Part shown: positions 1 through 36,998 of the stretch, piece by piece
Layout of the letters: each line of letters opens with the position of its first letter
How positions within the stretch are numbered: the stretch's first letter is position 1
Source: Nitrospiraceae bacterium
GTDB taxonomy: Bacteria; Nitrospirota; Nitrospiria; Nitrospirales; Nitrospiraceae
Assembly: GCA_046715215.1 (NCBI GenBank)
Contig: JBKJZK010000047.1
Span: 1 to 36,998, forward strand
Length of the DNA stretch: 36,998 nt
Direction: 5' to 3'
The notes under the pieces: model-generated
What the model saw: the letters and a program-made list of their open reading frames with translations, nothing else
Told to the model about the DNA's origin: nothing
Databases searched by the model: none
Translations under genes and position numbers: made by a program

Positions 1-351
1 CGCGCCGGCGTCAAAGGCTATCTGCTGAAAACGCAGGCGGTTGAAGATGTGGTGCGGGCCATCCACGAGGTATCGAAGGGGTCCTTTTATTTGAGCCCAG
101 GCATTTCACAAACCGTCATCCACGCCTATCTCGCGAAGACCGATCTGCCGCCCGACCCCCTGACCACCCGGGAGCGGGAAGTGCTGCAACTCGTGGCGGA
201 AGGAATGACGACGAAAAAGCTGGCCGGCATGCTGGGAATCAGCGTCAAGACCGCCGAATGTCATCGCCATCGGATTATGGACAAACTGGACATCCATGAC
301 ACGGCCGGCTTGGTCCGGTATTCCATCCGGCGCCGCTTGATTGAACCATAA
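1..351 (+). CDS. NarL/FixJ (LuxR-type HTH) response regulator, C-terminal part; 5' end outside window
   Basis: Frame 1 is open from base 1 (RAGVKGYLLK = typical end of a receiver domain). It is followed by a LuxR-type HTH (TTREREVLQLVAEGMTTKKLAGMLGISVKTAECHRHRIMDKL). TAA at 349-351. Confidence 0.85.
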   Translation, partial: RAGVKGYLLKTQAVEDVVRAIHEVSKGSFYLSPGISQTVIHAYLAKTDLPPDPLTTREREVLQLVAEGMTTKKLAGMLGISVKTAECHRHRIMDKLDIHDTAGLVRYSIRRRLIEP

Positions 352-373
352 GCCGCTGGAGATCGTGTGCGCA

Positions 374-1066
374 ATGGCCAAGATACTGATCGTCGAAGAC
401 ATGGAGAGCGTCGTCACGCTTTTGCGGTCGCTGTTGGAGCGCGAGGGCTTTCAGGTGACGGTCGCCCAAGACGGGCTGGAAGCGTTGGAAGCCGTCAGGC
501 GGGACAAGCCGGATCTCGTGCTGCTGGATTTAATTCTGCCCGGGCTGGACGGTTTGGAAGTCTGCCGGCGCATTCGCCACGATCCCCTTACGGCCCATTT
601 GCCCATCATCATCCTCAGCGGCAAAGATGAAGAAACCGATAAAGTGATCGGGCTGGAACTCGGGGCCGACGATTACATCACGAAGCCCTTTCAGGCCAAC
701 GAATTGATCGCGCGCGTAAAGGGCCGCTTGCGCCGTTCCGCTCCGACCGATCCGGCCCGCGTGCTCAAAGTGGGAAGTCTGGAGATGCAGCTCGATCGCT
801 ACACCATCACGCTGCGCGGCAAGCCGATCCATCTTACGTCGAAGGAGTTCAATCTCCTGAGGGCGCTCATCATGACCAACGGACGAGTGCTGAGCCGAGA
901 CGCCTTGTTCGAATCGGTCTGGGGACATAACAAGGACGCGGACCTGCAGTCCCGGACGATCGATGTGCACATCCGCAGCCTGCGGAACAAGCTAGGTCAG
1001 GAAGGTTCCCGGATCTTCACCGTCCGCAATGTGGGATATCGGCTCGATCCGGCCCCGCCTGAATAA
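374..1066 (+). CDS. OmpR/PhoB-family response regulator (receiver + winged-helix DNA-binding domain)
   Basis: MAKILIVEDMESV...PDLVLLDLILPGLDG...DDYITKPF is a receiver domain. The C-terminal LTSKEFNLLRAL...TIDVHIRSLRNKL...VRNVGYRL is a trans_reg_C domain. I chose the ATG at 374 (MAKILIVED) over the TTG at 341. Confidence 0.9.
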   Translation: MAKILIVEDMESVVTLLRSLLEREGFQVTVAQDGLEALEAVRRDKPDLVLLDLILPGLDGLEVCRRIRHDPLTAHLPIIILSGKDEETDKVIGLELGADDYITKPFQANELIARVKGRLRRSAPTDPARVLKVGSLEMQLDRYTITLRGKPIHLTSKEFNLLRALIMTNGRVLSRDALFESVWGHNKDADLQSRTIDVHIRSLRNKLGQEGSRIFTVRNVGYRLDPAPPE

Positions 1067-1272
1067 CCTCGCATCGCCATCCCATCCATTTCCCTCCTGC
1101 TATCTCGCGCCTACGCAAGTCCTTTCGACGGACAGCCTGTCTGGTTTTACCTTTTTTACATAGAATTTCCCTAATCCACCTCCCACACTTCCCTCCCATT
1201 CACTTCGTTTAAGAAGCGACATGCTAGGTTTGTCCCTATGTTCGGCTGGACTCGACCCCGGGTCGGGCACCG

Positions 1273-1722
1273 ATGATATGGGAGATCACGACCGTGGGAT
1301 CGGACAACTGGAATGCGTTACCCAATGCCACCATCTTGTGGTATTTCGGGAGGGCGGTCACCAGAGGTCCGGTCGTGCACCACAACATCAATTGGAATCT
1401 TGGAATGATGAGCCATGTGTCCCATGCGAACGCGAAGCCGAACCTGCCGATGAACAAGCAATACGCGTGCGGCAGCAATGCCGACCGCTCCGGTGTCCAG
1501 AACGAGATTGCCTGTGTGCGGATGGACGGATCCAACATGGACTTGATCGTGGCGCCGGTGATGACGAATCTCGACACGGCCGGCGGCCACACCGATTACG
1601 GGAAGCTGCCCAAAGGAAATCTGGACATCACCGGGCAATATTTCATCTGGACCACCAATTTGTCAGGCAATCGACTGGAGGCCTTCCTCGTCAAAGTACC
1701 ATCACAGGTACTGACCGACTGA
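1273..1722 (+). CDS. Truncated paralogue (C-terminal ~145 aa only) of the downstream secreted protein 1998-3401; possible pseudogene remnant or stand-alone domain
   Basis: GSDNWNALPNA...QYACGSNADRSGVQNE...APVMTNLD...PKGNLDITGQYFIWTTNLSGNRLEAFLVKVPSQ aligns colinearly with residues ~345-490 of the 1998-3401 product. No signal peptide. There is no room upstream for the missing ~340 aa, because the preceding gene ends at 1066. Confidence 0.55.
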   Translation: MIWEITTVGSDNWNALPNATILWYFGRAVTRGPVVHHNINWNLGMMSHVSHANAKPNLPMNKQYACGSNADRSGVQNEIACVRMDGSNMDLIVAPVMTNLDTAGGHTDYGKLPKGNLDITGQYFIWTTNLSGNRLEAFLVKVPSQVLTD

Positions 1723-1997
1723 TCGCTTCTCAGGGAGCGAGAGGACTTCCGCCTTCCCCCCTCCGCGGCGTCGACGACGTTGATCGAGTCTGCCGCCGGA
1801 CCCTGGAGATTCCCTCCGTTGCATGAACGCAACTTTTTACCGTCTCTTTACGCGGTACTTTCCATCTATTGACATACTATTTACCTGTTTTCATGAACGA
1901 TCCGTCCAACGATGTTACCGTCTTGTGGAGAACGAGAGGAAACTTAAGCCGTTTTGGAAGAAACGGACCTCTTGATTCAACAACCCGGAGGAAGGCT

Positions 1998-3401
1998 ATG
2001 TCGCTCGTTACACGGAGTTCGACAATTCTCCGCGCCGCTGTGCTGATCTCGCTCCTGCTGCTTTCGACGACCGCCACGGTCGTCGGGCAAGTGTCCAACC
2101 AGTTCCCGGGCGGCTGGGTGGAAAAACAAGGGACGGCCACGCGCGCGCGCTATACCGCTTCGCAGATTCAATCGTTCGTCCCCCCGACACGCGGCGCCTT
2201 CACGTTTCCCGCTCCCTACAATACAAAAGCCATCCGCATAACGGAGGCATCGGATTGCGGCGGAACGGATTGCGTCGCCAATGTCGGCTATTCATATTGG
2301 CGGAATACCAACGCGCACGAGGGCAGCAACGACATGTGGATTTTCCTGGGGTTGAACAGCGCCAAGGGAGGGTCCGGCCCGACGCTGTTCAAACTGGACA
2401 AGACCACCGATGCGGTGACGAAGATCGGCCCGCTCTTTCCGTCCATCAGCAGATTCTCCGGTCGAAGCGGTGACGGATGGTACTTCAGCGCCTCGCGGGC
2501 GAACAAACTCTATGTGAACGACGGTCCGAAGATGCTGCGCTACGACGTCGTCTCACATCTCTTCGACACGGTATTCGACATCACGTCACAATTCGGCAGC
2601 AACCGCTATATCTGGCAGATGCACTCCAGCAACGATGATTCGGTCCACAGCGCCACACTGCGCGTCTTGGACACCGCTGAGGATCTGGGCTGCCTGGTCT
2701 ACAGCGAAACGACCCAGCAGTTTTCGTTTTTCGCCAAGCAGGGCACCTTCGATGAATGCCATATCGACAAAAGCGGGCGGTATCTGATGATTCAGGAGAA
2801 TATCGACAATCAAAACGATATGGAGAACGTCTTCATTGACTTGCAGACTGGAGTCCAGACTACCGTGTACGATCAAAACGGCGGCGTGTCCCATGCCGAC
2901 ATGGGCTACGGCTATGTCGCCGGCTCAGACAATTGGAATTCGTTGCCGAATGCCTCGATCACCTGGACATTCGGACCGACGTGGACGAAGGGACCGCCAG
3001 TCTTTTACAATGTGAATTGGAATGTATCGCAAGCCGGCCACATCTCTCATGAGAACGCCAACGCTTCCCTCTCGATGAAGCAGCAGTACGCCTGTGGCAG
3101 TAACGCTGATCGCGGTGCGGTTCAAAACGAAATGGTCTGTTTTCGACTCGATGTCTCCTATGACCAACTTGTTGTGGCGCCCATCATGACGAATCTCGAT
3201 GCACTCGGCGGCGGGACCGACTACGCCAAGACCCCGAAGGGCAATCTTGATATCAGCGGCAAGTACTTCATCTGGACGACCAATCTCGGCGGTAATCGGC
3301 TGGACGCGTTTCTGGTCAAGGTTCCCTCCCAGCGGTTGACGGCGCCCGGGGACGGCACTCCGCCCACAGCACCCCGCAACCTGAGAACGAACCGAGGGTA
3401 G
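1998..3401 (+). CDS. Secreted protein of unknown function (possible beta-propeller-like fold)
   Basis: ATG at 1998 preceded by GGAGGAAGG. N-terminal signal peptide MSLVTRSSTILRAAVLISLLLLSTTATVVGQ. Long uninterrupted ORF. The C-terminal YFIWTTNLGGNRLDAFLVKVP resembles TolB/PD40-type propeller blades (weak inference). Confidence 0.8.
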   Translation: MSLVTRSSTILRAAVLISLLLLSTTATVVGQVSNQFPGGWVEKQGTATRARYTASQIQSFVPPTRGAFTFPAPYNTKAIRITEASDCGGTDCVANVGYSYWRNTNAHEGSNDMWIFLGLNSAKGGSGPTLFKLDKTTDAVTKIGPLFPSISRFSGRSGDGWYFSASRANKLYVNDGPKMLRYDVVSHLFDTVFDITSQFGSNRYIWQMHSSNDDSVHSATLRVLDTAEDLGCLVYSETTQQFSFFAKQGTFDECHIDKSGRYLMIQENIDNQNDMENVFIDLQTGVQTTVYDQNGGVSHADMGYGYVAGSDNWNSLPNASITWTFGPTWTKGPPVFYNVNWNVSQAGHISHENANASLSMKQQYACGSNADRGAVQNEMVCFRLDVSYDQLVVAPIMTNLDALGGGTDYAKTPKGNLDISGKYFIWTTNLGGNRLDAFLVKVPSQRLTAPGDGTPPTAPRNLRTNRG

Positions 3402-3473
3402 CTTTTCCGCTTAGAATAAATGGCCCGCTGCCCTCGCCTCAACCGTCGTCATTAGCGGAAGGAAAATCGCTAC

Positions 3474-3497
3474 GCAGGCTTCGCGTCCGAAGCCTGC
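3474..3497 (-). terminator. Perfect 10-bp stem / 4-nt loop hairpin between convergent gene ends; likely intrinsic terminator of the EPS operon
   Basis: GCAGGCTTCG-cgtc-CGAAGCCTGC. It lies 10 nt downstream of the GT2 stop (3508). On the minus strand it is followed by gtagcgATTTTCCTTCC (a partial U-tract). It could also act on the plus-strand gene ending at 3401. Confidence 0.5.
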
Positions 3498-3507
3498 TGA
3501 TTCCGCA

Positions 3508-4743
3508 TTACGCAGCCGGCCGCTGTTCATCAGCCGCTTCCTGTGGCTTCAGTTCCGGCTCGCTAGGCCGCTGTGTTCTGTCCCATGTCGGCCTCGCCAT
3601 GCCGAACAGGAATTTAAGACAGCCCACGGCGAGCGCGGCATTCAACAAGAGAAAATATCGGGCTGCAATGGCCGCCTTACCCACGACCGGAATCACGCGC
3701 AATCGTCCGGCCGCGAGACCCAAACCATACACCGTGGCCTGCATGAGCAAGAGCGCCTGAAAAACCCGGCGATTGAGCAGCCATAGATTGGCAGCCATCG
3801 CAGTGAACAAGATCCAGGGACCCAGTAACCGGAATGCCTTGTGCGACCAATAGGCCAGCGCGACGGTCCCCCACTGAGGGAGAAGCAGGCGCCAGGTCTC
3901 GACCAGCACATGGGCAATTCCTCCCCCGGTTCTGACGCGGCGGTGGAATTCGTCGGCCACATGTGTCGGAGTGACTTGCCACGCCCGCGCCCCAGGATGA
4001 AGCACCACATCGCCTTTCGTGTGCAGGCGAATGAGCATGGGTTCAAGCAAGTCGTCGGCCATGGTTTGAGGAGGCAACGGCTGATAGTCCTTCCGTCTGA
4101 TCGCATAGATCGCCCCGCTCGCGCCGAGTCCCGCGCCGACCTGCGATTCGATCGTCTTTAAGAACATTTCGTATCGCCAATAGAGCCCATCCGGATTGCC
4201 GGAGGTCTGCGGACTTCGAAGCTCCAGCTCTCCCCCGATCACGGCGGCGGTGGGATAACGATAGAAACCCGTCATCAACTGCGTGAGGGAATCAGGATAG
4301 AAGACGGTCGCCGCATCGGTGAACACGAGATATTCCCCGGTGGCTTGCGCCACGAGGTCGTTGAGGACGCTCGCCTTGCCTCTCCGGTCGGCGAAGGCCG
4401 CAAGCTGGACCTTGGCGAACCGATACCGCGCGACCTCCTCATTGGTCCTGTCGGTCGATCCATCCGAGCCGATCAGAATCTGGAGGTGGTCCTTGGGGTA
4501 ATCCTGCTCCAGCAGATTCTGTATTCGACGCGAGATGACCGCTTCCTCGTTATGCGCGGAGATCATGACCGTGACGGTCGGCCACCGGCTCGGCCCGCCC
4601 GAGGCCGTCTTCAAAGGCGCCCTCAGTTTGCCGACAAGCCACAGTACAACCGGATAGCCGAGGTACGTGTACACGAGCAACCCCAGCGCCAGCAGCGTAA
4701 AGATGGCAGACACAGTATCGAATTCTGAGAGGAACGAATGCAT
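3508..4743 (-). CDS. Membrane-anchored family 2 glycosyltransferase
   Basis: N-terminal TM helix, then the GT-A core WPTVTVMISAHNEE...LQILIGSDGSTDRT...GEYLVFTDAAT, then C-terminal TM helices. Last gene of the minus-strand cluster. Confidence 0.9.
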   Translation of the reverse strand: MHSFLSEFDTVSAIFTLLALGLLVYTYLGYPVVLWLVGKLRAPLKTASGGPSRWPTVTVMISAHNEEAVISRRIQNLLEQDYPKDHLQILIGSDGSTDRTNEEVARYRFAKVQLAAFADRRGKASVLNDLVAQATGEYLVFTDAATVFYPDSLTQLMTGFYRYPTAAVIGGELELRSPQTSGNPDGLYWRYEMFLKTIESQVGAGLGASGAIYAIRRKDYQPLPPQTMADDLLEPMLIRLHTKGDVVLHPGARAWQVTPTHVADEFHRRVRTGGGIAHVLVETWRLLLPQWGTVALAYWSHKAFRLLGPWILFTAMAANLWLLNRRVFQALLLMQATVYGLGLAAGRLRVIPVVGKAAIAARYFLLLNAALAVGCLKFLFGMARPTWDRTQRPSEPELKPQEAADEQRPAA

Positions 4744-4814
4744 GGTGGTGTGTGAAGGATTGAAGCGAAGAAACCGTGCAGCGATGCGAACAGGAGACGG
4801 TCAGGCTGGATCAA

Positions 4815-5678
4815 TCACGACTTCTGTATTTCAAACACGCGAATCGCGGCATAATATTCCAGCCAGGGGAAACGGGCGAGCAGTGCCCGATCCCACCGGC
4901 GGAGCGGCATCAGCCGGCTTTGAAGGAACGGCAGATGCCCCGTCGCCCGTAAAAACGGCAACTCGAAGCTCCTCGATCGTCCGAGCCTGAACTCCTTGCA
5001 GAACGTGTCTATTTCCGTGAGGGTCAACGGTCGTTCATACGGCGACACATGTGGGGGCAGGCGGTATGGAATCAGTTTCCGCAACGCGCGCAATGTCGGC
5101 GAGCTTCGCACCGGTTCGGCAAAAATTCCTCGCCCGCCGACGCGAAGCACCCGATACACTTCCCGTGCCGCCTGGGCCAAATCCAGATGATGCAGAATCA
5201 TCATCCCAAACACGATGTCTACGGACTCGTCGGGACAAGGCACCTCATAGGCGGATGCCACACTGAGGCGCACGCCGCTCGTCACCCCGTTGACGTCCAT
5301 CCGCTGTTGGTTGATGGCGATGAGCTCGGGTGAAATATCGATCGCATGGACATGTGCGCCCCGGTGGGTCAGCAAGATCGTGTTTTCGCCCCAACCGCAG
5401 CCGTACTCCAGCACCTCTTGTCTCGCTGCATTGCCCAGCAGATGAAACGCATACTCCAAGTGGAACAGCGTATCCGGCGGAGGATTCACATATTTCGCGA
5501 GATTGTCCTCCGTCGCGCACAAGGACGTCCGGTCGGCCTGTTGGGCTTCCGCGGCGCTACGCCGGACCTCCGCCAATTCCCAGTCGCGTAAACCGGCCTG
5601 ATCGTGGGATCGAGATGCCAGGGGACTCCCGGCGTCCGATGTGTCTCGAGTGACCGTGGATGAGAGAAGCTCCTGCAT
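4815..5678 (-). CDS. Class I SAM-dependent methyltransferase
   Basis: Motif I VLEYGCGWGENT and downstream DIVFGMMILHHL. Strong RBS AGGAGG 7 nt upstream of the ATG at 5678. Confidence 0.9.
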   Translation of the reverse strand: MQELLSSTVTRDTSDAGSPLASRSHDQAGLRDWELAEVRRSAAEAQQADRTSLCATEDNLAKYVNPPPDTLFHLEYAFHLLGNAARQEVLEYGCGWGENTILLTHRGAHVHAIDISPELIAINQQRMDVNGVTSGVRLSVASAYEVPCPDESVDIVFGMMILHHLDLAQAAREVYRVLRVGGRGIFAEPVRSSPTLRALRKLIPYRLPPHVSPYERPLTLTEIDTFCKEFRLGRSRSFELPFLRATGHLPFLQSRLMPLRRWDRALLARFPWLEYYAAIRVFEIQKS

Positions 5679-5721
5679 ACGTCTGCCTCCTGTTCAGTCG
5701 CGCGTGCCGATTGTTCGCGGA

Positions 5722-7377
5722 TTATTGCGTAGCCGCTCTATGGGCTTGGGTGTGCCGGACACAGATGCTCTCAGTGCGAGCAGCGATTCCAAGCGCGGCA
5801 CAGAGGGACTTTGCATCCACTCCGGGGACTTCTTGAGTGGCCGGGCCGGATGGGATCAAGCGGTAATCCCCTTCCGACCAATTCGCGAACGGCACCGCCT
5901 GCACCGATTCGGGGAACACATTACCGTCCGGATAGCGCTGCGCATCCCCGCCGATGATGAGGTTATGCGTGACCACGGCGCCCGGAAAATGCCGTTCCAA
6001 TGTCGAGGTTCCGACGCCGGTGCCGGCTCCTTCCATGCCGTATTCGTTGTGCGGCGTGATGTTGGACCGGTAGACAAATCCTTCATGCGGGTCTCCCTCG
6101 GCCATGAGAATATGCCCGGTGTGGAAGGCGGTGTTGTGCTCGATGACGATGTCCTTCGTGCCCCGCAGCAGCTGAAACAGCCTTCCCTTCCCTCCCCAAC
6201 GAGGTCCATTGATATCGTCGAAGATATTGTTCCTGATCAGTATCCGTTTCCCTTGTTCGCTGGGCGGATGACGGTCGTCGAATCCCATGATGTTGACGGC
6301 GCTCGGACTGTGCCGAACGATGTTGTTCGTGAACGTGACGTCTTCGATCACCGCCCATGGCGACCGCCCCTCCTCGTTCCGCACCGTGAACGTGATGCCA
6401 AATCCGTATCCGGGGTGCTGCCAGTTGTATTCGAATATGTTTCCGTCCACCAGCACGCGGCGCGCGTTCTTCAATTCGAACAGAATCTTCACCTGCCAGT
6501 TGCTGCCGTCGTGCTCCGGCTCGCCGGGCTTCCAGGCAAGCGGTTTGGCGACATGATTGCCCCGAATTTCGATGTCGGAGGGCACGAGACCGAGGATCGA
6601 CGGGTCGCCTCCCCCGAAGAGAAGGTTTTCTGCCGCTCCCTGCAGGAAATTATTGACAACCTTGAACGGGCCGCTCCCGCCCCACCCGGCCACCGCCTGT
6701 GAGTCCTGCCCTACTTCCTTGAAATCCGACACATACGAATCGATCACGGCCAGATGCCGGCCGTTCATCGCGATCCCGCGACGTGCGCCTTTCTTCGGAT
6801 CTCCGTGCACAAAGCAGCGGTCCAGAATGATGTGATGCGGCAGATCCTCGACGGATCGGTCCGTATTGTTGCCGAGCATCACCAGGTCGAGGAGGAGGGT
6901 CTCCTCCGCCGGTTTCATCTCGATCCCGATGAAGCGGAAGTGATGCGCGCGCTTGTGCGCAATAATGACGCCGTACCGGCTGGATACGAGCTTGGGCATT
7001 TTGGCGGCGTGCGACGGCTGCACTCTGGTTCCCGGCGAGGGAAACTCCCGCCCCACGGCGCTGGAACGGACGGTAATCCATCCCGATCCCTGTTTCTTGT
7101 TCGGGAGCGTGAACGGGCCTTTGTAGACGGTACCCGCTTCCAGCACGATCTCATCTCCGGGCTGGGCCTCATCGAGCGCATCCTGAAAATCGCCGCCGGA
7201 CGGCACGGGGAGCGTGCGGCCCGGCGAAGGTACGATCGCAGTATCGACGAACTCACGGGGCAATTCCGGCCGCGCGGCACTCAGCCCTTCTCCCTGAATC
7301 GCTGCGGGCGCAAGACCAGGGCTCAAAACCAGCACGGCCAGCACGGCTGTCTGAATGGTCGTGAATAGACGTCTCAT
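5722..7377 (-). CDS. Secreted right-handed parallel beta-helix repeat protein (candidate polysaccharide lyase, hydrolase or epimerase)
   Basis: Signal peptide MRRLFTTIQTAVLAVLVLSPGLAPAA. Repeated hydrophobic/N-rich rungs (VVNNFL.., IRGNHV.., VDGNIFE.., FTNNIVR.., IRNNIFD.., IEHNTAF.., THNLIIGG). The ATG overlaps the upstream stop (ATGA at 7374-7377). Confidence 0.8.
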   Translation of the reverse strand: MRRLFTTIQTAVLAVLVLSPGLAPAAIQGEGLSAARPELPREFVDTAIVPSPGRTLPVPSGGDFQDALDEAQPGDEIVLEAGTVYKGPFTLPNKKQGSGWITVRSSAVGREFPSPGTRVQPSHAAKMPKLVSSRYGVIIAHKRAHHFRFIGIEMKPAEETLLLDLVMLGNNTDRSVEDLPHHIILDRCFVHGDPKKGARRGIAMNGRHLAVIDSYVSDFKEVGQDSQAVAGWGGSGPFKVVNNFLQGAAENLLFGGGDPSILGLVPSDIEIRGNHVAKPLAWKPGEPEHDGSNWQVKILFELKNARRVLVDGNIFEYNWQHPGYGFGITFTVRNEEGRSPWAVIEDVTFTNNIVRHSPSAVNIMGFDDRHPPSEQGKRILIRNNIFDDINGPRWGGKGRLFQLLRGTKDIVIEHNTAFHTGHILMAEGDPHEGFVYRSNITPHNEYGMEGAGTGVGTSTLERHFPGAVVTHNLIIGGDAQRYPDGNVFPESVQAVPFANWSEGDYRLIPSGPATQEVPGVDAKSLCAALGIAARTESICVRHTQAHRAATQ

Positions 7378-8531
7378 GAGGTCTCCGCAAGCCTGTCTTC
7401 AATGATGCGGGACATGTCCGCGACCCTCGCTTCCCATCCCTCGCTCCGCATCGTGTCAACCCGGCGCCGATCGTTCTCGCGCGAACGTTCTTTCAAGGCG
7501 GCTTCGATCTCCTGTAAGAAGCTGTCCTTATTGAACGCGATGTGAACCACCCCATGGTAGCGAACGACTTCCGGCAACGGCGTCGACACCACTGGTAATC
7601 CCGCCGCCAAGTACTCCCGCAACTTGAGCGGATTGACGCGCAGCGTCAGTTCATTCATGCGAAACGGAATCAAGCCGACGTCGAAGCCTCGGCAATAGGC
7701 CGGCAGCGCCGCATACGGTTGTTGTCCCAATAGATGCACATTCGGCAGGCTCGCCACTGCGCCCAGATCCGTCTGCACTTTGCCCACGAGGGCAAACGAC
7801 CAGTGCGGGCGCGCCCGTGCCAACGCTCCGATTATGTCGAGATCCACCCAATCGGCCAGCAAGCCGAAAAAACCGATTACCGGCTTGGGCAGCCTCAGGA
7901 TTTCGGAGGGCACGACAGTCGCCGGATCCAACGCGCGGCTGAAATGCGCGACATCGACTCCATGTGGAATAAAGTAGGTCCGTGGATTGACCGCCCGTCG
8001 TTCGTCGCATAGTTTTTCCGCCGAGGTGAACACGATGTCGGCCCGCCGAATCAGATCCTGCTCCATCCGCACAATGACGTCCTTCGGCACGCCGCTGAAC
8101 TCGGAATATTCATCGACACAGTGGTAGATCACCATCCGTTCGTTCAGCCGCCCCAACAGCCAATTGACGTTCGGTAAAAACGACCACAGCAGCGGCCGGT
8201 CCATCCCCAGCCGGCGGCACAATCGACGCAGCCAAGCCGCCAAGACGACACGGTTCAGCTGTTCCGCCGCGGCAACTCCGGGGAGCGGCAAGACCGGCGG
8301 GTCCATGACGAAGATATTCGGTTCCACCTGGCGCACACCGGCGACGATGCGCCGCAGCTTGGCGAACAACCGTCGCACATCGCCGGCGGCCGCCGTCGGA
8401 CGCCGCATGCCGATCGAGTTGACCCACAGCACACGATTCTGTTTCGACAGAATCCTCATGATATGTTTTTTGCTCGTCGGATCGCCCTGCCAATCCTGGG
8501 ATATGCAAATAATCGATCTGCCCTCGATCAT
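7374..8531 (-). CDS. Family 1-fold (GT-B) glycosyltransferase, TuaH-like
   Basis: MIEGRSIICISQDWQGDPTSKKHIM... N-terminal domain. C-terminal GT-B domain ...GLIPFRMNELTLRVNPLKLREYLAAGLPVVSTPL. I chose the ATG at 8531 (RBS AGGTGG upstream) over the 8567 ORF start. Confidence 0.85.
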   Translation of the reverse strand: MIEGRSIICISQDWQGDPTSKKHIMRILSKQNRVLWVNSIGMRRPTAAAGDVRRLFAKLRRIVAGVRQVEPNIFVMDPPVLPLPGVAAAEQLNRVVLAAWLRRLCRRLGMDRPLLWSFLPNVNWLLGRLNERMVIYHCVDEYSEFSGVPKDVIVRMEQDLIRRADIVFTSAEKLCDERRAVNPRTYFIPHGVDVAHFSRALDPATVVPSEILRLPKPVIGFFGLLADWVDLDIIGALARARPHWSFALVGKVQTDLGAVASLPNVHLLGQQPYAALPAYCRGFDVGLIPFRMNELTLRVNPLKLREYLAAGLPVVSTPLPEVVRYHGVVHIAFNKDSFLQEIEAALKERSRENDRRRVDTMRSEGWEARVADMSRIIEDRLAETS

Positions 8532-8559
8532 AGTCCACCTTTCAGCTACGCACGCCCGA

Positions 8560-8577
8560 CGTTTCACGCTTCACGAA
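8560..8577. repeat. CGTTTCACG/CGCTTCACG word repeat in the AsnB-GT intergenic gap
   Basis: cgtttcacgcttcacgaa. The same word family occurs at 10643-10665, 22224-22232, 30614-30699 and 36338-36346. Confidence 0.6.
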
Positions 8578-8591
8578 CCCAGCAGAAGTGT

Positions 8592-10532
8592 TCATAATCG
8601 CCATGCAGCCACCTCCGCCATCGAGCCATAGGAAGAGGCGGCCGGATCTTCGCCGTCGAGAAACAGCCGCTGCCACAGCTCCAAATTCATGAGCAACCAC
8701 AGTCGATCGGTATGGGAACGACGTCCGCTTCGATGTTCTTCCGCCATGCGCGTGACGGCGGCCGGCTTGAAGAGGCCGCGGGCCAGGGCTCGCGGCCCGA
8801 GCACCAGATCTTTCACTATCGGCCAATACGGTCCCTGCAGCCACCGGCCCAACGGAACCGGAAAGCCCATCTTGGGCCTCGTCAGAATCTCGTTCGGAAT
8901 GAGATGCCGAACGGCGTTCCGCAAGACCGCTTTGGTCTCCCACCCGTGCAGGCGGAACTGGCCGGGCATCGCCCCGACCAAGTCGACCAGTTCATGGTCG
9001 AGATACGGGACGCGGCTCTCGATCGACGCCGCCATACTCATCTGATCCTGCTTCATGAGTAACTCCACCAGATGCGTTTGCACATCCACATAGCTCATGC
9101 GTTCGAGCAGGCCTTCCTGATGTTCGTTCCAGTATCGAAGCCCGTCGGCGTGCGGATCGCGGGAAGTCAGGACCCCACTGTCCCGGATCAACTCGCGCTG
9201 CATTGCCGTGGGAAACACAGAGAAATTATCGAAAAACACTCCACGGGGACCAGGCGGATACGCCAGGAACGATCGCTCGGCATAGCGGCGGACGGCACTC
9301 GGAAGACCAGCAAGCATGCGCGCCACTCCACGACGGATCGTCTCCGGCGTCGCGCCCCAATACAGACGGCCCAGCCGCTCGTTCAGCGCCGTCACGCGGT
9401 AGCGGTAGTCGTAACCGAGAAACAGCTCATCCGCCCCTTCGCCGGTGAGGACGACCTTGACATGCTGCTGCGCCAGCTTGGACACAAAATACAGCGGCAC
9501 GCTGGAATTGAAGGCGATCGGTTCATCCTCGTGCCACACCAAGCGAGGCAGCGCCTGAAAGAATTCGTGAGGCGAGACAAGGACCTCGTGATACTCGGCT
9601 CCCACCGATCGGGCGGCGAGCCGCGCATAGGGCAATTCGTTGGCTTCTGCTTCCGAAAATCCGACTGAGAAGGCATGCAACGGGTGGGACACCGCCGGGG
9701 CCATCAGCGCCGCAAGCACCGTCGAGTCCAGTCCGCCGGACAGGAACAGCCCCACGGGCACATCGCTCATCAAATGACTGCACACAACAGATTCCAGCTT
9801 GGCGCGCACCTCCCGCCCTCGCTCCTGTAGGTCGGCGGGAGAACGATCGTTCAGGACCGGCGGATGCCAATACCGCCGCTCGCGAAATCCCTCGGCGGCG
9901 GACCAGGACAGCGTGCGGCCCGGAAGCAACTTGCGCACGCGCCGAAAGAACGTTTCTTCGCCCGCGACAAACCGGGACGCCAAAAACTCCGGCAGGATCG
10001 CGTCGTTGAATTCAGGACGAAATGCCTCCGCGGCCAGGATGCCCTTGATCTCCGAGGCAAACAGCAGCTCTTGGTCCGTGCAGGCGTAGTACAGCGGCTT
10101 GATACCCAGGCGATCGCGCGCGAGCAGCAGCCGGCCTTGCACGCGATCCCAGAGCGCAAACGCAAACATCCCGCGCAGCCGTTCGACACACCGCTCTCCC
10201 TCCTCCTCGTACAAGTGCAGGATTGTTTCGGTATCGCTGCGGGTGCGGTAGCGATGTCCACGCGCTTCCAGTTCCGGGCGCAACTGCGGGTGGTTGTAAA
10301 TTTCTCCGTTGAAGACGATCCAGACCGACTCGTCCTCATTGGCCATGGGCTGATGCCCCCCGGCCACGTCCACGATCGCCAACCGGCGATGAGCCAATCC
10401 GACCGGCCCATGGGACCATAGACCGGCCCCATCGGGACCACGGTGACGCTGCACATCGCGCATGCGGATCAGCCGGTCTTCTTCGATACGATCCCGCATA
10501 GAGAACTTGACGATGCCCGCAATCCCACACAT
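8592..10532 (-). CDS. Asparagine synthase family (glutamine-hydrolysing) amidotransferase, EPS-locus paralogue 1
   Basis: N-terminal Ntn nucleophile MCGIAGI; GATase block RGPDG...NGEIYN; PP-loop DVPVGLFLSGGLDST. RBS GGAGGAGG upstream of the ATG at 10532. Confidence 0.95.
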   Translation of the reverse strand: MCGIAGIVKFSMRDRIEEDRLIRMRDVQRHRGPDGAGLWSHGPVGLAHRRLAIVDVAGGHQPMANEDESVWIVFNGEIYNHPQLRPELEARGHRYRTRSDTETILHLYEEEGERCVERLRGMFAFALWDRVQGRLLLARDRLGIKPLYYACTDQELLFASEIKGILAAEAFRPEFNDAILPEFLASRFVAGEETFFRRVRKLLPGRTLSWSAAEGFRERRYWHPPVLNDRSPADLQERGREVRAKLESVVCSHLMSDVPVGLFLSGGLDSTVLAALMAPAVSHPLHAFSVGFSEAEANELPYARLAARSVGAEYHEVLVSPHEFFQALPRLVWHEDEPIAFNSSVPLYFVSKLAQQHVKVVLTGEGADELFLGYDYRYRVTALNERLGRLYWGATPETIRRGVARMLAGLPSAVRRYAERSFLAYPPGPRGVFFDNFSVFPTAMQRELIRDSGVLTSRDPHADGLRYWNEHQEGLLERMSYVDVQTHLVELLMKQDQMSMAASIESRVPYLDHELVDLVGAMPGQFRLHGWETKAVLRNAVRHLIPNEILTRPKMGFPVPLGRWLQGPYWPIVKDLVLGPRALARGLFKPAAVTRMAEEHRSGRRSHTDRLWLLMNLELWQRLFLDGEDPAASSYGSMAEVAAWRL

Positions 10533-10597
10533 GATGCTAGACCTCCTCCATGGCGATAGTGTGATCTCCGATTACTTGACCAGAACGGGGGAAGAAA

Positions 10598-10620
10598 TTC
10601 TGAGTTCTGAGTTCTGAGTT
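10598..10620. repeat. Tandem heptamer TTCTGAG x3.3
   Basis: ttctgag ttctgag ttctgag tt, in the intergenic gap between GT4 (stop 10661) and AsnB-1 (start 10532). Same word as at 16379-16440 and 26741-26840. Confidence 0.85.
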
Positions 10621-10642
10621 GTCGGAATCCGAAAACGCCTCA

Positions 10643-10665
10643 CGCTTCACGAACGACGCTTCACG
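10643..10665. repeat. CGCTTCACG direct repeat (x2, 14-nt period) overlapping the GT4 stop codon
   Basis: cgcttcacgaacga cgcttcacg. The second copy contains the TGA (10661-10663) of the GT4 gene. Confidence 0.7.
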
Positions 10666-11734
10666 CGGCGTGGCCCGTCTCTTGCAGTGCGTTTTCCGCC
10701 TGAGCCGGAGACATTGTGGACCGCCCGGAATAGACGTCCGCCCACGCGTTACGAACATGGGACCAGGTGTGAAGATCGAGGCGTTCCTTCGCGCGATAGC
10801 CGATCAGTTGTGCGAACCCCGGGCGCTCCAGTAGGACGGTCGCGGCTTTTGCCATCGTCCTCGGATCTTGCGGCGGCACGATCATTCCCGTAATCCCGTC
10901 CTGCAGCAGAGCGGGAATATCGCCCACGCCCGTCGTGACGACCGGAAGTCCCGAGGCCATGGCCTCCAGCACGGCAGTCGACTGATGATCCGCCAGGGAT
11001 GAATTCAAGAAGATGTCCGCTTCTTCATACAGGCGAGGCATGGCGGAAGGCTCGATCCTACCCAGGAATCGGATACCCCGGTTCCCCAGCGACTCGCTGA
11101 GCTGCCGCAATTCGTTTGCGTCGCTGCCGGTCCCCGCGATGGTCAAGGTCGCATCGGCATAGCGCGTGCGCAACAGCGCAAACGCCAGCAAGGTGTTTTC
11201 TACGCCCTGTTCGGGCTCGAGATTTCTTGTGGAGAGGAAATGGGGCCGGAGCGGCGCGCGCTTCCGATAATGGAACCGGCAGACATCCACGATCGCGGGA
11301 ATGACCTTTGCACGATGCCCGTGCTGCGCAAAGATCCGTTGAAACGACAGAGAGGGCACCACGATGTCATCGACTCGCGTCTTCCATGGACCCAGCACCC
11401 TCGCGTGATCGGCGGCATCTCCGTTGTAATAACTCAGCACCACCCGCTTGCCCCATCGCTTGGCGAGCAGAATAGGACCCGTCGCCGAAAGGAAGGATCG
11501 ATCAAGCGCGGCAAAAATATGGACGACGTCCGCCGCGCGGAGCTGTCTCATGCTGGAGAGTGGAAACGGAGGCTCGACGGGCAGAAAGACCACGTCGGAT
11601 CCCTCACGCTGTAATTTGCTGGCAAGTGTCGACGCCTGAGCCCCCTGCCCGCTTGGAATCTCCGGGCCTGGGGCGATCAAGGCAATGCGTGGACGCCCGG
11701 CGATAGTCATGTCGGAAGCAAGAGAATGAGTCAT
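10661..11734 (-). CDS. Family 4 (GT-B) glycosyltransferase, paralogue of 18435-19550
   Basis: ...RIALIAPG...; C-terminal E-x7-E region ADIFLNSSLADHQSTAVLEAMASGLPVVTTGVGDIPALLQDGITG. The listed ORF (to 12073) overlaps the AsnB-2 gene, so I used an internal start at 11734 (GAGGTG RBS). The ATG at 11710 (MTIAGRPRIAL, matching the MTLARPKIAL start of the paralogue) is an alternative. Confidence 0.85.
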   Translation of the reverse strand: MTHSLASDMTIAGRPRIALIAPGPEIPSGQGAQASTLASKLQREGSDVVFLPVEPPFPLSSMRQLRAADVVHIFAALDRSFLSATGPILLAKRWGKRVVLSYYNGDAADHARVLGPWKTRVDDIVVPSLSFQRIFAQHGHRAKVIPAIVDVCRFHYRKRAPLRPHFLSTRNLEPEQGVENTLLAFALLRTRYADATLTIAGTGSDANELRQLSESLGNRGIRFLGRIEPSAMPRLYEEADIFLNSSLADHQSTAVLEAMASGLPVVTTGVGDIPALLQDGITGMIVPPQDPRTMAKAATVLLERPGFAQLIGYRAKERLDLHTWSHVRNAWADVYSGRSTMSPAQAENALQETGHAA

Positions 11735-11799
11735 GGCGAACACCTCTGCGTGCATGGTGAAGTCTCCCGGCCGAACCTCAACCTTCTTCGCGCTGACGG

Positions 11800-13737
11800 C
11801 TAGAAAGCCTGTGATAGGCTGCGGCAGGCCCTCGATGCAGACAGGGACCGCTCCGGTCTGGTGCATGTGGGGCTGATCGGTTGACCGTCTAAGAACGTCT
11901 GGCACCACAATTCGAAGGAGATCAGCGTCCACAACTGATATTCCAGCGGACGTCCTTGTTCGTGCCGGCGAACCAACGCTTCGATCGCAGGCACATCCAG
12001 GATGCCCCTCCGCCGGCACGTCTCCGACAGGATGGTGTCCCTCATGAGCGAACCCAAGTGCCTGCGCAGCCATAATCCTATCGGAGGGGCAAATCCCTGT
12101 TTAGGGCGGTCCAACACCGTGTCCGGAACCAGACCCCGCAGCGCCCGTACAAAAATATGTTTGGTCCGTCCGCGCTTTAACTTCATCTCGACCGGAATCC
12201 GCGCGGCAAATTCCACGAACGTGTGATCGAGTAACGGCACCCTGGCTTCAAGGGAATGCGCCATACTCATGCGATCCACCTTGGTCAGGATGTCCAGTGG
12301 AAGGTAATGGTCCAGATCCATCGATTGGAGTTCGGACAGCCAGTGTCCGGTTCCATTGGTCAGGCGCTCGATGCGCGATCGCTCAGTGGGACAATGCAGC
12401 AAATGGGCCATGGCTTCTCTCGTCAAGACACGATGCCGGTCGCCTCGTTTGAACAATGTCACGGCGTCGAGATAGCGCTCCGGACCGGGCAAAAAAAAGT
12501 GATGCAGCCAGTTCTTCCCTCTCATGCCTTCCGGCATCGCACTGGACAGGCTTCCGAGCGCCTCTCTGGCGATGGCGGGAAGAAATCTGGCGCGGCGTTC
12601 CCGGCCTTCAACGACATATTTCGTGTATCCTGCAAACAATTCGTCGCCGCCGTCTCCGGACAGCACCACCTTGACGTGCTGTGCCGCCAGCTTCGACACC
12701 ATATACGTCGGAATTGCGGAAGAGTCCCCGAGGGGTTCATCCAGATCCCAGGCCAAATCCTTCAGGAGTTCCATGACATCCGGTTCCAGGATCAATTCAT
12801 GGTGGTCGGTGTCGAACCGCTCGGCCACCATCCTCGCATAGGGCAGTTCGTTGAAGTCCTGATCGCGAAATCCGATGGAAAATGTTTTCACGCGTCCCGG
12901 TGCCATGGACGACATGGCCGCAACGACCGCGCTCGAATCCGTGCCTCCGCTCAAAAAGGCGCCCACGGGCACATCGCTGACGAGATGCAGCCGGACGCAC
13001 TCCGTCAGACGCGCCCGCAACTCTTCCGCGACATCGTCCTCGGACCGGCCCATCTCCGGTCGAAACTGCAGGGTCCAATAGCGTTCGATTCGTGGCTCGC
13101 CGCCGGGCACGATCGACAACCGATGGCCCGGCTCCAATTTCCGCACGCCCGCCACGATACTGTCTGTCGGGGGAGTCGTCATATAGGCCAAGAGGTGGTC
13201 GAGCGAACCCCAGTTCACCCTCCGTTCCACCTCGGGAATCTGCAAGATGGATTTCAGCTCCGATGCGAAGAGCAGGCGTCCCTTGACCATGGCGTAGTAC
13301 AAGGGCTTGATGCCCAACCGGTCCCGCGCGAGCAACAGGCGACCTCGGCGGGTGTCCCACAGCGCAAAGGCGAACATGCCCCTCAACCGTTCCACGCAAC
13401 GGTCTCCCAGCTCTTCGTACAAATGGACGATGACTTCGGTGTCCGTTGCGGTGGAGAACTCGTGGCCTCGCCCGATCAGTTCACTGCGAAGTTCCCGGTA
13501 GTTATAGACCTCTCCGTTCAAGACCACCCAAACGGTGCGATCCTCGTTGCACACCGGTTGATGCCCCGTGTGCAAATCGATTATGCTTAACCGCCGCATT
13601 GCCAAACCGACCTCTTGCGCGAGATACACCCCTTCGTCGTCGGGGCCGCGCGCAATCATCGCGGCGCACATGGCATGCAACTCTTCTTCCATCACCGGAC
13701 GCCCGGTCAGGCTCAAAATGCCGGCAATACCGCACAT
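11800..13737 (-). CDS. Asparagine synthase family (glutamine-hydrolysing) amidotransferase, EPS-locus paralogue 2
   Basis: MCGIAGI nucleophile; NGEVYN; PP-loop DVPVGAFLSGGTDSS. Colinear with 8592-10532, with about half of residues identical by eye. Confidence 0.95.
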   Translation of the reverse strand: MCGIAGILSLTGRPVMEEELHAMCAAMIARGPDDEGVYLAQEVGLAMRRLSIIDLHTGHQPVCNEDRTVWVVLNGEVYNYRELRSELIGRGHEFSTATDTEVIVHLYEELGDRCVERLRGMFAFALWDTRRGRLLLARDRLGIKPLYYAMVKGRLLFASELKSILQIPEVERRVNWGSLDHLLAYMTTPPTDSIVAGVRKLEPGHRLSIVPGGEPRIERYWTLQFRPEMGRSEDDVAEELRARLTECVRLHLVSDVPVGAFLSGGTDSSAVVAAMSSMAPGRVKTFSIGFRDQDFNELPYARMVAERFDTDHHELILEPDVMELLKDLAWDLDEPLGDSSAIPTYMVSKLAAQHVKVVLSGDGGDELFAGYTKYVVEGRERRARFLPAIAREALGSLSSAMPEGMRGKNWLHHFFLPGPERYLDAVTLFKRGDRHRVLTREAMAHLLHCPTERSRIERLTNGTGHWLSELQSMDLDHYLPLDILTKVDRMSMAHSLEARVPLLDHTFVEFAARIPVEMKLKRGRTKHIFVRALRGLVPDTVLDRPKQGFAPPIGLWLRRHLGSLMRDTILSETCRRRGILDVPAIEALVRRHEQGRPLEYQLWTLISFELWCQTFLDGQPISPTCTRPERSLSASRACRSLSQAF

Positions 13738-13816
13738 AGCTGTTCCTTTGTGGAATGTCGGATAGGCCGCTCCGACGTTTTGCTGCCTTCAGCGGTGAGA
13801 CGACTGACCCGGGCGA

Positions 13817-15055
13817 CTATTCGTCCTGGACTTTCAGTCCCAGCCGGGTCCCGCCCTTCAGAAGCATGCGATAGGCGGCGTTCGTCCGAATACGGGGGAG
13901 CACTTTAAACTTGATCCGATGCAATAAGCGGGTGCTCGGACGGTTCGGAAACACGAACAGCCACGCATGCGGCCTCACGTCATCCGTCCAGATCATCTTC
14001 CAGTTTTCGGCGGCTCCGAGCAGATCGACCTCGTCATATTTGAGACGCCAGGCATCTTCCAGCATACGCCAGCACAGCAAATGGGACGGCGCGTAGGCCG
14101 CGAAACGCGGATCGTAGCCCGACTTTATGACATAGAGCTTGTTGTGAAACAGCAGGGTGATTTGCACCGACACCCGTTCGTCCTTCACAAGCAAAAAGTA
14201 CAGGCGCAACCACCCTTGCTGCACCGCAGATAGCATAAGCCGGCGGTAGAAGGCCTCAAGCTCCGGGCGGGAGACGATCGCCGTTCCGGCTTTCTGTTTC
14301 CACGCGGCACCCTCCAGCCTGAGAGCATCGTCCAATGCTTGAGACAGTCCTTCTCCTCCTTGAACGACTTCGTGCCTGACCGGACCGCGCCGGCTCAACC
14401 CTTTCAGCCGCCCCTTTAAATTCGTCACAAACTTGCGCGACAGACCTTTCCCGTACTCATCCCACGAGCGAATGATGGGAATGTACGGGCCCTGGTTAGA
14501 TGCCCAGGTGCCTACCAGAAACCCCTCGTCAATGGCCGAACGAGGAATCGCTTTCAACGTGTGGGCGTCGGGGGGTAACTGGCGCAGGTCCAGAACGTCC
14601 CATTCCCTCGAACGGGAGGCCAGAAATTTCCAAATCGCGCGGCACGCTTCCTCCGGACGGCGGGTCACGATGAAATCGAATCGCTCGGTATAGACATTAG
14701 CAATTCCGCGGAGACGCCGTACCGGGCAGCCGTAGATCCGGCCCCGATCCAGCATGAGCGGAGCGAGCGCCACCGTCCTCGACCCTTCCGTGACGATGAC
14801 GATAAACAAACTCCCCTCCGGTTTGAAACAGTCCCACCACGTGCGTACCCATTCGTGCCGGATGAAAGGGTGATCGATACCCGCCTCATCGACGAGCCGA
14901 TTCCAGACCGGTTCCAACCGGATGAAGGATTCGTAGTCCTGAATCAAGTCGATCTGCAGGTCTGTGGCCGGCGCCTCCATCACTCTCTCCGCGACTAGTT
15001 CCTGTGGTTGCACCGATTCCTGCTGCACAACTGAAACCATCGCCGCCGTGTGCAT
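13817..15055 (-). CDS. FemAB/CelD(BcsL)-like GNAT-fold acyltransferase (Acetyltransf_6-type), paralogue 1
   Basis: ...DYESFIRLEPVWNRLVDEAGIDHPFIRHEWVRTWWDCF... and C-terminal ...KSGYDPRFAAYAPSHLL...YDEVDLLGA. I chose the ATG at 15055 (GGAGG 8 nt upstream), which avoids overlap with the upstream gene ending at 15105. Confidence 0.8.
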   Translation of the reverse strand: MHTAAMVSVVQQESVQPQELVAERVMEAPATDLQIDLIQDYESFIRLEPVWNRLVDEAGIDHPFIRHEWVRTWWDCFKPEGSLFIVIVTEGSRTVALAPLMLDRGRIYGCPVRRLRGIANVYTERFDFIVTRRPEEACRAIWKFLASRSREWDVLDLRQLPPDAHTLKAIPRSAIDEGFLVGTWASNQGPYIPIIRSWDEYGKGLSRKFVTNLKGRLKGLSRRGPVRHEVVQGGEGLSQALDDALRLEGAAWKQKAGTAIVSRPELEAFYRRLMLSAVQQGWLRLYFLLVKDERVSVQITLLFHNKLYVIKSGYDPRFAAYAPSHLLCWRMLEDAWRLKYDEVDLLGAAENWKMIWTDDVRPHAWLFVFPNRPSTRLLHRIKFKVLPRIRTNAAYRMLLKGGTRLGLKVQDE

Positions 15056-15104
15056 GGCCCTTCCCTCCTGTCCCGCTCCGGATTCAGTCCGGAGGGCCCC
15101 GACG

Positions 15105-16334
15105 TTAAGCGACACCTGGCTCGAATGCTTCGACACCATTGAGCTGCGGACGCGTTTCATCACGCGGCCTGGAATTGCGCACGGATGGCCGCTGAAACGG
15201 CAGCACGATATTCAGCTCTCTCACTTGCTGTGCCATATAATCGATGTGCGGCCATGTGATGTCTTGATGGATCGGCAGTTCCAAGACATGCCGCCGAAGA
15301 AACCGGGCGTCCGGCCCCTCATGTTCCGCCGCTGAGGGATCGCCCTCATTCCACAGTTCCGTCGCCATCACGCCCCGCTGTGCCAAGGCGCCTGATGCGC
15401 GTTTTTTGTCCGCCACAAGAAGAGGAAAAAACAACGGACAGACGCCGGGCTGCAAATCGGTGCGTACGGCGGCATGGTTCGGCAGTTGCTCGCGCAGCCC
15501 GAGAAAGTTTTCCCGGCGACGACGTTGAATGGCCTCGTAATCGAGGCGCCCAAGTACGCGCCTCGACCAGGACGCCATGCCGATATCGACATGAGACGGA
15601 TTGAATCCCGTATCGCCGACGGGGATCCGTTCGATGTGAAGCCGGTTCAACATCCTTCCGATGCCTTGTTTCACCCCGGCCAATACCTGCCCCGCCGTCT
15701 CGTCACGGCTGCGAAGCCGCTCCATCCCCAGTTCGACGAGCCGCCCGGCCGTGAACATCCGGCCGGGAGGCTGCAACGGGAGTCTGGTGAGGTCGTCGAA
15801 GACATTGCGGTTCTGGACCAGCATCGCTCCATCCGGAAGCGGAAGCGTTTTGTACAGGCAAAAGGCTGCATAGTCGCCATAGGTTCCGACCGAACGTCCG
15901 TCCACGCCGGACAACAGAGCCAACGCACAATCCTCGACCAGCACCAGGTCGCATTCAGCACAGAGCTCGCTCAGTGCGTCCATGGGCTGAGGCCATCCGG
16001 CGTAATGGATGACAAACAACACGTGCGCCCCGCTTTCTCGACAGAGCCGGCGCAATGCCGCCATATCGATATCGAACCGGCGCGTGACGGGATACCACAC
16101 GATCTGTGCCCCCGCATAGCGAATGGCCCGCACCTCGTTGCCCATGTGGTAATCGGGCATCAAGACGACACGGCGGCCACGCTCCACTAACTTGCGAAAC
16201 ACCTGGTAGATCGCGTTGCGGGCAGTGTGAAAATACGTCGCATTCGGAGCGCTCAAAGGAAACGGCAAGGCCGCATTCCTCCCGACCGCGCACAGCTCGC
16301 GCAGACCCAGGCCTTGCCACGCAGGAAGATACAT
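15105..16334 (-). CDS. PLP-dependent aminotransferase-fold protein, divergent DegT/DnrJ/EryC1/StrS-like
   Basis: ARNAIYQVF...VLMPDYHMGNEV...LVEDCALAL...YGDYAAFCLYKTLPLPDGAML (putative PLP lysine in the position expected for this family). The assignment is by pattern only. Confidence 0.7.
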   Translation of the reverse strand: MYLPAWQGLGLRELCAVGRNAALPFPLSAPNATYFHTARNAIYQVFRKLVERGRRVVLMPDYHMGNEVRAIRYAGAQIVWYPVTRRFDIDMAALRRLCRESGAHVLFVIHYAGWPQPMDALSELCAECDLVLVEDCALALLSGVDGRSVGTYGDYAAFCLYKTLPLPDGAMLVQNRNVFDDLTRLPLQPPGRMFTAGRLVELGMERLRSRDETAGQVLAGVKQGIGRMLNRLHIERIPVGDTGFNPSHVDIGMASWSRRVLGRLDYEAIQRRRRENFLGLREQLPNHAAVRTDLQPGVCPLFFPLLVADKKRASGALAQRGVMATELWNEGDPSAAEHEGPDARFLRRHVLELPIHQDITWPHIDYMAQQVRELNIVLPFQRPSVRNSRPRDETRPQLNGVEAFEPGVA

Positions 16335-16378
16335 CAGGCGGTTCCTCCATCAAGGGTAAATCAACAGGGGGGAGTGGG

Positions 16379-16440
16379 GAGTTCTGAGTTCTGAGTTTTG
16401 AGTTCTGAGTTCTGAGTTAGTTCCGGACAACTCAGAACTC
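16379..16440. repeat. Tandem heptamer GTTCTGA x5.7 whose last units pair with a downstream inverted copy (12-bp perfect stem, 10-nt loop)
   Basis: ga gttctga gttctga gttttga gttctga gttctga gttag ttccggac AACTCAGAACTC. Stem is GAGTTCTGAGTT (16407-16418) with AACTCAGAACTC (16429-16440). On the plus strand it is followed by TTTTCTC. Confidence 0.9.
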
Positions 16441-16456
16441 TTTTCTCGCCCAATCC

Positions 16457-17152
16457 TTACGCAGCAAGTTTCTGCACCTCCATCAGTATTTCACGATCCT
16501 GCCTGATGATCTCGCCCACCGGGACCACTCGAACGCGAGACAGTCCACCCACCTTCAGGTAATCCACCATTGCCACTTCGTGCAACCCCGCTTTCAGCAC
16601 CGCCCGCCTCATGGGCATGTTGTCTTCTTCCACTTTGGTAATGATTTTTCTTATTCCTTCCTGCTTGAGACGTTGAGCGATCAAGGACCACGCCGCCGGA
16701 GCGATGCCGCGACCACGATAGTCCGCGTCCGTCACCGCCTCCTCCAGACAGGCCGTATTCGATGGGAGCCCCTTCCATCCGCCGCATGCTGCGATGGTGG
16801 GGATGCGTTCGCGGAAAATCCAGCAGCAAAACGCGGGGCGTTCCGCTTCGCGCACGATCCACAAGTCGCCGCCCTGTTCCAGCAATGTTTCCGCTGCACT
16901 CCATCCATAGAGATTCGACTGAGAGAGCAGGTCGAACTGCGCCCGACCGGAGCGTTGCAGTTCCAATCCTTTCGGCAGCGGACGATCGGCCTTGACCGCC
17001 TCGGGCGCTGCCGAATACCAGACGTGGCGTTCATGTCGATACAGAGCCGTGAACAGGTAGCGCACGGCATATCGAGCACCAAGAGTCAGGCAGCCGGCGA
17101 CCCCATGCCGAAGAATAACCCGCCTAAACCTGTTCATCTCATCCGTCCTCAT
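16457..17152 (-). CDS. GNAT-family N-acetyltransferase
   Basis: Acetyl-CoA motif A DADYRGRGIAPAAWSLIAQRLKQEG and downstream ...NMPMRRAVLKAGL. An alternative ATG at 17137 (MNRFRR) has a better SD-like AGGACGG upstream. Confidence 0.85.
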   Translation of the reverse strand: MRTDEMNRFRRVILRHGVAGCLTLGARYAVRYLFTALYRHERHVWYSAAPEAVKADRPLPKGLELQRSGRAQFDLLSQSNLYGWSAAETLLEQGGDLWIVREAERPAFCCWIFRERIPTIAACGGWKGLPSNTACLEEAVTDADYRGRGIAPAAWSLIAQRLKQEGIRKIITKVEEDNMPMRRAVLKAGLHEVAMVDYLKVGGLSRVRVVPVGEIIRQDREILMEVQKLAA

Positions 17153-17236
17153 GCAGCAAACGCATCTACTATCGTGGTGGTGGGACCATTGGAAGCGGTG
17201 CCGATAACCGATATACGCAGACGGCGCGGGCCCAGG

Positions 17237-18445
17237 CTAATCACGGTGTATCTCCACATTCATCGTTAGCGCGACGCGCTGAAATAAGGAATAAAAACGG
17301 CTTGCCCTGATGCGGGGCATCAGGCTCACTTTTAGATAGTGCAATAACCGGGGCTTGGGACGCTTGGGGAAGGCGAACAACCAGGAATGCCGGCGCAGAT
17401 CAGTGGACCAATACAGCTTCCATCGTTCCGCATTGCCGAGGAAGTCGACTTCGTCGAACTTGAGACGCCAGGCTTCATCGAGCATCATGTGAGACAGCAC
17501 ATGCCCCGGCGAAGAGGCGGCATACTGGGGATCGTATCCCGATTTCAACATATAGATTCTGTTCCGAAAGAGCAGCGCGATGCGGACGGCAATCCGCTTG
17601 GCGCCCAGCGTCAAAAAATATATCCGCAGCCATCCCCGCTCCCCCGCTGTGTGCAGTATTTGCCGAAAAAATGCTCGGCTGTCCGACCGGCTTCGAATCG
17701 CGGTGCCGCCTTCGTCTTTCCAGGTCACGGCTTCCAGGGTCAACGCCTCTTCGAGATCACTATCGAGCCGGTCGTTGGAGGCCACGACATCCAATCCAAC
17801 CGGCGCCGTAGCCTCTAGATGTCGATGAGATCTCCGTATGTTGGCGCGGTGCCCTTTCTTGAGACTTTTGAAATAGGTCTCCCATGGTTGCCGAACGGTG
17901 ATATACGGCGATTCCATGGACATCCATTCGGCCAGGAGCAACCGGCCCTCAATCTCCGATCTCGGAAGACAGCCCATGGCCCGGCTGCCCGCCGGTAGCT
18001 CCCGCAATTCGAGTACATCCCATTCACGGGAATGATCGGCCAGATAGCTCCAAATGGCGGCGCAACACTCCTCTGGATGGACCGAGAGAATAAAATCGAA
18101 CCGCTCGGTAAATACACTGGCGATCCCCCGCAGGCGCCGCACGGGAATCCCGTACATCCGGACTCTATCCCGCATCAGCGGCGCGATGGCGATCGGACGT
18201 CCGCCCTCCTGCACCATGAGAATATTGAGCGTCCCACCGTGATCGAAACAGTCCCAGACGGCGCGCACCCATTCGTGCCGCACGAAAGGAAATTCAATGC
18301 CCGCTTCCTCCACCAATCGATTCCACACCGGCTCAAGCTCGATAAAGGCCCGATAGTCCGTGACCACCTCGACAGACAACGGCCCGGCCGGCTGGCGCAG
18401 AGGGTCGGGAATTTCCGTAACCGAGACGGCGGAGCTACGCCGCAC
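17237..18445 (-). CDS. FemAB/CelD(BcsL)-like GNAT-fold acyltransferase, paralogue 2
   Basis: DYRAFIELEPVWNRLVEEAGIEFPFVRHEWVRAVWDCF...KSGYDPQYAASSPGHVL...FDEVDFLGN, colinear with 13817-15055. GTG start at 18445 overlaps the upstream stop by 11 nt. Confidence 0.8.
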   Translation of the reverse strand: MRRSSAVSVTEIPDPLRQPAGPLSVEVVTDYRAFIELEPVWNRLVEEAGIEFPFVRHEWVRAVWDCFDHGGTLNILMVQEGGRPIAIAPLMRDRVRMYGIPVRRLRGIASVFTERFDFILSVHPEECCAAIWSYLADHSREWDVLELRELPAGSRAMGCLPRSEIEGRLLLAEWMSMESPYITVRQPWETYFKSLKKGHRANIRRSHRHLEATAPVGLDVVASNDRLDSDLEEALTLEAVTWKDEGGTAIRSRSDSRAFFRQILHTAGERGWLRIYFLTLGAKRIAVRIALLFRNRIYMLKSGYDPQYAASSPGHVLSHMMLDEAWRLKFDEVDFLGNAERWKLYWSTDLRRHSWLFAFPKRPKPRLLHYLKVSLMPRIRASRFYSLFQRVALTMNVEIHRD

Positions 18446-19550
18446 GACGGATGCCCTCCGTTCTCTCGATGTGGCTCCGTCGCATCATGTCGTCGTACAA
18501 CGTCAACCATTGGCTGCGCACCCGGCTCCAGGAATACCGATCCAGCCCCTCGTAGGCGTGGGACGCCATCAACCGCGCGCGGTCCGGCTGTTCCAGCAAA
18601 AGCGCGGCGGCGGCGGCCATCGCAGCGGGGTCTCTCTCCGGCACGATCGTCCCGCTTACGCCGTCTTCAAGCATATTGGCGATGTCGCCAACGCCGGTGC
18701 TGACGATCGGCAGACCGGATGCGACGGCCTCGAGAATAGAAAGCGGTTGATTGTCGATGAGCGAGGAATTCAGGAAAATGTCGGCGCTGTCGTGGACCGA
18801 CGGCATCTCGGCAGGCTCGATCGCTCCCAGGAACCGTATTCCACTCATCCCCAGCGATCGAGACAATCGCTTGAGGTCCGTTTCTTGGCTCCCCGCGCCG
18901 ACGATCGAAAGCGTCGCATCGGGATACCTCGTCCTGAGAAGGGCAAAGGCGAGGATCGTCTGTTCCACCCCGTAGTACCATTCGAAATTTCGTATCGAGA
19001 GGAACCTGGGGCGTAGCGGCGCCCGCACGCGATACCGAAACCGCTCGGTATCGATCGTATTATGGATGACGCGGGCTCGGTATCCATAGGCGGCAAATAC
19101 TCGACGCAGATACTCCGACGGAACCACGATTTCATCCACGAGCTTCAGCCAGGGATGGATGAGCCTCCCCCAATGAGCCAGATGATCCTCCGCTTCGCCA
19201 CTGTGGTAATTGAGCACGATCGGCTTGCGGAGCATTCGACCGGATAGGAGGGCCGGGAGCGGCGCGAGGAGAAACGACCAGTACGAGGCCGAGGAGGCAT
19301 GGACGATGTCGGAGCGGCGCAGCCGAATCAACCCGGGAAGATACAGGCACTGATTGACCACGGTCCGAACGTACGGCAACCGCCTCAGCCACTTCAACCG
19401 GCGCGGAAACGCGGGGTCGATGGGAATGAGTTGCACGTCGTACCCCTCCGCCCTGAGTTGTTCGGCCAGCGTCGACGCGTGCAACGCTTGGCCGCCGAAT
19501 GTTCTTCCACTGGGTGCGATGAGCGCAATCTTGGGTCGGGCGAGTGTCAT
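18435..19550 (-). CDS. Family 4 (GT-B) glycosyltransferase, paralogue of 10661-11734
   Basis: MTLARPKIALIAPSG...; ADIFLNSSLIDNQPLSILEAVASGLPIVSTGVGDIANMLEDGVSG. RBS GAGGAC upstream. ATGA overlap with the flippase stop at 19547-19550. Confidence 0.9.
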   Translation of the reverse strand: MTLARPKIALIAPSGRTFGGQALHASTLAEQLRAEGYDVQLIPIDPAFPRRLKWLRRLPYVRTVVNQCLYLPGLIRLRRSDIVHASSASYWSFLLAPLPALLSGRMLRKPIVLNYHSGEAEDHLAHWGRLIHPWLKLVDEIVVPSEYLRRVFAAYGYRARVIHNTIDTERFRYRVRAPLRPRFLSIRNFEWYYGVEQTILAFALLRTRYPDATLSIVGAGSQETDLKRLSRSLGMSGIRFLGAIEPAEMPSVHDSADIFLNSSLIDNQPLSILEAVASGLPIVSTGVGDIANMLEDGVSGTIVPERDPAAMAAAAALLLEQPDRARLMASHAYEGLDRYSWSRVRSQWLTLYDDMMRRSHIERTEGIRRAA

Positions 19551-21019
19551 GGATCAGTCCTCGGCATAGAAGAAAGCCGTCGAGACATCCAACCTACTAA
19601 GACCTCCCGTTCGCTTTTTCGAATCAACCCGACGGTCCAGGCCAACGGAATGTAGCTTCCGCCGTAGATCACACTAATGACGACCAAGCGGACAAACGGA
19701 GACGCCGGCCACTGCAACGCAACCCACAGCGCCGGCAGGGACGCGGCGATCGTCACCGCGCCGATCCCTCTCAGCTCACGCCAGGGAAGAAGACGTCCGA
19801 TGCCGGCGTGCCAGCAGGTCATCATCCTCGCCAGCCCCATCGCTTTGCCGACCGCCAGTGCCAGCACGGTGATGAGCACGGCGCCGACCAATCCCATCCC
19901 GGTCACGAACCAGTACATCCCCCCGGCCACGATGGCCAGCCGCGCGATGTTGATGGCCAGCAGAAACCGCATCTGAGCGTACACGCGCAGCAACCCGTCC
20001 ACGGGGATCGTCGCGAAGAGAATCGCGATCGACCACACCATGAAGACCGGCACGCTGGCCGCATAGGTCTCGGTGAAGAGAAAGACGATCAGATCCTGCG
20101 CCACAATGAGCAACAGCGCCACGAGAGGAAAAAACACCAGGGCCAACTTCCGCACGGTGTCGTGCCACATGGCGATGACAGCAGTATCGCGCCCGTCTCG
20201 TATGGCCTGCATCATGCCGACCATCATGACGTTGACGACCGATGTGCTGACGACTTCCACCAGCGGGACCTGGAGACATCCGACCGAATACACCGCGAAC
20301 GTGGCTGCATCGAAGAGAGAAGACACCACGTACTGGTGCAACGTTTCCTGCCCCGTTTGAAACAACACGTAAAACGCGAACGGCAAACTGTAGGCGGCCT
20401 GCCGAAGCAACAAAGGCCAGTTCGGGCGCAGAGCGGCGCCGAATTGCTTCCTGCAATACCAGAGGGTCGTTCCGAGACGGATCACCGCGAAGACGATGGC
20501 GCCGTACAAAATACTGGCCAATGTCTGAAACAGAAGCACGGGGGCGGCGATCAGCACCGCGCGAGCGGTATCGGACAGGCCGTAGGACGCGGCGGCCGTG
20601 CCGTATCGATGACGGGCCGTCATCACGATCTCCAGCACGTAGGACGCGAGCATGAAGAGGAAAAACACCGCGATCAGCGGCATGAGGGGAGCCAGTGCGG
20701 GATTGTTCATCCATCCGGCAATGGCATCTCCCCCGGCAAAGAGCAGTGCCGCGCCGAGTAGGCCGATGCCCCCCAGAACCAAGATCGAATTACAGACATA
20801 CCGGCCTCCGTCTTCGCCTGCGCCTGGGAGAAAATAGAACAGACTCTCGGACATGCCCACCTGTGCGAGATTTAATATGGTCCCGTAGAGCAAGAACACC
20901 TGCTTGTATGTCCCGAACTCCTCTTGCCCGAACATCCGCACAAGAATGAGAGGCAAGAGGAATAAGACGACATACCCGAGCGTCCTTCCAGCCATGATGG
21001 TCAGTGCGGGTTTAAACAT
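19547..21019 (-). CDS. Polysaccharide biosynthesis protein / oligosaccharide flippase (MOP superfamily, Wzx-like)
   Basis: Polytopic membrane protein with about a dozen hydrophobic helices. I chose the ATG at 21019 (MFKPALTIMAGRTLGYV), which overlaps the deacetylase stop by 8 nt. The ORF extension to 21166 would lie inside the deacetylase gene. Confidence 0.85.
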   Translation of the reverse strand: MFKPALTIMAGRTLGYVVLFLLPLILVRMFGQEEFGTYKQVFLLYGTILNLAQVGMSESLFYFLPGAGEDGGRYVCNSILVLGGIGLLGAALLFAGGDAIAGWMNNPALAPLMPLIAVFFLFMLASYVLEIVMTARHRYGTAAASYGLSDTARAVLIAAPVLLFQTLASILYGAIVFAVIRLGTTLWYCRKQFGAALRPNWPLLLRQAAYSLPFAFYVLFQTGQETLHQYVVSSLFDAATFAVYSVGCLQVPLVEVVSTSVVNVMMVGMMQAIRDGRDTAVIAMWHDTVRKLALVFFPLVALLLIVAQDLIVFLFTETYAASVPVFMVWSIAILFATIPVDGLLRVYAQMRFLLAINIARLAIVAGGMYWFVTGMGLVGAVLITVLALAVGKAMGLARMMTCWHAGIGRLLPWRELRGIGAVTIAASLPALWVALQWPASPFVRLVVISVIYGGSYIPLAWTVGLIRKSEREVLVGWMSRRLSSMPRTDP

Positions 21020-22193
21020 GCTGCCTATCCTGGGCTTCGCGTTGCTGTCGGGACGCGATCGGCGCGCCCGCCCCGACGAGCGGCTCGACTTTACGTCCCG
21101 GTGCAGCGTCTCTTCCGTTATGATTGTGCGCACAGGGAGACCAGAAGTCATACAGACGGTTCGCATGGCAACTCATGAGGGCCGGTGAAAATTTTCCGGC
21201 CGAATCCGCGCATGATCGTTCCCACAGCAATGTGCGGGGAATCGTCAGGAAGGGATGCCTCGGATCGCGGCGGAGACAGGTTCCGTAACCAAAGCGATAG
21301 CCCGCATCGGCGACCGCCGACACCACGGCAGTGTTGAAGCGCCCATCCGGATACGCAAAGTGCTCGACCGGCCGTTTCAGCTTGTCCCTGAGCGTCAACA
21401 TCGATCCCACCGTCTGGTCGGCCACCTGCTCGACACTTTCCTCAGTAAGGAGCGCATGCGTCTGCGTATGAGATCCGATCGTCATGCCGGAATCGGCCAT
21501 GGACCGCACCATCTCCCAGTCCAATGACTGCATTTCAGGATAGGCGTCGTCGTCGATGCGGCACACCGTTTCCAGCGCTTCAATCACACGCCGCAACTTG
21601 TTCTGGGTGAGGGTGGTGAACAGCCACCGCATTGTGCGGAAGGCGTCGTCGAGCCGTCTGCCGCCGTTACCGGCGTCGAGATGGACGTCCTTCGCGTCGA
21701 GCAAGCGTCGAAATCGCTCTTCGGAATGGCCGAGGACAGGAAGGACTTTTTCAAGAAGCAAATACGTCTTGTCATACAGTTGAAGCTCCAGACGTCCTGT
21801 GGCTTCAGTTACAATAAAGATGCCTGCGGGAATTCCTTTTCGCTTCAACACAGGCAAAGCATGGTGATACACCCCGGCATAACCGTCGTCGAAGGTGACG
21901 GCCGCCGAGGGCTGCGCGAACGGCTCCCCCCTCTCCAACTGAGCGCCAAGTTCGTCCAAGGCGATGAAGCGGTACCGACGCCCGATCCACTCCAACTGAC
22001 GCTCCAGCATGGCGAGGCTGATCAGGTTCGGAAGAATCGCCCGTCCGACGTGAGCACGGACGTCTTCCACGACCGCGTGATAGCCGAGGACCAGCGGCAG
22101 CGCCTTGGTCCCCGTCCATGACGCGACGGCGCGATCGGCGCCCGTCCATCCCAGCGCTGCGGCTACCCCGGTCTTGACGAGAGTTTTGAGCAT
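21012..22193 (-). CDS. Polysaccharide deacetylase (CE4 / NodB homology domain)
   Basis: AAVTFDDGYAGVYHHALPVLKRKGIPAGIFI (TFDDG Asp-Asp motif) and MTIGSHTQTHALLT (His-His metal motif). Confidence 0.9.
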   Translation of the reverse strand: MLKTLVKTGVAAALGWTGADRAVASWTGTKALPLVLGYHAVVEDVRAHVGRAILPNLISLAMLERQLEWIGRRYRFIALDELGAQLERGEPFAQPSAAVTFDDGYAGVYHHALPVLKRKGIPAGIFIVTEATGRLELQLYDKTYLLLEKVLPVLGHSEERFRRLLDAKDVHLDAGNGGRRLDDAFRTMRWLFTTLTQNKLRRVIEALETVCRIDDDAYPEMQSLDWEMVRSMADSGMTIGSHTQTHALLTEESVEQVADQTVGSMLTLRDKLKRPVEHFAYPDGRFNTAVVSAVADAGYRFGYGTCLRRDPRHPFLTIPRTLLWERSCADSAGKFSPALMSCHANRLYDFWSPCAHNHNGRDAAPGRKVEPLVGAGAPIASRQQREAQDRQHV

Positions 22194-22224
22194 GATCGGA
22201 GACGTGATAAGGGATGGGTTGATC

Positions 22225-22399
22225 GTGAAGCGTATCTCAAAGGACTATTGACGATTGATCCATTGGACCATTGGACCATTGACTGAAGAATTGAAGATGT
22301 GTGCATTGAAACATTCTCTCATTGGAAGGCTCCGCAAATCGTCAATGACGCAAATGAATAAATCGTCAATTCCGCAGACAATGAATCAATGCATGCACC
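22225..22399. repeat. ~175-bp intergenic element, copy A (second copy at 36177-36331)
   Basis: Shares colinear blocks with copy B: gtgaagcgtatctca, ccattgactgaagaattg, cattggaaggctccgcaa, tcgtcaatgac, aatgaata, atcgtcaattcc, aatgaatcaat.catgcacc. Copy A also has the octamer CATTGGAC x3 (22261-22283). It fills the gap between stop 22410 and start 22193. Confidence 0.85.
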
Positions 22400-22409
22400 A
22401 GCGATGTGG

Positions 22410-24050
22410 CTACGTTCCGCCGCGTCTCCAAGCAATGGCCCGATCCAACATGGCTTGTGGAAGCAGTCGGCGGGCGGCCGACTTGGCTCGGTCATCGAGT
22501 GCCACCGCCCCGCGGCAGAGGACGCCTCCGGCCGAGGGAGGGAACAGCTGCAGCCTGACCAGCTCATGCGATGCGCTCGCCCACAGCGATTTGTACGTCT
22601 CGGTCCCATGCAGGAGGTCATAGTCCTCGACCCCTTCCGTCACCGCTTGCTTGATCGCCAACCCCATCGTCACGAGGCCGACGCTGTGCTGCCGATAGGC
22701 AGGATCGAATCCCGACTGATAAAAATAGAAGCGGCGTCCGTAGAGAAATCCGTACAGCGCGCCAAGGGGACGGCCGTCCAGCCGCAGGATGAACAAGCGA
22801 AGCCAGCCGCGCTCCAGCGCCGTGCGGCTGAACGAGTCATGAAACGCCTGCATCGCCGGGGACCGCAACGTCTGGGAACCTCCCCGCTCGTCCCATCGAA
22901 GATTGTGGAGGTCGATCAAATTCTGCAGCGCCTCCCGCCGCTGGTCCTCCTTCTCCACGACGTCGAAGGTCAGCGTGCCGAGCTTATGAAGATTTTTTAG
23001 CCGTCGATTGAAATTGTATCGATGCTGCGGTCCCAAGGTCGCGAGGTACGACTCCCAGGTGTGGCCCTTCAAGGGAATGTGGGGACAGACATCGATCGCA
23101 CTGCGCTGCACGGTCCACCCGGACTGCTCGAGTTCCTGCACCAAACCGGTAGCCAGCGCGCCTTTCGCATGGAGATGACTCAGCGTCATCACCGGTCGCC
23201 GGCCGTTAAAAAACTCCGCCAGACTTCGGGATACTTGTGGCTCATGCCCGCGCCGGATCATGACGTCCAAATAGTCAGACCCGACAAGGCCGGTCCCGAG
23301 AAACTGCAGGGATCGGCGGGGCATGAAGCCACCGAACCGGTGGCGCTCGCTGAAGAGCGGCGCCAGTCCGAGCAGCCGACTGTGGCGCCGGACAGTCGCG
23401 AGGGCGAGCGTTCGTCCGGTGGAAAAATGCCGCCACCAGGTCTCGAGCCACTCTCTTGTGAGAAACAGGCAATCGGCATCGCTGTCGCTCAGGAGTTCGG
23501 TCCATTCTTCCGCCAGATGCGGAAGCCGGCCTGGGTCTTCGATCAAGGTCACCAAGAGATTATCCGTCGACCGATAGGACAGCGCATCCGCTTCCTCGGG
23601 AGGTTGCAGGCAACTGTAATCCGCGATATCGATGTCTTTTCGAACCACCCTCGCCGGAATGCCCGCGACGACCGTTCTCGGCGGCACATCCTCCAGCACG
23701 ACGGCGTTCGCCCCGATCACCGATTCGGCGCCGACGGAAATGGGCCCGAGCACCTTGGCGCCTGCCCCGATGACACAACGGTCTTCGATCACCGGCACTC
23801 CCCAGCGGCGAGACCGCCCGCCGACCGTCACTTGATGGCCGACCGTGACGAGCTTGCCGATTTTGCACCGCTCGTGCAGCACGACTCCCATGCCGCCATA
23901 CGCGAACTCCGTTCCCTCGCCGATCTCCGTGGACATCGGAACAGCCGCATTGTAGAGCACGCGAATGGCTTGATACATCAACGTGGGAATCATTGGAATG
24001 CGGCGTCGATAGCACCAATGACCGACTCGATAGAAGGACAGAGCATTCAT
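22410..24050 (-). CDS. Fusion protein: N-terminal hexapeptide-repeat (LbH) serine-O-acetyltransferase-like domain + C-terminal FemAB/CelD-like GNAT-fold domain (paralogue 3)
   Basis: N-terminus FYRVGHWCYRRRIPMIPTLMYQAIRVLYNAAVP..IGEGTEFAYGGMGVVLHERCKIGKLVTVGHQVTVGG...VIGAGAKVLGPISVGAESVIGANAVV has a CysE/EpsC-like layout. From ~residue 170, LAEEWTELL..FLTREWLETWWRHF...QSGFDPAYRQHSVGLV...YDLLHG matches the two stand-alone paralogues. ATGA overlap with the upstream GT4 stop. Confidence 0.85.
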   Translation of the reverse strand: MNALSFYRVGHWCYRRRIPMIPTLMYQAIRVLYNAAVPMSTEIGEGTEFAYGGMGVVLHERCKIGKLVTVGHQVTVGGRSRRWGVPVIEDRCVIGAGAKVLGPISVGAESVIGANAVVLEDVPPRTVVAGIPARVVRKDIDIADYSCLQPPEEADALSYRSTDNLLVTLIEDPGRLPHLAEEWTELLSDSDADCLFLTREWLETWWRHFSTGRTLALATVRRHSRLLGLAPLFSERHRFGGFMPRRSLQFLGTGLVGSDYLDVMIRRGHEPQVSRSLAEFFNGRRPVMTLSHLHAKGALATGLVQELEQSGWTVQRSAIDVCPHIPLKGHTWESYLATLGPQHRYNFNRRLKNLHKLGTLTFDVVEKEDQRREALQNLIDLHNLRWDERGGSQTLRSPAMQAFHDSFSRTALERGWLRLFILRLDGRPLGALYGFLYGRRFYFYQSGFDPAYRQHSVGLVTMGLAIKQAVTEGVEDYDLLHGTETYKSLWASASHELVRLQLFPPSAGGVLCRGAVALDDRAKSAARRLLPQAMLDRAIAWRRGGT

Positions 24051-25333
24051 GCGCGTGCACCCCCGCCTCGCCAGGACCGCTTCGATCGGGAGCGGCGGAG
24101 GAGATCACGATACAGCCGCTCGGTCGTCGCGACGGCCTGCTCGAGGGAGTAGTGGGTAAACACCCGCCGCCTTCCCGCTTGACCTAAGTTCCCGGCCAGC
24201 GCCCTGTTCTCCAACAATCGACAAATCGCCCCGGCCAACGCCTCCGCATCGGCGGGCGGGACCAGTAACCCGTTCACACCGTCTTCGACGATCTCAGGAC
24301 TCCCGCCGACTTGAGTCGCCACAACCGGGATCCCTGCCGCCATCGATTCCAGGAGTGAATTCGAGAGTCCTTCCAACCCGAGCGAGGGGAGCACCGATAC
24401 CGACATCGCCGCCAGCAACTCCGGTATATCCAGCCGAAAGCCGGTAAAGTGCACTCGATCCTGTAACCCCAGCCTGATCGCCAGCCGCTTGAGCTCCTCC
24501 CGATAGGCATGGTCAATGTTGTTATCACCCACGATGACGAATCGAACCTGCGGAATCCTGGCCGCCACTAAAGCGGCGGCCTGAAGAAAATACTCATGGC
24601 CCTTGATGCGCATCAGCCGCGACAAGACGCCGACCACCGGCGCTCCCGGCGGGATGTTCAACTCCCGGCACACAATCTCGCCGGTGACCGGAGCGCGGAA
24701 CCGCTCACAGTCGATGCCGTTGGGAATCACGGTCAGACGGTCCAAGCCGTAACCTCGCTGTTGCAAATCCCGCTTGATCGCTTCGGCATTCACAATCACG
24801 TGATCGGCCAGGGGGAGGCATAGCTTTTGGACGGCATGCTGCCAGGGAGTCCAGGTGTCGCCGATATCCCGGACAGAGCCGATAATGACCGGTACGCCGG
24901 CGAAGCGCGCCGCCGGAATCGCAAACACATTCGGATAGAAACCGTAGGTATGAAGAATCTGAATGCCTTGCCGGCGCAGGTTTCTCCCAAACTCTATCTG
25001 CTTCTTCAAAGCCGTGTAGCCGTAGAGGCGGCTGATTTTATATTCCGAGATCGACCAGGACCGTGCCTCGCATTCGGCCAACAATTCCCCGACCCGGTGC
25101 AAACATGCGAACTGCACGTCAACGCGAGCCGGATCCAACCCCTTGCCGATGTTGACGACTTGCCGCTCCGTCCCTCCGATGGCGAAGAGGGTGACGAACT
25201 TCATGAGCCGAATACGTTCCAAGTCCGTGCGCACAGCAGACTTCGCGGCCGGCGGAAGAGCGTCTACGAGAGGCTCGACTGCCGGATCGGAAGGAGCCAA
25301 CGTGAGGGGATACGACTCAATCAAACCTGACAT
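24047..25333 (-). CDS. Family 4 (GT-B) glycosyltransferase
   Basis: MKFVTLFAIGGTERQVVNIGKGL... N-terminal domain; C-terminal VSVLPSLGLEGLSNSLLESMAAGIPVVATQVGGSPEIVEDGVNG. Start is ambiguous: ATG 25333 overlaps the upstream stop by 13 nt, while ATG 25204 (MKFVTLF) gives a more canonical N-terminus. Confidence 0.85.
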   Translation of the reverse strand: MSGLIESYPLTLAPSDPAVEPLVDALPPAAKSAVRTDLERIRLMKFVTLFAIGGTERQVVNIGKGLDPARVDVQFACLHRVGELLAECEARSWSISEYKISRLYGYTALKKQIEFGRNLRRQGIQILHTYGFYPNVFAIPAARFAGVPVIIGSVRDIGDTWTPWQHAVQKLCLPLADHVIVNAEAIKRDLQQRGYGLDRLTVIPNGIDCERFRAPVTGEIVCRELNIPPGAPVVGVLSRLMRIKGHEYFLQAAALVAARIPQVRFVIVGDNNIDHAYREELKRLAIRLGLQDRVHFTGFRLDIPELLAAMSVSVLPSLGLEGLSNSLLESMAAGIPVVATQVGGSPEIVEDGVNGLLVPPADAEALAGAICRLLENRALAGNLGQAGRRRVFTHYSLEQAVATTERLYRDLLRRSRSKRSWRGGGARA

Positions 25334-26661
25334 GCCGGCCTCATTGAGAGTGAAATCGCGTGCGCCGCGAGCGCGAGGGCCGCGAGGTAATAGAAATAGG
25401 GATGATAGCTGACCGGATGAAACATGGCCGCCAGCGTAAAGGCCAGCAAGCTGATCTGGATTCCCTCCGCCAGGTACCCCAAATCTTTCATCTCCGGCGC
25501 CTCCGCTGCCCGTCGCTGGACCTGAATCGTGCTTCTCACGCACGACACCAGCAACACCGTAAACAACAGGACCCCCGGCAGGCCCAGATCCATGGTCAGT
25601 TCAAGAAACACGTTGTGAACCGGCCGCCATCCGCCTCCCCGCGCCTCGTTCATCGCGAGCACGTTCATCCCCACCCCCGCTCCGGTGACGGGAGACGACA
25701 GGGCATACCGGACGGCAATTATCATGTCCGTCACCCGTTCCCCTGCGGACCCGGTCGAGTCAGCCTCCGTGTGGACGATGGTGCTCATCCGCTCGAAGTA
25801 CGTGGACGGCAACAGCGGCAGGCAGAGTAAGGCCAGGACCAAGATGCCATATATCCACACTCGCTCGACGCGACGACGCAGTTTCCACGCATAGACAAGA
25901 AAAATGGCGCCCAACGTAAGAAAACCGCCTCGCGAAAACGTCAAGATGACTGTCAGAGCTTCCAGCGCGAGCATGACCGACAACGCCATCCGAATCGCCG
26001 GGCGCGCGCTGCTCAAGAGCAAGGCCATGGTCAACGGAAGAATCACGTTGATCATGAGGGCCAGATCGTTCGGATTTTTCGTTAACGCCCCCTCGTTACC
26101 GACCACGCGGTCTTGATTCGCGGCCTGATCGATGAACACCCCCGACGCATAATTATTGAGCGTAAACATCGCCAGCCCGATCGCCATGAGACTCAAGCTC
26201 CAGGCCGTTTGTCGCAGACGCAGCATGGTCACGGCCGTATGGCTCAACAACCAAAAGATCGCGAGCGTCTTGAAGTATTGCCCGCTCAGGAAGGCCAGAC
26301 TGCCGCCCGGCCAGATCGAGAAGGGCACCGTCACCGTCGCCCATGCGGCCAAGGCCCCGATGATCCACAGTTCCCGGGCGCGCATGAACAGCGGCGCGCC
26401 ATAATTGAATCGATCCACGAGATAGGCGCCGATGCCGATCACGGCAGGAATCATCGCCGGCCTCAACGATTCGAGCGCCGGGAAATACGCTTGCGGAGAA
26501 AACAGGAGGACCGCCGTAAAGACGATCGCGGCCCAAAACGGAACCCCGCTATGAGGTGGTTCCCAACTATCGACGGCGGCTCGTCCGGCCCGCCAATCGG
26601 CTTGGGCCGGTCCGGCTCTCCACCATTCACTGCTGGTGCGCTCCATGAGTGTTTCGCGCAT
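25321..26661 (-). CDS. O-antigen ligase/polymerase-like (Wzy_C) integral membrane protein; probable EPS polymerase
   Basis: About 10-12 TM helices with a large periplasmic loop (...TIVHTEADSTGSAGERVTDMIIAVRYALSSPVTGAGVG...), typical of the Wzy/WaaL family. Confidence 0.85.
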   Translation of the reverse strand: MRETLMERTSSEWWRAGPAQADWRAGRAAVDSWEPPHSGVPFWAAIVFTAVLLFSPQAYFPALESLRPAMIPAVIGIGAYLVDRFNYGAPLFMRARELWIIGALAAWATVTVPFSIWPGGSLAFLSGQYFKTLAIFWLLSHTAVTMLRLRQTAWSLSLMAIGLAMFTLNNYASGVFIDQAANQDRVVGNEGALTKNPNDLALMINVILPLTMALLLSSARPAIRMALSVMLALEALTVILTFSRGGFLTLGAIFLVYAWKLRRRVERVWIYGILVLALLCLPLLPSTYFERMSTIVHTEADSTGSAGERVTDMIIAVRYALSSPVTGAGVGMNVLAMNEARGGGWRPVHNVFLELTMDLGLPGVLLFTVLLVSCVRSTIQVQRRAAEAPEMKDLGYLAEGIQISLLAFTLAAMFHPVSYHPYFYYLAALALAAHAISLSMRPACQV

Positions 26662-26740
26662 GGCATCAACCCGGACTATTCATGACGGTTCGTCGGCCCC
26701 CAATTCGAGCGAGACTTGCGAGACGGGACGGGAGAAGAGC

Positions 26741-26840
26741 TTTTGAGTTCTGAGTTAGAAACGGAGAAGAGAGGCGAGACGAGCAAGGGTTCAAGGTCCG
26801 ACGTTCGAGGTTTTCTGAACTTCGAACTCAGAACTCAAAA
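26741..26840. repeat. Perfect 16-bp inverted repeat built from the GAGTTCT word, 68-nt spacer
   Basis: TTTTGAGTTCTGAGTT (26741-26756) and AACTCAGAACTCAAAA (26825-26840), in the gap between the sugar transferase stop (26863) and the Wzy-like start (26661). Confidence 0.9.
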
Positions 26841-26862
26841 CTTCGTGCCGCGCCTGTCTCGT

Positions 26863-28080
26863 TCACGCTGCATCCAATCGATTGTCGGCACCGACGTCCG
26901 ACTGGGGAGCCTGCGGTTGCTCCGGACCTCTCTGCCTACTTTCCTGACCGAGAATCACGACCTTGATCGTCTTGAGCAGGATGCGAATATCCAACCATAC
27001 GGAGAAATATTTGATGTAGTACAAGTCGTAACACATCTTTTCCCTCTCTTCTTCGAGGTTGTTGGCGTATCCGTAGTGGACCTGCGCCCATCCCGTGATG
27101 CCGGGCAACATCATCGAACGGAACGCATAGAACGGAATGCGATCCATGAAGAGGGTGTAGTTGGAAGCCGGATGCGGACGAGGCCCGACCAGGCTCATAT
27201 GGCCCAGGAGCACATTAAAGAGTTGCGGCGCTTCGTCGAGCCGAAACTTCCGCAGCCATCGTCCGACCCGGGTGATGCGAGCGCCGTTGTCTTTCACCCA
27301 TTCGGAGGCCGGCTCCGCGTCCGAATGCATGGTGCGAAATTTCACCAGCGGAAACCGGCGGCCATTCTTCCCCATCCGTTCCTGCACGAACAGCGCCGGT
27401 CCGGGAGAATCCAGTTTGACGAGCAGGGCGATGGCGGCGAGGAGAGGCGCGCACAGCACGAGCCCGGCCGACGACAAGACGACGCCCATGACCCGCTGAA
27501 GCGCGCAATGGATAGGATGCCGGCGTAATTCATTTGAATAAATCAGATAGCTCGGGTACACCCGATCAAGGGCTAGCTTGCCGGTGAGCCGCTCGTACAC
27601 ATACAGCGCCTCTTCAATGACGATGCCCTTCCGCTTGGCGTCAAGGAGCACCTCGATCGGGACCCGGCTCCGGCGTTCGAGTAAGGCGACCACGATGCGA
27701 TGCGGCTGCACGCTGCCCTGTTGCGCGTCGACCGGCACCAGCGACACGCCGTTTTTCAGGACTCGGTTCGGCTTGCCCGGCTCCGCGGCATCCAGCACCC
27801 GATAACGGGGCCGCTTCTTCAGCTCGGTGATCACTGCGCGGGCCATCTCGGTCTTGCCGAGCACCAGCACATTTTCCACGAAGGGCCGTGGCATCCGAAA
27901 CCGGGCGGATCCGGCCCGGCTCACCAGCACCGCGGCGATGGTCACCGTCCATGCGCCTACAAAATTTGACCATGACAGCGCATCGGACGGCGAGCAGGCG
28001 GCCAGCAGAGCTACCGCTGAGGCCGCGACGGCCGACGGGGATCGCGATAGATAGAATGAGAAGTTCGAAATGAGTCGCAT
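26863..28080 (-). CDS. Initiating polyprenyl-phosphate glycosyl-1-phosphate transferase (bacterial sugar transferase, WbaP/EpsB-like)
   Basis: N-terminal TM helices plus a Rossmann-like linker (VLVLGKTEMA...), then the catalytic C-terminal domain DSPGPALFVQERMGKNGRRFPLVKFRTM...RLDEAPQLFNVLLGHMSLVGPRP. I preferred the ATG at 28080 over the TTG at 28098. Confidence 0.9.
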   Translation of the reverse strand: MRLISNFSFYLSRSPSAVAASAVALLAACSPSDALSWSNFVGAWTVTIAAVLVSRAGSARFRMPRPFVENVLVLGKTEMARAVITELKKRPRYRVLDAAEPGKPNRVLKNGVSLVPVDAQQGSVQPHRIVVALLERRSRVPIEVLLDAKRKGIVIEEALYVYERLTGKLALDRVYPSYLIYSNELRRHPIHCALQRVMGVVLSSAGLVLCAPLLAAIALLVKLDSPGPALFVQERMGKNGRRFPLVKFRTMHSDAEPASEWVKDNGARITRVGRWLRKFRLDEAPQLFNVLLGHMSLVGPRPHPASNYTLFMDRIPFYAFRSMMLPGITGWAQVHYGYANNLEEEREKMCYDLYYIKYFSVWLDIRILLKTIKVVILGQESRQRGPEQPQAPQSDVGADNRLDAA

Positions 28081-28142
28081 GGTGTTCCAGTCGTTCAAAG
28101 TGTGTGGAAGTGGGGAAACAACAGAACGGCAAATTCCTCGGC

Positions 28143-28955
28143 CTACCTGGATTGAGACGGCAGGAAGTATGGCTGGTATTTATAGGACCTCAGAAGGCCG
28201 TCGTCGCCGTTGAACACCAGGCCGACCAATTTCGACGGCCCGAGAATGTCCAGCGCTTCCCCTACTTCCTTGCGCGAAGTCTTGTGCGCGCAGACCACCA
28301 TGACAAAGCCGTCCACGCTCCGCCCGATCGTCATACAGTCCGGCGCCAGCACCAGTGGAGCGGTGTCGAGGATGATCCATTCGAAGTCGCGGCGGGCTTC
28401 TTCGAGCAGTTCCGCGAAGCGGGAAGACTTGAAAATTTCATGCGGCATCACTTGGGAGCGTCCGGCGGTCACGAGAGATAGATTCCAGGCCGGCAGCCGG
28501 TGCACGATGTCTTTCAGGCACAGCGCGGGATTGACGATCGCGTCCCGGAACCCGAGCATATGCGCGTCCCTCAAGCCCAGTTGCGCCGTGATCGACGGCT
28601 TCCTGAAGTCGATGTCGATCAAGAGCACGCGTGCCTCCGGAGACTGCGCGAACGCGCCGGCCAAATTGATGGATGTCACCGTTTTTCCGTCTCCGACCGT
28701 CGGGCTGGAAATCGCCACGACCTGGAGCAGGCCGCTGTGGCGCCGCTGTTCCAACATCAGGCTCAGCGTCCGGTATTGCTCAGCTTCCATGGTGGCCGGC
28801 GAGACGAGACTGATGAGATGATCGTCCGGCTCGGGCCGTCCAATAATCTTCTCCGGGATCGAATCCTCCGCGCGGACGTCAACGCTGCCGTAGGACTGAC
28901 CGGAAGCACAGGACTCCAACGACGCTCGTAAGGCTGGATTGATGTGTTCATTCAT
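28143..28955 (-). CDS. BY-kinase-type (CpsD/CapB-like) tyrosine autokinase ATPase, stand-alone cytoplasmic subunit
   Basis: Walker A SSPTVGDGKTVTS, Walker A' VLLIDIDFRKP, Walker B WIILDTAPL, and a Tyr-containing tail SYKYQPYF. ATG at 28955 has GAAGGAGGG upstream. Confidence 0.9.
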   Translation of the reverse strand: MNEHINPALRASLESCASGQSYGSVDVRAEDSIPEKIIGRPEPDDHLISLVSPATMEAEQYRTLSLMLEQRRHSGLLQVVAISSPTVGDGKTVTSINLAGAFAQSPEARVLLIDIDFRKPSITAQLGLRDAHMLGFRDAIVNPALCLKDIVHRLPAWNLSLVTAGRSQVMPHEIFKSSRFAELLEEARRDFEWIILDTAPLVLAPDCMTIGRSVDGFVMVVCAHKTSRKEVGEALDILGPSKLVGLVFNGDDGLLRSYKYQPYFLPSQSR

Positions 28956-28994
28956 GGCCGACGACACCCTCCTTCGCGGGACCAAAGCTCGTTG

Positions 28995-30602
28995 TTATCG
29001 AGTTTGCTGCGGCTGGGGTTTGCTTTCACTCAACATCCAGACCAAGGATTCATTTTCCCATCCAAGGTAATACGACGCGCCCACGATCAACACCAGGCTG
29101 ACAGCCGAGGCAGCGGCTCGCAGCGTCGCCCGGGCATAGTTCTTTCGGCGCTCCCACTTGGTCACGATCGCTGGAATGCGCACCAAGATCGGCACCCGGG
29201 TGAACGAGCGCAGGCTTTCCACATCGTGGAAGGACCTGTCGCGATGTTCCGTCCACAAGACGCCGCCTAATGCAAGGCCGAGCGACAGAACCAGTCCGCC
29301 GAGAATCAGCTTCAATCGATTCGGAGCGATCGGCGCTTTTGAGGGCATCGCCGGATCGACGATCTTCATCTGTCCTCCGTACTTGGTCTGCTCCATGGCT
29401 TCCGCCAGTTGGGCGTCTTCATAATGTTGCAGGACGGAGGAATATAGATCTCGCGTCATCTTGTAGTCGCGGTCCAGCTGCTGAAACTCCTGCGCGTGTT
29501 GCGGCGACCGTTCGACCCGCCGCTGGTAGGCCGCCAGTTCCTGCCGCAAACGTTGCTCTTCCGCTCCCAAATTCTTTAAATCATGGTCCGACTCCCGCAG
29601 CGCGTGCTTAATGTCGTCCGGGCTGGCCAGTATTGCCGCGGCCTGGGCGGGATCAAGCTTGGCCTCCCGCGTCGTCTCGGCCAGCGCTTTTTCGATCGCC
29701 GCGATTTCTCCCTGCACGCGGCGGACGTCCGGATGCTTCGCGCTCGCGCGTGTCTGCAACTCGGTCAGCTCGGTGCGCAGCTTCTCAAGATGATAGGGCA
29801 GCGAGTCGGGACTCATCGCCGTGGACGCCGTGCCGCCTGAATTAATGTCGAACAATTGCTTTCCCAACCGCTCCCGCCGATCCACGATCCGCATCTGGCG
29901 CTCGCTGTTCAGGCCCAGTTCCTGATTGAGCCGTCCGAGGGTCGATAAGTTCACTTCCACCTGCTCGGGCAATTCCCCCATGTGGCGCTGCTTGAATCCG
30001 GCAATACCGCGCTCCTGTTCGTCGTACCGATGCTTGATGTCGTCGAGCTGTTTCTTCAACAGCGTGGTCGCCTCCGACGCCTGCCGGTTACGCATTTGCA
30101 AATTTTCTTCGACGTATTGAGCCGCCAGCGTGTTGGCGACCGTCGCGACCGTCTCGGGGTCCCGGCCACGATAACTCACTTTGAAGCCGAACGTGTTGTC
30201 GCGCCCGTAGACCTGGCGTTGCAACTCCTTCACTTCGAGCGTGATGTCACGCCGCATCCGGTCCGCGATGGCTTCATCGTGCGTCCGTTTCCGAAGCTCC
30301 TGATAGAGATCGAAGCGGGTCACCAGCGCGAGAAGGCTGGCCCGGTTCAAGAGCTTTTCGCGAATCATATGCAGGCGCGTGTCCGCTTCGCCTGTTACGG
30401 ACGATTTGACGAACCCTTCCGGAATCTGCTGCTGCTCGACGAGCACCGTGGCAGTGGAACTGAAGAGGTCGGGCAAGGACAGCGCCATGCTCAGTGCCGC
30501 GGCCATCGGCGCGGCAAAAAACAAGATGCCCAGCCATTTGCGACGGCCCCACACTTCGATCGCCAGACTTACTACCGATCGTGCTTCGGTGTCCTGCATC
30601 AT
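28995..30602 (-). CDS. Polysaccharide chain-length determinant / co-polymerase (Wzz/GumC family, PCP)
   Basis: N-terminal TM (WLGILFFAAPMAAALSMALSL), a long coiled-coil periplasmic region, and a C-terminal TM (LKLILGGLVLSLGLALGGVLW). Start is ATG 30602 or 30599 (AAGGAG upstream). Confidence 0.9.
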   Translation of the reverse strand: MMQDTEARSVVSLAIEVWGRRKWLGILFFAAPMAAALSMALSLPDLFSSTATVLVEQQQIPEGFVKSSVTGEADTRLHMIREKLLNRASLLALVTRFDLYQELRKRTHDEAIADRMRRDITLEVKELQRQVYGRDNTFGFKVSYRGRDPETVATVANTLAAQYVEENLQMRNRQASEATTLLKKQLDDIKHRYDEQERGIAGFKQRHMGELPEQVEVNLSTLGRLNQELGLNSERQMRIVDRRERLGKQLFDINSGGTASTAMSPDSLPYHLEKLRTELTELQTRASAKHPDVRRVQGEIAAIEKALAETTREAKLDPAQAAAILASPDDIKHALRESDHDLKNLGAEEQRLRQELAAYQRRVERSPQHAQEFQQLDRDYKMTRDLYSSVLQHYEDAQLAEAMEQTKYGGQMKIVDPAMPSKAPIAPNRLKLILGGLVLSLGLALGGVLWTEHRDRSFHDVESLRSFTRVPILVRIPAIVTKWERRKNYARATLRAAASAVSLVLIVGASYYLGWENESLVWMLSESKPQPQQTR

Positions 30603-30613
30603 TCTCTCCTTAA

Positions 30614-30699
30614 TCGTGAAAGACGTGAAAAGTGAAACGTAGGGCTGCCGACCGCTCTTTCTCAGAAACCTTTCACGTTTGACGATTCACGTTTCACGA
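30614..30699. repeat. Inverted arrays of the CGTGAAA word flanking a 30-nt spacer
   Basis: Left arm tcgtgaaagacgtgaaaagtgaaacgt (30614-30640); right arm tttcacgtttgacgattcacgtttcacga (30671-30699). The arms are imperfectly complementary and fill the OPX-PCP intergenic gap. Confidence 0.8.
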
Positions 30700-30701
30700 A
30701 T

Positions 30702-31340
30702 CTACGGCACGACGATGATGTCGCCCGGCTGTAGAAAGAAGTTCTCCAAGGCGCCGTTATTCGACACGACTTTGTTATAGTTGAACGGAATCTGCCGCAT
30801 CGTTTTGCCTTCGGGACGAAGGACGACGATCCGGCCCCGCCCGGCAAACTCGCCGAAACCCTCTGCCATCGCCAGAATATCCAGGACCGTCGCACGTCCT
30901 TTGAGTTCGTGCCGGCCGGTTTTTTTGACTTCGCCGATCACGGACACTTTGAAGCTGTGCACTTCGCGCACGATGACCGACACCTCCGGCGACGGTATAT
31001 ATTCGGCTAATTTCTTGAGCAGCACACTCCGCAGCTGCGTCGGCGTCAATCCGGCCGCCTGCACGTCGTTGACGAGCGGCAGGGAGATTTTTCCGTCCGG
31101 CCTGACCGGCACGGTCCGGCTGATGGCGACGTTGTTCCAAACGGAAATATCGAGCACATCCTCCGGCCCGATCCGGTAATCGCCGACTTCCTGCGCTTGA
31201 GTCAACGAATGATCCGCCTCGGAGGGCGAGGCCGAGCTTGAGGAACCCGAGTTGGACGAAACCGAAGGCGGATCCGCCGCAAAGCACGGCGAAGCGCCGA
31301 GACAGCCGATAGCCAGATAGATGAACATGCGTGGTATCAT
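30702..31340 (-). CDS. Short polysaccharide export protein (OPX; Poly_export + SLBB domains, Wza-like but lacking a C-terminal OM-spanning helix)
   Basis: Signal or lipoprotein-like N-terminus MIPRMFIYLAIGCLGASPCFAA. Poly_export motif YRIGPEDVLDISVWNN...VRPDGKISLPLVNDVQAAGLTPTQL. The protein ends after one SLBB-like region (~212 aa). ATG at 31340 has GGGGAGGAG upstream. Confidence 0.9.
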   Translation of the reverse strand: MIPRMFIYLAIGCLGASPCFAADPPSVSSNSGSSSSASPSEADHSLTQAQEVGDYRIGPEDVLDISVWNNVAISRTVPVRPDGKISLPLVNDVQAAGLTPTQLRSVLLKKLAEYIPSPEVSVIVREVHSFKVSVIGEVKKTGRHELKGRATVLDILAMAEGFGEFAGRGRIVVLRPEGKTMRQIPFNYNKVVSNNGALENFFLQPGDIIVVP

Positions 31341-31362
31341 CGTACTCCTCCCCTGTGGGCTG

Positions 31363-32577
31363 TTATTCCCACCGTGTCGGATAGGTGAACTCGAGCCGAA
31401 GCCAGTACACATTGCGGGCAATGATAATGTTCTCGCCGGTGCCGCCGCCCGTCGGCAGAAAGTTTCCTTCCTGATAACTGACATAGGCCGATCCTTTTGC
31501 CGTCACGTATTTATTCAATTGATAGGCCGCTTCAATGTACCCGGTGTAGATAGTCGAACTGAACGAGCTGTTTCTAATCCACGTCGCCGCGGGCGAGACG
31601 GTCACGGTGAGATGTTTGATCGGTTCATGCGAGGCGCTGATCGTCAGACTGTCCGTTTGCGTGGCGCCGACCGTGCCGATGATCGTCGTGACGGCGCTGA
31701 TATAAGACAGCCCAACTTCTCCTTGGGGGATGCGCCGTCGGAGGCCGACAAACGCTTCCGGCCGATCGTCCAAATTACCGTTGCTGATGCGGGGGCCGGC
31801 CCGCACGTCCAATCGCGTATCGGCTGAAAAGTCATGTCCCCAGGACAGCAGCATGGCGTGTGACTGTAACGAACTGGCGTCACCGCCGCTGAAGGTAAAA
31901 TACCGCCCGACATAGGCGGGACCCAGCGTATCGTGGGCGCCGACTCTGCGTTCTGCGGTCAGGTTGATAATGTGAGAGCTGATGTCCACCTCACGGAAGA
32001 TATCCTTGGCGTACGCATATTGGCCGATCAGCTTCGTCATCGGATCGAGCCGATATTCCGCCGTGGGGTTGACGAAATACCGCTCAACGCGGAAGCGCGT
32101 CGTTTGCGCCGAGGTCAGGAGGTTCAACTCGAACGGCGTATTCGTCTGCGCGTATCCAACGGTGTTCCCGATCGTCCAACTGGTCGACGGACGCCAGCGG
32201 GTCTCCACCGTTCCGAATTGGCGCTGCTGCGCCGTGTTCAACTGATCCAGCTTGCTGTACACTTCCGAATCGAAGCGGTAATTGCCGACGATCGTGAACG
32301 GCGTGGATTGATAGCTCGCCTGCAGGCCTGGCGTCACCCGAAGAAATACGTCCTCCTGTTTCCGTCCTTGACGGGCAAAGAACACGTTGTCGTCGTACAC
32401 CACGCCGGTCGCGATCCAGGGCATGATGTACACATCTTCAGGAACCCTGTCGCCCGACATGACGGTCGGCCCGATCGGCGAGCGCGGAATGCCTTGGATG
32501 ACCTGAGCCGACAGGGTGGCCGGCAGGAGCACAAGCACAAAGATGATCCCTCTGACGATGCCCCAATCGTCGCGCAT
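31363..32577 (-). CDS. Outer-membrane beta-barrel protein of unknown function (PEP-CTERM-locus-associated type)
   Basis: Signal peptide MRDDWGIVRGIIFVLVLLPATLSAQ. Alternating hydrophobic/polar strands with many Y/G/T. Aromatic-rich C-terminal strand (YWLRLEFTYPTRWE). Confidence 0.7.
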   Translation of the reverse strand: MRDDWGIVRGIIFVLVLLPATLSAQVIQGIPRSPIGPTVMSGDRVPEDVYIMPWIATGVVYDDNVFFARQGRKQEDVFLRVTPGLQASYQSTPFTIVGNYRFDSEVYSKLDQLNTAQQRQFGTVETRWRPSTSWTIGNTVGYAQTNTPFELNLLTSAQTTRFRVERYFVNPTAEYRLDPMTKLIGQYAYAKDIFREVDISSHIINLTAERRVGAHDTLGPAYVGRYFTFSGGDASSLQSHAMLLSWGHDFSADTRLDVRAGPRISNGNLDDRPEAFVGLRRRIPQGEVGLSYISAVTTIIGTVGATQTDSLTISASHEPIKHLTVTVSPAATWIRNSSFSSTIYTGYIEAAYQLNKYVTAKGSAYVSYQEGNFLPTGGGTGENIIIARNVYWLRLEFTYPTRWE

Positions 32578-32629
32578 AAATGGTCACCCTTTTCCCCTGC
32601 TGAGCGAACGGACGCTTGCCCGGCTTCCG

Positions 32630-33196
32630 TCACGCGGCCACGGCCAATGTGCAATTCACTTCGACCGCGACGCTCCGTTGGAACAAATGCACCGACAGCA
32701 CAAGCAATCCCTTGCCGACATGCCGATCGATCAGAATCCCTTCCACATTCGCCAACGGTCCGTCGGTGATCCGCACGCGTTGGCCCGCATGCAGATACGG
32801 ATGCGGTACCGCCCGGAGGTCGGAGTGCACCAGGGCGCGGATGGCATCGATTTCAACGTCCGGCACGGCCGCCGGGCGACCTTCCCCGCTGCTCAGTACG
32901 CAGACCAGCCCTCGCGCGCCAAGTAATTCAACATAGCGGCGGTCCGTCAGTTGGTCGCGCACAAAAAGATAACTGGGAAACATCGGTGTCAGAATGCGGT
33001 GCCGCGCGCCCGCGCGGCGAGACCAGATGGCGATCTTCGGGAAAAATGTCTCGAATCCCTTGACGGCCAGTTGGTCGCGCACGAGTTGTTCACAATGGCT
33101 GTGCGTCCACAAGGCATACCAATGCTCCTGCTCAGCCGGGCACGCTACGTCATGATTGATCAAACTTCGCTTGTCAGTACCAATTTGATCCAGCAA
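32630..33196 (-). CDS. NusG/RfaH/UpxY-like specialised transcription antitermination factor (NGN + KOW)
   Basis: NGN: WYALWTHSHCEQLVRDQLAVKGFETFFPKI...PMFPSYLFVR. KOW: AGQRVRITDGPLANVEGILI. Start is uncertain: TTG 33196 (AAGGGGG 7 nt upstream), TTG 33163, or the GTG at 33418 of the listed ORF. The N-terminal extension does not look protein-like. Confidence 0.75.
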   Translation of the reverse strand: MLDQIGTDKRSLINHDVACPAEQEHWYALWTHSHCEQLVRDQLAVKGFETFFPKIAIWSRRAGARHRILTPMFPSYLFVRDQLTDRRYVELLGARGLVCVLSSGEGRPAAVPDVEIDAIRALVHSDLRAVPHPYLHAGQRVRITDGPLANVEGILIDRHVGKGLLVLSVHLFQRSVAVEVNCTLAVAA

Positions 33197-33783
33197 GGCT
33201 TCGCCCCCTTCGGTTTTGGACGTGCTTCCAATTCCGAACCCATTTCCGCTCTCAGCTTCCGCGGCTCCGCAACTCCGATCGGGTCGATCTATCGCTATCG
33301 ACTCAATGAAGTAACCGCACCGCCTCTTCCCGCATGACGCCGACTCGCTTCTAGCAGGGTCCTGAAAAAATCCGCCAGCTTCCCTCGCTGGGCCTTGCTG
33401 GACGGCCTTTTTGAGCACCCTCCGAAAGTATTTTCCCTTTGACCCAGAACATGCGAACTCTCGAAGTTTCGCGTGCCAAGATTATTTTCCGCACCCCGCT
33501 AGTCTTGCGGCCGGAAACTTTGTCCCATCGCATCCAAGCGTCAGAGTATTCCAATTCAAGGGGACACACTATCCGTAAGGTCACTGAATGTGCAGGGGGA
33601 AAACTAAGGATCCCTGATCGGGTAGAGACCTGAGCACGTTTCAAGGGGGTTCCCGGTCAAGTTCCAGGGAGCCTCGTTGCGACTGACTAGGGGTCACCCC
33701 AGTTAGAAAGGTGCCCGCTATTCGCCATAGTGCTGGCATACTGTAACGTGCAAAGTGTCACTACAAACGGAAGGGTCGCACTA
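33197..33783. promoter_or_regulatory. Divergent promoter / long leader region between the EPS operon and the plus-strand GT4 gene
   Basis: The largest non-coding stretch in the window and visibly less GC-rich, placed between divergently oriented genes. I could not pin down a confident -35/-10 or sigma-54 site by eye. Confidence 0.4.
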
Positions 33784-34911
33784 ATGAAAATTGCACAAAT
33801 TTCTCCCTTATGGGAAAGCGTGCCGCCGCGGTTATATGGCGGCACAGAACGCATTGTGTCCTACCTCACGGAGGAATTGGTCCGCCTAGGCCATGATGTC
33901 ACCTTGTTCGCCAGTGGTGACTCGAGGACTGCGGCTCGACTCCAAGCGGCCTGTCCGAGTGCGCTTCACCTGCAGGCGGAAGGGCCGGTAAACCGCGATG
34001 CGCCGGTGGTCCTGATGATGGAAAAGGCCTTCGGTAGGGATGCGGCCCAATTCGACATCATTCACTCGCACTTGGACTTTCTCAGCTTTCCGATAAGCCG
34101 GCGCTGCGCGACTCCGGCGCTGACTACGCTGCATGGCCGGCTCGATCTTCCCGAACTCGGCCCCCTCTTCGAGGAATATGCCGACATGTCGGTGGTGTCG
34201 ATTTCGGATGCCCAACGAACCCCACTGCCCGATGCCAATTGGCAGGGCACCGTGTATCATGGACTTCCGAAAAATCTGTACTCCTTTCATCCCCATCCTG
34301 GGTCATATCTCGCGTTCCTGGGACGGATCTCTCCCGAAAAACGCCCGGACCATGCCATCGAAATCGCCAAACGCGTCGGAATGCCGCTGCGCATCGCCGC
34401 AAAAGTGGATCCGGCCGATCGGGTCTACTTCGAGGGGCAGATCGAGCGGTTGCTCGATCACCCGTTGATCGAATATGTCGGCGAAATTACCGATGCCGAA
34501 AAAAGCGATTTCTTGGGCGATGCCGCCGCCGTGCTTTGCCCTTACGATTGGCCGGAACCCTTCGGCCTTGTGCTGATCGAGTCGCTGGCTTGCGGCACGC
34601 CCGTCCTGGCGTATCGGCGCGGATCGATCCCGGAAATTATCGATGACGGCGTGACCGGATTTGTATGCGACAACCTGGATGAGATGGTCAGCGCAATTGA
34701 GCGAGTACCGCTGATCTCGCGGCAGCATTGTCGAGAGGCATTCGAAGAACGCTTCACCGTAGAGCGCATGGTGGAAGATTACCTTACGCTCTACGAACGG
34801 ATCACCGCCGTATCGGCCGGCACCCCTGTCTTAGCCCAAGCCGGGCCGATCAACCACGTCAAAAAAAGGGCGGGATTCATGCGGCTCCCGCGTCGGCAGG
34901 ACGCCGCGTAA
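33784..34911 (+). CDS. Family 4 (GT-B) glycosyltransferase
   Basis: MKIAQISPLWESVPPRLYGGTERIVSYLTEELVRLGHDVTLFASGDS...; C-terminal AAVLCPYDWPEPFGLVLIESLACGTPVLAYRRGSIPEIIDDGVTG. ATG at 33784 preceded by GGAAGGG. Confidence 0.9.
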   Translation: MKIAQISPLWESVPPRLYGGTERIVSYLTEELVRLGHDVTLFASGDSRTAARLQAACPSALHLQAEGPVNRDAPVVLMMEKAFGRDAAQFDIIHSHLDFLSFPISRRCATPALTTLHGRLDLPELGPLFEEYADMSVVSISDAQRTPLPDANWQGTVYHGLPKNLYSFHPHPGSYLAFLGRISPEKRPDHAIEIAKRVGMPLRIAAKVDPADRVYFEGQIERLLDHPLIEYVGEITDAEKSDFLGDAAAVLCPYDWPEPFGLVLIESLACGTPVLAYRRGSIPEIIDDGVTGFVCDNLDEMVSAIERVPLISRQHCREAFEERFTVERMVEDYLTLYERITAVSAGTPVLAQAGPINHVKKRAGFMRLPRRQDAA

Positions 34912-34966
34912 GGCACGGGAGCGGGCTGCGGCGTGAATCGTTAGACGTGACACGTGGGAACACCGT

Positions 34967-35051
34967 ATCTGTTGATCTAATGATCTGACGATCTGGTGAG
35001 TCATAGGATTCGGCCCATTCATCAGATCGACAGATCGACAGATCAACAGAT
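34967..35051. repeat. Imperfect 29-nt inverted repeat built from the octamer CAGATCGA (25/29 complementary), 27-nt loop, between convergent genes
   Basis: Left arm atctgttgatctaatgatctgacgatctg (34967-34995); right arm cagatcgacagatcgacagatcaacagat (35023-35051). Confidence 0.8.
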
Positions 35052-35107
35052 TCTGAAACTTGCTGACGAGAGACGAACGACGAGATACGCATTACGAGGA
35101 ACGCGTT

Positions 35108-36151
35108 TTAGGTCTCTTTTCTCATAGCGCCGGAGGCCAGCACCGGTTCTACCGGGACAATCTGCGCCATACTTATCGCCTGACGCACCATCTGGTTCGC
35201 ATATCCCCACTCGTTATCGTACCAACTCATCACCTTCACCAGATTGCCGCCGACGACCTGCGTCATTTCCCGGTCGATGATCGACGCCCTCGGATCCTGA
35301 ATGATATCCGACGACACAACGGGATCTTCAGTCACCCCCACCACTCCGTTGTACCGATCGCTTCGGGCTTCTTGGAGAAACAGCGCATTGACCTCCGCAG
35401 CCGTGGTCTCTCGTTCCGTGACCATCACGATATCCGAAATCGAGCACACAGGAACCGGAGCCCGCACTGCCGTGCCGTCAAATTTTCCCTGTAGTTGAGG
35501 AAGCACTCTTATAGTGGCGCGAGCAGCCCCGGTGGTAGAAGGAACCAGATTGGACGCCCCGGCACGGCCACGGCGCATATTCTTATTGGACTTATCGACG
35601 ATCGCCTGGCTGGCCGTGTACGCATGGATGGTATTCATCACCGCCTTCTCCAGTCCCAGGTACCGGCCGATAATTTCGACGACCGGTGCGACGCAGTTGG
35701 TCGTGCAGCTCGCGCACGACACAATCGGGCCGTCGTGCTCGTCGTAGACATTCACTCCATACACGACTGTCGGAATGTCCTCGTCTTTGGCGGGCGCCGA
35801 AAGAATGACCCGTTTCGCGCCCGCGTCGAGATGTTTGGAGAGATCCTCGCGCCGATTGAACGCGCCGGTGCACTCAAAGACAAGATCCACCCCCAAGTCA
35901 TTCCAGGGCAGCCGCGCTGGATTTCGTTCGGCAAGCAGCAGATAAGATCGATCGGCCATCGTCAGCCCGCCGGCGTCCACTTTCACCCGCATGGGATGGC
36001 GCCCATATACCGTATCGTGATTGAGCAGATAGGCAAGATTGTCGGCGGGGATCGTATCGTTCATGGCGACGACCTCCAACCCCGGTGTCGTCGCCAAGAT
36101 TTTGAACGTCGCCCGCCCGATTCGCCCCAGTCCGTTGATCGCGACTTTCAT
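35108..36151 (-). CDS. gap: Type I glyceraldehyde-3-phosphate dehydrogenase
   Basis: MKVAINGLGRIGR (NAD-binding), active-site SCASCTTNCVAPV, and the C-terminal WYDNEWGYANQ signature. RBS GGGAGGAG upstream of the ATG at 36151. Confidence 0.95.
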   Translation of the reverse strand: MKVAINGLGRIGRATFKILATTPGLEVVAMNDTIPADNLAYLLNHDTVYGRHPMRVKVDAGGLTMADRSYLLLAERNPARLPWNDLGVDLVFECTGAFNRREDLSKHLDAGAKRVILSAPAKDEDIPTVVYGVNVYDEHDGPIVSCASCTTNCVAPVVEIIGRYLGLEKAVMNTIHAYTASQAIVDKSNKNMRRGRAGASNLVPSTTGAARATIRVLPQLQGKFDGTAVRAPVPVCSISDIVMVTERETTAAEVNALFLQEARSDRYNGVVGVTEDPVVSSDIIQDPRASIIDREMTQVVGGNLVKVMSWYDNEWGYANQMVRQAISMAQIVPVEPVLASGAMRKET

Positions 36152-36176
36152 GTGATCTCCTCCCAATAGATTCCTT

Positions 36177-36331
36177 GTGAAGCGTATCTCATAGGGCGAT
36201 CGATCCAATGCACCATTGACTGAAGAATTGCAGATGGGTGCATGGAATCTTGGTTGCATTGGAAGGCTCCGCAATTCGTCAATGACCCAATGAATACATC
36301 GTCAATTCCTCAATGAATCAATTCATGCACC
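36177..36331. repeat. ~155-bp intergenic element, copy B (see 22225-22399)
   Basis: Colinear with copy A and in the same orientation, again immediately 5' of a minus-strand gene start (gap, 36151). It is bracketed by tGTGAAGCG (36176-36184) and its reverse complement CGCTTCACG (36338-36346). Confidence 0.85.
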
Positions 36332-36393
36332 GGCTGACGCTTCACGCGCAAGCGCAGCGGATCAGCGATTGCAACAGCAGACTCCCTGATTCG

Positions 36394-36998
36394 TTACGCC
36401 GCTCGCAACCGCTCGGCCATCCGGTCTGTCAGCCGCTGCTTGATCCGATCATACCCGGTCCAAGGATCGTCGCGCAGGCCTCGAAGTCGCTTCGGCACAG
36501 TGGCAACGGTGAAGTGATCGGACTTCAGCTTCGCCGAGAGTTCGTCCCAGGCCAGCGGCACGGACACCGGCGCGCCGGGTTTGGCCCTGGTCGAATAGGC
36601 GGCAATTGCGGTTGCGCCGCGCGCATTGCGCAGATAGTCAATGAAGATTTTTCCCTTCCTGACCCGTTTCGCCATATTTGCAGTGAACCGTTGCGGAATC
36701 GTCCTCACCAGATGTTCAGCCACTGATTTAGAGAAGGCCTTCGCCTCGTCCCAACTGTGGGTCCGTTGGATCGGCGTGACGACATGCAGCCCCTTGCCGC
36801 CGGTCGTCTTGACGAAACTGACCAGCCCCAATTCTTCCAGGAGAGTTCTCGTCAACTGCGCGGCCTCGATGACCTGGTTCCATGGGACGGAGGGATCAGG
36901 GTCTAAATCGAACGTGAGCCGGTCCGGCCGGTCGAGTCGATCGCGAATGGCGCCCCATGTGTGCAATTCCAGCACACCCATTTGTACGAGTCCCAACA
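36394..36998 (-). CDS. ligD: DNA ligase D polymerase/primase domain (NHEJ LigD PolDom), C-terminal part; 5' end outside window
   Basis: ...LTFDLDPDP...VKTTGGKGLHVVTPI...IFIDYLRNARGATAIAAYSTRA... are archaeo-eukaryotic-primase-type LigD PolDom motifs. The ORF runs off the right edge. TAA at 36394-36396. Confidence 0.85.
   Translation of the reverse strand, partial: LGLVQMGVLELHTWGAIRDRLDRPDRLTFDLDPDPSVPWNQVIEAAQLTRTLLEELGLVSFVKTTGGKGLHVVTPIQRTHSWDEAKAFSKSVAEHLVRTIPQRFTANMAKRVRKGKIFIDYLRNARGATAIAAYSTRAKPGAPVSVPLAWDELSAKLKSDHFTVATVPKRLRGLRDDPWTGYDRIKQRLTDRMAERLRAA

Follow-up and report, generated by a model that had tools for sequence, protein, structure and literature searches.

The question raised by this locus is why a single exopolysaccharide (EPS) operon would hold two AsnB-type amidotransferases, three Fem-like proteins and two sister GT4 glycosyltransferases, and whether these paralogues make up an undescribed system. 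In the window, the whole stretch of 36,998 nucleotides that was analysed, these genes supply the core tailoring functions of a Wzx/Wzy-dependent EPS operon that is conserved in the nitrite oxidiser Nitrospira. The operon comprises 23 genes on one strand over ~30 kb, with a NusG-paralogue antiterminator at its head, and the genes described earlier all lie on the minus strand at the coordinates first given for them. In transcription order, the genes are as follows.

32630..33418, minus strand: NusG-paralogue antiterminator, UpxY/RfaH/LoaP-like (NF033644 UpxY 92 bits, cut-off 100; TIGR01955 RfaH 75 bits; PF02357 NusG); with an NGN domain that starts only at residue 99, translation probably begins at an internal start
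31363..32577, minus strand: putative outer-membrane beta-barrel protein (weak TIGR03016 match alone, E = 1e-7, 31 bits, cut-off 91), with orthologues at 59-65% in two loci (L006 and L012)
30702..31484, minus strand: Wza-type export protein, Poly_export plus SLBB (PF02563, PF10531; top families EpsY and TIGR03027, both under cut-off)
28995..30602, minus strand: polysaccharide co-polymerase/chain-length determinant (TIGR03007 261 bits, cut-off 279; PF13807 GNVR)
28143..28985, minus strand: BY-kinase-type P-loop ATPase (TIGR03018 130 bits, cut-off 231; TIGR01007 101 bits, cut-off 108; AAA_31)
26863..28098, minus strand: priming polyprenyl-phosphate glycosylphosphotransferase (TIGR03025 321 bits, above the cut-off of 296; PF02397 204 bits)
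25321..26661, minus strand: Wzy_C/O-antigen-ligase-like polymerase (PF04932 69 bits; TIGR03097 137 bits, cut-off 188)
24047..25210, minus strand: glycosyltransferase GT4c (Glyco_transf_4 and Glycos_transf_1; TIGR03088 stp2-like 178 bits, cut-off 409); the reading frame reaches 25543, but the start is likely MKFVTLF
22410..24050, minus strand: fusion of an LbH acetyltransferase with a Fem3-type domain (PF13480 122 bits; EpsC/CysE-like 125 and 107 bits; PF00132; motif DLLHGTETYKSLW at residue 478)
21012..22193, minus strand: CE4 polysaccharide deacetylase, a separate gene next after LbH-Fem3 (PF01522 83 bits; TFDD and HTQTH motifs)
19547..21022, minus strand: Wzx-type flippase (PF13440, PF01943)
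18435..19550, minus strand: glycosyltransferase GT4b (Glyco_transf_4 and Glycos_transf_1)
17237..18445, minus strand: Fem2, tandem-GNAT FemX-fold transferase (PF13480 118 bits; AF2 model pLDDT 88)
16457..17152, minus strand: single-domain GNAT acetyltransferase, partner of Fem2 (PF00583 39 bits; canonical acetyl-CoA motif RGRGIA)
15105..16334, minus strand: divergent DegT/DnrJ/EryC1-type sugar aminotransferase (PF01041 56 bits; EDCA motif)
13817..15055, minus strand: Fem1, tandem-GNAT FemX-fold transferase (PF13480 105 bits; motif DLLGAAENWKMIW at residue 344)
11800..13737, minus strand: AsnB2, WbpS-like glutamine-dependent amidotransferase (TIGR03108 628 bits, cut-off 817; TIGR01536 522 bits; Cys1, SGGTDS)
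10661..11734, minus strand: glycosyltransferase GT4a, sister of GT4b
8592..10532, minus strand: AsnB1, second WbpS-like amidotransferase (TIGR03108 552 bits, cut-off 817; Cys1, SGGLDS)
7374..8567, minus strand: TuaH-like GT-B glycosyltransferase (NF047676 TuaH 90 bits, under cut-off; PF13692)
5722..7377, minus strand: secreted right-handed beta-helix protein (AF2 model pLDDT 88)
4815..5678, minus strand: SAM-dependent methyltransferase (PF08241 76 bits)
3508..4743, minus strand: GT2 glycosyltransferase, the final operon gene (PF00535 73 bits)

This gene content bears out the predicted EPS operon with heavy tailoring. The GNAT, DegT, CE4 and methyltransferase genes said to accompany the core are all present, with the methyltransferase lying outside 8592-24050, and the interleaving described for the paralogues agrees with their order of transcription (GT4b, Fem2, GNAT, DegT, Fem1, AsnB2, GT4a, AsnB1). 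No exosortase could be found in the window, and its proteins do not reach the cut-offs set for the PEP-CTERM subfamilies TIGR03019, TIGR03108 and TIGR03006.

Both AsnB copies are intact, as predicted, each with GATase_7 and Asn_synthase domains (PF00733, 325 and 348 bits) and each retaining MCGIAGI with its Cys nucleophile, the PP-loop and a residue corresponding to Glu348 in AsnB of E. coli (TGEGADE/SGDGGDE). The two are 41% identical (E = 1.6e-147) and align end to end with the WbpS-type model TIGR03108 (AsnB2 over positions 1-624 of 628). GT4a and GT4b share 50% identity (E = 7e-106), and the segment of ~20 residues reported missing from the former is a 21-residue stretch of the GT4b N-domain, RRLKWLRRLPYVRTVVNQCLY. 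All three predicted Fem-like copies were recovered by PF13480, of which Fem1 and Fem2 share 49% identity (E = 1e-145) and Fem3 has 26% identity with each of these two (E = 1e-33 to 1e-36). In the 22410-24050 protein the Fem-like domain is not confined to the C-terminal half as first described; residues 2-138 form a hexapeptide (LbH) acetyltransferase domain of CysE/EpsC type, the tandem-GNAT region spans residues ~150-546 and the PF13480 Acetyltransf_6 match covers residues 342-488.

Synonymous sites of the paralogues are saturated: third-codon-position identity is 38-40% and the longest common exact nucleotide run is 11-17 nt, so the duplications are old. Close relatives are all from Nitrospira, where separate orthologues of every paralogue occur in 11 MAG loci (55-89% identity). 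The paralogues are old and maintained, as predicted, and correspond to orthologous groups that co-occur across genomes. Orthologues of GT4b share 64-89% identity with it when they come from Nitrospira loci and 57-62% when the locus is distant; GT4a is missing from some Nitrospira loci (L001, L011). Within the cassette, conservation is highest for AsnB1, which keeps 65-77% identity even in distant loci, and its clade is monophyletic (12/12 tips), with an AsnB2-type gene always in the same locus. In the Fem tree, Fem3-type sequences form one clade (96/96 tips) and Fem1 and Fem2 jointly form a second, within which a 17-tip subclade (15/17 Fem2-type) derives from the loci nearest Nitrospira; Fem1 and Fem2 are a lineage-specific duplicate pair. 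In N. moscoviensis, the 21 kb examined carry three Fem-like genes, one AsnB2-type and one GT4b-type. Further afield, a Rokubacteria genome and dozens of soil-metagenome contigs share the core order Fem3-type, CE4, Wzx, AsnB, GT4. The longer order Wzy_C, GT4, Fem, DegT, Fem, CE4, Wzx, AsnB, GT4, heparinase II/III, AsnB is present in a Rokubacteria genome, an unrelated MAG and ~30 long metagenome loci.

The Fem-like proteins have the acyltransferase fold expected of them, a FemX-like double GNAT. The best PDB matches to the Fem2 model are FemX, Sbb17/Sba18, FemA and MprF, all aminoacyl-tRNA-dependent, with Sbb17/Sba18 acting on the amino sugar streptothrisamine; TM-scores in Foldseek are modest (0.45-0.65), and acyl-CoA tandem GNATs rank only slightly lower. 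A shared signature, D[FL]L[GH]x(3-5)[WYF]KxxW, occurs in all three proteins; its Lys does not vary in either family alignment, and W342-K343 is invariant in Fem2. The signature has parallels in FemX, where Lys305 is catalytic, and in Phe328-Lys329 of DhpH-C (PMC12945691), and by motif position W342-K343 would be equivalent to FemX F304-K305. Because of the FemX double-GNAT fold and the invariant aromatic-Lys dyad, aminoacyl-tRNAs are the likeliest donors, an assignment we place a little short of even odds. None of the three matches PF02388 (FemAB), and their sole NCBIfam match is BspF, named a crotonyl transferase.

Each Fem-like class adjoins an enzyme that makes sugar amines. In 48/55 metagenome loci the next gene downstream of Fem3-type is CE4, and in 19/21 loci there is an AsnB within 7.5 kb. 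DegT directly adjoins Fem1/2-type genes in 32/43 cases. The DegT-type protein matches TlmJ, PglE-like, WecE and QdtB in the PDB, and its PLP lysine, in FCLYKTL, aligns with that of TlmJ. LbH and Fem3 form one protein in 9 Nitrospira-scan loci and in 12 loci from metagenomes, but are encoded by separate, adjacent genes in three (L031, L039, L042), the GNAT is fused to the Fem2 orthologue in others (L005, L006, L007, P0019, P0020, P0024-P0031), and further fusions join DegT+Fem (P0362), GT4+Fem+CE4 (P0422), GT4+Fem (P0365, P0375) and Fem+Hexapep (P0502). We propose CE4 as the amine generator for Fem3 and DegT as that for Fem1 and Fem2; the paralogue sets would then represent two functional pairings of ancient origin, with amidation as an additional step.

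From the observed gene content, folds, motifs, orthology, adjacency and fusions we infer all substrates and products, as follows. CE4 would strip the N-acetyl group from a repeat-unit sugar and the Fem3 domain re-acylate the freed amine, with the fused LbH domain adding an acetyl group nearby. DegT would aminate a keto-sugar, Fem1 and Fem2 would acylate the new amine, and the GNAT beside Fem2 would probably cap that substituent with acetyl. AsnB1 and AsnB2 would use glutamine-derived ammonia and ATP to convert carboxylates to primary amides, uronic acid residues being the most probable source of these carboxylates. The GT4s would build the unit, Wzx flip it, Wzy_C polymerise it and the co-polymerase, BY-kinase and Wza export it. 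With aminoacyl-tRNAs as donors, the products would be N-aminoacyl (possibly N-acetyl-aminoacyl) amino-uronamide sugars like those of the Wbp/Vim pathway. To this scheme of sugar-amine N-acylation and carboxyl amidation in an exported EPS we assign a probability of about 60%, and the predicted amide or aminoacyl decorations are the most reasonable reading of the locus.

The Wbp/Vim pathway (Veith 2020, PMC7468200) yields a uronamide sugar bearing an N-seryl or N-glycyl group, and genetics and mass spectrometry back its four roles: VimE (CE4) performs de-N-acetylation, the Fem-like VimA decides Ser versus Gly addition, the AsnB-like WbpS makes the uronamide and VimF is a predicted glycosyltransferase. 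Uronamide formation by WbpS/WbqG is credited to King 2010 as cited in PMC7468200 and PMC3684757. Veith et al. already pointed out VimA-like, CE4, asparagine synthase and glycosyltransferase genes in nitrifier EPS loci (PMC7468200), and a published table lists single EPS loci of Rubrivivax, Thauera and Rhodoferax that combine multiple wbpS copies with femA and CE4 (PMC3684757). Given the same four roles (CE4, Fem-like, AsnB-like and GT4) in Wbp/Vim, the original statement that the EPS-locus Fem subfamily has no defined substrate is not supported, and its view that the chemistry cannot be read from known pathways is outdated. The locus is thus an uncharacterised, expanded form of a kind of system already described. 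VimA matches TIGR03019 according to Veith et al. (PMC7468200), whereas none of the Nitrospira Fem-like proteins does so even at E <= 10. The literature yielded no orthologous locus whose polymer structure has been solved.

Neither a UDP-sugar 6-dehydrogenase nor an oxidoreductase/dehydratase for the keto-sugar substrate of DegT is encoded in the window, and the uronic acid and keto-sugar are therefore proposed from related loci only. Hints of uronic acid in such loci come from UDP-sugar dehydrogenase genes in three of them (L015, L037, L089), from a further, possibly linked one on a short contig (L099) whose sequencing run also includes EPS genes of N. moscoviensis, and from heparinase II/III-like genes adjoining AsnB. 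The beta-helix protein (5722..7377) returned no family in Pfam and NCBIfam searches; it has 3588 homologues, and the fold of its AF2 model matches GH136, GH87 and PL6 alginate lyase/chondroitinase B (TM 0.4-0.5), so that it is probably a glycanase (a lyase or a hydrolase) with the polymer as its substrate.

Pfam and NCBIfam scans of the proteins encoded in the window were used to assign gene order. Twenty-three co-directional genes were found on the minus strand, running from 33418 down to 3508, with intergenic gaps that are mostly short or negative (maximum 216 bp), and the stretch at 8592-24050 lies inside that run. The two AsnB amidotransferases, the three Fem-like domains and the two sister GT4 glycosyltransferases of the original prediction were all found where it had placed them. 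In operon order, the genes are as follows.

Gene 1, 32630-33418 (-): NusG-paralogue (UpxY/RfaH-like) antiterminator
Gene 2, 31363-32577 (-): putative outer-membrane protein
Gene 3, 30702-31484 (-): Wza-type exporter
Gene 4 (-): chain-length determinant
Gene 5 (-): BY-kinase ATPase
Gene 6 (-): priming glycosylphosphotransferase
Gene 7 (-): Wzy_C-type polymerase
Gene 8, 24047-25210 (-): GT4c
Gene 9, 22410-24050 (-): LbH-acetyltransferase::Fem-like fusion, containing the Fem3 domain
Gene 10, 21012-22193 (-): CE4 deacetylase
Gene 11 (-): Wzx flippase
Gene 12, 18435-19550 (-): GT4b
Gene 13, 17237-18445 (-): Fem2
Gene 14, 16457-17152 (-): small GNAT
Gene 15, 15105-16334 (-): DegT-type aminotransferase
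Gene 16, 13817-15055 (-): Fem1
Gene 17, 11800-13737 (-): AsnB2
Gene 18, 10661-11734 (-): GT4a
Gene 19, 8592-10532 (-): AsnB1
Gene 20 (-): TuaH-like glycosyltransferase
Gene 21, 5722-7377 (-): secreted beta-helix protein
Gene 22 (-): SAM methyltransferase
Gene 23 (-): GT2

The families of a Wzx/Wzy set (PF13440, PF04932, PF13807, AAA_31 with a TIGR01007-like match, PF02563 and TIGR03025) all occur in this one locus, and the priming glycosylphosphotransferase passed TIGR03025 with a score of 321 against a cut-off of 296. The operon is a complete Wzx/Wzy-dependent exopolysaccharide (EPS) operon. The presence of a NusG paralogue at 32630-33418 suggests processive antitermination over the 30-kb operon, and Rfam and promoter/terminator scans of the window returned nothing exceeding background. 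The best families for this antiterminator at the operon start were UpxY, RfaH and LoaP, all just under cut-off, and its ORF carries a 98-residue N-terminal extension that is probably untranslated. Read at full length, the exporter ORF and that of the outer-membrane protein upstream share 122 nt, and the exporter probably starts at an internal Met ahead of its signal peptide (MIPRMFIYLAIG).

By analogy to characterised pathways, the locus is best read as a Wbp/Vim-type tailoring module working inside this Wzx/Wzy EPS operon. In the proposed scheme, the CE4 enzyme would expose an amine that Fem3 would re-acylate, with the fused LbH domain acetylating nearby, while DegT would make a second amine to be acylated by Fem1 and Fem2, the small GNAT capping the Fem2 product. 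AsnB1 and AsnB2 would amidate carboxylates, most probably those of uronic acids, and the polymer would be assembled and exported by the GT4s, Wzx, Wzy_C and the PCP/BY-kinase/Wza machinery. A weakness of the scheme is that the window encodes neither a dehydrogenase nor a keto-sugar-making enzyme. In Porphyromonas gingivalis and Tannerella forsythia, as described by Veith et al. 2020, an N-acetyl group is proposed to be removed by the CE4 enzyme VimE, the choice between Ser and Gly depends on the Fem-like VimA, as seen on swapping the gene between species, and the AsnB-like WbpS makes a uronamide, its deletion giving a 1 Da mass shift (PMC7468200). That pathway also includes the DegT aminotransferase WbpE, the acetyltransferase WbpD and a predicted glycosyltransferase, VimF, and sets of VimA-like, CE4, asparagine synthase and glycosyltransferase genes were noted in EPS loci of Nitrosomonas, Nitrosococcus and Desulfovibrio (PMC7468200).

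Like the Wbp/Vim locus, the window has a CE4 gene adjoining a Fem-like gene, together with AsnB-like and GT4 genes. We take WbpD to be a hexapeptide enzyme and VimF a GT4. The window differs in having three Fem-likes and two AsnBs rather than one of each, in a second Fem class that pairs with DegT instead of CE4, in a Fem duplication specific to the lineage, in its fusions with GNAT and LbH domains, in having two orthologue groups of AsnB, and in lacking the WbpA (UDP-GlcNAc 6-dehydrogenase) and WbpB (3-oxidase) that supply a 2,3-diamino uronic acid. The products also differ, with an exported Wzx/Wzy polymer in the window and an A-LPS linking sugar for T9SS cargo in Wbp/Vim. Elsewhere, Escherichia coli O121, with N-acetylglycyl-Qui4N plus a uronamide, is a possible analogue, and ExoG/H/I of the Myxococcus spore coat may be a Fem-like, aminotransferase and acetyltransferase trio acting on a polymer that may contain glycine. 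Uronamide formation by WbpS/WbqG is credited to King et al. 2010 (as cited in PMC7468200 and PMC3684757), an EPS cluster in Rubrivivax, Thauera and Rhodoferax has three wbpS copies with femA and CE4 (PMC3684757), and Orf11 can use Gly-tRNA to aminoacylate an amino sugar in vitro (PMC12945691). The original prediction was reasonable in proposing amide or aminoacyl decorations; its statement that no chemistry could be read from known pathways was incorrect, because Veith et al. 2020, King et al. 2010 and Orf11 provide precedents, as do the Rubrivivax-type clusters. The enzyme logic is already published for Wbp/Vim and no new category is opened.

Within the window, AsnB1 and AsnB2 are 41% identical (E = 1.6e-147), Fem1 and Fem2 49% (E = 1e-145) and GT4a and GT4b 50% (E = 7e-106), with Fem3 26% identical to either Fem1 or Fem2 (E about 1e-33 to 1e-36). 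Because identity at third codon positions is 38-40% and the longest exact DNA runs in common are only 11-17 nt, the copies are ancient. Catalytic motifs are kept throughout: both AsnBs have MCGIAGI, SGGxDS and the acidic residue equivalent to Glu348 intact, DegT has EDCA and its PLP lysine, CE4 has TFDD and HTQTH, and the GNAT has RGRGIA. These results agree with the original view of old, maintained paralogues with intact AsnB motifs. The Fem-like domain predicted in the 22410-24050 protein was also found, with the refinement that the N-terminal 140 residues form a hexapeptide acetyltransferase domain; CE4 is a gene of its own. Recent duplication or an assembly artefact was ruled out by the saturated third-codon positions and the separate orthologue clades.

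Close homologues were all from Nitrospira, the cultured N. moscoviensis among them. In 11 loci from Nitrospira MAGs (GTDB genomes), every paralogue is matched by a separate orthologue, 55-89% identical and in the same order, except that GT4a is missing from two. The 21 kb read of N. moscoviensis (CP011801, 2,474,314-2,495,528) keeps three genes of the Fem-like kind and one each of the AsnB2 and GT4b types. Neighbour-joining trees place the Fem3-type sequences in one clade (96/96 tips) and Fem1 and Fem2 jointly in a second, within which Fem2-type sequences fall in a 17-tip subclade (15 of 17 Fem2-type) from the loci nearest Nitrospira. The AsnB1-type clade is clean (12/12 tips), with an AsnB2-type gene always alongside. 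Conserved orthologous groups that co-occur across genomes, raised as a possibility in the original prediction, are thus seen both in the 11 MAG loci and in the Fem and AsnB clades. Outside Nitrospira, Fem3-type relatives occur at about 50% identity, and a Rokubacteria genome and an unrelated MAG have the order Wzy_C, GT4, Fem, DegT, (Fem,) Fem, CE4, Wzx, AsnB, GT4, heparinase II/III, AsnB. A metagenome scan gave at least 542 confirmed relatives, and about 30 long metagenome contigs among the matches listed have the same gene order as the Rokubacteria cassette. Across loci, the cassette ranges from one to three Fem-likes and from one to two AsnBs; from this range and the orthologue groups, the window, with three and two, therefore lies at the rich end of a widespread cassette. 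The most conserved protein of the cassette is the AsnB1 type, with 65-77% identity in distant loci against 45-60% for other genes, and its gene usually adjoins a heparinase II/III-like gene.

These data bear on whether the paralogues could be redundant in function or decaying in part, and the polymer an ordinary acetylated heteropolysaccharide, which we consider extremely unlikely. Such an explanation could draw on GT4a, which, as predicted, lacks a segment of GT4b (21 residues, basic and amphipathic), has no Pfam N-domain match and is missing from two Nitrospira loci (L001 and L011), and on the small GNAT, absent from five (L001-L004 and L011). GT4a may be an accessory or decaying copy. Every Fem and AsnB paralogue, on the other hand, is full length, with its motifs kept and an orthologue clade of its own despite saturated synonymous divergence, and the strong conservation of AsnB1 also argues against redundancy.

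Each Fem-like class is tied to an enzyme yielding a free sugar amine. In 48 of 55 testable metagenome loci the Fem3-type gene is followed directly by CE4, and DegT adjoins Fem1/2-type genes in 32 of 43 cases, lying at most two genes away in 38. Fusions also occur: among family representatives elsewhere, DegT+Fem (P0362), GT4+Fem+CE4 (P0422), GT4+Fem, methyltransferase+Fem and Fem+hexapeptide proteins were found, the Fem2 orthologue of several Nitrospira is fused to the small GNAT, and on three contigs the LbH-Fem3 fusion is present as two adjacent split genes. These patterns of adjacency and fusion are as expected if the Fem-likes N-acylate sugar amines within a repeat-unit assembly line. Another homologue from outside the window, P0393, combines a tandem Fem-Fem with a receiver domain and a GGDEF diguanylate cyclase, an architecture that links the Fem-like family to c-di-GMP signalling in some organism.

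All three Fem-likes belong to PF13480 (Acetyltransf_6), with 105, 118 and 122 bits for Fem1, Fem2 and Fem3 against a gathering score of 22 bits. As such they resemble CelD/BcsL (COG5653), and their relatives are named 'CelD/BcsL family acetyltransferase' by JGI, but unlike that system the window has no cellulose synthase. PF13480 comprises 43,822 representatives of 50%-identity clusters at E <= 1e-3, and to our knowledge essentially no substrates have been defined for it. Unlike FemABX, the window Fem-likes have no match to PF02388, which is matched by their homologues P0062, P0095 and P0120. A tblastn search of plasmids with Fem2 reached nothing closer than 'GNAT family' genes at 21-26% identity, which lie in EPS-like loci of alphaproteobacteria and bear uninformative names. 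Single-sequence searching of the PDB with Fem2 returned nothing, and a profile search returned FemX only, at a non-significant E of 0.8 to about 1, so a comparison at the level of fold was needed. The AF2 model of Fem2 is a double-GNAT (pLDDT 88, pTM 0.84), which together with the PF13480 matches supports the predicted acyltransferase fold. Its top Foldseek matches (6snr, 1ne9, 4ii9, 9wqw and 1lrz; E about 1e-10, TM 0.45-0.65) include the FemX proteins of Staphylococcus aureus and Weissella, Sbb17/Sba18 with bound streptothrisamine, FemA and MprF, and the ten best are all aminoacyl-tRNA-dependent, with acyl-CoA tandem GNATs close behind.

The motif D[FL]L[GH]x(3-5)[WYF]KxxW is common to all three window Fem-likes, and its Lys is invariant in both family alignments, where, as in the three window proteins, the [WYF]-K pair sits 8-9 residues past an invariant Asp. 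Catalytic residues reported in related enzymes are Lys305 of FemX and Phe328-Lys329 of DhpH-C (PMC12945691), to which the [WYF]-K pair would be equivalent as judged by sequence. The double-GNAT fold and basic C-terminal helices are features shared with FemABX, Orf11 and Sbb17/Sba18, the aromatic-Lys dyad near the C terminus may be another, and the acceptor of Orf11 is a sugar amine (streptothrisamine), comparable with the acceptors proposed here. A second motif, [QR]xxGx[GA], is found at residue 114 of Fem1, residue 104 of Fem2 (RLRGIA) and residue 249 of the Fem3 protein (QFLGTG). These positions are homologous and lie within the N-terminal GNAT lobe, beside the invariant Arg103 and Arg104. 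The motif is not directly ahead of a helix, unlike in canonical GNATs, and may either be a relic or still work as a loop that binds the pyrophosphate of CoA, a UDP-sugar or Und-PP.

The donor might instead be an acyl-CoA, the Fem-likes then transferring acetyl, hydroxyacyl, crotonyl or similar groups, so that the decorations would be unusual N-acyl groups in place of amino acids and the remaining scheme would stand. We regard this as a possible, if less probable, reading. PF13480 belongs to the GNAT clan, the sole NCBIfam match of the Fem-likes is to BspF, named a crotonyl transferase (Brucella BspF is a secreted effector, and the similarity is only about 36-58 bits), the acyl-CoA tandem GNATs 2wpw, 7q3a, VipF and 5kga come close behind by fold, the [QR]xxGx[GA]-like motif is present in all three N-terminal lobes, and FemX is without a significant sequence match. 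Aminoacyl-tRNA dependence is favoured by the ten best folds, by the invariant aromatic-Lys dyad, by strongly basic C-terminal tails (8-11 K/R in the last 45 residues) and by a C-terminal catalytic lobe without the canonical CoA pyrophosphate motif, which the neighbouring GNAT has as RGRGIA. Fusion of an acetyl-CoA GNAT to Fem2 orthologues likewise fits better if Fem2 adds a group bearing a free amine, and in the VimA precedent the enzyme sets which amino acid is added. Extending aminoacyl transfer further, the polymer might be a 'glycopeptide-like' EPS of a class widespread in soil, with up to three tRNA-donated amino acids on amino-uronamide sugars, whose free or acetyl-capped alpha-amines would be handles for inter-chain cross-bridging or protein attachment; we think this improbable. 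Fem-built bridges in peptidoglycan and the T9SS linking sugar are analogues of such handles. If true, it could account for how strongly the matrix of Nitrospira microcolonies coheres, and the class would span Nitrospirota, Rokubacteria/NC10 and the sources of many soil-metagenome contigs.

Both AsnBs are members of the class II glutamine amidotransferase/asparagine synthase B family (PF13537 and PF00733), with 325 and 348 bits to PF00733 for AsnB1 and AsnB2 and 515 and 522 bits to TIGR01536 (cut-off 267). The best family for both is TIGR03108, the WbpS/WbqG type, which aligns end to end at 552.2 and 628.4 bits, under its cut-off of 816.9. Thus, like WbpS of Pseudomonas aeruginosa O6 and WbqG of E. 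coli O121, the AsnBs have a Cys1 nucleophile, a PP-loop (SGGLDS in AsnB1, SGGTDS in AsnB2) and a full TIGR03108 alignment, but they fall outside the equivalog and are present in two copies from separate orthologue clades. Although TIGR01536 was formally passed, a housekeeping asparagine synthetase was ruled out by the conserved operon context and the WbpS-type full-length architecture.

The AsnBs would most probably amidate uronic acid carboxylates. One or both could instead act on the carboxyl of an appended amino acid (for example, converting Asp/Glu to Asn/Gln), as the AsnB-family LtsA and a precedent AsnB1 do in the peptidoglycan stem peptide. This is unlikely, though AsnB2 lies directly downstream of Fem1, an AsnB gene lies within 7.5 kb of the Fem3-type gene in 19 of 21 loci, and the window encodes no dehydrogenase that would form a uronic acid. 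Weighing indirectly for uronic acids are TIGR03108 as the best, end-to-end match of both AsnBs, genetic evidence for uronamide formation existing for that family, the retention of AsnB in loci with just one Fem-like gene, and the company the cassette keeps in related loci, where UDPG_MGDP_dh genes were found (L015, L037 and L089) and heparinase II/III-like genes adjoin AsnB. A further dehydrogenase is on a separate short contig (L099), tied to the N. moscoviensis EPS genes by a shared sequencing run only. No WbpB-like gene was seen. The window's own secreted beta-helix protein, conserved and similar in fold to PL6 lyases and GH87/GH136 hydrolases, is a further indirect pointer to uronic acids.

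The locus also resembles the XrtA/PEP-CTERM EPS loci (Haft 2006; Rubrivivax gelatinosus psc1, Thauera, Rhodoferax) in its PCP, BY-kinase, Wza, PHPT and Wzy_C-like components, several GT4s, CE4, FemAB-related gene and wbpS-like asparagine synthases (there up to three). For many genes the best NCBIfam match is to an XrtA-associated family (TIGR03007, 03018, 03013, 03097, 03027, 03016, 03088 and 03108). The locus might then be a divergent system of this type whose modified sugar would be the acceptor for covalently attached sorted proteins, a role on which Veith et al. speculated for VimA-like genes in EPS loci (PMC7468200). We judge this very improbable, since almost all of those matches are under curated cut-offs and neither the 37-kb window nor the related loci examined encode an exosortase or PEP-CTERM protein. 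In the HMM comparison put forward with the original prediction, the asparagine synthase and Acetyltransf_6 models were matched; for the PEP-CTERM subfamilies, in NCBIfam at E <= 10, the CE4 gave only E = 0.13 to TIGR03006, and the Fem-likes, unlike VimA (TIGR03019 according to Veith et al.), gave no match to TIGR03019, although HMMER filters may hide very weak ones. The 'Nitrospira multiformis' of Haft 2006 was rejected as a Nitrospira case, the organism being Nitrosospira, and a search of the literature for Nitrospira EPS loci, exosortase or asparagine synthase found nothing relevant.

Members of Nitrospira, which live in soils and wastewater plants, oxidise nitrite, and some lineages are complete ammonia oxidisers. 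We know of no description of the polymer chemistry of their dense, matrix-embedded microcolonies, and the operon is a strong candidate for the source of this matrix polymer. Its interest lies in the widespread cassette, the ecological weight of Nitrospira and the pairing rule; adjacency or fusion of Fem-likes with amine-generating enzymes may help to predict substrates across the family and is testable. As the core order (Fem-like, CE4, Wzx, AsnB, GT4) is found again in other phyla and on hundreds of contigs from soil metagenomes, one biochemical characterisation would annotate a large set of unnamed genes.

The secreted beta-helix protein at 5722-7377 (-) has 551 residues and 3588 homologues, of which the best 120 are 53-86% identical and come from Nitrospira, NC10 and Acidoferrales; it matched no Pfam or NCBIfam family. 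Its AF2 model (pLDDT 88) is a right-handed beta-helix, resembling GH136 and GH87 hydrolases and PL6 alginate lyase/chondroitinase B (TM 0.4-0.5). The protein occupies the slot of the heparinase II/III-like gene in related loci. Between conserved blocks, segment content differs from locus to locus, with an RCC1-repeat protein, a luciferase-like monooxygenase, an AMP-binding enzyme and a carbamoyltransferase at 1350-9995 of L082, Methyltransf_21 and a metallo-beta-lactamase-fold protein at 11225-13575 of the N. moscoviensis locus (L012), and a carbamoyltransferase, SxtJ and DUF5989 at 4103-6534 of the short contig L099. Immediately past the end of the operon, the opposite strand encodes a protein of 510 residues (1869-3401, +) that has a hydrophobic segment at its N terminus, gave no family match and is preceded by an OmpR-type response regulator (341-1066). 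Divergent from the operon head is an extra GT4 glycosyltransferase (33730-34911, +), which may be part of the same system.

Follow-up and report, generated by a model that had tools for sequence, protein, structure and literature searches.

The two similar stretches of DNA that lie just upstream of a polysaccharide deacetylase gene and of gap, in a 36,998-nt segment whose proteins have their nearest matches in Nitrospira (hereafter, the window), are very probably decayed copies of a single dispersed repeat that is lineage-restricted, non-coding, AT-rich and palindromic, a Nitrospira counterpart of the ERIC and Correia elements. In the history we envisage, new copies would be made from palindromic source copies and would land in intergenic spacers, mobilized in trans by some enzyme or spread by recombination, as their dispersal and their presence or absence at given sites suggest; once inserted, they would decay by point mutation, slippage of their short words and internal deletion. 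Copies located inside operons would be co-transcribed as spacer, and there the hairpin may change the processing or the stability of the mRNA, by analogy with ERIC, Correia and REP sequences (PMC10969869).

Two copies at an exopolysaccharide locus

A large cluster of EPS/O-antigen type (Wzy, GT4s, flippase, GNVR, Poly_export and asparagine-synthase-like genes) lies in the window, and its synteny recurs in several Nitrospira contigs; gap and ligD stand at one of its edges. The two copies, their internal landmarks and the genes that flank them are as follows.

21012-22193, minus strand: polysaccharide deacetylase gene (Pfam), downstream of copy A and outside the element
22224-22402, minus strand: copy A, refined limits (family HMM, E = 9.6e-57)
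22224-22233, minus strand: right inverted end of copy A, ACGCTTCACG on the minus and CGTGAAGCGT on the plus strand
22261-22283, minus strand: octamer word run of copy A, plus strand CATTGGAC CATTGGAC CATTGAC
22320-22337, minus strand: central core of copy A, TTGCGGAGCCTTCCAATG, the apical loop and short apical stem of the consensus hairpin
22410-24050, minus strand: hexapeptide/GNAT acetyltransferase gene (Pfam), upstream of copy A, its stop codon 7 nt away
35108-36151, minus strand: gap, glyceraldehyde-3-phosphate dehydrogenase (Pfam), downstream of copy B
36176-36346, minus strand: copy B, refined limits (family HMM, E = 8.4e-55)
36176-36185, minus strand: right-hand inverted terminus of copy B, reading ACGCTTCACA on the minus strand and differing from the consensus at one position
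36257-36274, minus strand: central core of copy B, also TTGCGGAGCCTTCCAATG (exact 18-mer match)
36337-36346, minus strand: left-hand inverted terminus of copy B, reading CGTGAAGCGT on the minus strand
36394-36996, minus strand: 3' part of ligD (LigD C-terminal part, primase-polymerase domain; Pfam), upstream of copy B

A first-pass annotation of this DNA, made without database searches, had described two colinear stretches in the same orientation, about four-fifths identical, and its description was borne out: a repeat search pairs 22214-22393 with 36166-36329 in three colinear blocks (families D3, D5 and D10), the MAFFT alignment of the copies has a mean column identity of 82% (overall about 80%), the family HMM recognizes both, every identical block that had been named is present, and Pfam confirms the flanking genes. 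The refined limits slightly exceed in width the coordinates first proposed. The window has exactly two matches to the 18-mer TTGCGGAGCCTTCCAATG, where chance alone would give 0.01, and the GC content (42.5% in copy A, about 42% in both copies, versus 59% for the whole window) makes the copies AT-rich islands.

Each copy has departed from the family pattern in its own way. Copy A is without its left inverted end, and its octamer run corresponds to the family consensus plus one 8-nt unit (CATTGGAC); these 8 nt are missing from the other copies, so the expansion reported by the annotation is real, and the extra unit looks like a product of slippage. Copy B, 171 nt in length, keeps both inverted ends and shows two internal deletions, one of 4 and one of 7 nt. 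The candidate third fragment, at 17183-17196, has nothing longer than 9-11-mers in common with the element, and the family HMM does not pick it up at E <= 1; we treat it as chance.

The annotation had also placed the ends of the copies some 25-30 nt before start codons. The distance is indeed 30 nt from copy A to the deacetylase gene and 24 nt from copy B to gap, the GGAGG ribosome-binding site of which falls outside the copy. Both copies lie 5' of minus-strand genes because all of their neighbors are on that strand and the element leaves little else in a short spacer; their position is no evidence for a shared regulation of the two genes.

Dispersal of the family and turnover of spacers in Nitrospira

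Further copies, the existence of which had been left as a point to be checked, turned out to be numerous. A scan with the 18-mer core of one genome per species gave 16 loci, but similarity extended beyond the word only in the Nitrospira MAGs L005, L007 and L011 (82-84% over 130-180 nt); a second scan, of metagenomes with a 25-mer core, contributed 24 further contigs. The HMM built from the recovered copies and run with nhmmer finds 30 copies at E <= 1e-32, which represent about 20 distinct genomic sites after the merging of obviously orthologous contigs. Throughout the genome and metagenome scans the family was seen only in Nitrospira-type contigs, and the plasmids, phages and viral contigs that were scanned gave no match.

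The family consensus, written on the minus strand of the window, is CGTGAAGCGTCAGCCGGTGCATGAATTGATTCATTGTCTGAGGAATTGACGATGTATTCATTGGGTCATTGACGATTTGCGGAGCCTTCCAATGAAACAATGATTCAATGCACACATCTTCAATTCTTCAGTCAATGGTGCAATGGATCAATCGTCAATCGTCCTGCGAGATACGCTTCACG. It measures 182 nt between 10-nt inverted ends (CGTGAAGCGT ... ACGCTTCACG) and has a GC content of 45%; eight copies have exactly this length. In the consensus the two ends pair without a mismatch, and most full-length copies still carry them. Between them are two arms composed of words with an 8-nt period (CATTG in the left arm, CAATG in the right, with ATTGACGAT/ATCGTCAAT motifs), and the center, or loop, is GCGGAGCCTTCC. With single-stranded RNA parameters the consensus folds into one long hairpin of 73 pairs (-79.8 kcal/mol, z = -6.0) and its reverse strand folds at -69.7 kcal/mol (z = -5.9); about seven G-U pairs make one strand some 10 kcal/mol more stable. 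In keeping with a palindrome, the HMM matches every copy on the opposite strand too, and among 14 full-length copies 89.9% of the pair cells are standard, versus 33-47% once the partner columns are displaced by 1-3 positions. The left arm and the core are better conserved than the right arm. This stronger conservation could reflect a function, although helix 6, which is the core, is invariant by ascertainment, the same core having been used to find the copies. There is no room for a hidden peptide gene, against which the annotation had rightly argued: stop codons interrupt all six frames of the consensus and the copies differ by indels of 1, 8 and 45 nt.

All of the recovered copies sit between ORFs, some of them 3' of genes, and their neighbors are varied. 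Those confirmed by Pfam are phoU, a DMT transporter, a Pif1-type helicase, radical-SAM genes, a TPR protein and scpB, together with an FKBP isomerase, an ABC-F gene, HlyD-ABC, phoH-ybeY, a leucyl aminopeptidase and a cation-efflux gene. Relative to co-directional neighbors, the orientation found in the window occurs at about 10 sites and the opposite one at about 8. One 9-kb Nitrospira contig has members of the family in four successive spacers, where two near-identical inverted copies bracket one radical-SAM gene and the spacers after them contain two diverged copies:

L007:2156-2351 and 3325-3524: first two members
L007:5105-5179 and 6360-6486: last two members, with different centers

Contig depths give a rough idea of the copy number. 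In the metagenome runs that include parts of the window, summed contig depth is about 5 on the flanks but climbs to 13-58 within the element, a 3-10-fold increase, and many contigs exit the element into different sequences. In runs X30, X31 and X33 it is 110-400 over a near-consensus copy versus 9-16 on the unique flank; the values from these three runs suggest about 13-32 copies per genome equivalent, a rough figure since it comes from contig depths in mixed samples. The variants encountered include the 8-nt word gain of copy A, internal deletions of 45 and about 95 nt, and 5' truncations. Short forms that have lost about 95-99 central nt, core word included, were observed at L022:151-251 (runs X30, X31 and X34), and because such variants lack the core word, scans for the exact core miss part of the family.

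The junctions of 17 canonical copies show no direct target-site duplication. For this reason we call the element MITE-like and do not file it as a strict MITE, although it has terminal inverted repeats and is small, non-coding, AT-rich, multi-copy and intergenic. We also considered insertion into pre-existing local hairpins and found it unsupported: beyond the inverted ends, flank complementarity is no better in cis (-14.1 kcal/mol) than in trans (-13.7 kcal/mol), so that there is no sign of hairpin targeting, and the non-canonical copies are without flank pairing.

The orthologous spacers of related genomes are occupied quite differently. The contig L042 encodes a gap protein 88% identical to that of the window within the same ligD-gap-GT4-nusG-EPS synteny, yet its ligD-gap spacer is 103 nt long, has a different hairpin and is without the element. 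The acetyltransferase-deacetylase synteny is found again in five groups of relatives, with proteins 77-88% identical, and the spacers that correspond to 22194-22409 of the window are the following.

L043-L045: 115 nt (L043:9886-10000), no element
L046-L049: 97 nt (L046:9904-10000), no element
L050:981-984: 2 nt, no element
L051:60-211: hairpin of GAAGGCT/AGCCTTC words, no element

The family HMM finds no match in 156 kb of sequence from these relatives. Look-ups by exact protein, for the gap and deacetylase products of the window and for the N. moscoviensis homolog, gave no record. There is consequently a presence/absence polymorphism at orthologous sites, but one without alignable empty-site junctions; since the spacers of the relatives cannot be aligned, insertion in this lineage and deletion in the others are indistinguishable. 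About 23 nt from the right end of copy A and the adjoining flank recur in L043 and L045, where they could be the remnant of a deletion. The acetyltransferase-deacetylase junction has been seen to hold the CATTG element, a GAAGGCT/AGCCTTC hairpin, a CGT-word hairpin, another sequence of 97 nt, or only 2 nt, and its content turns over fast.

Elsewhere in the window, too, spacers have hairpins built of other words, and these are themselves dispersed families. A second dispersed motif (...CCCGCATTATTCATGAACACTTCTGCTGCAATCGCCGATCCGCTGCTACGACGAGCCTTCGGCCGGCGGGCTCGCC...) has a partial copy on the minus strand at 36347-36392, abutting copy B, and is also found at L037:11540-11680, L019:520-660, L023:3860-4000, L018:250-400 and L020:1283-1340; it is about 95% conserved among three contigs and does not always adjoin the CATTG element. 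At 30610-30705 there is a hairpin of CGTGAAA/TTTCACG words with a GC-rich loop (-32.7 kcal/mol, z -3.4), another dispersed family with copies 75-88% identical in L031, L037, L039, L028 and L041; single arms of these words lie at 8559-8578 and 10635-10654. Hairpins of GAGTTCT/AGAACTC heptamer words occur at 26720-26850, 16360-16455 and 10585-10620 (z -2.2, -2.5), and the center of the first of these recurs at 80-90% identity in L034, L021/L033, L037 and L030. The strongest fold in the window (-44.6 kcal/mol, z -5.9) is a hairpin with 33-nt arms of GATCTG-type words at 34960-35055, in the spacer between gap and a divergent GT4 gene; only a weak relative was found, in L025.

Decay of the hairpin and alternative readings

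The real copies all fold less well than the consensus. Copy A is the weakest (-48.7 kcal/mol) and copy B among the weakest (-58.4 kcal/mol), and on their own their folds do not surpass those of shuffled sequence (z = 0.13 and -0.9, respectively). Of the 73 pairs in the consensus stem they retain 55 and 54, whereas the best copies retain 67-70. In the four inner helices of 14 full-length copies not one pair has changed on both sides, the departures being broken pairs or G-U pairs, and RNAalifold gives a covariation term of +0.2. Copy A is 86% and copy B 89% identical to the consensus and the two are 78% identical to one another; each copy is in fact nearer to the consensus than to other copies, the star-like pattern of a repeat family. 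The copies are decaying from a palindromic source and are not maintained as structure. The alternative proposed in the first-pass annotation, of a small mobile or a structured-RNA element, has thus divided: a dispersed repeat it is, but the conserved RNA fold for which a covariance analysis had been suggested is unsupported, the inner stem being devoid of compensatory change and the copies drifting from the consensus hairpin.

Some information on transcription is available. None of the RNA runs searched for the window itself contains it. Copies of the family do occur inside metatranscriptome contigs, joined to various flanks, at a depth of 3-4, with DNA carry-over possible; the picture fits co-transcription with neighboring genes, not a discrete abundant RNA. 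In the four copies scanned (A, B, the near-consensus copy of L022 and that of L027) a search with the sigma-70 consensus only revealed no promoter above chance, the single site in L022 being at chance level and partly in the flank, and no intrinsic U-tract terminator exceeded chance in the same four.

An unlikely alternative is that the element is a hairpin maintained by the host, of the REP/BIME or terminator/stabilizer type, which protects the upstream mRNA, insulates cistrons or stops read-through, its spread being secondary. This reading overlaps with that of a decaying dispersed repeat, and the sole difference is whether or not the copies are under selection. Copies do lie within likely operons (phoH-ybeY, HlyD-ABC, acetyltransferase-deacetylase), and the metatranscriptome contigs include element copies together with their flanks. 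Moreover, a hairpin at these spacer positions looks recurrent, since significant hairpins (z -2.2 to -5.9) occur elsewhere among the window's spacers and between ligD and gap in L042, and the deacetylase spacers of L043 (z -0.4) and L051 hold other word repeats. The state of the copies speaks against such maintenance, however: those of the window have lost a quarter of their stem pairs and fold like shuffled sequence, the inner stems are without compensatory changes, there are no U-tract terminators, and the shallow metatranscriptome coverage could itself be contaminating DNA. At the L050 junction, moreover, where the orthologous spacer is only 2 nt, a hairpin is dispensable.

It is highly improbable that the element is a shared cis-regulatory module, in which the ATTGACGAT/CATTG words would serve as operators, or the whole as a portable promoter, that co-regulates EPS modification and gap. 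The idea, which the annotation had put forward as a link between the EPS genes and carbon metabolism, draws on the location of both window copies 24-30 nt ahead of start codons and on their shared orientation, on two direct repeats of ATTGACGAT spaced 22 nt apart and on a strongly conserved ATGAAT-TG-ATTCAT palindrome. The candidate operator region would be

ATTGACGAT-N13-ATTGACGAT / ATGAATTGATTCAT

and known MITEs such as the Correia elements can bear promoters and IHF sites (PMC10969869). Yet a portable sigma-70 promoter should have -35 and -10 boxes and a fixed orientation upstream of genes, and here about half of the sites are opposite in orientation to co-directional genes, some copies are 3' of genes and the sigma-70 consensus is absent from the four copies. 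The neighboring genes are unrelated in function, and the orthologous genes of relatives do without the element. A regulatory link between EPS and gap is thus unsupported, for the element stands beside unrelated genes, in both orientations and also at their 3' side.

Scarcely credible, finally, is a multi-copy structured non-coding RNA, either an sRNA gene family or a conserved leader of the riboswitch kind, for although the consensus fold is long and stable (z about -6 on both strands), one strand folds better through G-U pairs and words of the element are present in metatranscriptomes, the copies have neither compensatory inner pairs nor appreciable covariation (+0.2), lie in mixed orientation to transcription with no promoter or terminator of their own, and appear in contigs that run into different flanks at a depth of 3-4 and not as a discrete abundant transcript. 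Rfam offered nothing relevant, neither for the whole window at gathering thresholds nor around copy A at permissive E-values.

Affinities and significance of the repeat

Among known repeats the closest analogues of this decaying dispersed element are ERIC and the Correia elements, with REP/BIME further off, and it has no sequence relation to any of them. ERICs can face either way within transcribed spacers, and some of them are variants that have lost or gained internal sequence. The Nitrospira element answers to the same description: like ERIC/IRU it is an imperfect, intergenic, non-coding palindrome of 100-200 nt, it is found in either orientation and with deletion variants (45 nt and about 95 nt), its copy number is strongly lineage-dependent, and we know of no transposase for either. 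It differs in its Nitrospirota host, in the absence of any sequence similarity, in its size (182 versus about 127 nt) and in having arms made of tandem 8-nt words. ERICs at the 3' ends of genes can alter mRNA decay (PMC10969869).

With the Correia elements (CREE/NEMIS) of Neisseria it shares a length of about 100-200 bp, terminal inverted repeats, a frequent location just upstream of genes, co-transcription (probable in the case of Nitrospira), and a multi-copy state (more than 100 or tens of copies). Correia elements duplicate a TA target, while the Nitrospira element lacks both promoter consensus and target duplication. The hairpin of the Correia element is cleaved by RNase III in Neisseria, and these elements contain sigma-70 promoters and an IHF site (PMC10969869).

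The likeness to REP/BIME lies in the extragenic palindrome, the lack of target duplication and the mosaics formed with other repeat modules. REP units are about 20-40 nt in size and go together with a RAYT transposase gene, with known roles in the stabilization of intercistronic mRNA, whereas the unit here is one single palindrome of 182 nt. The cyanobacterial STRR heptamer repeats and MITEs such as Nezha are likewise intergenic, with tandem words of 7-8 nt and several small repeat families per genome. The Nitrospira element resembles them in its tandem intergenic words and in the co-existence of several small families in one genome; it departs from the plain tandem arrays of STRR in being a defined 182-nt palindrome with a conserved center, and there is no sequence relation. 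A full-text search of the literature on MITEs and palindromic repeats of Nitrospira yielded no description of the CATTG family.

What this means for the organism is, first, that a tempting inference is removed, that of a regulatory link between EPS modification and glycolysis. In its place a repeat family is documented for the nitrite-oxidizing and comammox-type Nitrospira, organisms that are mostly known from MAGs. Such repeats break short-read assemblies, and metagenome contigs do end at this one; they can also serve as lineage markers, and an element 24-30 nt from a start codon may alter the expression of the neighboring genes. The unusual aspect is the number of hairpin repeat families and their quick turnover at orthologous spacers. 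We would tentatively entertain the possibility that the CATTG element is just one of several fast-turnover, word-built palindrome families that fill the spacers of Nitrospira, that they spread without target duplication by a mechanism that recognizes hairpins (for example, a single-strand HUH-type enzyme or template switching at hairpins), and that they act collectively as intercistronic RNA hairpins. If this were true, they would form a kind of repeat system so far undescribed in this phylum.
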